A stretch of 64,000 nt of DNA from Leucoraja erinacea (Eukaryota). A model generated the notes under the pieces. The model had not been told where the DNA came from. It saw only the letters and a program-made list of their open reading frames with translations, and did no database searches. Below are positions 1 through 64,000 of this stretch, in pieces. Within the stretch, counting starts at the first letter, position 1, and the number at the start of each line of letters is the position of its first letter. A program made the translations under genes and the position numbers. The stretch lies in contig NC_073393.1 of the NCBI RefSeq assembly GCF_028641065.1, positions 19,964,001 through 20,028,000 of the forward strand. The letters are read 5' to 3'.

Positions 1-178
1 TTTCTTAAATTAAATGTCAAGGGAATGCGTCAAGGGGGGAGTCCATTGCGATGAATTACACCTTTATCTGGCTCCCGATTTAAAAATTATGATGGAATTA
101 AGTAGCGTTGGAAAAAATGCGATTAGATGATGTAATCGACTCTTCTCCTTTCTTTTAATTCTATTCCTCTTTACTTAG

Positions 179-484
179 CTGTCCCTTCTCCTCTGAAGAT
201 TGTATCTGTTCGATCTAGAAATGCTGCGACTGATTTCCTGAAAATGCAGTGCAGAACGGCTGCCTTTTACCCGAAAGAATTTAATCTCACCTGGCATACA
301 AATGGTTCCGTCATCCAATCTGGATTTCGGCATGAACAAAGATCAACGGCAGACGGATTGTATGAAGTTATCAGCTTTTTAGAGGAGAAACGGACAGTCA
401 AAGAAGGAACCGTTTACACATGTAAAATTATTCACCGTTCTATGCTAACTCCAGCAACTGCCAACTACACGGTTCCTCGTGCAG
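179..484 (+). CDS. Copy A C1-set Ig domain exon
   Basis: Acceptor ttacttag|CT, donor GCAG|gtaacg; C1 motifs MQC..AAFYPKEFNLTW, DGLYEVISFL, YTCKIIH. Confidence 0.9.
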
Positions 485-3400
485 GTAACGTGTTCCACGG
501 ATAGTATAATGGATAGTCCACTGAATAATAATATTCATAGTAAAAATAAAATGTGAGGATTTTTAAAAGACCGAATTTTCTGCAGCAAATGTATTCACCT
601 AGAACTTGTGCAATTTTCCTATTTTCTGCCAACGTAGATGGACGCTGTACAGTCCATCCAGCCTATGTTGCTTCCCAGAAAAAGTCCATCAATACCCTTC
701 CCGCAATCGATCGCGCACCTGTACCCTTTCACGTGATCTACAAGTCCACTCTGATGCCCCCACAAACATCACACCTTCCCGAGAAATAATGTAAAAATAA
801 TCAATTAACTCACCAAGCAGTTCCTTGGTAAAATATCAGAGAATGTGCAATGTACATGCAGACAGTTCCCGAAGCCAGGCCTGAGCTCGGATCACCACTA
901 ACTCGGTGAAGGTTTTCTTTTTGTTTGTTTATGGCTGAAATTGGTAACCAATTGCAACACAGACACAGAGTCTACCTAAAATTAATCTGCGCAAATACCG
1001 AAATATGAAGTACTCCTCCTCCAATTTGTCTGTGGCCTCACTCTGGTAACGCAGGATGCCCAGAACAAAAAGGTTAGTGTGCGAATGGGAAAGGGATTCT
1101 AAATAGTTAGCAACCCGGAAATCCAATAGGCCTCGGCAGGAGATAGCTCCAGCGTATTTGACGATGTATTCGAGACGGAGTTTTGAACAAGCACTGTACC
1201 ATGTAACCAACACCAATGTAGCCAGTAGCTGTGGCTGATGTGAGTGTCTAGCTGCACCTTTAACTTGGAGAAAGTGAGAGGAGTCAAAAGAGAAATTGTT
1301 GAGGGTGACGACAAATTCCTCTAGACACAGGGGATTGTCCGTAGAAAAAAATATCTTTGGTCTCTTTTCAAGGAAGAAACGGAGGCCATGATATTTTCGT
1401 GTTCCTAACCACTCTACACCTACTACAGATGTCGGAGGACATTGGGAGAAAGCAGGAGAATGGGGTTAGGAGAGAGAGATAGATCAGCCATGATTGAATT
1501 GCGGAGTGGACATGATGGGCCGAATTGCCTAAATCTACTATTGCTTCTGACCTTAATACCCCTCCCCTGCCCTCCCATGCACAGCTCCTCCCAACCCCTC
1601 CTCTCTGAAGCCCTCTGGCCCCCACGCCCGAGCCTGCTTCTGCACCTCTGCTCGTCCCTGACCCCAGCCCTCATCCCTGTCGTGTTTTCACCACCCCCTG
1701 ACCTCCTTAACAATACAGAGCGGCCAGTCCTCGACAATTAGTGCTACATCCGACACCCGTGCAGAACTCAAATTCACCACTTATTTCCACCCTGCCCTCA
1801 AATTCACCTGGACGATGTCTGATACCGCTCTATGCTTCCCTTCTCTCTCTCCATTCACCCACCAGCCTCCGCAATCCTAAACATCAACTTCGGACATTTC
1901 CGTCGCCTCCAACCTGATCCCATTATTAATCACATATTTACCTTCCCGCCTTTTGCAGACTGTTCCTCCACAACTATGGTTCATTCATCCCTTTAAACCC
2001 AGACCACCCCAACCGGAGGTACTTTTCTCTACAACTGCAGGAGATGTAACACCTGTCCCCGTGCCTCCTTCCTCGTCTCTATGCACGGACTCCGACATTC
2101 TCTCCATGTTGGACAGTAGTTCACATGCACCTTCTCTAATCGCATCTACTGCATCCGATGGTCTGGATGCGGGGTCCTGTACAATAGTGTGAAAAGCTGT
2201 GGATTCTGCGACCATTTCGCTGAGCATGCTCAGACCTACTGGATCTCCCAGTAGCTAAGTATTTTAATTCCCCTTTTCATACCTATACTGACCTCTCTGT
2301 CCGAGGACCTGCCTTACACAGAGTGGCAAAAGCAAATTCGACGATTTCACTTGTCTAGCATACAAGCCAGCGGCATGAACGTTGAATTCTCTCATTTTAG
2401 CAATGTCCATAAGCACTCACCTCCCTCTCCTCTCCCTCGCTCCCCACCCCCCATTTGCCCCTTTTTCCTCTATGGGATTTACGTCCCACAATTTGCAACA
2501 ATGTATCCTTCTTGGGATAACGTCGGCCTATCAGGGAACCTCCCTGCGTGGGGCCATATAGTGCTAGTCCCGATCCCTCGTGTTTTTTTTTTTTTGCTCC
2601 ACCCCCCCCCCCCCCCCCCCCCCCACCCCACTATCAGCCTGAAGAAGTGCCCCGACACAAAAAAAGTCTCCTCTCCATTTTCTCCAATTATGCTGCCTGA
2701 CCCGCAGAGTTACGCCAGCATTTTCAGTCCATCTATGAGCACTAACTTGTTGGCTGTTGCATTAATTGGGGACGGTTAGTGGGGAGAAGACGTCTATAAT
2801 GAGTCATCCTGGCCAGCGTCAGTGACATTAACATCTCCTTCGAGATTTGGTGAACAGAATATATCCAAATTAATGTATTATGTTCTACAATTTTCTGTTT
2901 CCTGACGGTCAATATCCTACAAGGTTCACTTAAGATCTATTTATTTCACTCGTAATCGCGCTATAAATCGATATTGTTGGCTTTTTCCGCATTCCAGGCG
3001 GTTCTGGTGAAATCCAATGAGTGAACATTTGAAATATCTTGCTATGTTTCCCGCAAAGTCTACTTTAAAATAACGTAATTAAATATAAACATTTGGTAAT
3101 CGGTTTAACTTCCCACAGCTGTCGAGGGTTTATCTGCTTCTCTAATCGCTGGAAGTATCGGTGGTGCAGTATTAATTTTACTGTTCATCGTTATCGTCGT
3201 GATAACAATTATATATAGAGGTATGTTTCTCAACCATTTTTTAACATTATCACCCCAGTATAATATTATAATATAATCGTATTAGTAATTAGACGATTCT
3301 CTTGATAATAGAGGAAATGAAACATTTACACGGGCAAAATTTTTGATTATAGTAAACAGCACCGACTTAACGAAGATATTCAATTTTGCATTTGACTAAT

Positions 3401-6265
3401 GTTTGATGATCACATATTTTGAATTTTTGTATTATTTCAACACATCACATAGCAGCCAGCATTTAATTGTACCTAATGGTCAAGATCTGAACATATGTGA
3501 ATTTTGTGATAAAAATGTGTTTCATTGGTTGAAAGATAGCGTAGAGAAACAGGCCTTTTAACCCATCGATTCCACGTCGGCCATCGATCATCCGTTCACA
3601 CTAGCTCTACGTTAACCTACTTTCGCATCCACTCAATACACAGTGGCGGCAATTTACAGAGGTCCATTAACCCGCAAATCCGCACATTCTTGGGATGTGG
3701 GAGTATACTGGAGCAACGGATGAAACCCACGTGGTCACCGGGAGAACGTGCCTCAAACTCCGTATTTACCTGCTGCGCCACTGTGTCGTTCAACATTTTG
3801 GAAAATGCGTGGCACAAACAACGTGGTTTAAGCCTTCATTCATTTGTAGTGAAGCCGAATAAAGTGAAACTCTATCGGGCAATTATCACATGATATTACG
3901 TTCTTGGCGTGCAAAAAAAAACACCATGTCGCACGGCCATTTATCACTATTTCATTTTTCCGAGCAGGTGCAAAGAAGCGTACAGTAAATACAAATCGGC
4001 CACAAAGTTGGGTAAGGCTAATTTAATATGTGACTATTCCATTTGTGAAAGACAGGATTGTGCCTTTGTTGAAACCAAGCCGTTTTAATGAGGACCACGT
4101 CTTATTCTGTTTGAACGTATTCCCAATCAGTGAAGTTCACAGTACCCCACACAATGGAGGACATAAAGAACAATACAAAATGCATTTACAGGAGTTCGCA
4201 TTGATTATAAATATCATATACATTGTTTACACCAGATGTAGTGAAAGGAATATTTTCATTGCATCTTACTGCTTCTTGTCCAGCCACAGGCGAGATTCCG
4301 GAGTACTGGAGAGTGGCCATGTTGTTTCTTTGCTTAAGAAGGGAAGTAGAGGGAATCCAAGGCTCAACCAGTTGTGTCTAAATATAGGTCGTTTAACCAC
4401 ACCTTAGTGGTTGGGAACCAATTGGAAATACTTCAAGAGAGGATCTACTGACATTGGGAAGAGAATGAACGAATTAGCGATAGCCAGCACAGCCTAACAC
4501 GTTTTACTGATGTAATTGAGTTTTCTGAACAGATGACAAAGGAGATCGATGAAGGCAGGGCAGTAGCTGCTGCAAACACGAATCTAAGGAAGCTTAGTTC
4601 CTTTAAAGATAAAGTTCCTCATGATAGGTTGATCCAAAATATCAAGATATCCAGGATCCACTGTAATTTGGTGATATTAATTCAGAACTGGCTTCTTCAG
4701 AGCGACAGAGGTTTGTCGAAGGAAGATCTGCCTGAAGGTCTGTGATCAGTGGAATTCCACAGGGACCTCTGTTATTTGTGATATATATAAATGACGTAGA
4801 CATAAATCTAGATGGGTTGTTGAGTAAATTTGCTGAACAACAGAACAGGGGGAGTTGCAGACAGCCAGGAGGGTTGTCGGAAGATACAGAGGGTTATTGA
4901 TCATCGACAGAAGTGGGTGGAGAAATGGCAGATGGAGCATGATGGAGTATAACCCGAGCTGTCTGAGCTGTTGCACTTTAGGATGGCGCATGTAAGGATA
5001 AACTCAAAATGCTAAAGTGAATTGATGTGCAGGGAGGTCATAGAGTCCAAGTTATAGCTCACTGAAGACTGCAGCACGAAGAGATAGGCTGGTAAAGATG
5101 GCGTATGATATTGTTGCCTTCATTGCTACGGCCGTGATTATAAAAATCAAGAAACCATGATACAGCTCTATAAGACTATGGTTAAGCCCCATTTGGAGTT
5201 TTCCGTGCGGTTCTGGTAGCCTCATAACAGAACGCATTTGGGGAGGGTGCAGAAGAGGTTTGCCAGATGCGCTTGGATTAGAGAGGCGCAAGTGACCGAA
5301 GGGGTTGTATAAACTTGGATAGATTTTTTTTCTGGCAATTCGGAGCTTGAGGGCAGAATTGATAGACTGAAGCATAGATAGGGTAGACCGGCAGAACCTT
5401 TTCCACATAATAGAAATGTCCAATGCTAGAGGGCATAGCTATAAGGTGTGTGGGAGAATGTTTGATGGAGGTATACGGGGTAAGTTCTTTACATAGCGAT
5501 TGTTGTTTGCCTGGAAGGCATTACCGGTTGTTGTGGTGGAGGCAGACACGACAGTGGCGTTTAAGAGGCATTTAGATGGACATCTGCAGAAGGAAAAAAG
5601 GGATATGGATCATGTACAGATAGATGAGATCGGTTTAACATGGCATCGTGTTCAGCACAAACATTTTGGGCTGAAGGGCGCGTTCAGATGCTGTCCTATG
5701 TTCCATATTATGTACTGTTATCATTTTTTGATGTGTTCAGTTGCGACTGTTTTCCCCACAGTCGATTGGACTCTGGAAATTGGTCTTCATGCAATAAGTC
5801 ATTCGAGACAAAACGTAAAATAATTGTCCCTCGTTTATTCTTGCCAGTGCATTCCACGAGAAGGCTTCATCTGTATTATAACTAATCCTAAAATGTTCAT
5901 GAATTTCCAGGAAGAAGGTGAGAACGTTAGCCGTAATCCGATGTACGCCCATTTGGATTTTGTCCGCTCCAAAGAATATGAGAAACCTGAAGAGCACGCG
6001 AATAGACCAGTGTATGCAAAGGTACAGTTCGTTTCACGCTTTTACTCTACACATCTGAGAATACAGATACGTGTTACTTGGAGAGATTTGTCGTTTTCTT
6101 GTCCAATTAACAATAGCAAACATTTGTGCACAGATCGCAATTATGGCTGCTGCTGATACCCAACTGGCGTACGCATCCTTGAACACGTCAAGCTCCAAAA
6201 ATAATTTGAAACGGCAACAAAAAGAAATAAGTGTAATATATAGCGGGGTGAAAAATAACAACTAA
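179..6265 (+). CDS. IgSF receptor copy A (5'-partial): C1-TM-cytoplasmic ITIM tail; SIRP-like/VJ-C1 inhibitory receptor
   Basis: Exons 179-484 (C1), 3119-3220 (TM), 3968-4011, 5911-6021, 6134-6265, all AG/GT bounded and in compatible phases (1,1,1,0,0). Tail contains PMYAHL, PVYAKI, LAYASL, VIYSGV. Leader and V exons lie upstream of the window. Confidence 0.85.
1560..2730 (+). mobile_element. Degenerate Penelope-like element remnants in intron 3 (paralogous copies ~20045-21240 and ~47400-48180)
   Basis: HPALKFTWTISDT-like RT remnant, GIY-YIG-region remnant resembling 57580-57906, decayed terminal-repeat sequence near 2630-2730. Boundaries approximate. Confidence 0.6.
3119..3220 (+). CDS. Copy A transmembrane exon
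   Basis: cccacag|CT...AGAG|gtatgt; AVEGLSASLIAGSIGGAVLILLFIVIVVITIIYR, uncharged hydrophobic helix. Confidence 0.85.
3526..3786 (-). mobile_element. tRNA-derived V-SINE (HE1-like) fragment in intron 4 (paralogous copies ~22035-22295 and ~48888-49150)
   Basis: Reverse strand carries the ctcccacatcccaaga core shared with the SINEs at 42.4 and 43.5 kb, plus a CR1-like 3' tail. Confidence 0.6.
3968..4011 (+). CDS. Copy A cytoplasmic exon 1
   Basis: gagcag|GT...TGG|gtaagg; GAKKRTVNTNRPQSW, basic juxtamembrane segment. Confidence 0.75.
4280..5720 (+). mobile_element. Old, heavily decayed CR1 LINE fragment in intron 5 (present in all three gene copies)
   Basis: RT remnants TKEIDEGRAV..DKVPHDRLI, SGIPQ..LLFVIYIND, VVEADT..AFKRHLD; many stops and frameshifts. 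Confidence 0.75.
5911..6021 (+). CDS. Copy A cytoplasmic exon 2 (Tyr motifs 1-2)
   Basis: ttccag|GAA...AAG|gtacag; EEGENVSRNPMYAHLDFVRSKEYEKPEEHANRPVYAK. Confidence 0.8.
6134..6265 (+). CDS. Copy A terminal cytoplasmic exon (two ITIMs)
   Basis: gtgcacag|ATC; IAIMAAADTQLAYASLNTSSSKNNLKRQQKEISVIYSGVKNNN*; LAYASL and VIYSGV fit (I/V/L/S)xYxx(L/V/I). Confidence 0.8.
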   Translation: MAIMAAADTQLAYASLNTSSSKNNLKRQQKEISVIYSGVKNNN

Positions 6266-7020
6266 ATTCGTCGGGCTATATGGCAGCGAATCGAAAAATG
6301 TCAGTTACTCTATAAATGATTTATTCGCTAATTTGATTATAATCATAATATCATTGTGTCATACAATATGGAAACAGACCCTTGGGACATACTTCATGCC
6401 GTCCAATATGCCCCAATAATCACACCTACCCGCTTTTGACCCATATCCCTCTAAACGTTTCCTATCTATGTACCCAAATATCCAATACACGCTGTTATAG
6501 TATCTGACACAACTCGTTGCAGACACCCGCTATGTGAAAGCAGTGCCCGTCAGTTTTTTTAAATTAAATTTCTCTTCTCTCACCTTCAACATGTGTCCTT
6601 TACTTTTTCATTCCTGTACTTTGGGTAAAATAATCTGTGCATTCGGCCTATCTATTCCCAAAATGTAATTCTTACCTTTCATTGCCGTAGACCTTTTTGT
6701 GTACTGTGAAGTTATAATAGGCACGTTTCGTTCTTGATTGAGGGGGCTCACACAGCGTGGCTAACTTATAATTGGTCTAAGACCATCTCTTTGTTATTAA
6801 AATTCCATTATTCCTCATTAATTATGTTTACGTTCGAATGCGTGAGTTGGCATTCCGAATTAATTTTTTTCCTTTATTAAGCTTGCTGCATGTGGTTATC
6901 AATTGATTATTTTATTTCATTCCAAATAATTATTTCAAGATTCCGATTAGTGAATATTAGTGAATTCGATATTTTATGCATCCATAATCCTTCAATCGCA
7001 TGACTTGTGGTTTTCAAATT

Positions 7021-7022
<2 letters not shown>

Positions 7023-7108
<86 letters not shown>
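7023..7108. repeat. (AAT)n microsatellite (LINE tail)
   Basis: Direct reading. Confidence 0.95.
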
Positions 7109-7109
<1 letters not shown>

Positions 7110-8023
7110 CTATTACAGACTCAAGGTCCAGACAAGGGGCAACATTACATAAAAAATGCATTGCATATTAAATATCATAAAATACATATAAAATCTTAGT
7201 ATATCACTTATAAAAACATCATAATTTATATATATTTTAAAACACAATACATAAGTGCAAAATCCAGATTAAAAGAATGATCAATGTCCTACAACGAGAC
7301 CAGTGTCTCCACAGCTGGGATTCGTAGCGTGTAGTGCTGACCCTTATGTTTGACAAGGCCACAATAAGCACATTTTTAGAGTCATTTTTCCTGCAAATGA
7401 ATTTATACATGTGATGTCTTAGGATAGCTTCTAAAGTACTCACTCCTACAGCCACAATCATATTACTGGCACTACACCATCTATGTTGCCTTAGCAGTTC
7501 TCATGGCATCGTTATATGCCACCTTTAGTCTCTGCATACTTGTCTTTCATTATTTTGACCACAGGTGTGCAGCGTAGAGTGGTGTGCAGTATGCTCTAAA
7601 TAGCGACATCTTCACCTCATCCGCACACGCACCAAATTTACGCAAGAGAATATTCGCCTGCACATACAGCATGCGTCGTTGCCTATAAATATCCTCATCA
7701 TCTGTCATTTGTTCTGTAATAATATGCCCTAGATATTTTACCTTATTACAGACACTAAGATTATTGTCAGACAATTTAAAATCAGGAAATTTTAGACATT
7801 TATGCTCTTTGGTTCTACAGATCATAACAGCACTCTTACTAGCATTATATTTAATGTCATGTTCCACACCATACACGGAGCACATAGTAAGGAGCTGCTG
7901 GAGATCAGGGCTAGATGGACTAAAGACCACAAGATCATCTGCATACACAATATGGTTCACTAAAATATTACCAATCACGCACCCTGTGTTACAGGTTTTC
8001 AATTGTTTAGACAGATCATCAAT
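7023..8023 (-). mobile_element. RTE-X-like LINE, 3' part, with (AAT)n tail
   Basis: ORF 7550-8110 has RT motif NHIVYADDL and KVKYLG; (AAT)n tail at 7023-7108. Near-identical to the longer copy at 29740-33406. Clade assigned from memory. Confidence 0.8.
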
Positions 8024-8024
8024 T

Positions 8025-8480
8025 TCTATATTACTAAAAGCCTGTTCTTGACTGGTTTTGGCCATCTTTGCTGCGATTTCCGAGAGAACGCCGCCACCTA
8101 CGGCCGTCATTTATGTCCACCTTGCTCAGAGCCCCCGTCCGCCGTATATGTGCCGAGGATTTTTCCCGTCGATAAAAATGACAGATATGTTAATGATTTT
8201 ACAAAATTCCCCATTCTCTCTGCTGCCCCTGCTGGCGGCAGGGGGGGGGGGGGGGACTATAAAACCAGGAAGTGGAGTGCCTCAATCAGTGTCTGCAAGC
8301 TGGAGGAAGGCACAGGGTCACGTTTCTCTGAGCTGTGAATAACACTGAACACATGTCTACTCAAATGTAAGTGTCCTTAGTGTCCTTTAAAACGCTTGCA
8401 GGGTGTATCTATTGGTTCTAAAATGTTTACAAAATGTCTCTTTTGTTTCTAGAATGCTTGCAGAATGTGTCTTTTTGGGT
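8025..8480 (+). mobile_element. Possible non-autonomous Helitron-like element 5' end truncating the RTE-X-like copy
   Basis: The LINE breaks abruptly at ...catcaat and is followed by TCTATATTACTAAAA, a TC-start typical of Helitron 5' ends. No clear CTRR 3' end found. Confidence 0.35.
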
Positions 8481-10619
8481 GTAAAAGTGACATTTTTCAA
8501 CGGCAATGTAAAAATGTTTTACAACCTCTCTGTGCCTCCCCAGAACCACTCTATAAAATTTCCCCCCTTTCGTACCCCCCTCCCCACCCCCAATTTTTCC
8601 ATCTCCTCTCCCCTCTCCTTCACCTTTCCTCCTCCCCACTGTTCCCCCGTCTCCTCTCCTCACACATTGCCCCCTCCTTAACACCTCCTCTCCCTCCTCC
8701 CCTCTCCCTTCCTCTCCTCAGGAAAAAAATCCTCTAAAATCCCTCCCCCCTTCTTTTCCCAAAACCCGGAAAGAAGACTCCTAGATGCCCTCCTCTCCCC
8801 CCCCCTCCTCCACCTTACCTCTCTCTCTCACCCACCTCCCCTCCCTAAGGTCTCTCCCACCATCTTGACCTCTTCCCTAATATAATGTGTCCACTCATCC
8901 CTAAACCCCTCTTTACTCCTCTCTCCCCCCCCTCTTTATTTTCCTAGTCTCCCCTTTCTTCTTTTCTTCCCCCATCTCTCATCCCCCTCTTTCCACTCTC
9001 TCCCTCTCTCTCCTCTGACCCCCCCCTCTGCAGTAACGATGGGCGATTATTATCGTATTGACTCTCATCTCTCGCCCTCTTCCCGGTCCCTCTCTCCTCC
9101 CCCCCTCTTGTCACCCAGCTCTTTGAACTCCCCTTCTCCTTTGCAGATGACTTTCAATCTATAATCCAGCGGTCCTGGATGACAGACTACCAGGGTCGTC
9201 CCGACCCTTCTACCACTGGCCCCTCCCCCACCCACGTAAACTTATGCTCCACTCCACACGCACCTTGGACGGCAAAAAATTTTCTCTTCCCAATATTGTG
9301 CCAACCTCCCCCTCCCTTATTTCGTCAACATGACTCGGATAAGCCTCCTAGACATTGATGCTGTTGAATCTATTAAACGTTACTAATGACTCCATGCTTT
9401 CATCTGTAATGCTAGACCCGGGCTAGGTGGACTGCCCCCTCCACATCGTGGCTAGGGGATAATGGCCGACATTATCTTCAATTTGCACATGCTGTTTTAT
9501 ATGTGAAGATGTCGCGTATTTCTCAATATTACCCTTCTTTCTACACTGCTTCCCCGAACTAAAACAAGTTTGCCCCCCATCAAAAAAGATGGGACCTGCT
9601 CAAGCAACCTGGAGGGTGGTATGCCCCTAATATGTTTTATGGCTGCCTCTAATCCCAATCCATGTATAAATGCCAGGATAAATTTACTACCATAACCTAC
9701 CACTCTGCTCCCTCCATTTGGGAAAGTGGTCCCCCACATTGATCATCCCCTTCTTATGTATCACTTTTCCTTTTATAAATGGCATACCGAAGATTTTAAT
9801 GTGTTCTTTGCAACCGCGGCCTGTTTAATAGCTCCCATCCTCTTCTGAACATGTTAATAAAATTCTGGCAGCTTGATATTATACTCCTTGAACTAAACCA
9901 CCTTCTCCGACTGTTTTCACTTGGATGTTTAATGTTTTTTGGTACCTCGACTCCCGACCTCCTCAGCATCCACTTAACGCCCCTCCACCCTCCATTTCAA
10001 CTCTCGTGGCCTCCCCCCCTCTGTGCTGAGCTGCCAACCTCCCCCCACCCCCCCTCTCCCCCACCCCGCCCCCCCCCCCCCCCTCTCCCTCGGCCCCCTG
10101 TTATCTCCACATCCCCGCCTTTATCTTTTTTTTGCCCGCTCTTTTATATAGTCCCATCTGCCCCCTGATAGCTCTCCCTCCCCTACCCCAGGAGCTCTCC
10201 CAAGGGTATTTCCCTTGGATTATCTGCATTCCTATCCCATTAGGCATGTATCCCCTAGATCGCAATCCATTGAAGTGCCACAGAAACCCAACTCCCGTGA
10301 ATCCTTATGTAGGCTTCTCTCCCTTTCCAGCATAAGGCATGTGACTGTGTCACCTCCCCCCCGTCCATCCCCTCTCCCACCCTCCCATTCTATCCCCTCT
10401 CCCCCACTGTCCATAAACCCCCACTTCCACGTACTATTTCCCTAACCCTCACAGAAATACCCCCTACCCTTCTTCCCAACAGATAGATGGTTTTATGCCA
10501 CTTCTCCCCCTCCCCCCCCACCTGCCAACATGACCCCACCGTAGTCGTGGCCCTGACCCTCCCCTTTTCTACGCACAGTTTGTGTTTGTGTTTGATGATG
10601 AGAAGCCATGCGGCCGAAA

Positions 10620-11435
10620 CTAATATTTATACGCAATGACGCATGCCTGTATGTACAGGCAAAGTAATTATCTTGCGTAAATTTCTTGGTGCGCTGTTGC
10701 AGATGGGATGTGTTGAAGATGTTCGCCTATTTAGAGCATACTGCACCACCATGCTACAACTGCTTTCCATCCTCTGCGGAGCCCATGATGTACCCTAGGT
10801 CGTGGTCGAACTATGCAAAGACAAGTTTGCAGAGACTTTCCCTCAAAGGAGGGTTTATATTTTTTGCGAATCAATGAGAACACTGCTAAGGCAACGGATG
10901 GTTGTCAGAGTGCCAGTAATATGTTTGTGGCTGCAGACAGGAGCATGCCAGTTACTTGTGGAATGGCTATCCTAAAAATCAATCACATGTATAAGGATCG
11001 CCTTTCCGCATTTGCAGGATAACTTAATGCTCTATGTTTGAAAGATGTAATTATTTGGCTGGCCCCATTGTCAGACAGCTAAGGTCAGCTACACGCTACC
11101 GAATCCCAGTTGTGGAGACAGTGGTTCGTTACTGTCTCGTTGTAGGACATTGATCATGTTTTAAGTACATGAGCTGGATCTTTTTTGCCGTGCTTAACTT
11201 ATGTATTATTTGACCTTCCTTGCGGAAAACATGTTTTCTATTTTTATTTTTAAAAATATAATTTATGATGCTTTTATAAGTGTCCATACTAAGATCCACT
11301 TACCCCTGTGTGCTTAAGATGATATTTTTTTAATATCGCAATGCGTTTTTTTGTCCCGGTATGTAATGTTGCCCCTGAAAAAGACGGTTGACGTCTGGAC
11401 CTCGAGTCCGTAATAAAGATTATTATTATTATTAT
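10620..11435 (+). mobile_element. Second, noisy copy of the RTE-X-like 3' end (inverted relative to 7023-8023)
   Basis: Recognisable blocks (tttagagcatactgcac, agtgccagtaatatgtttgtggctg, gtctggacct..gagtc..taataaa plus (ATT)n) separated by many small insertions. Confidence 0.65.
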
Positions 11436-14107
11436 CACTCCAAGGATTTGAATCTGGCTTGGCATCAAGCGTCTACCCTATGAACTAAACATGTCTACTC
11501 AACAGACCTGTTTTCCAATGCCGAGGAGCTCGTTTTGAACCTCACAAACGCTCAAGACATACCCTTCAGATTTAAATTTTGCATCCATCTTAAAGTGTTT
11601 TTCGCCTGCTTTTTTTATTATTGTGAACCTTTTCCTACAGATCGCCATCACCGACGGATTCTGGACCGCGCTCCAAGCCTAACTGTTGGCGCCTTCTGCC
11701 GTCAAACTACATGGGAGAGATGTGCATATCACCTTCCGACGATCTTGGCTGCCAGATCAACATGGGGCAAAAGGCAGGTTCCGGGGGTGCTGAGGTACCA
11801 TATGCTGCTGCTCCGCCCACGGGCTGAACCCCCCGCCCCCTGCCTGCCAATCCCGATGACCCAGCCTGCAGCCCCATGGTCCAACTATTTGGCCCCTGAC
11901 CCTCCACCCCCCCCCCCCGTTTCCCCCCACCAGCAGGCTTTCATTTCCCCAAAAGAAGGTGATCACACGCAGACTCCTCAGATTCTTCGATCTGCAGCGT
12001 CCAACTGTGGTTACGTGCGACGCTTCCCCTAGGTGCTGCCTGCCTGCAGCTCTATGATGATCCCTCGTGCATAAATCCTCCTAACCATTACAGACAAGGA
12101 CAGCGCCGCCTCAAATAGAAAAAGAGCTTCGTACGGTTGTGTTCGCCTGCCCAAGTTCAAGATTATCTCCCCCTGACAGCCCTGTGACAGTTCAATTGCA
12201 CCCGAACTAGCATCCGTTTTATATAGGTCCCTAGTTGCCTAGTAAGAAAACCCGCAACGATCCTATCCTTTTATGCCCATCCACCTACACCAGGGCCACC
12301 GGCAATAACCTTAAACCAGTATTCCCTTGGATTATTCTGCTATTCCTATCGCGTACCGTTTTAATCATCAAGGGTAACCCGAGATCGCAACTGCCCATCC
12401 TGGAGGTCTGTCTTGCCCAAGAACAATTTTTTTTTGGGATCGTCTCTCCCCAAAGTTACATTAAGGCCCGTGTAGCCAGGGTCCTGATTAACCACTCTGC
12501 CCCAACTTCACAGCGAATACCCTGCCCTGACACCCCTCCCTGAATTCTTCGTCTTGTTGCAGGCCTCTCGTGGCCCTTTGCCGTCCACATAAATGGCATT
12601 AAGCTACGATATGGCTTCAGACCAACAAGTCGGCCGTCAGTTCACACAGTGCAGATAAGCTCGCTTTGTCTTCACTCACACCAGCTCCCCGGAATCCGTG
12701 TTTGCTGTCCACTCGTGGCATTCCGGGTAACAAACCAGGGGGGGACAATACCAGCACAGTCTGAGTCACCGCGTTGTCTTCGCCCACCGATGCCGATCGC
12801 CCAGCAAGCCCTAGTGCCCAAGCCTCCTCCAGCTGCTGCCGTCCAGCAACTATCTCTTGCACGAAACACAGCGCCGCCTCCCAATACTCCTGCCGCCCTC
12901 CTATCACCATGCTGACCAGGTCATCCGCTTGCAGACAGTCCTCCTCCCTCGGCAATCTGGTTGGGGTGGACTTTTTGCACCCTTGGTGGACTTTGAAACT
13001 TCTACCGCCGTAGCCTCTCAGCCTCTTTCTCCACCGTTCGTTTCAACTCGTCTTTGCGCGTGTCGAGCCTACCATTATAAACAATAATGTAGCTACCTCA
13101 ACACCACTAACCACGCCCAGTCATACCAGTATAACTGTGATATCTTCCCCTTGTTCCTCCCTTTTGGTTCCAGTACGCCTGAAGACTAGATGCAGTCAGT
13201 GCTGGGACGTGTGTAACATGTGCTTTAATAAAAGACTCAGTAAAGGTCACAGTGTGTCAGACTGGACTCCTTTACAGTTCACGTCTATCACATAGTCACC
13301 AACTGATGTCAATGAGGAAGCTTTATGATTACTGTTTAGATTGGCACAGTGATGTAGTGAGGCGGGAGATGCGTGCAGCTTACAGGTGCGTTACCTCAAC
13401 TCTGGAAGCCACGGTTAAAAGATGGCCGCCCGTGGGTTTTTTTCCCCGTTCTCCATTTGACCACGTCATGAGGTCATAAGCGATACGAGCAGAATTAGGC
13501 CATATGGCCCATTAAGTACATTCAATCATGGCTGATTATTCTTTCCTGTTAACCCAATTCTACCCATAACCTCTGACACCTGTATTATTCAAGAACTAAT
13601 CTCTGGCACCTGTACTAACCACGTGCTACGTTAATTCACATATATCGAAAAAGTGAGAGTCGATAGGATAATTGAATAAGGTGTCGCGTTGTGTTGGTGG
13701 GTGATGGAACGGGAGAGTGAATTGATATGGATTTTGAGAGAATAAACCGGTATTAATGTACGACCTTGCTTGACACACGAGGTCGTTGGACCAAACAAAC
13801 TGCGACGCCAGGTATTATTTTGTGACAGTGCATAGAAACGGACGAAATTAAACAGTTCTGCGTACTGATACAACAGTCCAGTTCAACCCTCTTGTTCAAT
13901 CCATAGACGCCAAACGGCAATATATCCATAATGGATTTTAATGCAAGTAGTTTAATTTAATTAATGTGATTATTCTAATTAAATACCTTTGTTAAATTGC
14001 GGTCATTTCAAATGCGACCACATCATTCCGAATTGCAATTCGAAGTTGAGAACAGTTAAAACTCACTTTAACATTACAATTTGAAGAATAACCGTGCAAC
14101 CAATATG

Positions 14108-14994
14108 TAGGTATGTTACAAAACCTACCTGAATCGTGGCTGAGCATCTGCCCCACCCCTTGTGTGTGATTTTGGAGCTGTTTGGAGGGGGCGGGTTTAA
14201 AACCCGATTTTACTAGGCTGTTCCAATCGCAGATGTTCAGCCTAGTAAATCATTAACGGAGAATCGCTGCAAGACCCGGTCCCAAAAGCTATTATTAGTT
14301 TTATAGGCCTCGAATAGTAGATATAATAAATTTAAAAGCTGTCGTTCAATTCGCAAGCTTTCGCAGCCCCAGGGTTTTATAAAGCAAACAATTAAAGGTA
14401 TGTACCTTATTTTTACATTAAATGGGGCATGTATATAACCCTATAATTATAATTATCTATAACGAATAGCTCATTTTGGGCTTTTTATATCCCGCAGTAT
14501 TTTTCTCGGCATTTGAGGGCACTAATCTAGCGCGCTGTCAACATTCTAAACCTGCGCGTTCACAGAAACCCACTAGAAAACCGATTTAAATGGGCATTTA
14601 TTTACAGCAATTGAACACTAAATTCCTTCCATTTGGCCTATAAATTAATGTAAATTAGATATAAAAATCATGTTATATTGTGAATTATTTGTGAATAATC
14701 TTTGGACACTTAGGCTATTTAAAAATGTTAATCTTTCCTTAAGAAATGTGCTTTTGACTATCTAAGATCACAGCTTTTTTGTAATGCCCATTGAAAATCA
14801 ATAGGGAACAAGATGCTAATTTCCGAGTATGAAAATGGTCATAACTTTTTTAATACTTGAGATATGAAAGTGAATTAGGTGTCAAATTAAACTTATTGTT
14901 ATGCTTTATCTGATGGGATAAATTGCAGACTTGATTTCATTTGAATCTCAAAATTTTGATTTCACTTGAATCTCAAAATTTTGTAACATTGCTA
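14108..14994. mobile_element. Non-autonomous DNA transposon (MITE)
   Basis: TIRs TAGGTATGTTACAAAA / TTTTGTAACATTGCTA (14/16 match); direct repeat CAATATG at 14101-14107 and 14995-15001; empty site at ~39675. Confidence 0.85.
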
Positions 14995-15112
14995 CAATAT
15001 GAGCTCGTAATCGAATTAGTTGTGAAACTTTCAACACAATACCTCATAGCATTAACTACACGACGTTTGACAACCTGCAACATGAATTTGAAGATAAATA
15101 TGAACAATGCAG

Positions 15113-16057
15113 TCGGTCGGGGGCGCTGCAAGTCGGCAGCCCTGCCAGCATTCTGTCCGTTTTTTCTACTTTTTTTGTTTATTTTAGTGTGTTTAAATGT
15201 GTGCTTTTGATGTTCCTCTGTGTGTCTTGTGTGGGGGTGGGGAGGTGGGGGGGGGGGGGGGGGGGGGTGGGGGTAAGGGAGAAACCGTTTCGGTCGCCTC
15301 CTCCATGGAGAGGCGACTTTTTCCATGTCGCCTCCCCCGTGGCCTAACATCGAGGATCGGTGCGGCCTTTCCGGGAGACCTGCCCGGGGCTTCAGCCGTG
15401 GGCGCAGCGCGGACTCTCGGCCTGGAGCGGGCGAGCCCTCGCCGGCGCTCGCCGGAGGGGAGCGCTCCGTTCACTGGCGCGCGGCAGCCTGAAGCTGCGG
15501 TCTGCAGAGCTCCAGCTGGCGCGTCGTCCTGGGCCTGGGATCCCTCGACGGGGACCCGGGAGGAGAAGAGCTCCAACCGCCGGACCGCGGCCAACTTCGC
15601 CAGCGGGCGCGGTGGGGACTTACCATCAGGAGCGGGGTCCCTCATCCCTGGACAGGAGCTTCGACCGCCGGCCCCGTGGTCTTCGATGCTTCCTGCTGCG
15701 GCGCAGCGGGAACTTTAAATCTTCGACCGCCGGCCTGTGGCCTACACCAACCTGAAGTCGCGGTCTCCGGTAGGGGAGCACCGATTCAGGACTTACCTGG
15801 ACTTTTTACCTTGTCCGCACATCTGGACGCCCGCAGCGGCGGTTGCGGATGGTTGAGGTCCCGACCACGGAGGACAATGGAGGAGGACTGGCCAAATGTT
15901 GTGCCTTCCACCACAGTGATGAATGCTGTGGTGGATGTTTGTGTTCAATTTTTATTGTGTTTTTGTGTGTTCTTTTTCGTTGTACCGCTGCTGGGAAATT
16001 CATTTCACTTGCACTTTATGTGCAAGTGACCAATAAAACTGATTGGTTGATTGATTG
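15113..16057 (+). mobile_element. GC-rich non-coding retroposon-like insertion with AATAAA and (TTGA)n tail
   Basis: Absent from the paralogous site at ~39790; T-rich/poly-G 5' part, CpG-rich core, simple-repeat tail. Confidence 0.65.
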
Positions 16058-16894
16058 AATGCTTTACATTTACTTACTCTAATTTAATATTGACGTTAAT
16101 CTGTGAGCCTGTCGCCCGTTTAACATCTTAAATATAAGCTTTCCTAAAATGAGGGAAAAATGTACTCGGGAGGTCCGCTTCAGTTCATGTAAGGTCTCGT
16201 AATTAGATTAATATGCAGCCGGTAATGAAGACCTGTTAGTTTACTCGCTTCAGGCGGAGTATAAAAATAAGGACATTTGATTGAGTGAATGAATACGCTC
16301 TCTACATTATTTTACTTTCGTGCGGTTTAATTATTGCCTGACCTGTTCCGGATTGAGCCACGCCTTTAGTTTCCATTCTTCAAAGTCCCTGCAAGTAAGC
16401 GCGTAAATGTTCTGTGATTGCACATGAAGGAGATCATTCTAGCAGATGCAGAGCCACATGATTGACGTATTCTTTCCTTTCAGATCAGAAAATTAATTGC
16501 CTATTTTTTTTTTTGAACTCATCTCAACTTTAGGCGTGTTTCCTCTGCGGATTTTGCATGTAGGTACAGCTTTTTTTTTACAAAAAATAGTTTCAATTTG
16601 TGTTCATGGGTAGCTCATCCCAATTACTAGTATGTGTCAGGTGACATTGAAAGCGAACCACATTAGTGGGTCGAAATTACATTGCCTCGATTGGGGCAAG
16701 GTCATCCTATGAAGGGCTTAATTGAGCCACACGAGATTTCAAGAACAACCCCGCAATTTAATTATCATTAAGACTAAATTATTTTAGGAGGAGGGGGTCT
16801 TATTTGGCATCTTATTTTAATTAGATCCTCTCACGAGGCCGAAAATCGAGAAATGATCGACGTGCGTACTGTTTGATGTCCTCAAATAAAACAG

Positions 16895-16953
16895 CCTTCT
16901 ATTTCCTGACTCCATTTCCGCCTTCAGGCACTCAGCCAAGCCCTATATTAAAA
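16895..16953 (+). promoter_or_regulatory. Putative core promoter of copy B (ETS-like TTTCCT/TTTCCG, TATA-like TATATTAAAA at 16944-16953); conserved at ~45040-45097 in copy C
   Basis: Motifs 125-175 bp upstream of the ATG in both copies; no transcript evidence. Confidence 0.3.
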
Positions 16954-17075
16954 GCAACGCATTTCTCGACCATGTCATGGGGTGGCCGATGTGATGAGGA
17001 GTCAGTGTAGAATATACCGTGACGATTATTAACCAGACCTTCATCTTTCCCAGCCAGGCGTGCTTAGTAGTCGAT

Positions 17076-17130
17076 ATGTTTCTGAAAGTGTCACTTTGGA
17101 CGATGTATTTCCTTGGAATTGTGAATGCGG
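17076..17130 (+). CDS. Copy B signal-peptide exon
   Basis: MFLKVSLWTMYFLGIVNA, donor GCGG|gtaaac, phase 1. Confidence 0.75.
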
Positions 17131-20100
17131 GTAAACTAGGGCTTCTATTGTTTTTTATTTATGTGTCTTCAAATTAGGCAGATATGATGTTGTGCCTTAT
17201 AATGTCATGCCGAATTGTCCATAAAGTCATTGCTGTCGTATGAGTTCTGGGAAGGAGGGTAATTTACGAAACCTTTACGAGGACACAAAAAGCGGGCATG
17301 ATTATTATCTGGGCTTCCATTGTAAATATTTGGGCTGAGTGCAATAAGATTTTTGCCTGCAGTGTTACATTTCCATTGCTGTATATCAATGACTAAACTG
17401 GATTTGCACCATCTATTGACAGCTGCTGAGAACAGGTCGGGCAAGACGATATCGAATGTTGTTCAGAATACGTTGATCAGTGGCATAAACTTTACCTGTC
17501 GGTGTTCCTTCCCCTTCAATGTAAATCTGTCAATCCTGGAGGTTTTCTGGTGGAAAGGTGGAAATAAAGACTTCCTGAAAGAAGATAGCAGGAAAATCTT
17601 CACTATACGGGCAGGAGCCCCCTACCTGCACCTGCTGAATGTCACGGTCTCGGACGCCGGAACATACCATTGTCTTGCAAAACAAGCGGGCCGACCGGTT
17701 GGGACGGGAACAGGAGAGCAACTGATCGTATATGGTGAGTGAGCGGTACTTTAGTTGCTAGACAAAAGTGCTGGAGAAACTCAGCAGGTGCAGCAGCATC
17801 TATGGAGCGAAGGAAATAGGCAACGTTTCGGCCCGAAACGTTGCCTATTTCCTTCGCTCCATTGATGTTGCTGCACCCGCTGAGTTTCTCCAGCACTTTT
17901 GTATACCGTCGATTTTCCAGGATCTGCAGTTCCTTCTTAGGTACTTTAGTTGCAGCTCGAATTTGAATTTTGCTTCTCAGAAGTCTTTAATCCAGAATAC
18001 AAATGTGAATAACGTTGGAAAATTATTCGAGATTGGTTCGTTTGAAAATATAGGTCAGAGGGCATGACAGCAATTATATTTGAGTTGATGTATATTGAAG
18101 GTAGTGAGTGTAAGTTGAACAAATACAACGGTTTCAATTTGACACCGAACGCCGAGGCGGGATCCTACTGATGTTTTCCTAATGATAATGTTATCAACAT
18201 ATAATGCTGTGTATTGAAAGAGCGAGGTTTTTACTTCCACAAAATTATTGAAATATAAATTATATTTCTTGCGCCGAATTAGAAAAACAATAAATGTTAG
18301 TCAAAGCATTCTCTGTAAGACAGTCCAAGTCTGCAACTGTTTATGACTGCTTATATTGGGGAGTTGAAGTATTCACAACAGTACTGTGCCTTTGAAGAGT
18401 TCAAACTTGAAAGTTGATTCGCGCATGTTAGCACAAGAAACAAGTATGCAAATTAGTGCTTTTTTCTTACATTAAATGTCAAGGGAATGCGTCGGGGGGG
18501 GGGGGGGGGGGGGGGAGTCCATTGCGATGAATTACACCTTCATCTGGCTCCCGATTTTAAAATGATGATGGAATTAAGTAACGTTGGAATAAATGCGATT
18601 AGATGATGTAATCGACTCTTCCCCTTTCTTTTAATTCTATTCCTCTTTACCTAGCTGTCCCTTCTCCTCTGAAGATTGTATCTGTTCGATCTAGAAATGC
18701 TGCGACTGATTTCCTGAAAATGCAGTGCAGAACAGCTGCCTTTTACCCGAAAGAATTTAATCTCACCTGGCATAGAAATGGTTCCGTCATCCAATCTGGA
18801 TTTCGGCATGAACAAAGATCAACGGCAGACGGGTTGTATGAAGTTATCAGCTTTTTAGAGGAGAAACGGCCAGTCAAAGAAGGAACCGTTTACACATGTA
18901 AAATTATTCACCGTTCTATGCTAACTCCAGCAACTGCCAACTACACGGTTCCTCGTGCAGGTAACGTGTTCCACGGATAGTATAATGGATAGTCCACTGA
19001 ATAATAATATTCATAGTAAAAATAAAATGTGAGGATTTTTAAAAGACCGAATTTTCTGCAGCAAATGTATTCACCTAGAACTTGTGCAATTTTCCTATTT
19101 TCTGCCAACGTAGATGGACGCTGTACAGTCCATCCAGCCTATGTTGCTTCCCAGAAAAAGTCCATCAATACCCTTCCCGCAATCGATCGCGCACCTGTAA
19201 CCTATTCCCTTTCACGTGATCTACAAGTCCACTCTGATGCCCCCACAAACATCACACCTTCCCGAGAAATAATGTAAAAATAATCAATTAACTCACCAAG
19301 CAGTTCCTTGGTAAAATATCAGAGAATGTGGAATGTACATGCAGACAGTTCCCGAAGCCAGGCCTGAGCTCCGATCACCACTAACTCGGTGAAGGTTTTC
19401 TTTTTGTTTGTTTATGGCTGAAATTGGTAACCAATTGCAACACAGACACAGAGTCTACCTAAAATTAATCTGCGCAAATACCGAAATAAGAAGTACTCCT
19501 CCTCCAATTTGTCTGTGGCCTCACTCTGGTAACGCAGGATGCCCAGAACAAAAAGGTTAGTGTGCGAATGGGAAAGGGATTCTAAATAGTTAGCAAGGGC
19601 GAAATCCAATAGGCCTCGGCAGGAAGTAGCTCCAGCGTATTTGACGATGTATTCGAGACGGAGTTTTGAACAAGCACTGTACCATGTAACCAACACAAAT
19701 GTAGCCAGTAGCTGTGGCTGATGTGAGTGTCTAGCTGCACCTTTAACTTGGAGAAAGTGAGAGGAGTCAAAAGAGAAATTGTTGAGGGTGACGATAAATT
19801 CCTCTAGACACAGGGGATTGTTCGTAGAAAAAAATATCTTTGGTCTCTTTTCAAGGAAGAAACGGAGGCCATGATATTTTCGTGTTCCTAACCACTCTAC
19901 ACCTACTACAGATGTCGGAGGACATTGGGAGAAAGCAGGAGAATGGGGTTAGGAGGGAGAGATAGATCAGCCATGATTGAATTGCGGAGTGGACATGATG
20001 GGCCGAATTGCCTAAATCTACTATTGCTTATGACCTTAATACCCCTCCCCTGCCCTCCCATGCACAGCTCCTCCCAACCCCTCCTCTCTGAAGCCCACTG

Positions 20101-23100
20101 GCCCCCACGCCCGAGCCTGCTTCTGCACCTCTGCTCGTCCCTGACCACAGCCCTCATCCCTGTCGTGTTTTCACCACCCCCTGACCTCCTTAACAATACA
20201 GAGCGGCCAGTCCTCGACAATTAGTGCTACATCCTACACCCGTGGAGAACTCAAATTCACCACTTATTTGCACCCTGCCCTCAAATTCACCTGGACTATC
20301 TCTGATACCGTTCTATGCTTCCCTTCTCTCTCTCTCCATTCACCCACCAGCCTCCGCAATCCTAAACATCAACTTCGGACAGTTCCGTCGCCTCTAACCT
20401 GATCCCACTATTAATCACAAATTTAAATCTCCATGCCTCTCCGCCTTTTGCAGACTGTTCCTCCACAACTATGGTTCATTCATCCCTTTAAACCCAGACC
20501 ACCCCAACCGGAGGTACTTTTCTCTACAACTGCAGGAGATGTAACACCTATCCCCGTGCCTCCTTCCTCGCCTCTATGCACGGACTCCGACATTCTCTCC
20601 ATGTTGGACAGTAGTTCACATGCACCTTCTCTAATCGCATCTACTGCATCCGATGGTCTGGATGCGGGGTCCTGTACAATAGTGTGAAAAGCTGTGGATT
20701 CTGCGACCATTTCGCTGAGCATGCTCAGACCTACTGGATCTCCCAATAGCTAAGTATTTTAATTCCCCTTTTCATACCTATACTGACCTCTCTGTCCGAG
20801 GACCTGCCTTACACAGAGTGGCAAAAGCAAATTCGACGATTTCACTTGTCTAGCATACAAGCCAGCGGCATGAACGTTGAATTCTCTCATTTTAGCAATG
20901 TCCATAAGCACTCACCTCCCTCTCCTCTCCCTCGCTCCCCCCCCCCCCCCCCCCCCCACCCCCCATTTGCCCCTTTTTCCTCTATGGGATTTACGTCCCA
21001 CAATTTGCAACAATGTATCCTTCTTGGGATAACGTCGGCCTATCAGGGAACCTCCCTGCGTGGGGCCATATAGTGCTAGTCCCGATCCCTCGTGTTTTTT
21101 TATTGCTCCACCACCCCCCCCCCCCCCCCCCCCCCCCCCCTATCAGCCTGAAGAAGTGCCCCGACACAAAAAAAGTCTCCTCTCCAATTTCTCCAATTAT
21201 GCTGCCTGACCCGTAGAGTTACGCCAGCATTTTCAGTCCATCTATGAGCACTAACTTGTTGGCTGTTGCATTAATTGGGGACGGTTAGTGGGGAGAAGAC
21301 GTCTATAATGAGTCATCCGGGCCAGCGTCAGTGACATTAACATCTCCTTCGAGATTTGGTGAGCAGAATATATCCAAATTAATGTATTATGTTCTACAAT
21401 TTTCTGTTTCCTGACGGTCAATATCCCACAAGATTCAGTTAAGATCTATTTCACTTGTAATCGCGCTATAAATCGATAATGTTGGCTTTTTCCGCATTCC
21501 ACGCGGTTCTGGTGAAATCCAATGAGTGAACATTTGAAATATCTTGCTATGTTTCCCGCAAAGTCTACTTTAAAATAACGTAATTAAATATAAACATTTG
21601 GTAATCGGTTTAACTTCCCACAGCTGTCGAGGGTTTATCTGCTTCTCTAATCGCTGGAAGTATCGGTGGTGCAGTATTAATTTTAATGTTCATCGTTATC
21701 GTCGTGATGACAATTATATATAGAGGTATGTTTCTCAACCATTTTTTAACATTATCACCCCAGTATAATATTATAACATAATCGTATTGGTAATTACACG
21801 ATTCTCTTGATAATAGAGGAAATGAAACATTTACACGGCCAAAATGTTTGATTATAGTAAACAGCACCGACTTAACGAAGATATTCAATTTTGCATTTGA
21901 CTACTGTTTGATGATCACATATTTTGAATTCTATGTATTATTTCAACACATCATCACATAGCAGCCAGCATGTAATTGTACCTAATGGTCAAGATCTGAA
22001 CATATGTGAATTTTGTGATAAAAATGTGTTCCATTGGTTGAAAGATAGCGCAGAGAAACAGGCCTTTTAACCCATCGCTTCCACGCCGGCCATCGATCAT
22101 CCGTTCACACTAGCTCTACGTTAACCTACTTTCGCAGCCACTCAATACACAGTGGCGGCAATTTACAGAGGTCCATTAACCCGCAAATCCGCACATTCTT
22201 GGGATGTGGGAGTATACTGGAGCAACGGATGAAACCCACGTGGTCACAGGGAGAACGTGCCTCAAACTCCGTATTTACCTGCTGCTCCACTGTGTCGTTC
22301 AACATTTTGGAAAATGCGTGGCACAAACAACGTGGTTTAAGCCTTTATTCATATGTAGTGAAGCCGAATAAAGTGAAACTCTATCGGGCAATTATCACAT
22401 GATATTACGTTCTTGGCGTGCAAAAAAAACACCATGTCGCACGGCCATTTATCACTATTTCCTTTTTTCCGAGCAGGTGCAAAGAAGCGTACAGTAAATA
22501 CAAATCGGACACAAAGTTGGGTAAGGCTAATTTAATATGTGACTATTCCATTTGTGAAGGACAGGATTGTGCCTTTGTTGAAACCAAGCCGTTTTAATGA
22601 GGACCACGTCTTATTCTGTTTGAACGTATTCCCAATCAGTGAAGTTCACAGTACCCTACACAATGGAGGACATAAAGAACAATACAAAATGCATTTACAG
22701 GATTTCGCATTGATTATGAATATCATATATATTGTTTACACCAGATGTAGTGAAAGGAATATTTTCATTGCATCTTACTGTATCTTGTCCAGCCACAGGC
22801 GAGATTCCGGAGTACTGGAGAGTGGCCATGTTGTTTCTTTGCTTAATAAGGGAAGTAGAGGGAATCCAAGGCTCAACCAGTTGTGGCTAAATATAGGTCG
22901 TTTAACCACACCTTAGTGGTTGGTAACCAATTGGAAATACTTCTTCAAGAGAGGATCTACTGACATTAGGAAGAGAATGAACGAATTAGCGACAACCAGC
23001 GCAGCCTAACACGTTTTACTGATGTAATTGTGTTTTCTGAACAGATGACAAAGGAGATCGATGAAGGCAGGGCAGTAGCTGCTGCAAACACGAATCTAAG

Positions 23101-26100
23101 GAAGCTTAGTTCCTTTAAAGATAAAGTTCCTCATGATAGGTTGATCCAAAAATATCAAGATATACAGGATCCACTGTAATTTGGTGATATTAATTCAGAA
23201 CTGGCTTCTTCAGAGCGACAGAGGTTTGTCGAAGGAAGATCTGCCTGAAGGTCTGTGATCAGTGGAATTCCACAGGAACCTCTGTTATTTGTGATATATA
23301 TAAATGACGTAGACATAAATCTAGATGGGTTGTTGAGTAGATTTGCTGAACAACAGAACAGGGGGAGTTGCAGACAGCGAGGAGGGTTGTCGGAAGATAC
23401 AGAGGGTTATTTATCATCGACAGAAGTGGGTGGAGAAATGGCAGCAGATGGAGCATGATGGAGTATAACACGAGCTGTCTGAGCTGTTTCACTTTAACAT
23501 AGAAAGTAGGTGCGAGAGTAGACCACCAGGTCCGTCGAGCCCGCACCGCCATTCGCTCATGGCTGAACACTAAACAGACACACTTACCCACAAACAGTAG
23601 CGACAAGACACAGAACACAAGACACTACCCTCCCCTTTATACCGCTATCACCCCTCTCCACCCCAAGAACCTCGTGATCTCCTGGGGGAGGCAAAAAACC
23701 GGATAAAAACCCAGGTCCAATTCGGGAAAAAAAATCCGGGAAATTCCTCTCCGACCCCAATCCAGGCGATCGACACTTGTCCAGGAGATCACTCAGGTCT
23801 TACTATACTAACCATACCTAGGTCCATATCCCTGCCCTCTCCCCGTAGCCCCTTATCCCCTTGGCAGCTAAAAAACCATCTATTTTAGTCTTAAATATAT
23901 TTAAAGTTTCTGCTTCCACTGCTCCCTGGGGCAGTGAATTCCATAAATTAACCACCCTCTGGGTGAAGAAGTTCTTCCTCATCTCAGTTTTAAAAGAGCC
24001 CCCCCTTATTCTGCAACTATGTCCCCTAGTTCTAGTTTCCCCGATCATTGGGAACATCCTCGGTGCATCCACCCGATCAAGGCCCCTCACGATCTTATAT
24101 GTTTCAATGAGAGCGCCTCTCATTCTTCTAAACTCCAAAGAGTAGAGTTCCAGCCTACTTAACCTTTCCTCATATGTCAATCCCCTCATTGCAGGAATTA
24201 ATCTTGTAAACCTTCGCTGCACTGCCTCCAGGGCTAGTACATCCTTTCTTAAGTATGGACCCCAGAACTGTACACAGTATTCCAAATGTGGTCTCACTAA
24301 TACTGTGTACAGCTGCAGCAAGACCTCCGTGTTTTTATACTCAATCCCCCTAGCAATAAAGGCCAAAACTCCATTGGCCTTCCTGATTGCTTGCTGCACC
24401 TGCATACTAACTTTCAGTGATTCATGTACTAATACCCCTAGATCCCTTTGCGTTGCATTACAACTCAGCTCCTCCTCATTTAGAAAATAACTTGCCCTTT
24501 CATTTTTTCTCCCAAAGTGAATGACTTCACATTTATTAGTATTAAATTTCATCTGCCAAGTTGTTGCCCACTCACCTAGCTTATCTATATCCTTTTGCAG
24601 ACTCTTCCTATCCTCCTCATCCCCTACTTTTCCTCCCATTTTTGTATCGTCCGCAAATTTTGATATATTACACTTGGTTCCCTCCTCCAAATCATTTATA
24701 TAAATTGTGAACAACTGGGGTCCCAGCACCGACCCTTGCGGAACCCCGCTAGTTACCGGTTGCCATCCCGAGTATGAACCATTTATCCCCACTCTCTGCT
24801 TCCTATTTGTTAGCCAATCCTCTACCCATGCTAATATATTACCCCCAATCCCATAATTTTTTATTTTTAGCAATAGTCTCTTATGTGGCACCTTGTCAAA
24901 AGCCTTTTGGAAGTCCAAGTATACCACATCCACCGGTTCTCCTTTATCCACCCGGGTTGTTACTTCCTCAAAGAATTCGAGCAGATTCGTTAAACAGGAC
25001 TTCCCCTTCACAAAACCATGCTGGTTCTGTCCGATGAAGTCATGTTTATCCAAGTGCCCCGTTAGTGTTTCCTTAATAATTGTCTCTAACATTTTACCCA
25101 CCACCGATGTTAGACTAACTGGTCTATAGTTACCCGCCTTCTGTTTACTTCCTTTTTTAAATATAGGTGTTACATTGGCCATTTTCCAATCCACTGGGAC
25201 CGTTCCTGCCTCCAGGGAGTTTTGGAAAATTATCACCAATGCATCCACAATCCCCACCGCTATCTCCCTCAAGACCATTGGATGTAATCCATCAGGCCCA
25301 GGGGATTTATCCTCCTTCAGTCTCATTAATTTCCCTAATACCACCTCCTTGGTGATCTTAATAGTATTTAGCTCCTCCATTCCTACCGCCCCCTGTTTAT
25401 CCAGCGTTGGAATATTTTTTGTGTCTTCTATGGTGAAGACTGATACAAAATACTCGTTTAATGCCTTTGCCATTTCCATGTTCCCCACCAACAACTCTCC
25501 AGTCTCACCCTCCAATGGACCAACGTTCACCTTAGCCACCCTTTTTCTTTTTATATAGCTATAAAAACTCTTACTATTAGTTTTTATGTTGTTCGCTAAA
25601 TTCCTTTCATAGTCTATTTTCCCCGTCTTAATTCATCTCTTAGTTATTTTTTGCTGACCTCTAAATGCTTCCCAATCCCTTACCCTCCCACTATCTCTGG
25701 CTACCTTATATGCCCTTGCCTTCAGCCGAATACTATCCTTTATAGTTTTACTGAGCCATGGCTGACTGTTCTTACCCTTACCCCTTTTTTTCTTCATAGG
25801 AATAAATTTTTCTTGAAGGTTATACAGTATACCCTTAAACGTACACCACTGCTCATGTACCGTCTTATTCTTGAGTCTGCTATCCCAGTCAACTTTGATC
25901 AGCTCAGTCCTCATACCTTCATAATCCCCCTTATTTAGACTAAGCACCCTAGCCTGAGTTTCAACCTGCTCCCCTTCTATTTGAATATGGAATTCGACCA
26001 TATTGTGGTCACTTGTTCCCAACGAGTCCCTAACTATGACATTTTTAATTAATCCTGCTTCATTACACAGGAACAGATCCAAGATTGCCTCCCCCCTTGT

Positions 26101-28125
26101 CGGTTCTGTGACATACTGTTCTAGGAACCCGTCTCTAATACATTCTATAAACTCTTCCTCTAGTCTACCCTGCCCAGTTTGGTTTGCCCAATTAATATGA
26201 AAATTGAAGTCCCCCATGATTACAGTAGTTCCCTTTTTACATGCGTCAACTATTTGCAGATTTATGTTCTGACTAACAGCGTCACAGCTATTTGGAGGTC
26301 TATAAATTACACCCACTAGTGTTTTTTTCCCCTTATTATTCTCTATCTGTACCCAAGTTGTTTCACTATCCTGATCCTTCAACGCAATATCCTTCCTCTC
26401 TATTGCCGTTATTCCCTCTCTTATTAAAAGGGCCACCCCTCCTCCCTTTCTTTCCTGTCTATCTTTCCTAATTGTCGAGTACCCCTCTATATTTAACTCC
26501 CAGTCCTGATCCCCTTGCAGCCATGTCTCCGTAATGGCCACGATATCATAACTATATATACTTAATTGCACCGTTAATTCATTTATCTTATTACGAATAC
26601 TCCGTGCATTGAGATAAAGCACTTTCAGATGATTTTTACTACCCTTCCTTTCCGGTTTTGCCCCTTTTACATCTAAAGCTTTATCTTCACACATTCTGTC
26701 TCCTGTCACATTTTGACTTTCCGCTTCCCCACTGATACCCTGCTCTATTTCCTCTACCCCTGCCGTTATTACCCCCCTTGATACCTCCCCCCCGTTACTT
26801 AGTTTAAAGACCTCTCTACTGCCCTAGTTATATGATTTGCCAGGACCCCAGTCCCAGCACCGTTCAGGTGAAGTCCGTCCTTACAGAACAGATCCCCCCT
26901 GTCCCAGTTTAGGATGGCGCATGTAAGGATAACCTCAAAATGCTAAAGTGAATTGATGTGCAGGGAGGTCACAGAGTCCAAGTTATAGCTCACTGAAGAC
27001 TGCAGCACGAAGAGATAGGCTGGTAAAGATGGCGTATCATATGGTTACCTTCATTGCTACGGCCGTGATTATAAAAATCAAGAAACCATGATACAACTCT
27101 ATAAGACTATGGTTAAGCCCCATTTGGAGTTTTCCGTGCGGTTCTCGAAGCCTCATAACAGAACGCATTTGGGGAAGGTGCAGAAGAGGTTTACCAGATG
27201 CGCTTGGATTAGAGAGGCGCAAGTGACCGAAGGGGTTGTATAAACTTGGATAGTTTTTTTTCTGGCAATTCGGTGCTTAAGGGCAGAATTGATAGAATGA
27301 AGCATAGATGGGGTAGACCGGCAGAACCTTTTCCACATAATAGAAATGTCCAATGCTAGAGGGCATAGCTATAAGGTGTGTGGAAGAATGTTTGATGGAG
27401 GTCGACACGACAATGGCGTTTAAGAGGCATTTAGATGGACATCTGCAGAAGGAAAGGGATATGGATCATGTACAGATAGATGAGATCGGTTTAACATGGC
27501 ATCGTGTTCAACACAAACATTTTGGACTGAAGGGCGCGTTCAGATGCTGTCCTATGTTCCATATTATGTACTGTTATCATTTTTTGATCTGTTCAGTTGC
27601 GACTATTTTCCCCACAGTCGATTGGACTCTGGAAATTGGTCTTCATGCAATAAGTCACTCGAGACAAAACGTAAAATAATTGTCCCTCGTTTATTCTTGC
27701 CAGTGCATTCCACGAGAAGGCTTCATCTGTATTATAACTAATCCTAAAATGTTCATGAGTTTCCAGGAAGAAGGTGAGAACGTTAGCCATAATCCGATGT
27801 ACGCCCATTTGGATTTTGTCCGCTCCAAAGAATATGAGAAACCTGAAGAGCACGCGAAGAGCCCAGTGTATGCAAAGGTACAGTTCGTTTCACGCTTTTA
27901 CTCTACACATCTGAGAATACAGATACGTGTTGTTACTTGGAGAGATTTGTCGTTTTCTTGTCCAATTAACCTATAGCAAACATTTGTGCGCAGATCGCAA
28001 TTATGGCTGCTGCTGATACCCAACTGGCGTACGCATCCTTGAACACGTCAAGCTCCAAAAATAATTTGAAACGGCAACATAAAGAAATAAGTGTAATATA
28101 TAGCGGGGTGAAAAATAACAACTAA
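17076..28125 (+). CDS. IgSF receptor copy B, complete: leader-V(J)-C1-TM-ITIM tail, 353 aa; SIRP-like/VJ-C1 inhibitory receptor
   Basis: Exons 17076-17130, 17423-17734, 18655-18960, 21624-21725, 22477-22520, 27767-27877, 27994-28125 give a 1062-nt open frame with GT-AG boundaries throughout. Confidence 0.88.
17423..17734 (+). CDS. Copy B V-set Ig domain exon with J-like G strand
   Basis: ttgacag|CT...TATG|gtgagt; B-strand FTC, C-strand VFWWK, LNVTVSDAGTYHC, G strand GTGTGEQLIVY. Confidence 0.9.
17759..17939. mobile_element. Palindromic Penelope-like terminal-repeat insertion (181 bp)
   Basis: ~70-bp inverted arms centred at 17832; 14-bp TSD GGTACTTTAGTTGC (17745-17758 / 17940-17953); empty site in copy C at ~45892. 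Arms resemble the PLE terminus at 57390-57480. Confidence 0.85.
18655..18960 (+). CDS. Copy B C1 exon
   Basis: Near-identical to 179-484 with the same splice sites. Confidence 0.9.
21624..21725 (+). CDS. Copy B TM exon
   Basis: AVEGLSASLIAGSIGGAVLILMFIVIVVMTIIYR. Confidence 0.85.
22477..22520 (+). CDS. Copy B cytoplasmic exon 1
   Basis: GAKKRTVNTNRTQSW, gagcag| and |gtaagg. Confidence 0.75.
23497..26907 (-). mobile_element. Young CR1 LINE (end of ORF1 plus full ORF2 with one in-frame stop) in copy B intron 5
   Basis: APE endonuclease ORF 25633-26709 and RT ORF 23818-25539 (FADD) in the same frame; ORF1 esterase end DGLHLN near 26860-26880; TSD TTTA; empty site in copy A at ~4977. Confidence 0.92.
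27767..27877 (+). CDS. Copy B cytoplasmic exon 2
   Basis: EEGENVSHNPMYAHLDFVRSKEYEKPEEHAKSPVYAK. Confidence 0.8.
27994..28125 (+). CDS. Copy B terminal cytoplasmic exon (two ITIMs)
   Basis: IAIMAAADTQLAYASL...EISVIYSGVKNNN*. Confidence 0.8.
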   Translation: MAIMAAADTQLAYASLNTSSSKNNLKRQHKEISVIYSGVKNNN

Positions 28126-28618
28126 ATTCGTCGGGCTATATGGCAGCGAATCGAAAAATGTCAGTTACTCTAGAAATGATTTATTCGCTAATTTGATTAT
28201 AATCGTAATATCATTGTGTCATACAATATGGAAACAGACCCTTGGGACAAACTTCATGCAGTCCAATATGCCCCAATAATCACACCTACCCGCTTTTGAC
28301 CCATATCCCTCTAAACGTTTCCTATCTATGTACCCAAATATCCAGTACATGCTGTTATAGTATCTGACACAACTCGTTGCAGACACCCGCTATGTGAAAG
28401 CAGTGCCCGTCAGTTTTTTTTTAAATTAAATTTCTCTTCTCTCACCTTCAACATGTGTCCTTAACTTTTTCATTCCCGTACTTTGGGCAAAATACTTTGT
28501 GCATTCGGCCTATCTATTCCCAAAATGTAATTCTTAACTTTCATTGCCGTAGGCCTTTTTGTGTACTGTGAAGTTATAATAAGCACGTTTCCTCATATAA
28601 TAAGCACGTTTCCTTTTT

Positions 28619-29456
28619 CCGGTAGGCGGCGCGGCTCTGGCCAGCAGCGGCCTCTGCAGCCTGTCCGCGTTTTTATTATTTTTGTCTGTGTTTTTATGTA
28701 GTGTTTGTTATTTTATGTTGGGGTGTGTGTGTGAAACTTTTTGAAACTTTTTGAATCTCTCCCTGCACTGAGACCCGACCTTTTCTCGTCGGGTCTCAGT
28801 CGTCGTTGAGGCCGTAACGAGGAGCGGCCTCCAACAGGAAGAGACCGGGGACTCAGGTGTCGACTCACCTCACCGTCGCGGAGCTGGCCGAGTCCGGAGC
28901 GGTGGAGGAGCGCTGCTGCTGCTGCTGCTGCTGCTGTTGCTGCTGCCGGAGAGTCGGAGGCTCTCTACAGGTCTGTGGACGACGGCGCCGAGCCCACGGC
29001 TCCCTGGGGGGAGACCGCTTTTCGGGGCTTCTGCGGCGGCGACTTCTCCCGCCCGAGTTGCGGGGTCGAAGAGCTCCTGGAGCGGGGCCTACATCACTGC
29101 CCCGCGCGGCTGGAATGGCCGCGGGACTCTGCGAGCGCACACCGGGGGCTCCAACATCAAGACCCGGTGTGCGACCTCGCACCACCCGGCGTGGCTTTAA
29201 TGGCCGCGGGACAATCGCCATCGCCAGCCGGGGGCTATGACTTTGACTCTGACATCGGGGGGGGGGAGAGTGCAGTGGAGAGATACGTTTATTTGGCCTC
29301 CATCACAGTTATGTGATGGATGTTTATGTTAAATGTAATTATGTTGTGTCTGGGGTCTATTTGTGTGTTATGTATGGCTGCAGAAACGGCATTTCGTTTG
29401 GGACCTCCAGGGGTCCAAATGACAAATAAATTGATTCTGATTCTGATTCTGATTCT
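28619..29456 (+). mobile_element. GC-rich non-coding retroposon-like element with (TTCTGA)n tail
   Basis: Starts CCGGTAGGCGGCGCG, ends AATAAA plus tandem tail; absent at the paralogous site in copy A (~6735); same family as 33407-34321. Confidence 0.75.
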
Positions 29457-29739
29457 GAGGGGGCTCACACAGCGTGGCTAACTTATAATTGGTCTAAGAC
29501 CATCTCTTTGTTATTAAAATTCCATTATTCCTCATTAATTATGTTTACGTTCGAATGCGTGAGTCGGCATTCCGAATTAATTTTTTTCCTTTATTAAGCT
29601 TGCTGCAGGTGGTTATCAATTGATTATTTTCTTTCATACCAAATAATTATTTCAAGATTCCGATTAGTGAATATTAGTGAATTCGATATTTTATGCATCC
29701 ATAATCCTTCAATCGCATGACTTGTGGTTTTCAAATGTT

Positions 29740-29755
29740 GATAATAATGATGATC

Positions 29756-29796
<41 letters not shown>

Positions 29797-32700
29797 CTTT
29801 ATTACAGACTCAAGGTCCAGACAAGGGGCAACATTACATAAAAAATGCATTGCATATTAAATATCATAAAATACATATAAAATCTTAGTATATCACTTAT
29901 AAAAACATCATAATTTATATATATTTTAAAACAAAATACATGTGAAAAATCCAGATTAAAAGAATGATCAATGTCCTACAACGAGACCTGTGTCTCCACA
30001 GCTGGGATCCGTAGCGTGTAGTGCTGACCCTTATGTTTGACAAGGCCACAAGAAGCACATTTTTAGAGTCATTTATCCTGCAAATGAATTTATACATGTG
30101 ATGTCTTAGGGTAGCTTCTAAAGTACTCACTCCTACAGCCACAAACATATTACTGGCACTACACCGTCTAGGTTGCCTTAGCAGTGTTCTCATGGCATCG
30201 TTATATGCCACCTTTAGTCTCTGCATACTTGTCTTTCCATAGTTTGACCACAGGTGCGCAGCGTAGAGTGGTATGCAGTATGCTCTAAATAGCGACATCT
30301 TCACCTCATCTGCACACGCACCAAATTTATGCAAGAGAATATTCGCCTGCACATACGGCATGCGTCGTTGCCTATAAATATCCTCATCATCTGTCATTTG
30401 TTCTGTACTAATATGCCCTAGATATTTTACCTTATTACAGACACTAAGATTATTGTCAGACAATTTAAAATCAGGATATTTTAGGCATTTATAACCATAT
30501 GACCATATAACAATTAGAGCATGGAAACAGGCCATCTCGACCCTTCTGGTCCGTGCCGAACACGTATTCTCCCCTAGTCCCATGTACCTGCGTTCAGACC
30601 ATAACCCTCCATTCCTTTCCCGTCCATATAACTATCCAATTTATTTTTAAATTATAAAAACGAACCTGCCTCCACCACCTTCACTGGAAGCTCATTCCAC
30701 ACAGCCACCACTCTCTGAGTAAAGAAGTTCCCCCTCATGTTACCCCTAAACTTCTGTCCCTTAATTCTCAAGTCATGTCCCCTTGTTTGAATCTTTCCTA
30801 CTCTCAGTGGGAAAAGCTTATCGACGTCAACTCTGTCTATCCCTCTCATCATTTTAAAGACCTCTATCAAGTCCCCCCTTAACCTCCTGCGCTCCAAAGA
30901 ATAAAGCCACAACTAGATCCCTCTGTTCACCTGCATGCTTCAATTCCCTACCATTTACCATGTACGTCCTATTTTGATTTGTCCTGCCAAGATGTAGCAC
31001 CTCACACTTATCAGCATTAAACTCCATCTGCCATCTTTCAGCCCACTCTTCCAACTGGCATAAATCTCTCTGTAGACTTAGAAAATCAACTTCATTATCT
31101 ACAACCCCACCTATCTTAGTATCATCTGCATACTTACTAATCCAATTTACCACATCATCATCCAGATCATTGATGTACATGACAAACAACAGTGGACTCA
31201 AAACAGATCCCTGTGGTACCCCACTAGTCACTGGCCTCCAACCTGACAAACAACCATCCACCATTACTCTCTGGCATCTCCCATTCAGCCACTGTTGAAT
31301 CCATCTTGCTACTCCACCATTAATAACCAACCATTGAACCTTTTTTAACCTCATTTATCCTCTTTGGTTCTACAGACCATAACAGCACTCTTACTAGCAT
31401 TATTTTTAATGTCATGTTCCACACCATACACAGAACATATAGTAAGGAGCTGCTGGAGACCAGCGCTAGATGGACTAAAGACCACAAGATCATCTGCATA
31501 CATAATATGGTTCACTAAAATATTACCAATCACGCACCCAGTGTTACAGGCTTTCAATTGTTTAGACAGATCATCAATATATAGATTAAAAAGGACTGGG
31601 GACAAAATTCCTCCTTGTCTAACACCATTGCTAACCCCAAATGGGGCTGAGACCCTATTGCCCCATTTTATTTGCATAGTCTGGTGGGAATACCAGTAGG
31701 CCAGAATTCTAACAATGTATTCAGGCACCCCTCTTTGACTCATTTTACCAAACAGCTTTCTGTGATTAACACGGTCAAAGGCTTTGGAAGCATCAATAAA
31801 GCACATAAGGATTGAAGAGTTTTTGCCTCTATATTTGTTTACAATCTCCTTTAGGGCATATATGCATAAGTCAGTGCCATGTTTAGCTTTAAAGCCAAAC
31901 TGGTTATCTGTGAGGTTAACAAACTCGTTTATTCTATCTAGCAGAACTCTTTCTAAAACTTTTGACAATATGCTGGCTAAAGCTATGGGCCTGTAATTAT
32001 TTAGGTTACCTACTTTACCAGCTATGTCCTTAATGACCGGCACTAACAGGACAGACAACATTAAGTCTGGTAACAAGCCATGAATCATAAAGCCAGTAAA
32101 ACAAATAACTAGGAGAGGAGCTATCCTCATACTCGCATACTTAAGATGTTCAGCAGAGATATGATCCAAGCCACTTGCTTTGTTGTTGGACAGCTTGTTC
32201 ATGGCATGATACACCTCATGTGACATAATCACCATCGAGTCATTACTCTCAATATTGTCCACCCTACACAAGTCGCCTTGGACACAGTTGAATAAAGTGC
32301 TATAATGTTGTCGCCATAACTCCGCGATATTAGCTGTTCCGGAGATTCCATCTACAGTACATGGTAGAGATGTTTTGCAACTGCTAAGGGCTCTCACTTC
32401 CTTCCAAAAATCAGTATCATTGTTACTTAGCAGTTTCTTAGCCATGGAATCAGCCCTCATAGCTTGCTCATTTTTACAGATGAAGCGAACAGCATACTTA
32501 TACCTTGCATTAGTGAGCTTCTTGTGCTCAAACACAGGCCCCTGTCTGGGTCTACCTGCCATAGCCCATGATTTGGTGGCTTCAGTATGATACTCAGCTA
32601 CATACTTATTCCAGCCAGGTCTGATGTTATGTGTCTTATTTTTATGCTTGCAGTAGGGCTTACTGCCTACATATAAGGCGCTTACTATATCATTATACAT

Positions 32701-33406
32701 GGAGCAGATATCTCTCCTATGCTTCATATATTTACAATTAACATTACTACATATTATTGCATCTTTAGGTAGATGAATATTGCTTAAGGATTTATCTGTA
32801 TGGGCATAATAGGCTAGGATGTCTTCCTTTGTAAGCGTTGACCAGTCCAGTTTTTCTGTATTAGAGCTACTTCTATCTCTGGATACCACAGGTATGTGTT
32901 CAACATTTATTGTCATAGCAACAGGTATATGATCAGTCATTGCTGCCCCGTACAGCATGCTCATACACCCCAATGAGGCATGTGCATCAGCTGTACTAAT
33001 ACAGTGGTCCAGCCATGATGTGGTGTGCCAGGCCTCACTAATATAAGTCTAGCTATCTGTAGGTAAAAGCACTTTGCTTGACAATATTATTATCTTGACA
33101 GAACGGAGCCATATGATTGGCAAATAATGAGTTCCTACCTGAGATATCTGCATTCATATCCCCAATGACATATACACTACAATAATTATTATTTTGAATG
33201 AAAGAATAGATGAAAGCAAGTCTATTTAAATATTCATCCTCATTCTGATGGCATTCATAGGGTGTATATACGTTAAGGATAACAAAGTCCTTGTCGTTGT
33301 GAGTAAAGTGCATGGCAATGCACCAGTCAACATCAAGCCAAATCAATTTACTGATGAGTCAAGCTTCTTGTTCCATAGAATAGCCACACCACCTGGTATC
33401 CTACCT
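29740..33406 (-). mobile_element. RTE-X-like LINE (EN remnant plus RT), split by a nested CR1
   Basis: ORFs 33053-33346 (EN: LNVY, IGDMNA), 31351-32973 (RT: NYRPIAL, GVRQGGILSP, YADD) and 29915-30490; (AAT)n tail; same insertion site as in copy A. Confidence 0.85.
30493..31351 (-). mobile_element. 5'-truncated, internally deleted CR1 nested in the RTE-X-like LINE
   Basis: GVPQGSVL..YINDLD..YADD; ACCATATA-type tail; TSD CATTTAT (30486-30492 / 31352-31358); same family as 52488-56239. Confidence 0.88.
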
Positions 33407-34137
33407 TTCAAGATTCAAGATTCAATTTAATTGTCTTTTGGACCCCTTGAGGTCCAAACGAAATGCCGTTTCTGCAGCCATACATTACAAACAAATAGAC
33501 CCAAGACACAACATAATTAACATTTTACATAAACATCCATCACATCGTTGTGGTGGAAGGCCAAAAAAACTTATCTCTCCACTGCACTCCCCCCCTCCCC
33601 CCCCCCCCCCCATGTCAGAGTGTCAAAATCAAAGCCCCCGGCTGGCGATGGCGATTGTCCCGCGGCCTTTAAAGCCACGCCGGGTGGTGCAAGGTCGCAC
33701 ACCGGGTTCTTGATGTTAGAGCCCCCGGCGTGCGCTCGCAGAGTCCCGCGGACATTCCAAGCCGCGCGGGGCGGTGATGTCAGGCCCCACTCCAGGAGCT
33801 CTTCGACCCCGCAACTCGGACGGGAGAAGTCGCCGTTGCGAGAGCCCTGAAAAGCGGTCTCCCTCATGTGACCCGCGGGCTCCCGGTGCCGCCGTCCGCC
33901 AGACCCGCAGTTGCAGCCTCCGAATCTCCGGAGGTCGGGCCGCAGCAGCAGAAGCGCCCCACCACCGCTCCACCCGCTCTGGACTCGGCCAGCTCCGCGA
34001 CGGTGAGGTAGTCGGCACCAGAGTCCCCGGTCTTCTCCTGTTGGAGGCCGCTCCTCGTTGCAGCCCAACGACGACACGGAGACCCGACAAGAAAAGGTCG
34101 GGTCTCCCGTGCAGGGAGAGATTTAAAAGTTACCCCC

Positions 34138-34174
<37 letters not shown>

Positions 34175-34321
34175 AACCCCCACCCCCCCCCCCCCCCCCC
34201 CACACACACACACAACCCCAACAAAAAATAACAAAAACTACATAGAAACATAGACAAAAAATAATGAAAACGCGGACGGGCTGCAGAGGCCGCTGCTGAC
34301 GAGAGTCGCGCCGCCTACCGG
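33407..34321 (-). mobile_element. GC-rich non-coding retroposon-like element (family of 28619-29456), inverted
   Basis: Reverse complement starts CCGGTAGGCGGCGCG; long shared blocks with 28619-29456; 7-bp repeat tail at 33407-33425. Confidence 0.75.
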
Positions 34322-34349
34322 TGAGTATTCCCATGGAAAGCCGGATTAG

Positions 34350-35950
34350 TGAGATTGCAGACGATTTAATTGGGTAATATTGTAGATAGCGAAAATAGTT
34401 ATCAAAGGTTGCAGCAGGATCTTGTTCAGTTGGGCAAGTAGGCTGATCAATGGTTAATGGGTTTAATGCAGATACGTGTGAGGTTTTGTATTTTGGGACG
34501 TCAAATGTGGGCAGGACCTGTATAGTAAACGGTAAAGCGCCAGAGAGTTTGTAGAGCAGAAGGGTCAAGGTGTGCTGGTACAGTACATGGTTCCTTGAGA
34601 GTGGTGTCACAGGTAGACAAAGTAGTTAAGAAGGCTTTCGGCACACAGGCCTTCATCAGTCAGGGTAATGAGTATAGAATTGAGGATGTTGTTACAGCTG
34701 TATCAGGAGCTGGAGAGCCATTCCCCACATGATAGTGGGGATATGAAATGAGGCTGAAACTACAACAACATTTAAAGGCCATTTGAACAGGACATGGATG
34801 GTTTTGGAGACCAAACGCCGATAGATGGTACTAATGCAGATGGGATACCGTGATCGGCATGATGCAATGCAGCCCCTCTGCCAACATATCTCTGTGTAAA
34901 GAGCTTGCCCCATATTTCAATATTAAACTTCCCCCACTCAGTTTATATCTATGCCCTCTAAAGTTGGACATACCGCATCCTAAGATAACATTTGTGACAG
35001 ACTACCCTATCTATGCCCGTCATATTTTAAATTTTTATTAATCTATTGTCCACTGAGCTTCTGACGTTCCAGAGAAAATAATACAGGTTTATCCAACCTC
35101 TCCTTGTAACTGAAACTCTCTAATCCAGGCAACGTTCTGGTAAACCTCCTCTGCATCCGCTCCAATGCATCCACGTAATTCCTGTAATGGGGCAACCGGA
35201 ACTGTATGTAATACTAAATGTAGCTAATCAATCCAAAGTAACAAATCACCATGTCTCCCACAAATTGAAATCTTCTCCATTAGCATTCAATTACTGAATT
35301 TCTGGAAAAGGTGGACTCTTCAGTCATCTGGGAATTCGATTGTGGCTTAAGTGGATACGAAAATCCTCATCAAAGGCATTGCCATCTCATCTCCTCCCTT
35401 GCCTCCCTCAATAAAAGTGGGCAGATTCCACCGGACCCTTGGAATTTATGCACCTTAAGGCTTTTAAATTGAACCAACACCTCTTTCTTGTTCTCAAAGT
35501 GCACCAGCATATTGTCACCTAATTCTAATTTACAATATCTCAGGTTATCCAATCATTCCTCGCCTATATAACGTCATTCCTCCTCCTTACTGGCGTATAC
35601 TGGTCCTAATTTCTGATCAGTTGGCCTTTAATCGACTCCACCATGTCCAATGTAAATGTACCCAACAACATCTGCTCACCATCTCCCCCAATATCTAGAT
35701 AGATCCTTATTCGCAGCTGTCTTAAAACGTATGGACTTATGATCAGGGATCCCAAAATACACTTCTACTAAAACATCAAGCTCATTTCCCAAAGCAAGGT
35801 GTAACATGGTCCGGCTTCGAGTTGCAATATCCACAGACTGTTTCATGAAACTACTTTGGACACACCTAACCAAGCTTTGCTCTTTTTAGATTTTTCACAT
35901 GAAGGAAGTCACAGTCAATAATGGGGTTTTGTCACCGATCCCAGAAACTT
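34350..35950. mobile_element. Decayed CR1 fragments in both orientations
   Basis: RT C-terminal remnants on + (34350-34870) and ORF2 remnants on - (e.g. LLREAREE, DHKSIRF). Boundaries approximate. Confidence 0.55.
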
Positions 35951-36329
35951 GATGTTTTTACATCTTTCTCTAATCTCCCCGCATATCTGTTTCTCTCTCA
36001 TTCACAGGCAATAGGGTGTAATCCCATTAGAGTTGTTACACCTCTCTTCATATTGTGTTCCACTCTTATTGCCTCAGTAAATGAGTATGTGAGTGCCGCT
36101 GACATTTTCCTGATTTGTAATGCAATTCCTGTATCTCTTGTACCCCAATCCCTATAATGTATGAAACATCAAAACTCACAAATGTTGAGTTAGCAGTCTA
36201 CGATCAAGTCAAGTCAAGTCAAGAGAGTTCATTGTCATGTGTCCCAGATAGGACAATGCAATTCTTGCTTGCTGCAGCACAACAGAATATTGAAAGCAAA
36301 AATACAGTACAGTTCAGTTCAATAGCTGT

Positions 36330-37241
36330 GTTAGTTGTGAGGAGGATGCTAAGAGGCTACACCATACCTTTGATCGGCTGGGTGAGTGCGCAAATGCATG
36401 GCAGATGCAGTATAATGTGGATAAATGTGAGGTTATTCACTTTGGTGGCGAAAACAGGAAAGCAGACTATTACCTGAATGGTGGTCGATTAGGAAAAGGG
36501 GAGATGCAACGAGACCTGGGTGTCATGGTACACCAGTCATTGAAAGGAGGCATGCAGGTGCAGCAGGCAGTGAAGAAAGCGAATGGTATGTAAGCATTCA
36601 TAGCAAAAGGATTTGAGTATAGGAGCAGGGAGGTTCTACTGCAGTTGGACAGGGTCTTGGTGAGACCACACTTGGAGTATTGCGTACAATTTTGGTCTCT
36701 TAATCTGAGGAAGGACATTCTTGGCATAGAGGGAGTACAGGGAAGGTTCACCAGACGGATTCCTGGGATGCCAAGACTTTCATATGAAGAAAGACTGGAT
36801 AGACTCGGCTTGTACTCGTGAGAATTTAGAAGATTGAGGGGGGGTCTTATAGAAAGTTGAAAAATTCTTAAAGGGTTGGACAGGCTAGATGCAGGAAGAT
36901 TGTACCCGATGTCGGGGAAGTCCAGAACAAGGGATCACAGTTTCAGGATAAAGGGGCAATCTTTTAGGACTGAGACGAGAAAAACATTTTTTACACAGAG
37001 TGGTGAATCTCTGGAATTCTCTGCCACAGAATGTAGTTGAGGCCAGTTCGTTGGCTATATGTAAGGAGGAGTTAGATGTGGTCCTTGTGGCTAAAGGGAT
37101 CAGGGGGTATGGAGAGAAAGCAGGTACAGGATACTGAGTTGGATGATCAGCCACGATCATATTGAATGTCGGTGCAGGCTCGAAGGGCCGAGTGGCCTAC
37201 TCCTGCATCTATTTTCTATGTTTCAATGTTTCTATGTTTCT
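36330..37241 (+). mobile_element. CR1 3' fragment
   Basis: MQYNVDKCEVIHFG..RDLGVMVHQSLK; TATGTTTC-type tail. Confidence 0.85.
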
Positions 37242-37696
37242 AATATACACTTAAATAAGCAGATAAAGTGCAATCGGCTGTTACAGTTCAGAGTCTGTTT
37301 GTTGGCGAGTTTCATAGCCTGATGGCTGTGGGGAAGTAGCTGTTCCCGATCCTCGATGTAACAGATTTGAGGCTCCTGTACCTTCTGCCCGGTGGTAGCG
37401 GAGAGATGAGTGCATGGCCAGGATGGTGTGGGTCCTTGATGATCATCCGCTTTACCTGAAATGCTCCTTGGAATAAACACATCTAAACCGATCTGTTTCA
37501 ACGTGTTATTTAGCCTCACTCAAAACACACTTCAGAAAATCCATCTTAACATTTTTTTATTAACCTTTTTCTGTCTCACCTCCATTTCAGACTAATGGGT
37601 CATAACCCCGATCTTGCCACTGGGCCATAACTGGATCATAACCCCCTATCCCCCCTTCTTTAACGTAGTTTGCCATGGGCTGACCTGCTGCCACAC

Positions 37697-37739
<43 letters not shown>

Positions 37740-38674
37740 TGCTCACTTCACGCCACCCCCCTCGTGCATAAATCCTCCCAAGTAACTGCAAGGACACCGC
37801 CTCTACCTCCCAGTTCAATTGCAACCCGTCCGTTTTAGATAGGTCCCATTTGTCCTGTAAGAATACCCAATGACCCATATATTTTATGCCCTCCCACCTA
37901 CACCAGGGCCCTAGCCACGTATTCACTTGGATTATTTTGCTATTCCTTTCGATACAGTTTTATAATCCTGACATAGCAATACAGGAGGTCTTGTTTCTTT
38001 CACCGAATACCGAACTCCCTAAATTCTCTTTGCAGCCCCTCGTGTCCCTTTCTACATATGGCATTGATGCTAATATGGACCACGAGATATGAGTTCTCAT
38101 CCTCCAGTCTCACAATATTCCGTGTTTGCCACGTGACATCCGTAACATCAGACAACAGAGTGAGGACAGAGCATTCTTGAGTATCTCTTGCTGCCAGTGA
38201 TACTATTGACTGGAGGCGACTGTCACTATTTCATTTGAACTAATTTAATAGTGACGTTCAGCAGATTTAGATAAACAAGTTGTTTTCATACTTGTTATTT
38301 CTTCTCTGAATCACAAATATTTGATCAGAAATACGCTGAATGAGTTAACATTGAGCCTTTCTCTGACTGGCGGAACTAATTTCAGACGTTCAAAGATAGC
38401 TCCCGTCTATCACGTATTCATCAGCTGCTGTCAGGGCCGGATTTAGATGAATAGAGGTCCTAGGCTGTTCCACTTGTGAGGCCCCTCCCAATCCCCCACC
38501 CCCACCACTAGAGGAAGATGGTCCACCAGATTGACAGCGACACCGATTTGCAGCCGAGCGTAGCCAATGAGATAAGGGGCTGGAAAGCTGCGTTATTTAA
38601 TTATTTAATTATTTATTGCCAGTGTCGGGTTATCGGCTTAAAGCACTATTATTCTGAAAAGGAGGGCAAGGAAA

Positions 38675-39490
38675 ATCTGGACTTTCAGAAGGCTTTCGCC
38701 AAGGTCCCACATAAGAGATTAGTATACAAACTTAAAGCACACGGTATTGGGGGTTCAGTATTTATGGATAGAGAACTGGCTGGCAGACATGAAGCAAAGA
38801 GTAGGAGTAAACGGATCCGTTTTGCGATGGCAGGCAGTGACTAGTGGGGTACCGCAAGGCTCAGTGCTGGGACCCCATATATTAATGATTTGGACAAGGG
38901 AATTGAGTGCAACATCTCCAAGTTTGGGGATGACACGAAGGGGGGATCTTATAGAAACTTACAAATTCTTAAGGGGTTGTACAGGCTAGCTGCAGGAAGA
39001 TTGTTTCCGATGTTGGGGAGTACTAAATCCATGAGTTTGGTGACCATGGAAAGACTGGATAGACTCGGCTTGTACTCGCTAGAATTTAGAAGATTGAGGG
39101 GGGATCTTATAGAAACTCACAAAATTCTTAAGGGGTTGGACAGGCTAGATGCAGGAAGATTGTTCCCGATGCTGGGGAAGTCCAGAACAATGGGTCACAG
39201 TTTAAGGATAAGGGGGAAATCTTTTAGGACCGAGATGGGAAAAACCTTTTTCACACAGGGAGTGGAGAATCTGTGGAATTAACTGCCACAGAAGGTAGTT
39301 GAGGCCAGTTAATTTGCTATATTGAAGAGGGAGTTAGATGTGGCCCTTGTGGATCAGAGGGTAGGGAGAGAAGGCAGGTACAGGATACTGAGTTGGATGA
39401 CCACCATGATCATATTGAATGGCGGTGCAGGCTCGAAGGGCCGAATGACCTACTCTTGCACCTATTTTCTATGTTCCTATGTTTCTATTA
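38675..39490 (+). mobile_element. Rearranged CR1 3' fragment
   Basis: LDFQKAFAKVPH, GVPQGSVLGP, LYSLEFRRLRGDLIET; internal duplication and deletions. Confidence 0.85.
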
Positions 39491-41907
39491 TTTCTTTCCA
39501 CTTCCAAACAAAAATGTGGTTGGATTATTCAGCGTATGATCAACCTCGGTGAGACCAAGCGCAGGCTTGGCGTGCGCTTCGCACAACACCTCCGCCCAGT
39601 TCGACGTTGAGAACAGTTAAAACTCACTTTGTTGCATCCAGTCATCATTACAATTTGAAGAATAGCCGTGCAGCCAATATGAGCTCGTAATCGAATTAGT
39701 TGTGAATCTTTCAACTAAATACCTCATAGCATTAACCACACGACGTTCGTCAACCTGGAACATGAATTTGAAGATAAATATAAACAACGCAGTTTTTGCT
39801 TTACATTTACTAACTATAATATAATCTTTCTGTTAATCTGTGAGCATGTGGCCCTTTTAACATCTTAAATATAAGCCTTCGTAAAATAAGGAAAAATGTA
39901 CTCGGGAGGTCCGCTTCCGTTCATGCAAGGTCTCGTAATTTGATTATATACAGCCGGTAATGAAGACCTGTTAGTTTAATCGTTTCAGACGGAGTATAGA
40001 CATAAGGACATTTGATTGAGTGAATGATTACGCTCTCTACATTATTTTACTATCGTGCTGTCTAATTATTGCTTGACCTGTTCCGGATTGAGCCACGCAT
40101 TTAGTTTCCATTCTTCAAAGTCCCTGCAAGTAAGCGCGTAATTGTTCTGTGATTGCACATGAAGGAGATCATTCTAGCAGATGCAGAGCCACATGATTGA
40201 CGCATTCTTTCCTTTCTGATCAGAAAATTCATTGTCGATTTCTTTCAACTCATTTCAACTTTAGACGTGTTTCCTCTGCGGATTTTGCATGCAGGTACAG
40301 CTTTTTTTTTTACAAAACATAGTTTCATTTTGTGTTCAAGAGTAGCTCACCCCAATTACTAGTATATTTTAGGTGACATTGAAAGCGAACCACATTAATG
40401 GGTTGGAATTACGTTGCCTCGATTGGGGCAAGGTTATCCTATAAAGGGCTTAATTGAGCCACACGAGATTTCAAGAACAACCTCGCAATTTAATTATCAT
40501 TATGACTAAATTCTTAATTTTAAACAAAATATAATTTCCATAGCGAAATTTGAACCTAGCCCTTACTAGATGATGAGCTGAATAAGAATGCGCCTTCACT
40601 TTACCTCCCGATTTGTTTTGTTTATTCTCTGATACCTTCAACACCGAGTCCGTGATTAAGTTCATTATCGAGAAGAAACACAGACATCTTCATCGCTAAA
40701 TAAGATCTTGCGCCTAAGGTGCACATCGTCAGTAGTAGTACGGTGAGAATCAATACAGGGTCCACCAGGGAAACGAGGAGGATAATAAATATGTTACTTC
40801 GCCTTATTGAAATAATTATACATTGTTGAATTCAGGGCTGTGGAGTCGGAGTGGGAGTCATCGAGTCGGAGTCGGAGCAATTTTGATGCGGCTGGAGTCG
40901 GAGTCGGTAACAAAGTTCCGATTCCGACCTCCACATAAATTTCAGAGACTACGTAAATTGGAAAAAAAGAATCCCACTTTTTAAACATGCCGCACACTTT
41001 ATTTCCACCCGAGAGAACGAGAAATCACATCGGTGCAGCCATCTGGCGGCAGAACGACCACAAACAAAACGTAAACAAACACCATCACCAGCTGATTTAT
41101 CTCCACCTGCTACTGAGTGAACATGTCTGGATAATTTCTGAATTCAAAAGGTAAATGTAGTCATTCATTTATGGGGAAATATATTATAAATGAATACAGA
41201 TTACGAATTTTCATGATTTACTGCAAAAGAAATCGTCAGTGATGATTAATTCCGCCTCAACAGCACTAAACACAGGGGGGGGGGGGGGGGGCGTCCCTTT
41301 GACCGCCCTAATCCATTAAAACAAGTTTCCTTAAATTATTTAATTATTACCTATGAATAGAGACTAGTAGTCACTCACTTTAGTAGAGTTAGTAAAGGTA
41401 AGTAAAGTGTGCTCGTTCTTCCGCCGGTATTTACTGTACTCTAACCTCGTATTTTGAGATGTATATAAGATGTTAATAATTCAATTTCAGGACTGAATAA
41501 ATCACTAATGTCATTAATTATTTTCTTTTTCAGGAAAAACATTTGAGTTAATTCAAAATTACCCAAGTTAGCAAGTTTGAAATCTAAAGCCCCTTTCACA
41601 ATGGCAAAGAAAACTCCAACAAGATTCTGCTTTTTTTGATTATTGTACAATAACTACAGATGAAAAACGGTTTGTGTGTCAGTGTATGATAGAGATGATG
41701 ATGATGATGATGATGATGATGAAAAATTGTGTGAAACAAAACTCATTGTTTGTCTTGCTTTTATAACAATTGTAAATGAGAAAGATACAAGAACCGATAA
41801 AAATCTTACATTAAATGTCAGCAAAAACAACTTGAATCCGAAACTTTTTGTTGCTCGTGTTGATAAAACACGAGAAGTTTGGTTTAATGATGTAATTTAT
41901 GTTGCCC

Positions 41908-42202
41908 ATTACTCTGGACCTATGGGGGAAAGCGACATCCGATGCTGCTCAGAAGACGCAGCTCAACAAAATGAACGTTACACGCCAATTTCCATTCCTC
42001 TTCGATCTTAATCAACCCAACGTAACGGTGCACTGGCAAAAAGACGGAAATAAGAACTTCCTGAGAAGAGATAGCAGAACATTACGGGTAGGGGGCGCAA
42101 CCGTTGTAGCTGAATGTGAACATGAACAATGTACTTCCACATTCCACAAACTTGCGGGTTAAACGGTTTTAAATGAAACCAGTCAAGAACCTATCATATA
42201 AT
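41908..42202 (+). pseudogene. Divergent relic V exon of the same receptor family
   Basis: GKATSDAAQKTQLNKMNVTRQFPFLFDLNQPNVTVHWQKDGNKNFLRRDSR aligns to the copy B/C V domain. Ends ATC ATA TAA T|gtgag versus ATC GTA TAT G|gtgag. B-strand Cys lost, deletions, two stops. Confidence 0.75.
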
Positions 42203-42404
42203 GTGAGGGGCGATTGAATTTCAAATGTGAAGCACACGGGTGTTGCTGAAGGATTAACATGGTTTTCATGCAAAAAGACGTCCATAAAAATGACTTTTTT
42301 AATGGATTGGAACCATATTTGATGAGAACAGACCCAGCATGTATGCGGGATTTCCAAAGTCTAATCGGTATATCTAAAGCGCAGCAGTGCAATAAGATTC
42401 AAGT

Positions 42405-42690
42405 GTGGCAAGGTGGCGTTGCGGTATAGTTGCTGCCTTACAACGCCAGAATCCCGGGTTCGATCCTGAATACGGGTGCTGTCTATACGGACTTTATACG
42501 TTCTCCCCGTAACCGCGTCAGTATCCTCCGAAATCTTCGGTTCCCTCCCACACTCCAAAGACGTACAAAATAAGGTTAATTGGCTTGGTATTAATGTAAA
42601 CTTGTCCCTAATATGTGTAGGGTGGTGTTATGGTGTGGTGGTCGCTAGTCGGTGCGGGCTCGGTGGGCCGAACGACCCGTTTCTCTTATT
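42405..42690 (+). mobile_element. tRNA-derived V-SINE (HE1-like)
   Basis: A box GGTGGCGTTGCGG, B box GGTTCGATCC, V-domain core CCTCCCACACTCCAAAGACGTAC, CR1-like 3' end. Confidence 0.8.
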
Positions 42691-42994
42691 TAAAATTCCG
42701 AATTATTAATCAGAATTTAACTTTCCTTGTCGGACTTCAATCTTCGCACAAGTTTGCGGGTCTCCATGTTACTATCCAGCGATTAAACATTGTGCCTCCA
42801 TCCTGACACAGATTACATCAAACGTGGCAAGGACTATACGACCGATGTTATTTGATTGGATCTTTATGAAGGATAATAAAATAAATACCTCGGAGACTAA
42901 TATATTTTGAATGTAAACAACATGCGTTAGCATGAATAGTCAATTTGTACATATTATTCACCTAACTGATATTTTTTTTAACTGTCCAACTATA

Positions 42995-43210
42995 GGTAGA
43001 CGCAAAACGCTGGAGTAACTCAGCGGGAGAGGCAGCATCTCTGGAGCGAAAGAATGGGTGACGTTTCGGGCCGAGACCCTTCTTCAGACTTTCTTCGACC
43101 CGAAACGTCACCCATTCCTTCGCTCCAGAGATGTTGCCTGCCCGCCTGAGTTACTCTAGCATGTTGTGTCTACTTTCGATTTAAACCAGCACCTGCAGTT
43201 TTTCCTGCAC
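42995..43210. mobile_element. Inverted Penelope-like terminal repeats containing a minimal hammerhead ribozyme motif
   Basis: Palindromic arms; minus strand 43056-43090 reads AGT CTGAAGA AGGGTCTCGGCCC GAAA C GTC ACCC. Confidence 0.7.
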
Positions 43211-43532
43211 GTTATGTTCAGCTATATATATATACGGCCTGCTCATAATACCTGTAATTCAGACATCTTAGTTAGAACGATGGAAATTACGAGGACGAAA
43301 TCGGTCTCAGTAATCGATTCAAATCTTCAAGATCGACTCATTCGATTTAGTGGGAAAATATTATCGCTGTTTCAACAGAATGCCATGGAGTCGCAGACTT
43401 CGTCGTTTGCTGTCCCGGCAGCGTTGACAAAATAGCACGATTTATCCAGTAGCTCTTTGGCATTGTCTTCGTATGTGGACTGCCAACAGGATTATGTCGA
43501 CTTCCAACAAGTTTAGGGCGACACAGACTATG

Positions 43533-43788
43533 CGCTGCCTCACAGCGCCAGGGACTTGATCTTGACGACGAGTGATGTCTGCATGTTCTGATTGTGATCG
43601 TTGGGTTTTCCCGGCTGTTCCGTTTTCGTCCCACATCCCAAAAGGCTTGCAGGTTTAAAGGTTAATTGACCTCTGTAAATTCTCCCTGGTGTGTAGAAGA
43701 GAAGCAATATACAGATGATCGTTGGTCGGCCGGACTCGGCGGCCCGAAGGTCTGTTTCCGCGCTTTATCTTAGCTAATCTAAACTAAG
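43533..43788 (+). mobile_element. Degenerate V-SINE
   Basis: gctgcctcacagcgccaggga head, cccacatcccaaa core, CR1-like tail. Confidence 0.65.
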
Positions 43789-45220
43789 ATCAGAGAGGTA
43801 AAATAATATAACGAGAACAGGTCGCCTGTGCGTAATGCAATAAATAACATTGAAGCAGAGAGCAAGATATTCTTCACATTGATAACAAGGAAGAGAGTAA
43901 CTAAATTAAACATTTTGCCGCAAAACGAATGTGTGTATTATATTATTCATGGGAGAAAAATGTGTCAAGGATTATAAATAATTGCTTAGTATCTGGTTTT
44001 CACGGTAGAGGAAACTGGGAACATCGAACAATAATAACTAAGTAGAAGCCATGGCGATAGAAGAACGTTCTCGGTGATTTAACTACGAACCTGTGAGGTG
44101 ACTGGAGATGTGTCGGGTTCTATTTTGTACTGAAATAAAAATCCATGGATGTTGAATAGATCTGGGAAAACTGTAAATGTCATGACAGTGTAAAGACAAG
44201 AGGGGCACGAATAGGAGGAAACTATTGGCAAGGTATTCTGTCAACTGCTGTTGGGAAAGTGTTCAAATCCATTACTGATTAAAGTGTAATCAGTTGATGA
44301 AACTATGTCTATCAAGAGTCCGTGGGTTTATGAAAAACACACATATTTTGATACATCTTCTAGCACCATTTCACGATGGAGGGAGCAATGTGAATAAAAG
44401 GGAACTGCGAATCTGGATATGGATATCCTGAAGCACTTTATAGTATTCCCTATAAAAGATATCTGATCAAGATAGGAACACGCGAACGTGTTATGGATAT
44501 AATTTATAAGGAAATGGATGCTATGGTGGTTAATTATCTGAAAAGGGCAATGGGATGAATGGATGATTGCTAGATTGACTAACAGTGAATGGCGGAATGC
44601 CACAGCATTCGCCACAGCAAGGTACTCAGGCATAACTAATTAAATCTACAGTTATGTCGTGATGGACTACATAAAACAAGAGGTGATCATATTGAAACAT
44701 ATAAATCCTCCGGGTTGTGGGCGGTCGGGTTGATTTCCGGAACGTACTTTTTAGTTAGGGTTTCTAGAACGAAATTTAAGGAAACCAAAGGGTGGAACAC
44801 ATGCTAAACAGAAAAGAGAAAGATTTGGGCGGGCGTTATTGAATGTATACAAGGCGAAATCTGAGCACATAAATGAGTTTTGAGGGTCGTTAAAGGGGAA
44901 AAGAACAGAAAAGCAGCGTTTGAAACAAAGATTGGTTCATTCATGGCCTATCAATTTCTCGAGGGAGCAATTTTCTTATTTGGCGAAAATCGAGAAATGA
45001 TCGATGTGCACACTGTTTGGTGCCCTCAAATAAAACAGCCTTCTATTTCCTGACTCCATTTCCGCTTTCAGGCACTCAGCCAAGCCCTATATTAAAAGCA
45101 ACACATTTCCCGGCCATGTCTTGGGGGTGACCGATGTGACGAGGAGTCAGTGTAGAAGATACTGTGACGATTATTAACCAGACTTTCATCTTTCACAGCC
45201 AGGCGTGCTTCGTCGTCGAT

Positions 45221-45275
45221 ATGTTTCTGAAAGTGTCACCTTGGACGATGTATTTCCTTGGAATTTTTAATGCGG
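45221..45275 (+). CDS. Copy C signal-peptide exon
   Basis: MFLKVSPWTMYFLGIFNA, donor GCGG|gtaaat. Confidence 0.7.
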
Positions 45276-46426
45276 GTAAATTAGGGCTTCTATTGTTTTT
45301 TTATTTATGGGTCTTTAAATTACGCAGATATGATAGTTGTACCTTATAATGTCATGCCGAATTGTCCATTATGTCTTTGCTGTTGTGTGAGTTCTGGAAA
45401 GGAGTGTAATTTACGAAACCTTTACGAGGACACAAAAAGCGGGCATAATAATTCGGTTCAATTCATTGTACGTTTTTGGGCTGAGTGCAATAAGATTTTT
45501 GCCTGCAGTGTTACATTTCCACTGCTGTATATCAATGACTAAACTGGATTGTGCACCATCTATTGACAGCTGCTGAGAACAGGTCGGGCAAGACGATATC
45601 GAATGTTGTTCAGAATACGGTGATCAGTGGCATAAATTTTACCTGTCGGTGTCCCTTCCCCTTCAATGTAAATCTGTCAAACCTGGAGGTTTTCTGGTGG
45701 AAAGATGGAAATAAAGGTTTCCTGAAAGAAGGTAGCAGGAAAGTCTTCACTATACGGACAGGAGGCGCCTACCTTCACCTGCTAAATGTCACGGTCTCGG
45801 ACGCCGGAACATACTATTGTCTTGCAAAACAAGCGGGCCGACCGGTTTGGAAGGAAACAAGAGAGCAACTGATCGTATATGGTGAGCGAACGGTACTTTA
45901 GTTGCAGCTCGAATTTCGGTTTGCTTCACAAAAGTCTTTAATCCAGAATACAAATGTGCAAAACGGTGGGACATTATTCTGGATTGATTCGTTTGAAAAT
46001 ATAGTTCAGAGGGCATGACAGGGATGATATTTGAGTTGATGTATATTGAAGGTAGTGAGTGGAAGATGAATAAATACAACGTTTCAATTGGACACTGAAT
46101 GCCGAGGCGGGGATCCTCCAGATGTTTTCCTAATGATGTTATCAACATATAATCCTGTGAATTGAAAGAGCGAGGTTTTTACTTCCACAAAATAATTGAA
46201 ATATAAATTATATTTCTTGCGCCGAATTAGAGAAACAATGAATGTTAGTGAAAGCATCAAAGCATTCTCTGTAAGCCAGTCAAAGTCTGCAACTGTTTAT
46301 GTGTCACAGTACTGTGCCTTTAAAGAGTTGAAACTTGAAAGTTGATTCGCGCATGTTAGCACAAGAAACAAGTGTGCAAATTAGTGCTTTTTTCTTAAAT
46401 TAAATGTCAAGGGAATGCATGTCAAG

Positions 46427-46484
<58 letters not shown>

Positions 46485-49400
46485 CAATCGCGATGAATTA
46501 CACCTTCATCTGGCTCCCGATTTAAAAATTAGGATGGAGTTAAGTAGCGTTGGAACAAATGCCATTGGATGATGTAATCGACTTTTCCCCTTTTCATTCT
46601 ATTCCTCTTTACCTAGCTGTCCCTTCTCCTCTGAAGATTGTATCCGTTCGATCTAGAAATACTGCGACTCATTTCCTGAAAATGCAGTGCAGAACGGCTG
46701 CCTTTTACCCGAAAGAATTTAATCTCACCTGGCATAGAAATGGTTCCGTCATCCAATCTGGATTTCGGCATGAACAAAGTTCAACGGCAGACGGATTGTA
46801 TGAAGTTATCAGCTTTTTAGAGGAGAAACGGGCAGTCAAAGAAGGAACCGTTTACACATGTAAAATTATTCACCGTTCTATGCTAACTCCAGCAACTGCC
46901 AACTACACGGTTCCTCATGAAGGTAAAGTGTTGCACGGATAGCAGGAAGTAGCCCCAGCGTAGTGGTCGATGTATTCGAGAACGAGTTCGGGGGTAACGC
47001 CAGCGGGTTCTATTTTGTACTGAAATAAAACTCCACTGCACAATGTAACAAACAAATTGGTAGCCAGTAGCTGTGACTGATGTGACTGTCCAGCTGCAAC
47101 TTTAACTTGGAGAAAGTGAGAGGAGTCAAAAGAGAAGTTGTTGAGGGTGACGACAAATTCCTCTAGGCACAGGAGATTGTTCATAGAGAAAAATATATTT
47201 GGTCTCGTTTCAAGGAAGAAACAGAGGCCATGAGATTGTCGTGCTCCTAACCACTCTACTCCTACTACAGATGTCAGACGTCATGGGGAGAAGGCAAGAG
47301 AATGGGGTTAGGAGGGCGAGATAGATCAGCCATGATTTAATGGTTCAGTGGACATGATCGGCCGAATTCCCATTTCTACTATTCCTTATGACCTTAATAC
47401 CGCTCCCCTGCCCGCCCATGCACAGCTCCTCCCAACCCCTCCTCTCTGAAGCCCTCTGTCTCCCACGCCCGCAGCCTGCTTCTGCACCTCTGCTCGTCCC
47501 TGCCTCCGGCCCTCACCTCTGTCGTGTTTTCACCACCCCCTGACCTCCTTTGCGATACAGAGCGGCCAGTCCTCGACAATAAATGCTACATCCTACACCC
47601 GTGCAGAACTCAAATTCCCACTTATTCCCACCCTGCCCTCAAATTTACCTGGACTATCTCTGATACCGCTCTATGCTTCCTTCCTCTCTCTCTCCATTCA
47701 CCCACCAGCCACCGCAATCCTAAACATCATCTTCGGACATTTCCGTCGCCCCCAACCTCATCCCATTATTAACCACATATGTACATTTCCATGCATTTCC
47801 GCTTTTTGCAGACTGTTCCTCCACACCTATGGTTCATTCATCCATTTAAACCCAGACCACCCCAGCCCGATGTACTTTTCTCTACAGCTGCAGGAGATGT
47901 AACACCTGTCCCTGTAGCTCCTTCCTCGCCTCTATGCACGAACTCCGACAGTCTCTCCAGGTTGGACAGTAGTTCACACGCACCTTCCCAGTAGCTAAAT
48001 ATTTTAATTGCCCTTTTCATTTCTACACTGACCTTTTTGTCCGAGGACCTGCCTTGCACAGAGTGGCGAAAGCAAATTCGACGAACAGCACCTCATATTT
48101 CACTTGTATAGAATACAAGCCAGCGGCATGAACGTTAAATTCACAAATTTTAGTAATGTTCATAAGCACTCACCTCCAGCGTCAGTAACATTAACATCTC
48201 CTTCGAGATTTGGTGAACAGAATATATCTAAATTAATGTATTATCGTCCACAATTTTCTGTTTAATAACCGTCAATATCCCACAAGGTTCACTTAAGATC
48301 TATTTATTTCACTCGTAATCGCGCCATATATTGAAATTGTTGGCTTTTGCCGCATTCCAGGCGGTTCTGGTGAAATCCAATGAGTGAACATTTGAAATAT
48401 CTTGATTTGTATTCCGCAAAGTCTACTTTGAAACAACTTAATAAAACATAAACATTTGTGTCATCGGTTTAACAGCTGTCGAGGGTTTATCTGCTCTAAT
48501 CGCTGGAAGTATCCGAGGTGCAGTATTCATTTTAATATTCATCGTTATCATCGTGATGGCACATATATATATAGGTATGTTTCTCAACCATTTTATAACA
48601 TTATCATCCCAGTATAATATTATAGTATTGGTAATTACACGATCTTGATAATAGAGAAAATGAAACATTTGCACGGGGAAAATTTATGATTATAGTATAA
48701 TAATTTATAGTAAACAGCACCGACTTAACGAAGATATTCAATTTTGCATGTGACTAATGTTTGATGATCACATATTTTGAATTCTATGTATTATTTCAAC
48801 ACATCATCACATAGCAGCCAGCATTTAATTGTACCTATTGGTCAAGATCTGAACATCTGTGAATTTTGTGATACAAATGTGTTTCATTGGTTGAAAGCTA
48901 GCGCAGAGCAACAGGCCTTCTAACCCATCGATTCCACGCCGGCCATCGATCATCCGTTCACACTAGCTCTACGTTAACCTACTTTCGCAGCCACTCAATA
49001 CACAGTGGCGGCAATTTACAGAGGTCAATTAACCCACAAATCCGCACATTCTTGGGATGTGGGAGTATACTGGAGCAAGGGATGAAACCCACGTGGTCAC
49101 AGGGAGAACGTGCCCCAAACTCCGCATTTACCTGCAACACCACTGTGTCGTCCAACATTTTGGAAAAAACGTGGCACAAACAACGTGGTTTAAGCCTTCA
49201 TTCATATGTAGTGAAGCCGTATATAGTGAAACTCTATCGTGCAATTATGACATGATATTACGTTTTTGGCGTGCAAAAAAAACCCACCATGTCGCACGGC
49301 CATTTATCACTATTTTATTTTTCCGACCAGGTGCAAAGAAGCGTACAGTAAATACAAATCGGACACAAAGTCGGGTAAGGCCAATTTAATATATGACTAT

Positions 49401-52196
49401 TCCACTTGTGAAGTAGAGACAGGATTGTGCCTTTGTTGAAACCAAGCCGTTTTAATAAGGACCACGTCTAACATAGAAACATAGAAAATAGGTGTAGGAG
49501 TAGGCCATTCGGCCCTTCGAGCCTGCACCACCATTCAATATGATCGTGGCTGATCATCCAACTCAGTATCTTGTACCTGCCCTCTCCCCATACCCGCTGA
49601 TTCATTTAGCCACAAGGGCCACATCTAACTCCCTCTTAAATATAGCCAATGAACTGGCCTCAACTACTTTCTGTGGCAGAGAATTCCACAGATTCACCAC
49701 ACTCTGTGCGAAAAAATAAATTCTCATCTCGGTCCTAAAAGACTTCCTCCTTATCCTTAAACTGTAACCCCTTGTTCTGGACTTCCCCAACATCGGGAAC
49801 AATCTTCGTGCATCCAGCCTGTCCAACCCTTTAAGAATGTTGTAAGTTTCTATAAGATTCCCCTCAATTTTCTAAATTCCAGCGAGTACAAACCAAGTCT
49901 ATCCAGTGTTTCTTCATAAGAATGTCCTGCCATCCCGGGAATCAGTCTGGTGAACCTTCTCTGTACTCCCTCTATGTCAAGAATGTATTTCCTCAGATTA
50001 GGAGACCAAAACTGTACGCAATACTCCAGGTGTGGTCTCACCAAGGCCCTGTACAACTGCAGTAGAACCTCCCTGCTCCTATACTCAAACCCTTTTGCTA
50101 TGAATGCTAACATACCATTCGCTTTCTTCATTGCCTGCTGCACCTGAATGCCTACTTTCAATGACTGGTGTACCATGACACACAGGTCTCGTTGCATCTC
50201 CCCTTTTCCTAATCGGCCACCATTCAGATAATAGTCTACTTTCCTGTTTTTGCCACCAAAGTGGATAACCTCACATGTATCCACATTATACTGCATCTAC
50301 CATGCATTTGCCCACTCACCCAACCTATCCAAGTTCTGTTTGAACGTATTCACAATCAGTGAAGTTCACAGTACACGACACGAAAGAGGACATAAAGAAC
50401 AATACAACATGCATTTCAGAAGTTCGCATTTATTATAAATATCAAATATATTGTTTACACCAGGTGTGGTGAAAGGAATATTTTCATTGCACCTTACTGT
50501 TCCTTGTCCGGCCACATGCGAGATTTCGGAATACTGGAGAGTGGCCATGTTGTTTCTTTTTTTAAGAAGGGAAGTGGAGGGAATCCAAGGCTCAACCAGT
50601 TGGATCTAAATATAGGTCGGTTGACCACACGTTAGTGGTTGGGAACCGATTGGAAAGACTTCTTCAAGAGAGGATCTACTGACATTGGGAAGAAAATGGA
50701 CGAATAGCGATAGCCAGCACGGTCTAACACGTTTTACTGATGTAATTGAGTTTTCTGAACAGATGACAAAGGAGATTGATGAGGGCAGGGCAGTAGCTGC
50801 TGCAAACACGAATCTAAGTAACTGGCTTTTGATAACGACCTTCATGATATATATTGAAACTTGGGGTTACAAAAGATCACCCTCAACATATGCAGGAACT
50901 ACTCCAGAATGATATGAATTTTGAACTGGATTCGTCATGCAGCCACAGTGGGCTACGAAGGAAGATCTGCCTGATGGTCTGTATCAGTGGCAATCCACAG
51001 GGACCTTATCGTTATTTTGATCCATATCAATTGACCTAACATAAATCCCGGATGGGTGGATTTCGTAAATTTGCCTGAACATCAGAACAGGAGGAGGGTT
51101 GGCGGAAGCTACAGAGGGTCAGATCATCGATAGAAGTGGGTGGAGAAATGGCAGATGGGGCATGATGGAGTATAATCCGAGCAGTCTGAGCTGTTGCACT
51201 TTAGGATGGCGCGTGTAAGGATAATGTCAAGATGCTAAAGTGAATTGATGTGCAGGGAGGTCATGGAGTCCAAGTTCATAGCTCACTGAAGGCAGCATGA
51301 AGAGGTAGGCTATTTAAGATGGCGAATGATATGTTTGCCTTAATTGCTAGTGGATTGAATATAGGAGTCAATAAATCATGATACAGCTCTATAAGACTAT
51401 AGTTAAGCCCCATTACACGATTTCCGTGCGGTTCTGGTAGCCGCATTACAGAAAGCCTATGGGGAGGGTGCAGAAGACCAGATGCGTTTGGATTAAAGAG
51501 GTGCAAGTGAACTAAGGGGTTGTATAAACTTGGATTGTTTTTACTGGAAATTCGGAGCATGAGGGCAGAATTAGTACAGTAAAAGGCGTAGATAGGGTAG
51601 ACCGTCAGAACCTTTCCCACAGAATTGAAATGTCCAATGCTAGAGGGCATAGCTATAAGGTGTGTGGGATAAAGTTTGATGGAGGTATACGGGCTAAGCA
51701 CATAGCGATTGTTGTTTGCCTGGAAGGCATTACCAGGTGTGGTAGTGGAGGCAGACACGATAGTGGCGTTTAAGAGGCATTTAGATGGACACATGCCCGT
51801 GAAAGAAAAAAAAGGCATATGGGTCATGTACAGATAGATGAGATCAGTTTAACATGGCATCGTGTTCAGCACAAACAGTTTGGGCTGAAGGGCGCGTCCC
51901 TATGCTGTACCGGTCTATATTCTATGTTATGTGCAGTTATCATTTTGATCTGTCCAGTTGCGACTGTTTGCCCCACAGTCGTTTAGACACTGGAAATTAG
52001 TCCATGCAATAAGTCATTCGAGACAAAACAAAAAATAATTGTCCCTCGTATATTCTTGACAACGCATTCCGAGCGAAAGCTTCATCTGTAGTATAACTAA
52101 TCTTAAAATAAGTTCATGAATTCCCAGGAAGAAGGTGAGAACGTTAACCGCAATCCGATCCACGCCCATTTGGATCTTGTCCGCTGCAAAGAATAA
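45221..52196 (+). CDS. IgSF receptor copy C: leader-V-C1-TM(Arg)-short Tyr-free tail, 294 aa; putative activating counterpart (alternatively a young pseudogene)
   Basis: Exons 45221-45275, 45570-45881, 46617-46922, 48476-48574, 49331-49374, 52128-52238 with TAA at 52194-52196. All splice sites intact and no frameshift. Confidence 0.75.
45570..45881 (+). CDS. Copy C V exon
   Basis: LNVTVSDAGTYYC retained; G strand VWKETREQLIVY. Confidence 0.88.
46617..46922 (+). CDS. Copy C C1 exon
   Basis: acctag|CT...GAAG|gtaaag; C1 motifs intact. Confidence 0.88.
48476..48574 (+). CDS. Copy C TM exon with arginine
   Basis: AVEGLSALIAGSIRGAVFILIFIVIIVMAHIYI; CGA at 48514-48516; 3-nt in-frame deletion relative to copies A/B. 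Confidence 0.8.
49331..49374 (+). CDS. Copy C cytoplasmic exon 1
   Basis: GAKKRTVNTNRTQSR, gaccag| and |gtaagg. Confidence 0.7.
49470..50333 (-). mobile_element. CR1 3' fragment inserted only in copy C intron 5
   Basis: ORF 49850-50296 is the RT C-terminus; ACATAGAA tail; empty site at ~4102 in copy A. Confidence 0.88.
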
Positions 52197-52238
52197 GGGA
52201 AACCTGAAGAGCACATGGAGAGTCCAGTGTATGCAAAG
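52128..52238 (+). CDS. Copy C cytoplasmic exon 2 with Tyr>His and premature stop
   Basis: EEGENVNRNPIHAHLDLVRCKE*; ATGTAC>ATCCAC and TAT>TAA relative to copies A/B. Confidence 0.75.
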
Positions 52239-52350
52239 GTAAAGTTGGTTTCACGCTTTCACTCAACACATCTGAGAACACAGATACGTCTTATTCGGAG
52301 AAATTTGTAATTTTCTTGTCCAATTAACAATAGGAAACATTTGTGCACAG

Positions 52351-52482
52351 ATCGCAATTATGGCTGCTGCTGATACCCAACTGGCGTACGCTTCCTTGAA
52401 CACGTCAAGTTCCAAAAAGAAATTGAAACGGCAACATAAAGAAATAAGTGTAATATATAGCGGGGTGAAAAATAACAACTAA
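52351..52482 (+). other. Copy C ITIM exon: intact reading frame but downstream of the stop (3' UTR unless exon 6 is skipped)
   Basis: IAIMAAADTQLAYASLNTSSSKKKLKRQHKEISVIYSGVKNNN*, acceptor intact. Confidence 0.7.
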
Positions 52483-52487
52483 ATTCG

Positions 52488-55400
52488 ACCATATAACCAT
52501 ATAACCATATAACAATTACAGCACGGAAACAGGCCATCTCGACCCTTCTAGTCCGTGCCGAACACATAATTTCCCCTAGTCCCATATACCTGCGCTCAGA
52601 CCATAACCCGCCATTCCCTTCCCATCCATATAACTATCCAATTTATTTTTAAATGATAAAAACGAACCTGCCTCCACCACCTTCACTGGAAGCTCATTCC
52701 ACACAGCTACCACTCTCTGAGTAAAGAAGTTCCCCCTCATGTTACCCCTAAACTTCAGTCCCTTAATTCTCATGTCATGTCCCCTTGTTTGAATCTTCCC
52801 TACTCTCAGTGGGAAAAGCTTTTCCACGTCAACTCTGTCTAACCCTCTCATCATTTTAAAAACCTCTATCAAGTCCCCCCTTAACCTTCTGCGCTCCAAA
52901 GAATAAAGCCCTAACTTGTTCAACCTTTCTCTGTAACTTAGTTGCTGAAACCCAGGCAACATTCTAGTAAATCTCCTCTGTACTCTCTCTATTTTGTTGA
53001 CATCCTTCCTATAATTAGGCGACCAAAATTGTACACCATACTCCAGAATTGGCCTCACCAATGCCTTGTACAATTTTAACATTACATCCCAACTTCTATA
53101 CTCAATGCTCTGATTTATAAAGGCCAGCACACCAAAAGCTTTCTTTACCACCCTATCTACATGAGATTCCACTTTCAGGGAACTGTGCACAGTTATTCCC
53201 AGATCCCTCTGTTCACCTACATTCTTCAATTCCCTACCATTTACCATGTACGTCCTATTTTGATTTGTCCTGCCAAGATGTAGCACCTCACACTTATCAG
53301 CATTAAACTCCATCTGCCATCTTTCAGCCCACTCTTCCAACTGGCATAAATCTCTCTGTAGACTTTGAAACTCTACTTCATTACCCGCAACCCCACCTAT
53401 CTTAGTATCATCTGCATACTTACTAATCCAATTTACCACACCATCATCCAGATCATTGATGTACATGACAAACAACAGTGGACCCAACACAGATCCCTGT
53501 GGCACCCCACTCGTCACTGGCCTCCAACCTGACAAACAACCATCCACCATTACTCTCTGGCATCTCCCATTCAGCCACTGTTGAATCCATCTTGCTACTC
53601 CACCATTAATACCCAACCATTGAACCTTCTTAACCAACCTTCCATGAGGAACCTTGTCAAAGGCCTTACTGAAGTCCATATACACAACATCCACTGCTTT
53701 ACCCTCATCAATTTCCCGAGTAACATCTTCAAAAAATTCAAGAAGATTAGTTAAACATGACCTTCCAGGCACAAATCCATGTTGACTGTTCCTAATCAGA
53801 CCCTGTTTATCCAGATGCTTATATATATTATCTCTAAGTATTCTTTCCATTAATTTGCCCACCACTGACGTCAAACTAACAGGTCTATAATTGCTAGGTT
53901 TACTCTTAGACCCCTTTTTTAAACAATGGAACAACATGCGCAGTACGCCAATCCTCCGGCACTATTCCCGTTTCTAATGACATTTGAAATATTTCTGCCA
54001 TAGCCCCTGCTATTTCTACACTAACTTCCCTCAATGTCCTAGGGAATATCCTGTCCGGACCTGGAGACTTATCCACTTTTATATTTCTCAAAAGTGTCAG
54101 TACTTCCTCTTCTTTGATCCTCATAGTTTCCATAGCTACTCTACTTGTTTCCCTTACCTCACATAATTCAATATCCTTCTCCTTGGTGAATACCGAAGAA
54201 AAGAAACTGTTCAATATCTCCCCCATCTCTTTTGGCTCTGCAGATAGTTGTCCACTCTGACTCTCTAATGGACCAATTTTATCCCTCGTTATCCTTTTGC
54301 TATTAATATAGCGGTAGAAACCCTTCGGATTTACTTTTACCTTACTTGCCAAAGCAACCTCATATCTTCTTTTAGCTTTTCTAATTTCTTTCTTAAGATT
54401 CTTTTTACATTTTTTATACTCCTCAAGCACCTCATTTACTCCATGCTGCCTATAATTATTGTAGATCTCCCTCTTTTTTCCGAACCAAGTGTCCAATTTC
54501 CCTTGAAAACCATGGCTCTTTACAATTTTTACGATTTCCTTTCAACCGAACAGGGACATAAAGATTCTGTACTCTTAAAATTTCACCTTTAAATGTACTC
54601 CATTTCTCTTCCACATCTTTCCCATAAAACAAACTGTCCCAATTTACTCCTTTTAAATCCTTTCGCATCTCCTCAAAGTTAGCCTTTCTCCAATCAAAAA
54701 TCTCAACCCTAGGTCCAGTTTTGTCCCTCTCCATAATTATATTGAAACTAATGGTATTGTGATCACTGGACCCGAACTGTTCCCCAACGCATACCTCTGC
54801 CACCTGACCCATCTCATTTCCTAACAGGAGGTCCAGTACCGCCCCTTCTCTAGTAGGTACTTCTATGTATTGTTGCAAAAAACTATCCTGCACACATTTT
54901 ACAAACTCCAACCCATCCAGCCCATTTACAGAATGTGTTTCCCAGTCTATGTGTGGAAAATTGAAATCTCCCACAATCACTACCTTGTGCTTACTACTAA
55001 TATCTGCAATCTCCTTACATATTTGCTCTTCCAATTCTCGCTCCCCATTTGGCGGTCTATAATACACCCCTATAAGTGTTGCTACCACTTTCCCATTTCT
55101 CAGTTCCACCCAAATAGCCTCCCTAGACGAGCCCTCTAATCTATCCTGCCAAAGCACTGCTGTAATATCTTCCCTGATAAGCAATGCAACACCTCCTCCT
55201 CTTGCCCCTCCAATTCTATCACACCTGAAGCAACAAAATCCTGGAATATTTAGTTTCCAATCACAGCCCTCCTGCAACCATGTTTCACTGATCGCCACAA
55301 CATCATACTTCCAGGTGTCAATCCAGGCTCTAAGTTCATCCACTTTTCTTACAATGCTCCTAGCATTAAAATATACACATTTAAGAAACCCACCCTCTCT

Positions 55401-56239
55401 TCTTCTCAGATTATTTTCTTTTTCTGCTTTCTCCCCCTACATTTTGGGTCAGAGTGCTACCATTCTCTGCCCCCTGCTTCACACACTGACTGCTAGCTTT
55501 CCCAATTTGAGTCCCTCCCCCCACCCATACTAGTTTAAAGTCTCCCCAGTAGCCTTTGCAAATCTCCCCGCCAGGATATTGGTCCCCCTTGAGTTCAAGT
55601 GCAACCCGTCCTTTCTGTACAGGTCGCACCTTCCCCAAAAGAGGTCCCAATGATCCAGAAACTTGAATCCATACCCACTGCACCAGTCCCTCATCCACGC
55701 ATTTATCCTCCACCTCGCTCCATTCCTACTCTCACTGTCGCGTGGCACAGGCAGTAATCCTGAGATTGTTACCTTTCCAGTCCTTCTCCTTAACTCTCTA
55801 CCTAACTCCCTAAATTCTTCTTTCAGGACCTCTTCTCTTTTTTTACCTATGTCGTTGGTACCTATATGCACCACAACCTCAGGCTCCTCTCCCTCCCATT
55901 TCAGGATTTCTTGGACACGTTCAGACACATCCCTGACCCTGGCACCAGGGAGGCAAACTACCATCCGGGACTCCTGTCTGCGTCCACAGAATCGCCTATC
56001 CGACCCCCTGACTATAGAGTCCCCTATTACAATTGCCCTCCCCTTCTTTTCCTTACCCTTCTGAGCAACCGGACCGGTCTTTGTGCCAGAGACCCGGCCG
56101 CTGTCGCTGCCCCCAGGTAGGCTGTCTCCCCCACCCTTACTCAAGCATGAGTACTTATTTCCAAGGTGTACAGCCACCGGGGTACTCACCAGTCCCTGCC
56201 TCTGCCCGTTGCCCTTCCTAACTGTGACCCAGTTTTCTG
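52488..56239 (-). mobile_element. Young CR1 LINE with partial ORF1 (SGNH esterase) and frameshifted ORF2
   Basis: ORF 55530-56189 has GDS, PGA, GTND and DGLH esterase motifs; EN 54456-55343; RT 52576-53937 (YADD); ACCATATA tail; flanks rejoin as in copy A (aattcg|tcgggc). Confidence 0.92.
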
Positions 56240-57389
56240 TCGGGCGGGCGATGTGGCAGCGAATCGAAAAATGTCAGTTACTCTGGTGGAAATGAATTAT
56301 TCGCTAATTTGATTCTATTAATAGAGTCCTAGAATCATAGTATCATTGTGTCATACAACATGGAAACAGGCCCTTGGGACATGCTTCATGCCGTCCAATA
56401 TGCCCCAATAATCACACCTACCCGCGTTTGACCCATATCCCTCTAAACGTTTCCTAAATATGTACCTACCTAAATATAGAATACATGCTGTTGTAGTATC
56501 CGACTCAACTCGTTGCGAACCCGCTATGTGAATGCAGTGCCCGTCAATTTAAAACAAATTAAATCTCTCTCCCCTCACCTTCAACATATGTCCTTGAGTT
56601 TTTCATTCCCGTACTCTGGGTAAAATACTCTGTGCATTCGCCTATCTATTCACAAAATGTAATTCTTCACTTTCATTGCCGCGGACCTACTTTTTTTAAT
56701 GTACTGTGAAGTTATAATAGGCACGTTTCCTTCTTGATTGAGGGGGCTCGCGCAGCTTGGCTAACTTATAATTGTTGCAAGACCATCTCATTGTTATTAC
56801 AATTCCATTATTCCCTAATAATTATGTTTACGTTCACATGCGTGAATTGGCATTCCAAATTCCATTTATTGTTTTATTTTGAAGCTTGGTGCGTGTGGTT
56901 ATCAATTGATTATTTTCTTTCATACCAAGTAATTAATTCAAGATTCCGATTTAGTGACTGTTAATGAATTCGAAATTTTATACATCCATAATCCCTCAAT
57001 CGCATGATTTGTGGTTTTCAAATGTTAAGCATTTTTATTTCACTGGATTACTCTCGTCAAACTGACAGCACATGCACATTTCGCGCCGTGATATTAGAGA
57101 CACTCTTATCACCTCCTCGTTTGATCCAACAATAAGCTAAGGAATTTTAGGCACCAGGTATTAGTTCCCCATTGCAGGCCTCTTAGATATCTAATTCAAT
57201 ATGGTGAAATATTCTGGGGCTCAATTCTCTTTGTAACCATTAGGCTTTTTGTAGGAGTGGGCTCATAATCAATTGGCTGTGAACGTCGTCTCTTAATGTC
57301 TTGTAGTGGAACCAAACTGGTCTGTCTTCTCCATTAGAAAGATACTCAAGATTTGGAATAATCGAAAACACTCAGCAAGTCAGCCAGCG

Positions 57390-57965
57390 GGTAGACAAAA
57401 ATGGTGCAGAAACTCAGCAGGTGAGGCAGCATCTATGAATCGAAGGAAATAGGCAACGTTTCCGGTCGAAACCCTTCATTAGACTGATGTGAGGGTGGGA
57501 GGCGGGGGGGGAAAGAAGAAAGGAAGAGGTGGAGCCAGTGGGCTGAGGGAGAGCTGAGAAGGGGAGGAGAAAGTAGGGACTACCTGAAATTAGAGAAGTC
57601 AATGTTCATACCGCTGGGGTGCAAACTGCCCAAGCGAAATATGAGGTGCTGGTCCTCTAATTTATGGTGGTCCTCACTCTGGCCATGGTGGGGGCCCAGG
57701 ACAGAATGGTCGGATTCGGAATGGGAGGGGGAGATCAAGTGCTGAGCCACCGGGAGATCAGGTTGGTTATTGCAACCGGAACGTAGGTGTTCGGCGAAGC
57801 AATCGCCAAGCCTACGCTTGGTCTCACCGATGTAGAGCAGCTGACATCTAGAGCAGCGGATGCAATAGATGAGGTTGAAGTAGGTGCAGGTGAACCTCTG
57901 CCGCACCTGGAACGACTGCTTGGGTCCTTGAATGGAGTCAAGGGGGGAGGTGACAAGTGTAGCAT
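57390..57965 (-). mobile_element. Penelope-like element 3' fragment (GIY-YIG endonuclease plus terminal repeat)
   Basis: NLIYCIRCSRCQLLYIGETKRRL..F.EHLRS..PVAQH. Confidence 0.85.
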
Positions 57966-58834
57966 TTCCTGCAGATGCAAGGGAAAGTCAGGCAGCATGT
58001 GTGGAAAGAGAAATAGTTTTAATGTTTCACGTCGGAGATTGTTCCATTAGAACTGGAAAAGAGAAATTAAAATATATATTTCCAAGTTACAGGACGATGG
58101 CAATCCATCCCTCTTGCAACCTTCTCCAACACGTACACTTACTGTTTTTTATCTTTATTTCCCTGTTACAGCAGAAGCTCGTGGTTGAAACATATACCGT
58201 TTTTCTTTCCAGAAATGTTATCAAACCAAATGAGTGTTTCCAGTTTATTATTTTTTAATTCACATCTATAGCATTTGTATATTTTATTTTAAATGTATGA
58301 AAATCTGCATATCACATACGGTTTTAAATGATAATCATGTTGTTCCTTAGAACAGTGAGATGAATGTTAGAGGTCTGAAATATTTGGTTTTCTATTTGAA
58401 TCAAACATTCTGAAATGTGCACTGCGACTTCTAAGCAATTCACGTTTTCTGAATTAAATATTTGCTATCCTTTATCGAAACCTAATTTTGGAGGACATCA
58501 TAGCATTTTTCCTTATCAATTAATCAAAACATATATGTCACAATTATGCAGAGTGGTTTGTTTTGGAGATATGATTCCAGGTCAAAGGTTCACAAGAGGC
58601 ATATTCACACCAAGATTATTTATGCCGCTGCAAAAAATCCTAATCTCAATGTCCTTACCAATGGAAAACTATTAGATAACCGAGAGTCATAGAAATACAC
58701 AATACGAAAAGGCCAATCTAATTGACATTGACCATCGGTCTCTTTGTCATATTCCTTCACTGGGACGATTTTATTTCCCCAGTTTCAGGACAAAGACTCT
58801 CCCCTCCCACTCCCCGCCTCGACATACATTCACA

Positions 58835-58958
58835 CAAACACGTTGTACTTCTCGACCACACCCTGTTGGCAAACTTTGAGTCAGTGGACTGGTGCATATT
58901 CATGGATACGGCTGCTAACCTGAATGAGTACGTCACTACTGTGACTGACTTCATCAAC

Positions 58959-58960
<2 letters not shown>
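58835..58960 (+). mobile_element. Short LINE ORF2 remnant (Rex1/Babar-like) followed by (CA)n
   Basis: FESVDW..F...ANLNEY.TTVTDFI motif, recalled from Rex/Babar elements. Confidence 0.4.
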
Positions 58961-58989
<29 letters not shown>

Positions 58990-59675
58990 AGCGCACAGGC
59001 ACACACACACACGCGAGGCTTTGGAGGCTTCAGCCATGGGCCCTGTGGACCAAAGATATTATCTTTGCTGTGGACTGTAACATCGGGAGCTGACCTGGTT
59101 GGCGAACGACTCCGAACTCCAGCAACAGCAGATTCGTCCGCCCCGAATCGTGGTGCTTGAATCGGCCAGTTCACGGGGCCTTTCATCGCCCGACGCAGCT
59201 TAAAATCGGCCGGCGGGGGCTTCAACATCCGGAGCCTCGATCGCCTTGATACTGCAGTTTGATCTTGAGTCGCGCCGGGCGATGAAAAGATCCGCGAACG
59301 GGCGAATTCAGCCCTTAGAAAGCGTCTGATTCCCGCTTGAGTATATCAAAAACTACAATGGATCACAATGTGATAAATAACACTTAAACAAATAACACTG
59401 AAACAAATAAAGGCAAACAGAAGAACCATCCTTGGAAGGGGGAGAGAGAAAGATGGGGGGAAAAACTAATTAACGTGCGTGACCGTGAATGAGGGACTTA
59501 CCTGCAAGCCAGCCAGGAAACCTGTTCAACCGGAGCCCTTAATGACCTGCCCCCTTTAAATCGGATACCAATTAAATCTTTCCCATCCACCAATACATCT
59601 AATTAGCTCAAATGGTAATTATGCCCGCATCAGACAGCTTTAAGAAATTCTCTGTGAATACCTTCAGTAATACTT

Positions 59676-62600
59676 TTATTTGTTTATTTGTTCCGAACAA
59701 GTAAAGACATAATAGGAATAAATAACAACAACAAGATCGAAATAGTCAACCAATTGGACATCCCAGGCAATATTTGCAAGGCATAAAGCAAAATTTAAAT
59801 GTCCAACACTTTTTCTTTAAAAGATCGAAAAGGAGTGAGAAGAAGAATAACTTATTTAATCTCACCCCTTCTCCCTAAACCCTTCTTCCATATTTAATAA
59901 TTAATTAATTAATAATATTAATACCCCAGACAATTTTTAGAGATGCATACAGACATATATATACATACAACTGATATTCCCCTACAAGGGGAATGAAGTA
60001 ACCAAACAACATAAATAAATAATAAATAAAATAATAAATAAACATTAACCCCTGTTTGTCAACCATCCCCTTCATCCCTGTACCTTGTGAAAAAAAGTTT
60101 TTTGTATGTCATTTTGAACTGGTTCATATTTGGACATTGCTTTAGCTCCACATTCAAACTGTTCCACAATCCTACTCCACAGACCGAAATACAAAAAGTT
60201 TTTCTGGTCGTGCAGACTCTTTGTACCATAAAATTAAATATTCTTCTTAAATTATAACCCCCCACTCGCTCATTGAATAATGTTTGTATATTTCCAGGTA
60301 AGTTCTTATTTTTGGCCCTAAACATAATCTGTGCTGTTTTAAATGCAACCAAATCTTCTAATTTTAATAATTTTGACTGTAAGAATAATGGATTAGTGTG
60401 ACCCAGATACCTGACATTGTGAATAATACGTATTGCTCTGTTTTGCAGAATAGTTAATGAATATAGCGAACTTTTATAGTTATTGCCCCAGACTTCTGCA
60501 CAGTAATTTAAATAGGGTAAGATTAGTGAACAGTAGAGAATGCGGAGTGATTTGTAATCCAGAACCTGCTTAACTTTGTGTAATACAGAAATGCTTTTTG
60601 CCAGTTTGGATTGTACATGTTTAATGTGTGATTTCCAGCTAATTCTATCATCCATTATAACCCGAAGAAATTTATTTTCATGAACTCGTTCAATTTCAAC
60701 CCCATTTATCTTTATATTTGCTTGTGTGCTTGTTCTGCAATTACCAAATAACATTATTTTGGTTTTGCTCAAGTTTAATGATATTTTGTTCCTGTCAAAC
60801 CATGTTTTCAGTTTGCCCATTTATTTTGTTATTTTGTCCAGTAGTTGTTTTAAATTCTCCCCAGAACAAAATATATTTGTGTCGTCTGCAAACAAGACCA
60901 GCCTCAAGGCATTGGACACATTACAAATGTCGTTTATATACATGATGAATAGTTTTGGACCCAACACTGACCCCTGGGGGACACCACAAGCAATGTCCAA
61001 ACATGTAGAACTGTAGCTATCCAGCTTCACAAACTGTTGCCTGTTGCTTAAATAGCTTTTTATCCAATCCAGTACTAGACCTCTGATGCCATACCTTTCT
61101 AATTGTTTTAATAAAATATCATGATTGAGCGTATCAAATGCTTTCTTTATATCAATAAATATCCCAGCTACATATAGTTTATTGTCAATAGCGTTTATGA
61201 TATCTTCAATTGATTCTATTATTGCAAGTGATGTTGATCTGTTTGATCTGAATCCATATTGACTTTCAGTGATTCATTTATGCTTTTCTACAAATATGTC
61301 TAGTCTTTTGTTGAACATTTTTTCTAGTATTTTGAAGACTTGAGGGAGTAAAGAAACAGGTCTATAGTTTGTGAAATGATGCTTGTTCCCAGTTTTGTAT
61401 ATTGGTATGACTTTTGCTATTTTCATTTTGATTGGAAAAGTACCGGTTTGGAAAGATAAATTACAGATGAATGTTAGAGGATTGGAAATCCCCTCAATCA
61501 CCATCTTAACTAACGACATATCAATGTCGTTGAAATCAGTAGACATTTTGTTTTTATATGTTTTAACAATATCCAACAGTTCTTTTTCATCTACTGCCAT
61601 AAGAAACATAGAGCAGGGATTTCTCTCCAATAAATTCTCAGGAGTTTCTCCAGATGTCCCTGGATCAGGGATTTGTTTAGCCAGGTCTGGTCCAACATTT
61701 ACAAAAAAATTATTAAAGCTATTAGCTACATCCTCCATATTATAATTTTCATTGTCCTTATCAATAAAATACTTCGGGTAGTTTGTTTTCCCCGGGCCAT
61801 TTCTGATAATACTATTAAGTATGCTCCATATTATTTTTATGTTGTTTTTGTTATCATCTATTTTTTTCTTATAATAATCTTTCTTGCTTGTTCTTATAAT
61901 ATGTTAACTTATTTTTGTAATTTTTATCTTTATTTTCTGTATCTTTAGTTCTCTGTCTTATGAAATCTCTGTATAGTGCTTTTTTTGCACGCATTTTGTA
62001 ATCCCTTTGTAATCCATGGACATTTAGTATTTGTTGATTTTCTGTTATAACCATATAACCATATAACAATTACAGCACGGAAACAGGCCATCTCGGCCCT
62101 ACAAGTCCATGCCGAACAAATGTTTTTCCCCTTAGTCCCACCTGCCTGCACTCATACCATAACCCTCCATTCCCTTCTCATCCATATGCCTATCCAATTT
62201 ATTTTTAAATGATACCAATGAACCTGCCTCCACCACTTCCACTGGGAGCTCATTCCACACCGCTACCACTCTCTGCGTAAAGAAGTTCCCCCTCATATTA
62301 CCCCTAAACTTCTGTCCCTTAATTCTGAAGTCATGTCCTCTTGTTTGAATCTTCCCTATTCTCAAAGGGAAAAGCTTGTCCACATCAACTCTGTCTATCC
62401 ATCTCATCATTTTAAAGACCTCTATCAGGTCCCCCCTTAACCTTCTGCGCTCCAGAGAATAAAGACCTAACTTATTCAACCTATCTCTGTAACTTAGTTG
62501 TTGAAACCCAGGCAACATTCTAGTAAATCTCTTCTGTACTCTCTCTGTTTTGTTGACATCCTTCCTATAATTGGGCGACCAAAATTGTACACCATACTCC

Positions 62601-63485
62601 AGATTTGGTCTCACCAATGCCTTGTACAATTTTAACATTACATCCCAGCTTCTATACTCAATGCTCTGATTTATAAAGGCTAGCTTTCTTTACCACCCTA
62701 TCTATATGAGATTCCACCCTCAAGGAACTATGCACGGTTATACCCAGATCCCTCTGTTCAACTGTATTCTTCAATTCCCTACCATGTTCTTGAACCATTA
62801 ACATGTTATGTTATTTGATTGGACAGTTTTTATCATATTGTGTCTTAAACATAGTAATACATGATTCATAAGCACTGTCAATGTCTCTTTTTGATATATA
62901 ATGTCCCAATGTTGTGCCAATGGGTCCCTTTTTAGTGCATTGATAGCTTCCTCCGATCTCACTCGTCTATATTCTGTTAGTTTGTTTGATTTGTTGTTCC
63001 TGTGGATGTAATCATAAACTATGAAAACTGGCAAGTGGTCACTTATATCGTTGATTAATAATCCACTTACTGTTTTGTTTTCAATGTCATTGTTGAATAT
63101 ATTGTCAATGAGTGTAGCACAATGGGAAGTAATTCTACTGGGTCTGGTGATTTTGGGAAATAGACTCATACTGTACATTGTGTTGCCAATGTCTTCTGTA
63201 AGGTTATGTTGGTTAGGATTTAGTAGGTCGATATTGAAATCTCCACATAAAAAAACTGATTTGCTACTTGTTATTGAAAACATACTGTCCATCCAGCACC
63301 TGAAAATTTCAATACTTGACCCCGGTGCCCTATATATGCAGCTAATGATGACATTTTTATTTCTACCGTTGTATATTTCTATAGTTATGCATTCCTGCAG
63401 ATTGTCAACCACAGTTGTCATATTATATAATACCCTATAATTCAGAGTTGTATCCACATATAGTGCTACCCCTCCTCCAAGGTCA
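59676..63485 (-). mobile_element. L2/Crack-like LINE ORF2 (EN plus RT), disrupted
   Basis: EN: GGGVALYV, CIYRAPG, GDFNIDLL, LIDNIF, SDHLPVF. RT: NYRPVSLLP, GVPQGSVLGP, LFADD. (TAAACAAA)-type tail. Clade tentative. Confidence 0.8.
62048..62785 (-). mobile_element. CR1 3' fragment nested in the L2/Crack-like LINE
   Basis: ORF 62132-62638 is close to the RT C-terminus of 52576-53937; ACCATATA tail. Confidence 0.88.
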
Positions 63486-63754
63486 AAACACAATTGGTGA
63501 CCCATCGTGTTAATACGATGTTAACAGAAACATGTAACAAGTGATTAACAGTGACACCCCCTCTGTCTCGCGGAAAGCGAAGAATTTAATTGATTTTGTT
63601 TCACCGAATTTCAAAATCCGGATTACAAAACATGGGAGGGATTGTCCCCTATCATTCAAAACATGGGAGGGACGTGTCCCCCCACGTACCCCCCCCCCCC
63701 CCCCCCTTCCCCCAGAATTTCCGCCCATGCCTGCCAACATCTCCGCAAAGATGA

Positions 63755-64000
63755 TAATGCGGATAAATGTGAGGTTATCCACTTTGGTAGCAAAAACAGA
63801 AAGGCAGATTACTATCTAAAGGGCGTCAAATTGGGAAAAGGGGAAGTACAACGGGATCTGGGGGGTCCTTGTACATCAGTCTATGAAAGTAAGCATGCAG
63901 GTACAGCAGGCAGTGAAGAAAGTGAATGGCATGTTGGCCTTCATAACAAGAGGAATCGAGTATAGGAGCAAAGAGGTCCTTCTGCAGTCGTACAGAGTAC
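63755..64000 (+). mobile_element. CR1 RT fragment running off the window end
   Basis: NADKCEVIHFGSKNRKADYYL..RDLG. Confidence 0.8.

Follow-up and report, generated by a model that had tools for sequence, protein, structure and literature searches.

Candidate paired inhibitory- and activating-type SIRP-like receptor genes in a tandem cluster of the skate Leucoraja erinacea

RESULTS

Organization of the receptor cluster

Self-BLAST of the window, the whole 64-kb stretch of DNA that was analyzed, resolved three tandem units: the partial unit A (34 to ~6729), which starts within the V-C1 intron, unit B (16060-28591), 97% identical to A, and unit C (39797-52487, resuming at 56245-57028), with 82-94% identity to A and B. 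Together with exon mapping, this bore out the first-pass annotation, which had described three tandem paralogs built on one exon plan. The seven exons common to the cluster encode the leader, a V-like domain, a C1 domain, the transmembrane (TM) segment, and three cytoplasmic parts (cy1 to cy3), and every mapped exon of copies A, B, and C has AG/GT borders (Table 1). The leader and V exons of copy A lie upstream of the window, whose edge falls inside this copy. Searches, fold modeling, and trees were all run exon by exon for the three copies. The rest of the window is made up of repeats, and these paralogs are its sole genes.

Table 1. Exons of receptor copies A, B, and C and the insertions flanking copy C
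Copy	Feature	Position	Strand	Remarks
A	C1-set exon	179-484	+	Corresponding exons of B and C match Pfam C1-set
A	Stalk and TM exon	3119-3220	+	Uncharged TM LIAGSIGGAVLILLFIVIVVITIIY
A	cy1	3968-4011	+	44 nt, AKKRTVNTNRPQSW; matches GKRTSLNTSQ of P0013
A	cy2	5911-6021	+	111 nt, phase 0-0; tail module 1, MYAHL ... PVYAK
A	cy3	6134-6265	+	Last coding exon; tail module 2, LAYASL ... VIYSGV and stop
B	Leader exon	17076-17130	+	MFLKVSLWTMYFLGIVNA; matches leaders of P0158 and P0159
B	V-like exon	17423-17734	+	3' end is a germline-joined J-like motif VGTGTGEQLIVY
B	C1-set exon	18655-18960	+	Pfam and PDB matches
B	TM exon	21624-21725	+	GGT (Gly) at 21665-21667
B	cy1	22477-22520	+	
B	cy2	27767-27877	+	MYAHL ... 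PVYAK
B	cy3	27994-28125	+	LAYASL ... VIYSGV and stop
C	4.5-kb insertion	40513-44983	.	Found in copy C alone (self-BLAST)
C	Leader exon	45221-45275	+	Open, MFLKVSPWTMYFLGIFNA
C	V-like exon	45570-45881	+	Open; J-like motif now VWKETREQLIVY; 85% amino-acid identity to B
C	C1-set exon	46617-46922	+	94% amino-acid identity to B
C	TM exon	48476-48574	+	CGA (Arg) at 48514-48516
C	cy1	49331-49374	+	AKKRTVNTNRTQSR
C	cy2	52128-52238	+	ATC CAC (IH) at 52158-52163, TAA at 52194-52196
C	cy3	52351-52482	+	Beyond TAA; frame open, both canonical ITIMs
	LINE	52489-56244	-	Endonuclease and reverse-transcriptase ORFs

Domains and family identity

The C1 exons of B and C matched Pfam C1-set with 37.7-39.4 bits against a cut-off of 21, and the PDB matches of the C1 exon were Ig constant, MHC alpha-3, and SIRP domains. 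The V-like domain of B scored under the cut-off for Pfam V-set (22.7 bits; cut-off, 26) and over it for Pfam ig (25.5 bits; cut-off, 21.8), and its AlphaFold model (pLDDT 85.6) was nearest to I-set, VNAR, and PD-L1 V domains. No second C1 exon was found by tblastn between the V and TM exons of B and C. The shark and ray relatives bear the NCBI names SHPS-1-like, SIRP-alpha-like, SIRP-beta-1-like, and SIRP-beta-like. Protein searches with the P0013 and P0158 queries found no skate protein, and the V exon of copy C as a protein query gave no candidate, this being a single-exon query for which the length filter hides full-length kin.

The order of domains recalls the SIRP family, a C1-set domain following an N-terminal domain that may be of V type and whose G strand is J-like in B. 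The cytoplasmic tail resembles that of SIRP-alpha, in which the rodent protein P0164 carries ITYADL...EYASI twice, the two tyrosines of each module being 24 residues apart (23 in the skate tails). SIRP-beta1, the partner that activates via DAP12, likewise has a short tail and a basic residue in its TM; this residue is Lys, whereas copy C carries Arg, placed in the outer third of its TM. In contrast to the two C1 domains of SIRP proteins, the skate genes encode one, their V-like domain is short with a fold nearest to I-set and VNAR, and identity to mammalian SIRP-alpha is ~30% over one third of the protein only. Tentatively, the cluster may represent a cartilaginous-fish receptor family working like SIRP-alpha/SIRP-beta.

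Two other identities were considered. The NCR3LG1-like names of some relatives brought NKp30/B7-H6 into view, but the best names, the tail, and the presence of only one C1 domain point to SIRP-like proteins. UrIg and UrIg2 (PMC12227049, PMC10751288) are elasmobranch VJ-C1 genes that do not rearrange; like the skate cluster, they place a C1-set domain after a V with its J already joined. Unlike the case here, ITIMs are unmentioned in the text of PMC12227049 and PMC10751288, and the term paired is unmentioned in the MHC paper; UrIg/UrIg2 were rejected as the family of this cluster since the architecture differs.

Inhibitory-type copies A and B

The exon translations upheld an uncharged TM and four tyrosine motifs in both copies. 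The A and B tails contain four Yxx[LV] motifs (MYAHL, VYAKV, AYASL, and IYSGV) in two modules, with the paired tyrosines 23 residues apart in each. Canonical ITIMs ([SIVL]xYxx[ILV]) are the last two motifs only, the first two having Pro at -2. With a signal peptide, a short V-like domain, a C1-set domain, an uncharged TM, and a two-module SIRP-alpha-like tail, A and B would be receptors of the inhibitory type, and their tails would be expected to recruit SHP-type phosphatases.

Derived changes in copy C

The open leader-V-C1-TM frame and intact splice sites claimed for copy C were recovered, with no frameshift and 12/12 splice dinucleotides present. The three changes that the first-pass annotation had singled out were likewise found. 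In the TM exon, CGA (Arg) stands in place of GGT (Gly) of A and B; in cy2, ATC CAC replaces ATG TAC of A/B (MY>IH), and TAA replaces TAT 42 nt short of the last splice donor. The translated tail has 37 residues, zero Tyr, and no ITIM or ITSM. Beyond the stop, cy3 still encodes LAYASL and VIYSGV, so that the silenced ITIM exon is indeed readable. Nonsense-mediated decay is governed by the 50-55-nt rule, and with the stop at this distance from the last junction a copy C transcript should escape it.

The Arg is residue 7 of a 25-residue hydrophobic stretch, LIAGSIRGAVFILIFIVIIVMAHIY. The TM exon also has a 3-bp in-frame deletion, and a 7-bp deletion lies immediately 5' of its acceptor. If the helix began at GAV, the Arg would sit beside the membrane and not inside it.

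Copy C is the sister of A/B (of B in the V tree, and of A and B in the C1 tree), and its changes are therefore derived; relatives in the family retain Gly and Tyr at the altered sites. Four substitutions at 45848-45862 altered the J-like motif, which reads GTGTGEQLIVY in B, running unbroken to the donor, versus WKETREQLIVY in C. Three of the five C-derived V changes replace a Gly of this motif, G95 and G97 being family-conserved and G93 variable. The earlier label VJ holds for B, where a single exon encodes both V and J and the next one a C1-set domain, as in a non-rearranging VJ-C1 receptor; it does not hold for C, where the J-motif glycines are gone.

Recurrence in other elasmobranchs

A check for shark or skate paralogs combining a TM Arg with a truncated tail had been proposed, and such type-I proteins were found in horn shark (P0014) and zebra shark (P0156). 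In P0014, the Arg occupies the same alignment column as that of copy C, and the tail has 17 residues. In P0156, it lies one column later, and the cut tail retains one ITIM. Each truncation falls at a site of its own: P0014 is cut after cy1, P0156 near cy3, and copy C within cy2. Both the V tree and the C1 tree joined every protein with a TM Arg to an ITIM-bearing sister from the same species, with support of 100/99 for B/C, 98/94 and 100/99 for P0013/P0014, and 100/95 for P0152/P0156, which are identical in V. Judged from these alignments and trees, the TM Arg with tail loss represents three independent events, in skate, horn shark, and zebra shark. The recurrence in the horn-shark and zebra-shark pairs makes a route from inhibitory to activating type plausible and recurrent.

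The two shark pairs and the batoid proteins P0158, P0159, and P0160 belong to the same family as the skate cluster, with V and C1 domains that are 50-67% identical; the leader of the batoid proteins is also the same. In contrast to copy C, these batoid proteins possess a dedicated activating-type TM (WIVRG...) and not a converted inhibitory-type TM. Automatic classing of TM and tail in 32 wider relatives was discarded as too noisy, juxtamembrane Lys and Arg being counted.

Substitution rates, lesions, and flanking insertions

The dN/dS ratio was 1.08 between the coding sequences of B and C and 1.33 between those of A and B, both apparently intact; since A versus B also exceeds 1, a ratio near 1 is usual in this receptor family. 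Nonsynonymous to synonymous changes between B and C numbered 8:1 in the TM exon and 11:2 in cy2, both at about the intron rate. In C1, cy1, and cy3, pN was 0.02-0.03 compared to an intron divergence of 0.107, making these exons two to four times more conserved than introns. In cy3, 4 of 132 nt differed even though this exon is downstream of the copy C stop and its flanks are 12-15% diverged. Derived ectodomain changes were no more frequent in C than in B (V, 5 versus 8; C1, 2 versus 2).

A search for pseudogene lesions across the copy C coding sequence (CDS) revealed one stop, in the tail, no frameshift, and no lost splice site. The 1062-nt CDS of B versus C contained zero frameshifting indels, compared to 10.2 expected for both lineages at the intron rate; on the C lineage alone, ~5 would be expected (P ~0.006).

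The LINE lies 6 nt past the cy3 stop codon of copy C and splits the 3' flank common to A and B, which displaces by ~3.75 kb the closest poly(A)-like signal that copy C has in common with A/B. The 4.5-kb insertion ends ~240 bp upstream of the copy C ATG. Inside it, 3 kb upstream of copy C, lies a decayed V-exon relic (41926-42093), which indicates that members of this cluster do die.

Read data

In three RNA runs carrying the same species label, reads fell on repeats only. Depth was zero on C1, TM, cy2, and cy3 of copy C, whereas cy1 fell into one depth bin together with a repeat. Reads were equally absent from the A/B-like C1 exon, which makes these runs uninformative on copy C expression; A/B reads would match the copy C C1 exon at 95%. 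The sampled tissues were probably the wrong ones. In the DNA run X4, which carries another organism label, contigs over cy2-cy3 differed from the window at 5/338 and 5/179 positions, indicating that a C-type copy exists in independent data; X4 contigs extend very little over the TM exon, and the variants compared stop short of 52194.

DISCUSSION

Copy C as an activating-type counterpart

In shark and ray genomes, members of the family already bear SIRP-like annotations, and the conversion route is itself textbook. Mammalian paired receptors are well studied, and their activating members repeatedly derive from inhibitory ones, with gain of TM charge and loss of the tail as the familiar course in KIR, SIRP, and PIR. 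Activating KIR, Ly49, PIR-A, and LILRA share the route seen in copy C. A gene with ITIMs was duplicated, a point mutation placed a basic residue in the TM, and a frameshift or early stop cut off the ITIMs, whose former coding sequence can still be read downstream; such events recur independently within one family. They differ in having C2/I-set Ig or lectin domains, and the mammalian activating receptors have shown expression and adaptor binding, both of which would be predictions for copy C.

Copy C is a duplicate of the inhibitory type, and it may, at somewhat less than even odds, now function as an activating receptor. On its own lineage, an Arg arose within the outer third of the TM, the first tail tyrosine was lost, and a new stop removed the other three. 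The product, if expressed, would combine a near-identical ectodomain with a charged TM and a signalling-dead tail, and would form an activating (adaptor-coupled) or at least a non-inhibitory counterpart of A and B. We infer that copy C would be expressed, transported to the surface by an ITAM adaptor with an acidic TM, and signal in the opposite sense. A TM Arg normally retains a receptor in the endoplasmic reticulum (ER) unless an adaptor is present. The origin of FcR-gamma has been placed in bony fish (PMC4016189), which counts against the adaptor-coupled reading; a literature search on ITAM adaptors found nothing on sharks.

The conversion claimed by the first-pass annotation stands in part. 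The changes are real, derived, and recurrent in two sharks, and the CDS is free of frameshifts; on the other side are the dN/dS of ~1, the lost J-motif glycines, the LINE 6 nt after the stop, the insertion upstream, and the post hoc selection of the TM Arg, the stop, and the lost Tyr.

Alternative explanations

There is a considerable possibility that copy C is dying or has recently become an unprocessed pseudogene, in which case the Arg, the Tyr loss, and the J changes would be neutral hits that resemble an activating receptor by chance. Constraint would then have acted at first after duplication and been released by the tail stop or by an insertion-caused loss of expression. The B-C dN/dS, the TM and cy2 exons evolving at the intron rate, and the loss of G95 and G97 (G93 being variable) are consistent with decay, as are the two insertions close to either end of the gene, the 7-bp deletion adjoining the TM acceptor, the V-exon relic nearby, and the zero copy C reads in RNA runs that were also empty for A/B-like C1. 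The C lineage carries ~30 substitutions, among which one stop would be expected by chance. However, a decaying gene accords poorly with the unbroken frame, the complete set of splice sites, and a single stop placed where it trims the tail and should evade decay of the message. The conservation of C1, cy1, and cy3 over introns, an ectodomain that evolved no faster than that of B, and the ratio above 1 for A versus B also argue against it, and so does the recurrence of a TM Arg at the same or an adjacent column, with tail loss, in two shark species.

Less probably, and in our estimate unlikely, copy C is expressed without being activating, either as a tail-less decoy competing for ligand or as an isoform-switching gene. 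Exon lengths and phases permit both in-frame skips that such a gene would use. Skipping of cy2 (111 nt, phase 0-0) would join cy1 to cy3 in frame and restore both canonical ITIMs, and skipping of the TM exon (99 nt, phase 1-1) would yield a soluble form. The few differences in cy3 despite the upstream stop, the shortened pyrimidine run at the copy C TM acceptor, and the pairing of a TM Arg with one kept ITIM in zebra-shark P0156 fit this account. However, the conservation of cy3 is not significant when the C lineage alone is taken as neutral (~8.6 differences expected and 4 seen; estimated P ~0.07), and the ER retention that normally follows from a TM Arg without an adaptor speaks against this account.

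It is highly improbable that copy C is an ordinary inhibitory gene in which the CGA and/or TAA merely reflect rare alleles or errors of assembly or consensus, since the substitutions lie in non-repetitive sequence, two of them within one codon, stand among many other C-specific differences, and are accompanied by C-type cy2-cy3 in the X4 contigs.

Implications

If copy C is dying, the locus is an ordinary fast-turnover immune gene cluster. Either way, the family carries borrowed database names only and merits a proper description. If copy C is functional as an activating counterpart, a mammalian-type route is seen in cartilaginous fish, early enough for the silenced ITIM exon to be readable, and the locus would bear on the age of adaptor-coupled signalling. 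The independent events in horn shark and zebra shark point to a single favored TM site at which such a switch occurs.

A more speculative reading, which we consider rather doubtful, takes the conserved Gly-Gly of the inhibitory-type TM (AGxxGGA) as a pre-set switch point, at which Gly>Arg followed by any tail truncation would have produced an adaptor-coupled trigger at least three times independently in sharks and skates, with copy C as an intermediate in which skipping of cy2 acts as a toggle. If this were true, paired-receptor logic, including the coupling of a TM Arg to an ITAM adaptor, would lie at the base of jawed vertebrates.

Organization of the receptor locus

The vertebrate DNA of the window is rich in repeats and contains no N runs. 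Comparison of the window with itself delimited three tandem units, each carrying a receptor gene (copies A, B, and C); A is truncated by the window start within the V-C1 intron. Exons were mapped by tblastn guided by relatives from a 1.8-billion-protein library and by a three-way scan of the copies for conserved, phase-compatible exons, which gave one common plan of seven exons: leader (55 nt), V-like (312 nt), C1-set Ig domain (C1, 306 nt), stalk and transmembrane segment (TM, 102 nt; 99 in C), and the cytoplasmic exons cy1 (44 nt), cy2 (111 nt), and cy3 (132 nt, stop counted in). AG and GT border all exons in all copies, and phases 1-1-1-1-0-0 are mutually compatible. Searches, fold prediction, and trees were each done on single exons.

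A near full-length antisense LINE with ORFs for a 358-aa endonuclease and a 573-aa reverse transcriptase lengthens the cy1-cy2 intron from 1.9 kb in A to 5.2 kb in B. The GC-rich repeated segments between the copies, one pair of which is inverted with 86% identity, carry G or C runs and, on either strand, long ORFs of poly-Gly, poly-Pro, or Arg-rich composition. Downstream of C, a segment weakly resembles the final part of the last tail exon (KIIYAAAKNPN versus SVIYSGVKNNN, E about 0.05-0.6), which could reflect a relic of a further family member or chance.

Features of the receptor locus, in window positions
Feature	Position	Strand	Remark
Unit A	34 to about 6729	+	truncated
GC-rich segments	15193-15755, 28745-29444, 33411-34253		between gene copies
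Unit B	16060-28591	+	97% identity to A across 5 kb
GGAYLHLL to GAPYLHLL	17616-17623		copy B only
YYC to YHC	17665-17667		copy B only
LINE in cy1-cy2 intron	23818-26709	-	copy B only
Unit C	39797-52487, resumes 56245-57028	+	82-94% identity to A/B
C-only stretch	40513-44983		4.5 kb, about 240 bp upstream of C ATG
Decayed V exon	41926-42093	+	3.1 kb upstream of C leader
Intronic repeats of C	47100-47499, 48900-50499		transcripts on both strands
TM Arg codon of C	48514-48516		CGA; GGT in A and B
Read joint	50090/49969		goes back 122
Premature stop of C (cy2)	52194-52196		TAA; TAT in A/B
cy3 of C	52351-52482		open
LINE after C	52489-56244	-	6 nt past C stop codon
Weak tail-exon match	58576-58644	+

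Ectodomain and relationship to known receptors

The C1 exon encodes a genuine C1-set domain, as judged from its Pfam C1-set scores (37.7 and 39.4 bits; cut-off 21) and its best solved relatives, namely, Ig constant, MHC alpha-3, SIRP-gamma, and SIRP-alpha domains. At the N terminus lies a short Ig domain for which Pfam "ig" was above threshold and V-set just below its own; an AlphaFold model from a 23-row family alignment was confident (pLDDT 85.6) and lay nearest to I-set, VNAR, PD-L1 V, and NKp44 domains. Since this short domain ends in copy B with a J-like VGTGTGEQLIVY in the same exon and is followed by the C1-set domain, B can fairly be described as "non-rearranging VJ-like plus C1". Two derived changes, the second ahead of the second cysteine, fall at V positions of B that are otherwise conserved and are absent from C; B, taken to be an intact inhibitory copy, is thus evolving fast as well.

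The closest proteins, with 50-67% identity in V and C1, come from sharks and rays only (Pristis, Hemitrygon, Mobula, Heterodontus, Stegostoma, Heptranchias, Scyliorhinus, and Chiloscyllium). Their NCBI names are [quoted passage not shown], i.e., SIRP-alpha-like, "signal-regulatory protein beta-1-like", "NCR3LG1-like", or "uncharacterized". The tails of A and B share the SIRP-alpha layout of two modules, xxYAxL followed 23 residues on by xxYAxx; in a rodent SIRP-alpha from that database, the modules read ITYADL...EYASI and LTYADL...EYASV at a spacing of 24 residues. The family is treated as SIRP-like in its presumed mode of action but not classed as a SIRP member, because the skate genes have one C1 domain instead of the two of SIRP. 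UrIg and UrIg2 of elasmobranchs are, like B, non-rearranging VJ-C1 genes, but with more C domains, and the text of the papers describing them nowhere mentions an ITIM (PMC12227049, PMC10751288). No description of this shark and ray receptor family was found in the literature searched. The origin of FcR-gamma was placed in bony fish by a 2014 survey (PMC4016189).

Membrane anchor and tail of copy C

The first-pass annotation had described A and B as inhibitory receptors with an uncharged TM and four tail motifs, and C as converted to an activating type by three changes. The TM of A and B is indeed uncharged, and their tails do contain four Yxx[LV] motifs; two are canonical ITIMs, both in cy3, whereas Pro occupies position -2 in both cy2 motifs, the first of which reads NPMY. 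All three changes of C were recovered: the TM Gly is replaced by Arg, the first motif of cy2 reads ATC CAC (Ile-His) in place of ATG TAC (Met-Tyr), and cy2 stops prematurely. The resulting tail, G + AKKRTVNTNRTQSR + EEGENVNRNPIHAHLDLVRCKE, is 37 residues long, in agreement with the first-pass estimate, and free of tyrosine, and the silenced cy3 still encodes LAYASL and VIYSGV.

Arg-bearing type-I anchors in copy C and in sharks

ITIM-bearing relatives have a common type-I TM, (L/V)IAGCAGGA..., and short-tailed relatives are mostly built on another, dedicated Arg-bearing TM that reads HLIYRS... (sharks) or WIVRG... (rays). Among the relatives compared, an Arg in the type-I anchor was present in three sequences: copy C (AGSIRGAV), horn-shark P0014 (AGCARGAL; 17-residue tail with no Tyr), and zebra-shark P0156 (ASCVARAI; cut tail with one ITIM kept). 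The combination of TM Arg and cut tail thus exists in database proteins of other species, both being automatic gene models. The Arg of C and that of P0014 align in one column and that of P0156 in the next.

In maximum-likelihood trees built separately from the V-like and C1 exons, the sister of every convert was a conspecific ITIM-bearing protein: B/C (100/99; A/B/C in the C1 tree, 100/99), P0013/P0014 (V, 98/94; C1, 100/99), and P0152/P0156 (V identical; C1, 100/95). Because of these placements, and because the three tails are cut in three different ways, the converts represent three independent events, all of which hit one site in the membrane anchor. Such recurrence, in a small sample of three, is what newly speaks most for C being a selected inhibitory-to-activating-type conversion and not random damage. 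The locus would add to the known route a switch site recurring across elasmobranchs.

An inhibitory-type duplicate gained the TM Arg, lost its first Tyr, and acquired the tail stop, which would yield a non-inhibitory, probably adaptor-coupled counterpart. That C works as such a counterpart is put at slightly short of an even chance. That the set represents paired, SIRP-like receptors on the textbook inhibitory-to-activating route is partly supported, the activating role of C being putative.

Signs of constraint and of decay in copy C

Between B and C, 10.7% of aligned intron sites differ and 49 frameshifting indels occur in 5106 aligned bases. At this rate, about 10 frameshifts would be expected in the 1062-nt coding sequence, about 5 for the C lineage alone, and none was observed; its only indel in C is an in-frame 3-bp deletion, and 12 of 12 splice sites are retained. 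C1, cy1, and cy3 are conserved two to four times better than introns. With changes polarised by ray and shark outgroups, C has 5 derived changes in the V-like domain versus 8 in B, and 2 versus 2 in C1, so the drift of C is no faster than that of the adjacent, apparently intact copy. Stops within the 50-55-nt zone before the last exon junction normally escape nonsense-mediated decay, and that of C lies 42 nt upstream of the junction, inside this zone. Behind it, cy3 shows 4 differences where about 8.6 would be expected with only the C lineage assumed neutral; the deficit is not significant and is suggestive of a recent stop or ongoing exon use.

Recent or ongoing death of copy C is a real, if doubtful, possibility; several marks of neglect favor it. 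The dN/dS ratio between B and C is 1.08, and nonsynonymous to synonymous changes number 8:1 in the TM exon and 11:2 in cy2, both approximately at the intron rate; the A-B comparison likewise yields 1.33, and values around 1 are thus no peculiarity of C. Of the five V changes derived in C, three remove J-motif glycines (G93W, G95E, and G97R), G95 and G97 being family-conserved, although these fall among four substitutions within 13 bp that are possibly one event. A 7-bp deletion removed the CTTCCC run beside the TM acceptor; total pyrimidine content is almost unchanged. A LINE with endonuclease, reverse transcriptase, and upstream ORFs in different frames separates C from the 3' flank and ATTAAA common to A/B about 300 nt downstream. 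On the 5' side, the 4.5-kb C-only stretch comes to within about 240 bp of the ATG. Gene death is common in clusters of this sort, and the V-exon relic inside the C-only stretch (41% identity to the B V exon, E = 1.7e-9, both cysteines lost, 3-residue gap), whose surrounding DNA has no counterpart upstream of B, comes from an older family member and shows that genes of this cluster can be lost. The key features of C were, moreover, picked in the first-pass annotation after being seen. Pure decay would nevertheless need an unlikely coincidence: an Arg in the exact column of an independent shark convert, a first tyrosine that is gone, and just one stop, placed ahead of the ITIMs.

Expression of C in another role, as a tail-less decoy or through in-frame exon skipping, is unlikely, although both cy2 (111 nt, phase 0-0) and the TM exon (99 nt, phase 1-1) could be skipped in frame.

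Reads over copy C

Reads from three RNA runs carrying the same species label, and from one DNA run carrying a different one, were mapped to 46500-52499. RNA depth was zero on C1, TM, cy2, and cy3 of C in the three runs, with reads on repeats only. The C1 exon of C is 3% from A/B and would capture their reads at the 95% threshold; A, B, and C are therefore all silent in these unlabelled tissues, and the runs are uninformative on C. The DNA run gave C-like contigs over cy2 and cy3 that depart from the window at 5 of 338 and 5 of 179 nt. That the key letters of C are errors or rare alleles is highly improbable.

From 52489 on, a DNA contig of the other organism label no longer fits the window, and the LINE insertion may be absent in that organism. 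Transcripts of the C intronic repeats were abundant in each of the three RNA runs and presumably stem from other genomic copies. The backward joint within them, with about 200 reads in each of two RNA runs and 15 in the third, suggests that a tandem or rearranged form of the element exists elsewhere.

Follow-up and report, generated by a model that had tools for sequence, protein, structure and literature searches.

SIRP-alpha is the 'don't-eat-me' receptor of mammals, and its tyrosines are spaced roughly 24/17/26 in the human protein. The human SIRP cluster adjoins NSFL1C at 20p13. The cytoplasmic tail of SIRP-alpha contains four tyrosines forming two ITIMs, and it has paired activators, among which SIRP-beta recruits DAP12 through a lysine in the transmembrane (TM) segment. 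That non-rearranging genes of the VJ-C1 type bear on the origin of antigen receptors is an established idea for SIRP, NITR, NKp30, PRARP and UrIg; a structural paper (PMC2785349) notes that an origin of SIRPs in the precursor of antigen receptors cannot be told from one in an antigen receptor itself. NITRs (novel immune-type receptors) belong to ray-finned fish, and the paper describing them cites no evidence that cartilaginous fish have any. According to PMC3210942, an arginine-versus-ITIM pattern defines the paired receptors PIR-A/PIR-B, KLRI and Ly49.

The window analysed here, a stretch of 64 kb on skate contig C17, contains a gene (copy B) whose protein is like a fixed, non-rearranging antibody chain outside the cell and like SIRP-alpha inside. 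Copy B is an intact gene. Its seven exons, all with AG/GT borders and with phases 1,1,1,1,0,0, give a single open frame of 353 amino acids (splicing predicted from the DNA) in the order leader-VJ-C1-TM-tail. TM exons were chosen by hydrophobicity and splice signals. An acceptor at 27977, considered as an alternative start of the last exon, is out of frame. The exons of copy B are as follows.

17076..17130, plus strand: leader exon, 55 nt, phase 1; N-termini match in homologues P0001-P0003
17423..17734, plus strand: single VJ exon with Cys46, Trp61, D-x-G-x-Y-x-Cys102 and G strand GTGEQLIV
18655..18960, plus strand: C1-set exon with Cys147, FYP, Trp161 and Cys204
21624..21725, plus strand: TM exon, helix without charged residue
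22477..22520, plus strand: first cytoplasmic exon, basic juxtamembrane segment, present in 3/3 copies of the window
27767..27877, plus strand: tail exon with the degenerate pair Y285 (NPMYAHL) and Y308 (PVYAK/I), also Y296
27994..28125, plus strand: final exon, which carries the ITIMs Y323 (LAYASL) and Y346 (VIYSGV) as a pair and the stop

All motifs named in an earlier note on this DNA were found in their places, including the J-like GxG (GTGTGEQLIVY) of a G strand that lies inside the V exon. The note had V spliced to a single C1 exon, and a six-frame HMM scan indeed revealed no second C1 between C1 and TM. Its statement that no RSS adjoins the V exon was likewise borne out: a scan of the 64 kb yielded two degenerate matches, neither of them near V. 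Pfam assigns the second Ig exon to the C1-set (PF07654, 37.8 bits against a cut-off of 21), and the exon shows FYP, a Cys-to-Trp interval of 13 residues, and CxIxH. These features are near the hallmarks given in PMC2785349, which has xVxH in place of CxIxH. The V domain scored 22.7 bits, below the Pfam V-set cut-off of 26, and carries an additional Cys44 and a short C-D connection. When its structure was predicted, a check proposed by the note, the models lacked regular C' and C'' strands.

The main tail tyrosines are residues 285, 308, 323 and 346, which reproduces the 23/15/23 spacing given previously. The description as a four-tyrosine tail is correct for the four named residues; it overlooked a fifth, Tyr296 (KEYEKP), and only two of the four motifs fit the ITIM consensus. 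A proline two residues before the tyrosine takes PMYAHL and PVYAKI out of this consensus, which LAYASL and VIYSGV match.

Other elements of the window are listed below.

179..6265, plus strand: copy A, inhibitory-type tail intact, G strand KETRE; leader and V just upstream of the window
179-484, 3119-3220, plus strand: C1 and TM exons of copy A
3968-4011, 5911-6021, 6134-6265, plus strand: tail exons of copy A
23497..26898, minus strand: insertion of ~3.4 kb in the penultimate intron of copy B, seen as a self-alignment gap and missing from copy A
41926..42093, plus strand: family V exon remnant, F and G strands missing (tblastn E 1.8e-8; family HMM 21.7 bits)
45221..52482, plus strand: copy C, predicted activating twin of copy B
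45221-45275, 45570-45881, 46617-46922, plus strand: leader, V and C1 exons of copy C
48476-48574, plus strand: TM exon of copy C, Gly to Arg (SIRGAV)
49331-49374, 52128-52238, plus strand: tail exons of copy C; a tyrosine is replaced by histidine, and the stop codon TAA follows (52194-52196)
52351-52482, plus strand: ITIM exon of copy C, behind the TAA stop

The insertion, presumably LINE-type (LINE/CR1), holds minus-strand ORFs of 396 and 604 amino acids. Copies A and C have KETRE where copy B has GxG. Relative to copy B, its neighbour copy C shows a change from Gly to Arg, loss of the first tail tyrosine and a stop codon, and appears to be at an early stage of a switch from inhibitory to activating; it may also be no activator at all but a pseudogene in decay. 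In sequencing runs X1-X4 introns were covered, so that these runs are genomic-DNA-like; two presumed-RNA runs covered repeats only, so that these data speak neither for nor against expression.

Far from being a solitary relic, copy B is one of 30 V plus C1 genes that lie in three clusters on C17, flanked by AMFR, NDRG, septin and GST genes as well as DNAAF1-like and OSGIN-like ones, and that form a paired activating/inhibitory family missed in the earlier note. In each gene a V exon is followed by a C1 exon. The V exon includes its own G strand in all 30 genes (GxGxx[LIV]xV in 22), and RSS-like matches, both degenerate, occur near two of the 30. The C1 exon is single in 29 genes, while g14 has a second, partial one that lacks the F-strand Cys. 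Ten genes encode a TM arginine near the outer end. The tyrosine-pair exon is absent from nine of them and stands behind a stop in the tenth, copy C. By comparison, it was found in 13 of the 20 genes with neutral TM (0 matches in a reversed-peptide control). For the other seven no tail unit was found within the searched 10-22 kb, and some may therefore be non-signalling or broken. Six near-identical pairs are opposite in type (g13/14, g15/16, g19/21, g20/22, g27/28, g24/25; V pN 0.004-0.064). They display the features of the paired-receptor class, namely near-identical ectodomains with an ITIM tail in one partner and a charged TM and short tail in the other. At the protein level V changed more than C1 (pN 0.0345 vs 0.0183 in 11 disjoint pairs, Fisher p 0.0004). 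Pooled V pN/pS was 0.69, not >1, and hence does not demonstrate diversifying selection.

Members of the family occur in rays, sharks and a chimaera, and 61 of 65 matches to a chimaera member map to C17. NCBI's automatic names for them are SIRP-, B7-H6-, tapasin- or IgL-like. A profile search covered 1.84 billion proteins, with the best 150 retained by summed score (down to ~115 bits). Of 64 profile matches, 61 belong to the family, 60 of these bearing the name of a ray, shark or chimaera; ranking by summed score could hide single-domain relatives in bony vertebrates, and a gap there does not show that they are lacking. The three matches outside the family resemble titin or hemicentin (two sequences inspected). 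The V-C1 architecture was present in 79 of 83 V-containing models, isoforms included. Family C1 domains formed a clade in two trees (support 99/93 and 97/90). A quick V tree with long branches did not set the family apart from the rest by any single branch (3 changes). Fold searches with the V model alone pointed to generic Ig only (best Z 12.1; contactin, sidekick, VNAR and BTLA within 1 Z). Light chains, SIRP, UrIg2 and B7-H6 were about equally weak matches to the family. The grouping with a characterised family of the same architecture that would have refuted the note did not appear in the trees as built, without PRARP and true SIRP. No paper on the C17 family was among those listed by literature searches.

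We are fairly confident that copy B belongs to a germline-joined, 30-member family of cartilaginous fish and represents the likely inhibitory half of a paired-receptor system. Judged from its sequence, it likely works as an inhibitory paired receptor in the manner of SIRP-alpha or PIR-B, because near-identical pairs carry opposite modules and copy B and its neighbour are among them. Copy B would then be likely to act as an immune brake, with the near-identical copy next to it predicted as the accelerator. As to expression, cell type, ligand and the binding of phosphatases and adaptor, we infer the following course. The V domain would bind a cell-surface ligand, probably a self marker open to mimicry by pathogens; Src-family kinases would phosphorylate the Y323/Y346 pair, and the tandem-SH2 phosphatases SHP-1/SHP-2 would dock on it to dampen the activation of leukocytes. 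Sister genes whose ectodomain is almost identical but which have an outer-TM Arg and lack the tyrosine tail would give the opposite signal via an ITAM adaptor, proposed to be of the FcR-gamma/CD3-zeta type. The signalling logic as such is ordinary. PIR-A/PIR-B, LILR, KLRI and Ly49 likewise set a TM Arg without ITIM against a neutral TM with ITIMs and have opposite pairs whose ligand-binding domains are near-identical; however, their ectodomains are C2-type Ig or lectin, and the likeness is one of logic, not of descent.

The earlier proposal of a SIRP-like lineage with one C1 survives for the mode of working, given the top PDB match, the nearest feature clusters and the paired-tyrosine tail units. 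SIRP membership does not hold up on domain count, adaptor residue and position. Both systems are clusters of paired receptors with a non-rearranging VJ-type V followed by C1, and in both the inhibitory member has four main tail tyrosines; in SIRP these form two ITIMs, and copy B has two canonical ones. The SIRP-alpha stretch SGAGTELSV aligns with the family G strand. In contrast to SIRP (V-C1-C1), the family has one C1, a short V modelled without regular C'/C'' strands and 30 genes, and its activators use an outer-TM Arg instead of the DAP12-binding Lys of SIRP-beta. The synteny check failed to place the family at the SIRP locus: it is on C17 and not beside NSFL1C, which is on C21 (an NSFL1C-like exon there shares 34/42 residues with human p47), though C17 and C21 share paralogues. 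Within 300 kb around NSFL1C no V or C1 exon scored >11.3 bits with an HMM that gives C1 exons of other families 16-57 bits, and a motif search for FKBP/syntenin landmarks nearby gave no match. A true cartilaginous-fish SIRP, with its cluster moved away from NSFL1C, a single C1 (perhaps retained) instead of two, and CD47 as ligand, is unlikely on these grounds, even if SIRP-alpha is the best PDB match of chimaera member P0170 (52.5 bits summed over two stretches), its clusters are nearest in language-model features (0.97), tail and activators are common to both, and no other SIRP candidate was recognised among 20 other skate C1 loci. Over the single V-C1 stretch of P0170 an antibody light chain outscores SIRP-alpha (48.3 vs 30.8 bits). 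For the V-C1 model SIRP-gamma came 41st (Z 13.3, rmsd 5.7), a placing that varies with the elbow angle of the prediction. In trees from data without amniote SIRP, the support with which lungfish proteins auto-named SIRP-like joined the family was 91/73 in one tree and 49/65 in another. A search with Pfam V-set_CD47 gave no match anywhere, controls included.

The idea of a pre-RAG VJ-C1 lineage fared less well. If the family were living kin of the very VJ-C1 gene split by the RAG transposon, this would agree with the joined VJ exon and C1 in light-chain-like order, with the short leader intron, and with light chains and UrIg2, which are among the best PDB sequence matches and also fill the Foldseek list. 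We hold this to be very improbable: family C1 lies outside the Ig/TCR/UrIg2 branch (96/94, and 96/86 in a second tree), V models lack regular C'/C'' strands, GxG is preceded by N or T where the J consensus has F, and a better candidate has been published in UrIg2, which is linked to the Ig/TCR complex. Membership of Ig/TCR, which needs split V and J flanked by RSS, was rejected, as V and J share one exon without a good RSS. UrIg/UrIg2, NKp30 (NCR3) and PRARP also have V and J in one exon, followed by C1 in UrIg. UrIg differs in having VJ plus three or more C1, and UrIg2-like C1 rows separate from family C1 in the trees; UrIg, NKp30 and PRARP are MHC- or Ig/TCR-linked, unlike this 30-gene paired system between AMFR and an NDRG gene. 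PRARP, known from chicken and described as a V-C1 (VJ-C1-TM) protein with ITIM/ITSM and a C1 after VJ, may fit the family in architecture. B7-H6 shares the V-C1 ectodomain and, like tapasin-related protein, figures in the NCBI names; it headed the VIA list for the V-C1 model (Z 15.7, rmsd 3.6, 183 aligned), with four other rows within 1 Z. There is nevertheless little chance that the family arose by expansion of a gene of PRARP or B7-H6 (NCR3LG1) type. B7-H6 serves as a ligand and has no known ITIM tail, and the skate has separate V-C1 genes on C18, which by their motifs we take to be B7-H6-like, and more on C32 and C13, candidates for PRARP (labels interpretive), all outside the family clade; genes read as B7-H6 and tapasin-related on C18 and C28 group apart as well. 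An atlas search with the C32 V reached CTLA-4/PD-1-like V clusters without a name. NITRs resemble the family in that their germline VJ exons are gathered in a big cluster and that both forms with ITIMs and forms with a charged TM occur. NITR identity was rejected: their second domain is an I domain with six cysteines, that of the family a C1 with two. Finally, copy B might be a recent duplicate that is not expressed, which would suit the 91-99% likeness of V, C1 and TM exons among copies A-C, the 3.4 kb intronic insertion and the lack of a database protein for copy B among the homologue matches listed. This is improbable in view of seven open exons with intact splice sites, a B-C divergence of 2.9% in C1 vs 5.9-7.3% in adjacent introns, and the same V and C1 exons in related animals.

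Instead of having given rise to antibodies, the family may be an old sister lineage of the SIRPs. Since C17 and C21 share paralogues, a sister relationship by whole-genome duplication is possible. It is possible, though less likely than not, that the family is the lost ohnologue of SIRP: a non-rearranging VJ-C1 paired receptor would have been present on the pre-duplication chromosome that gave rise to human 8q, 16q and 20, cartilaginous fish would have kept the 16q copy and expanded it, and amniotes would have retained the chromosome-20 copy as SIRP. A search for NHR2 detected genes on C4, C21 and C50 and none on C17; a simple C4/C17/C21 pattern would accommodate this only if C50 were a piece not yet placed. 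An OSGIN-like ORF found no match in a PDB search. Human 14q11 (TCR alpha/delta) is a possible fourth member of the 8q/16q/20 paralogon. Were it so, the RAG-split receptors might stem from the same ancestral locus, rivalling the proto-MHC model, an extension that we regard as a long shot.

The family is a source of candidate leukocyte receptors, both inhibitory and activating, in cartilaginous fish; at present these are hidden under at least five misleading automatic names. Rays, sharks and a chimaera share this large V-C1 paired family, and its chromosome has paralogues in common with that of NSFL1C, which opens the origin of SIRP to tests by phylogeny and synteny. If the ohnologue relationship is true, 'self' checkpoints of the SIRP type would predate the second vertebrate genome duplication.

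Three tandem copies (A, B and C) of the gene lie in the window, and the one under study, copy B, is a real feature. Elements referred to here are as follows:

17076-28125, plus strand: copy B
17423-17734: V exon of copy B
23497-26898, minus strand: LINE-type insertion of young age, carrying long ORFs for endonuclease and reverse transcriptase
near 41.9-42.1 kb: V remnant
48476-52482: TM-to-tail part of copy C

The LINE-type insertion is matched, with 18 differences, by a 3005-nt contig of sequencing run X6. Seven exons of copy B with AG/GT borders and consistent phases (leader, V, C1, transmembrane (TM) exon and three tail exons) join into a single open frame, predicted from the DNA to encode 353 aa. 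All five motifs named in an earlier note are present in the window. As claimed there, the G strand is encoded inside the V exon and no recombination signal sequence (RSS) lies beside it; a scan of the 64 kb gave only two degenerate matches, at 34509 and 57281, neither adjoining. The second Ig domain scores 37.8 bits as C1-set in Pfam, against a cut-off of 21, and carries FYP, a Cys-Trp spacing of 13 residues and CxIxH, close to the C1 hallmarks listed in PMC2785349. The single C1 described ahead of the TM was borne out by a six-frame scan, which revealed no additional C1 exon. The V domain is atypical. Its score falls below the V-set cut-off, and in AlphaFold models neither it nor a sawfish homologue has regular C'/C'' strands (mean pLDDT 83 and 84). 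The V domain contains an extra Cys44, two residues ahead of the canonical Cys and with no visible partner, which also occurs in the sawfish and ray orthologues; the V-x-Q-x-P pattern of the family is missing from its A strand. Where copy B has GTGTG, copies A and C have KETRE.

The four tail tyrosines of copy B (285, 308, 323 and 346) show the spacing reported earlier, 23/15/23, but only the last two (323 and 346) fit the ITIM consensus. A fifth tyrosine, 296, lies between 285 and 308 and had been overlooked. Copy A has the same tail. In copy C, the TM Gly is changed to Arg, the first Tyr of the tail has become His, and the second tail exon runs for 22 codons before a TAA stop. As this stop lies upstream of an intact ITIM exon, the latter would go untranslated. 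The exon behind the stop is 97% identical to its counterpart in copy B. To judge by its sequence, copy C seems to be changing from an inhibitory to an activating receptor.

Searches of the skate genome gave 29 V and 31 C1 matches, every one on the same contig (C17). Reading of the clusters yielded 30 V+C1 genes at 13.6, 15.92-16.33 and 19.89-20.10 Mb, with no further family genes in the gaps and flanks read around them. Of 65 matches to a chimaera protein query 61 were on C17, and each of two of the 30 genes has a matching little-skate protein at NCBI. The G strand is within the V exon in all 30 genes (GxGxx[LIV]xV in 22), and degenerate RSS-like matches occur near only two of the V exons. In one gene, g14, the C1 exon is accompanied by a further, incomplete one without the F-strand cysteine (C17:16242120-16242335, L048), the sole V-C1-C1-like arrangement among the 30. 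A profile search listed 64 matches; 61 are family members, 60 of which bear a ray, shark or Callorhinchus name and the remaining one a truncated name. NCBI automatic names for members are SIRP-, NCR3LG1-, tapasin-, CD276-, MHC- or IgL-like. V-C1 architecture was found in 79 of 83 stored V-containing models (isoforms counted). None of the papers listed in our literature searches described the family.

An Arg near the outer TM end is present in ten of the 30 genes. The tail-unit profile matches 14 genes, namely 13 of the 20 with a neutral TM and copy C (behind its stop); it found no unit in the other nine Arg-TM genes, and reversed controls gave 0 matches. In six gene pairs, V domains are near-identical and signalling modules opposite, the pattern given for PIR, KLRI and Ly49 in PMC3210942. 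Amino-acid change in V was twice that in C1 (pN 0.0345 vs 0.0183, p 0.0004; 11 disjoint pairs); with a V pN/pS of 0.69, positive selection on V is not demonstrated. Besides the ten Arg-TM genes, gene g03 carries a tandem pair of candidate TM exons, of which one is neutral and the other has Arg (C17:15959251 and 15957919, L026), and alternative splicing could provide both signalling signs from one ectodomain. Two divergent members with a neutral TM, g00 (C17:13.62 Mb) and g12 (16.18 Mb), yielded no tyrosine unit, and shark proteins P0027 and P0233 have a similar TM and long tails without tyrosine. Their sequences suggest a conserved non-ITIM subfamily.

Two C1 trees were built, with 18 and 11 of the 30 skate genes represented. 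In both, a single branch separates the family (36 rows, support 99/93; 15 rows, 97/90) from skate IgH, IgL, TCR-like, B7-H6-like and tapasin-like genes and from two other V-C1 genes, the labels of these outgroups being our reading. A quick V tree gave no resolution. The proposal of a pre-RAG lineage is not upheld: the family C1 stands apart from skate IgH, IgL and TCR-like domains, and a special tie to the RAG-invaded gene is not supported. Lungfish SIRP-like C1 domains group with the family in both trees, with support of 91/73 and 49/65; the proteins concerned, P0123 and P0160, are multi-C1 and automatically named SIRP-like, and the P0160 TM has an Arg near its outer end. With such weak tree support they are possible bony-vertebrate relatives. 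Outside the family, two skate genes combine a joined VJ exon with a downstream C1 exon (C32:14.37 Mb, L134; C13:5.57 Mb, L137) and are candidates for PRARP, NKp30-like or UrIg genes. A cluster of V-C1 and multi-C1 genes (C18:41.24-41.52 Mb and 20.19 Mb, L121-L131) was read as B7-H6-like; coelacanth, turtle and tortoise have similar multi-C1 proteins, which are named SIRP-like or not at all. Genes with a non-rearranging VJ or VJ-C1 arrangement have been described before and have repeatedly been proposed as antigen-receptor relatives, according to sources on NKp30, PRARP and UrIg (PMC10751288), UrIg2 (PMC12227049), NITR (bioRxiv 10.1101/2021.06.11.448072; PMC7916673) and SIRP (PMC2785349; PMC3716694).

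The reading as a one-C1 SIRP-like gene stood as to function but not as to classification by sequence. A PDB search with the chimaera member P0170 placed SIRP-alpha first at 52.5 bits, summed over two stretches, followed by UrIg2 at 51.1 and an antibody light chain at 48.5. When only a single stretch spanning V and C1 is counted, the light chain leads SIRP-alpha, with 48.3 vs 30.8 bits. With the family profile, antibodies, UrIg2 and SIRP rank together. The predicted V-C1 model is structurally closest to B7-H6 (Z 15.7, rmsd 3.6, 183 aligned), in a tie that includes four other rows, and antibody chains make up most of the Foldseek list. Language-model features place SIRP-alpha clusters first (0.97). 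These results argue for a SIRP-alpha-like mode of working, yet by sequence the family is not classed under SIRP. The SIRP architecture and DAP12 lysine are taken from PMC12206702, and SIRP origins are called still unknown in PMC9652883.

Chromosomal position bears on whether the family is a SIRP ohnologue. The family on C17 is flanked by AMFR, an NDRG gene (15.75 Mb), a septin, an amino-acid transporter, GSTs and a helix-hairpin-helix gene. We read flank genes as SEPT7-like, SLC38A7/8, OSGIN, DNAAF1 and EEPD1, and take AMFR, NDRG4, SLC38A8 and DNAAF1 to be on human 16q. A GST gene lies distal to both large clusters (16.36-16.41 and 20.11-20.18 Mb), one of which adjoins the EEPD1-like and the other the septin-7-like gene; their human counterparts are neighbours, hinting at a split of the two clusters by rearrangement. 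SIRP-type synteny with NSFL1C was not recovered: NSFL1C (34/42 residues identical to human p47) lies on C21 beside FAM110, and the surrounding 300 kb yielded neither a V nor a C1 exon; of the 150 C1 matches scored among 220 candidates, none is on C21. A C4 paralogue shares 61% identity with the C21 exon. NDRG genes occur on C4, C17 and C21, BRK-domain genes on these and on C3 and C39, and NHR2 genes on C4, C21 and C50, none being found on C17. Two of the three gene families (NDRG and BRK, not NHR2) thus make C17 and C21 compatible with duplicated sister chromosomes, so that a SIRP ohnologue is possible, though not demonstrated; we consider it rather unlikely.

Copy B is probably one of the inhibitory members in a family of VJ-C1 paired receptors of cartilaginous fish, best read as SIRP-like in function but not demonstrably a SIRP. 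It would act as an SHP-recruiting brake, and the Arg-TM members would couple to an ITAM adaptor.
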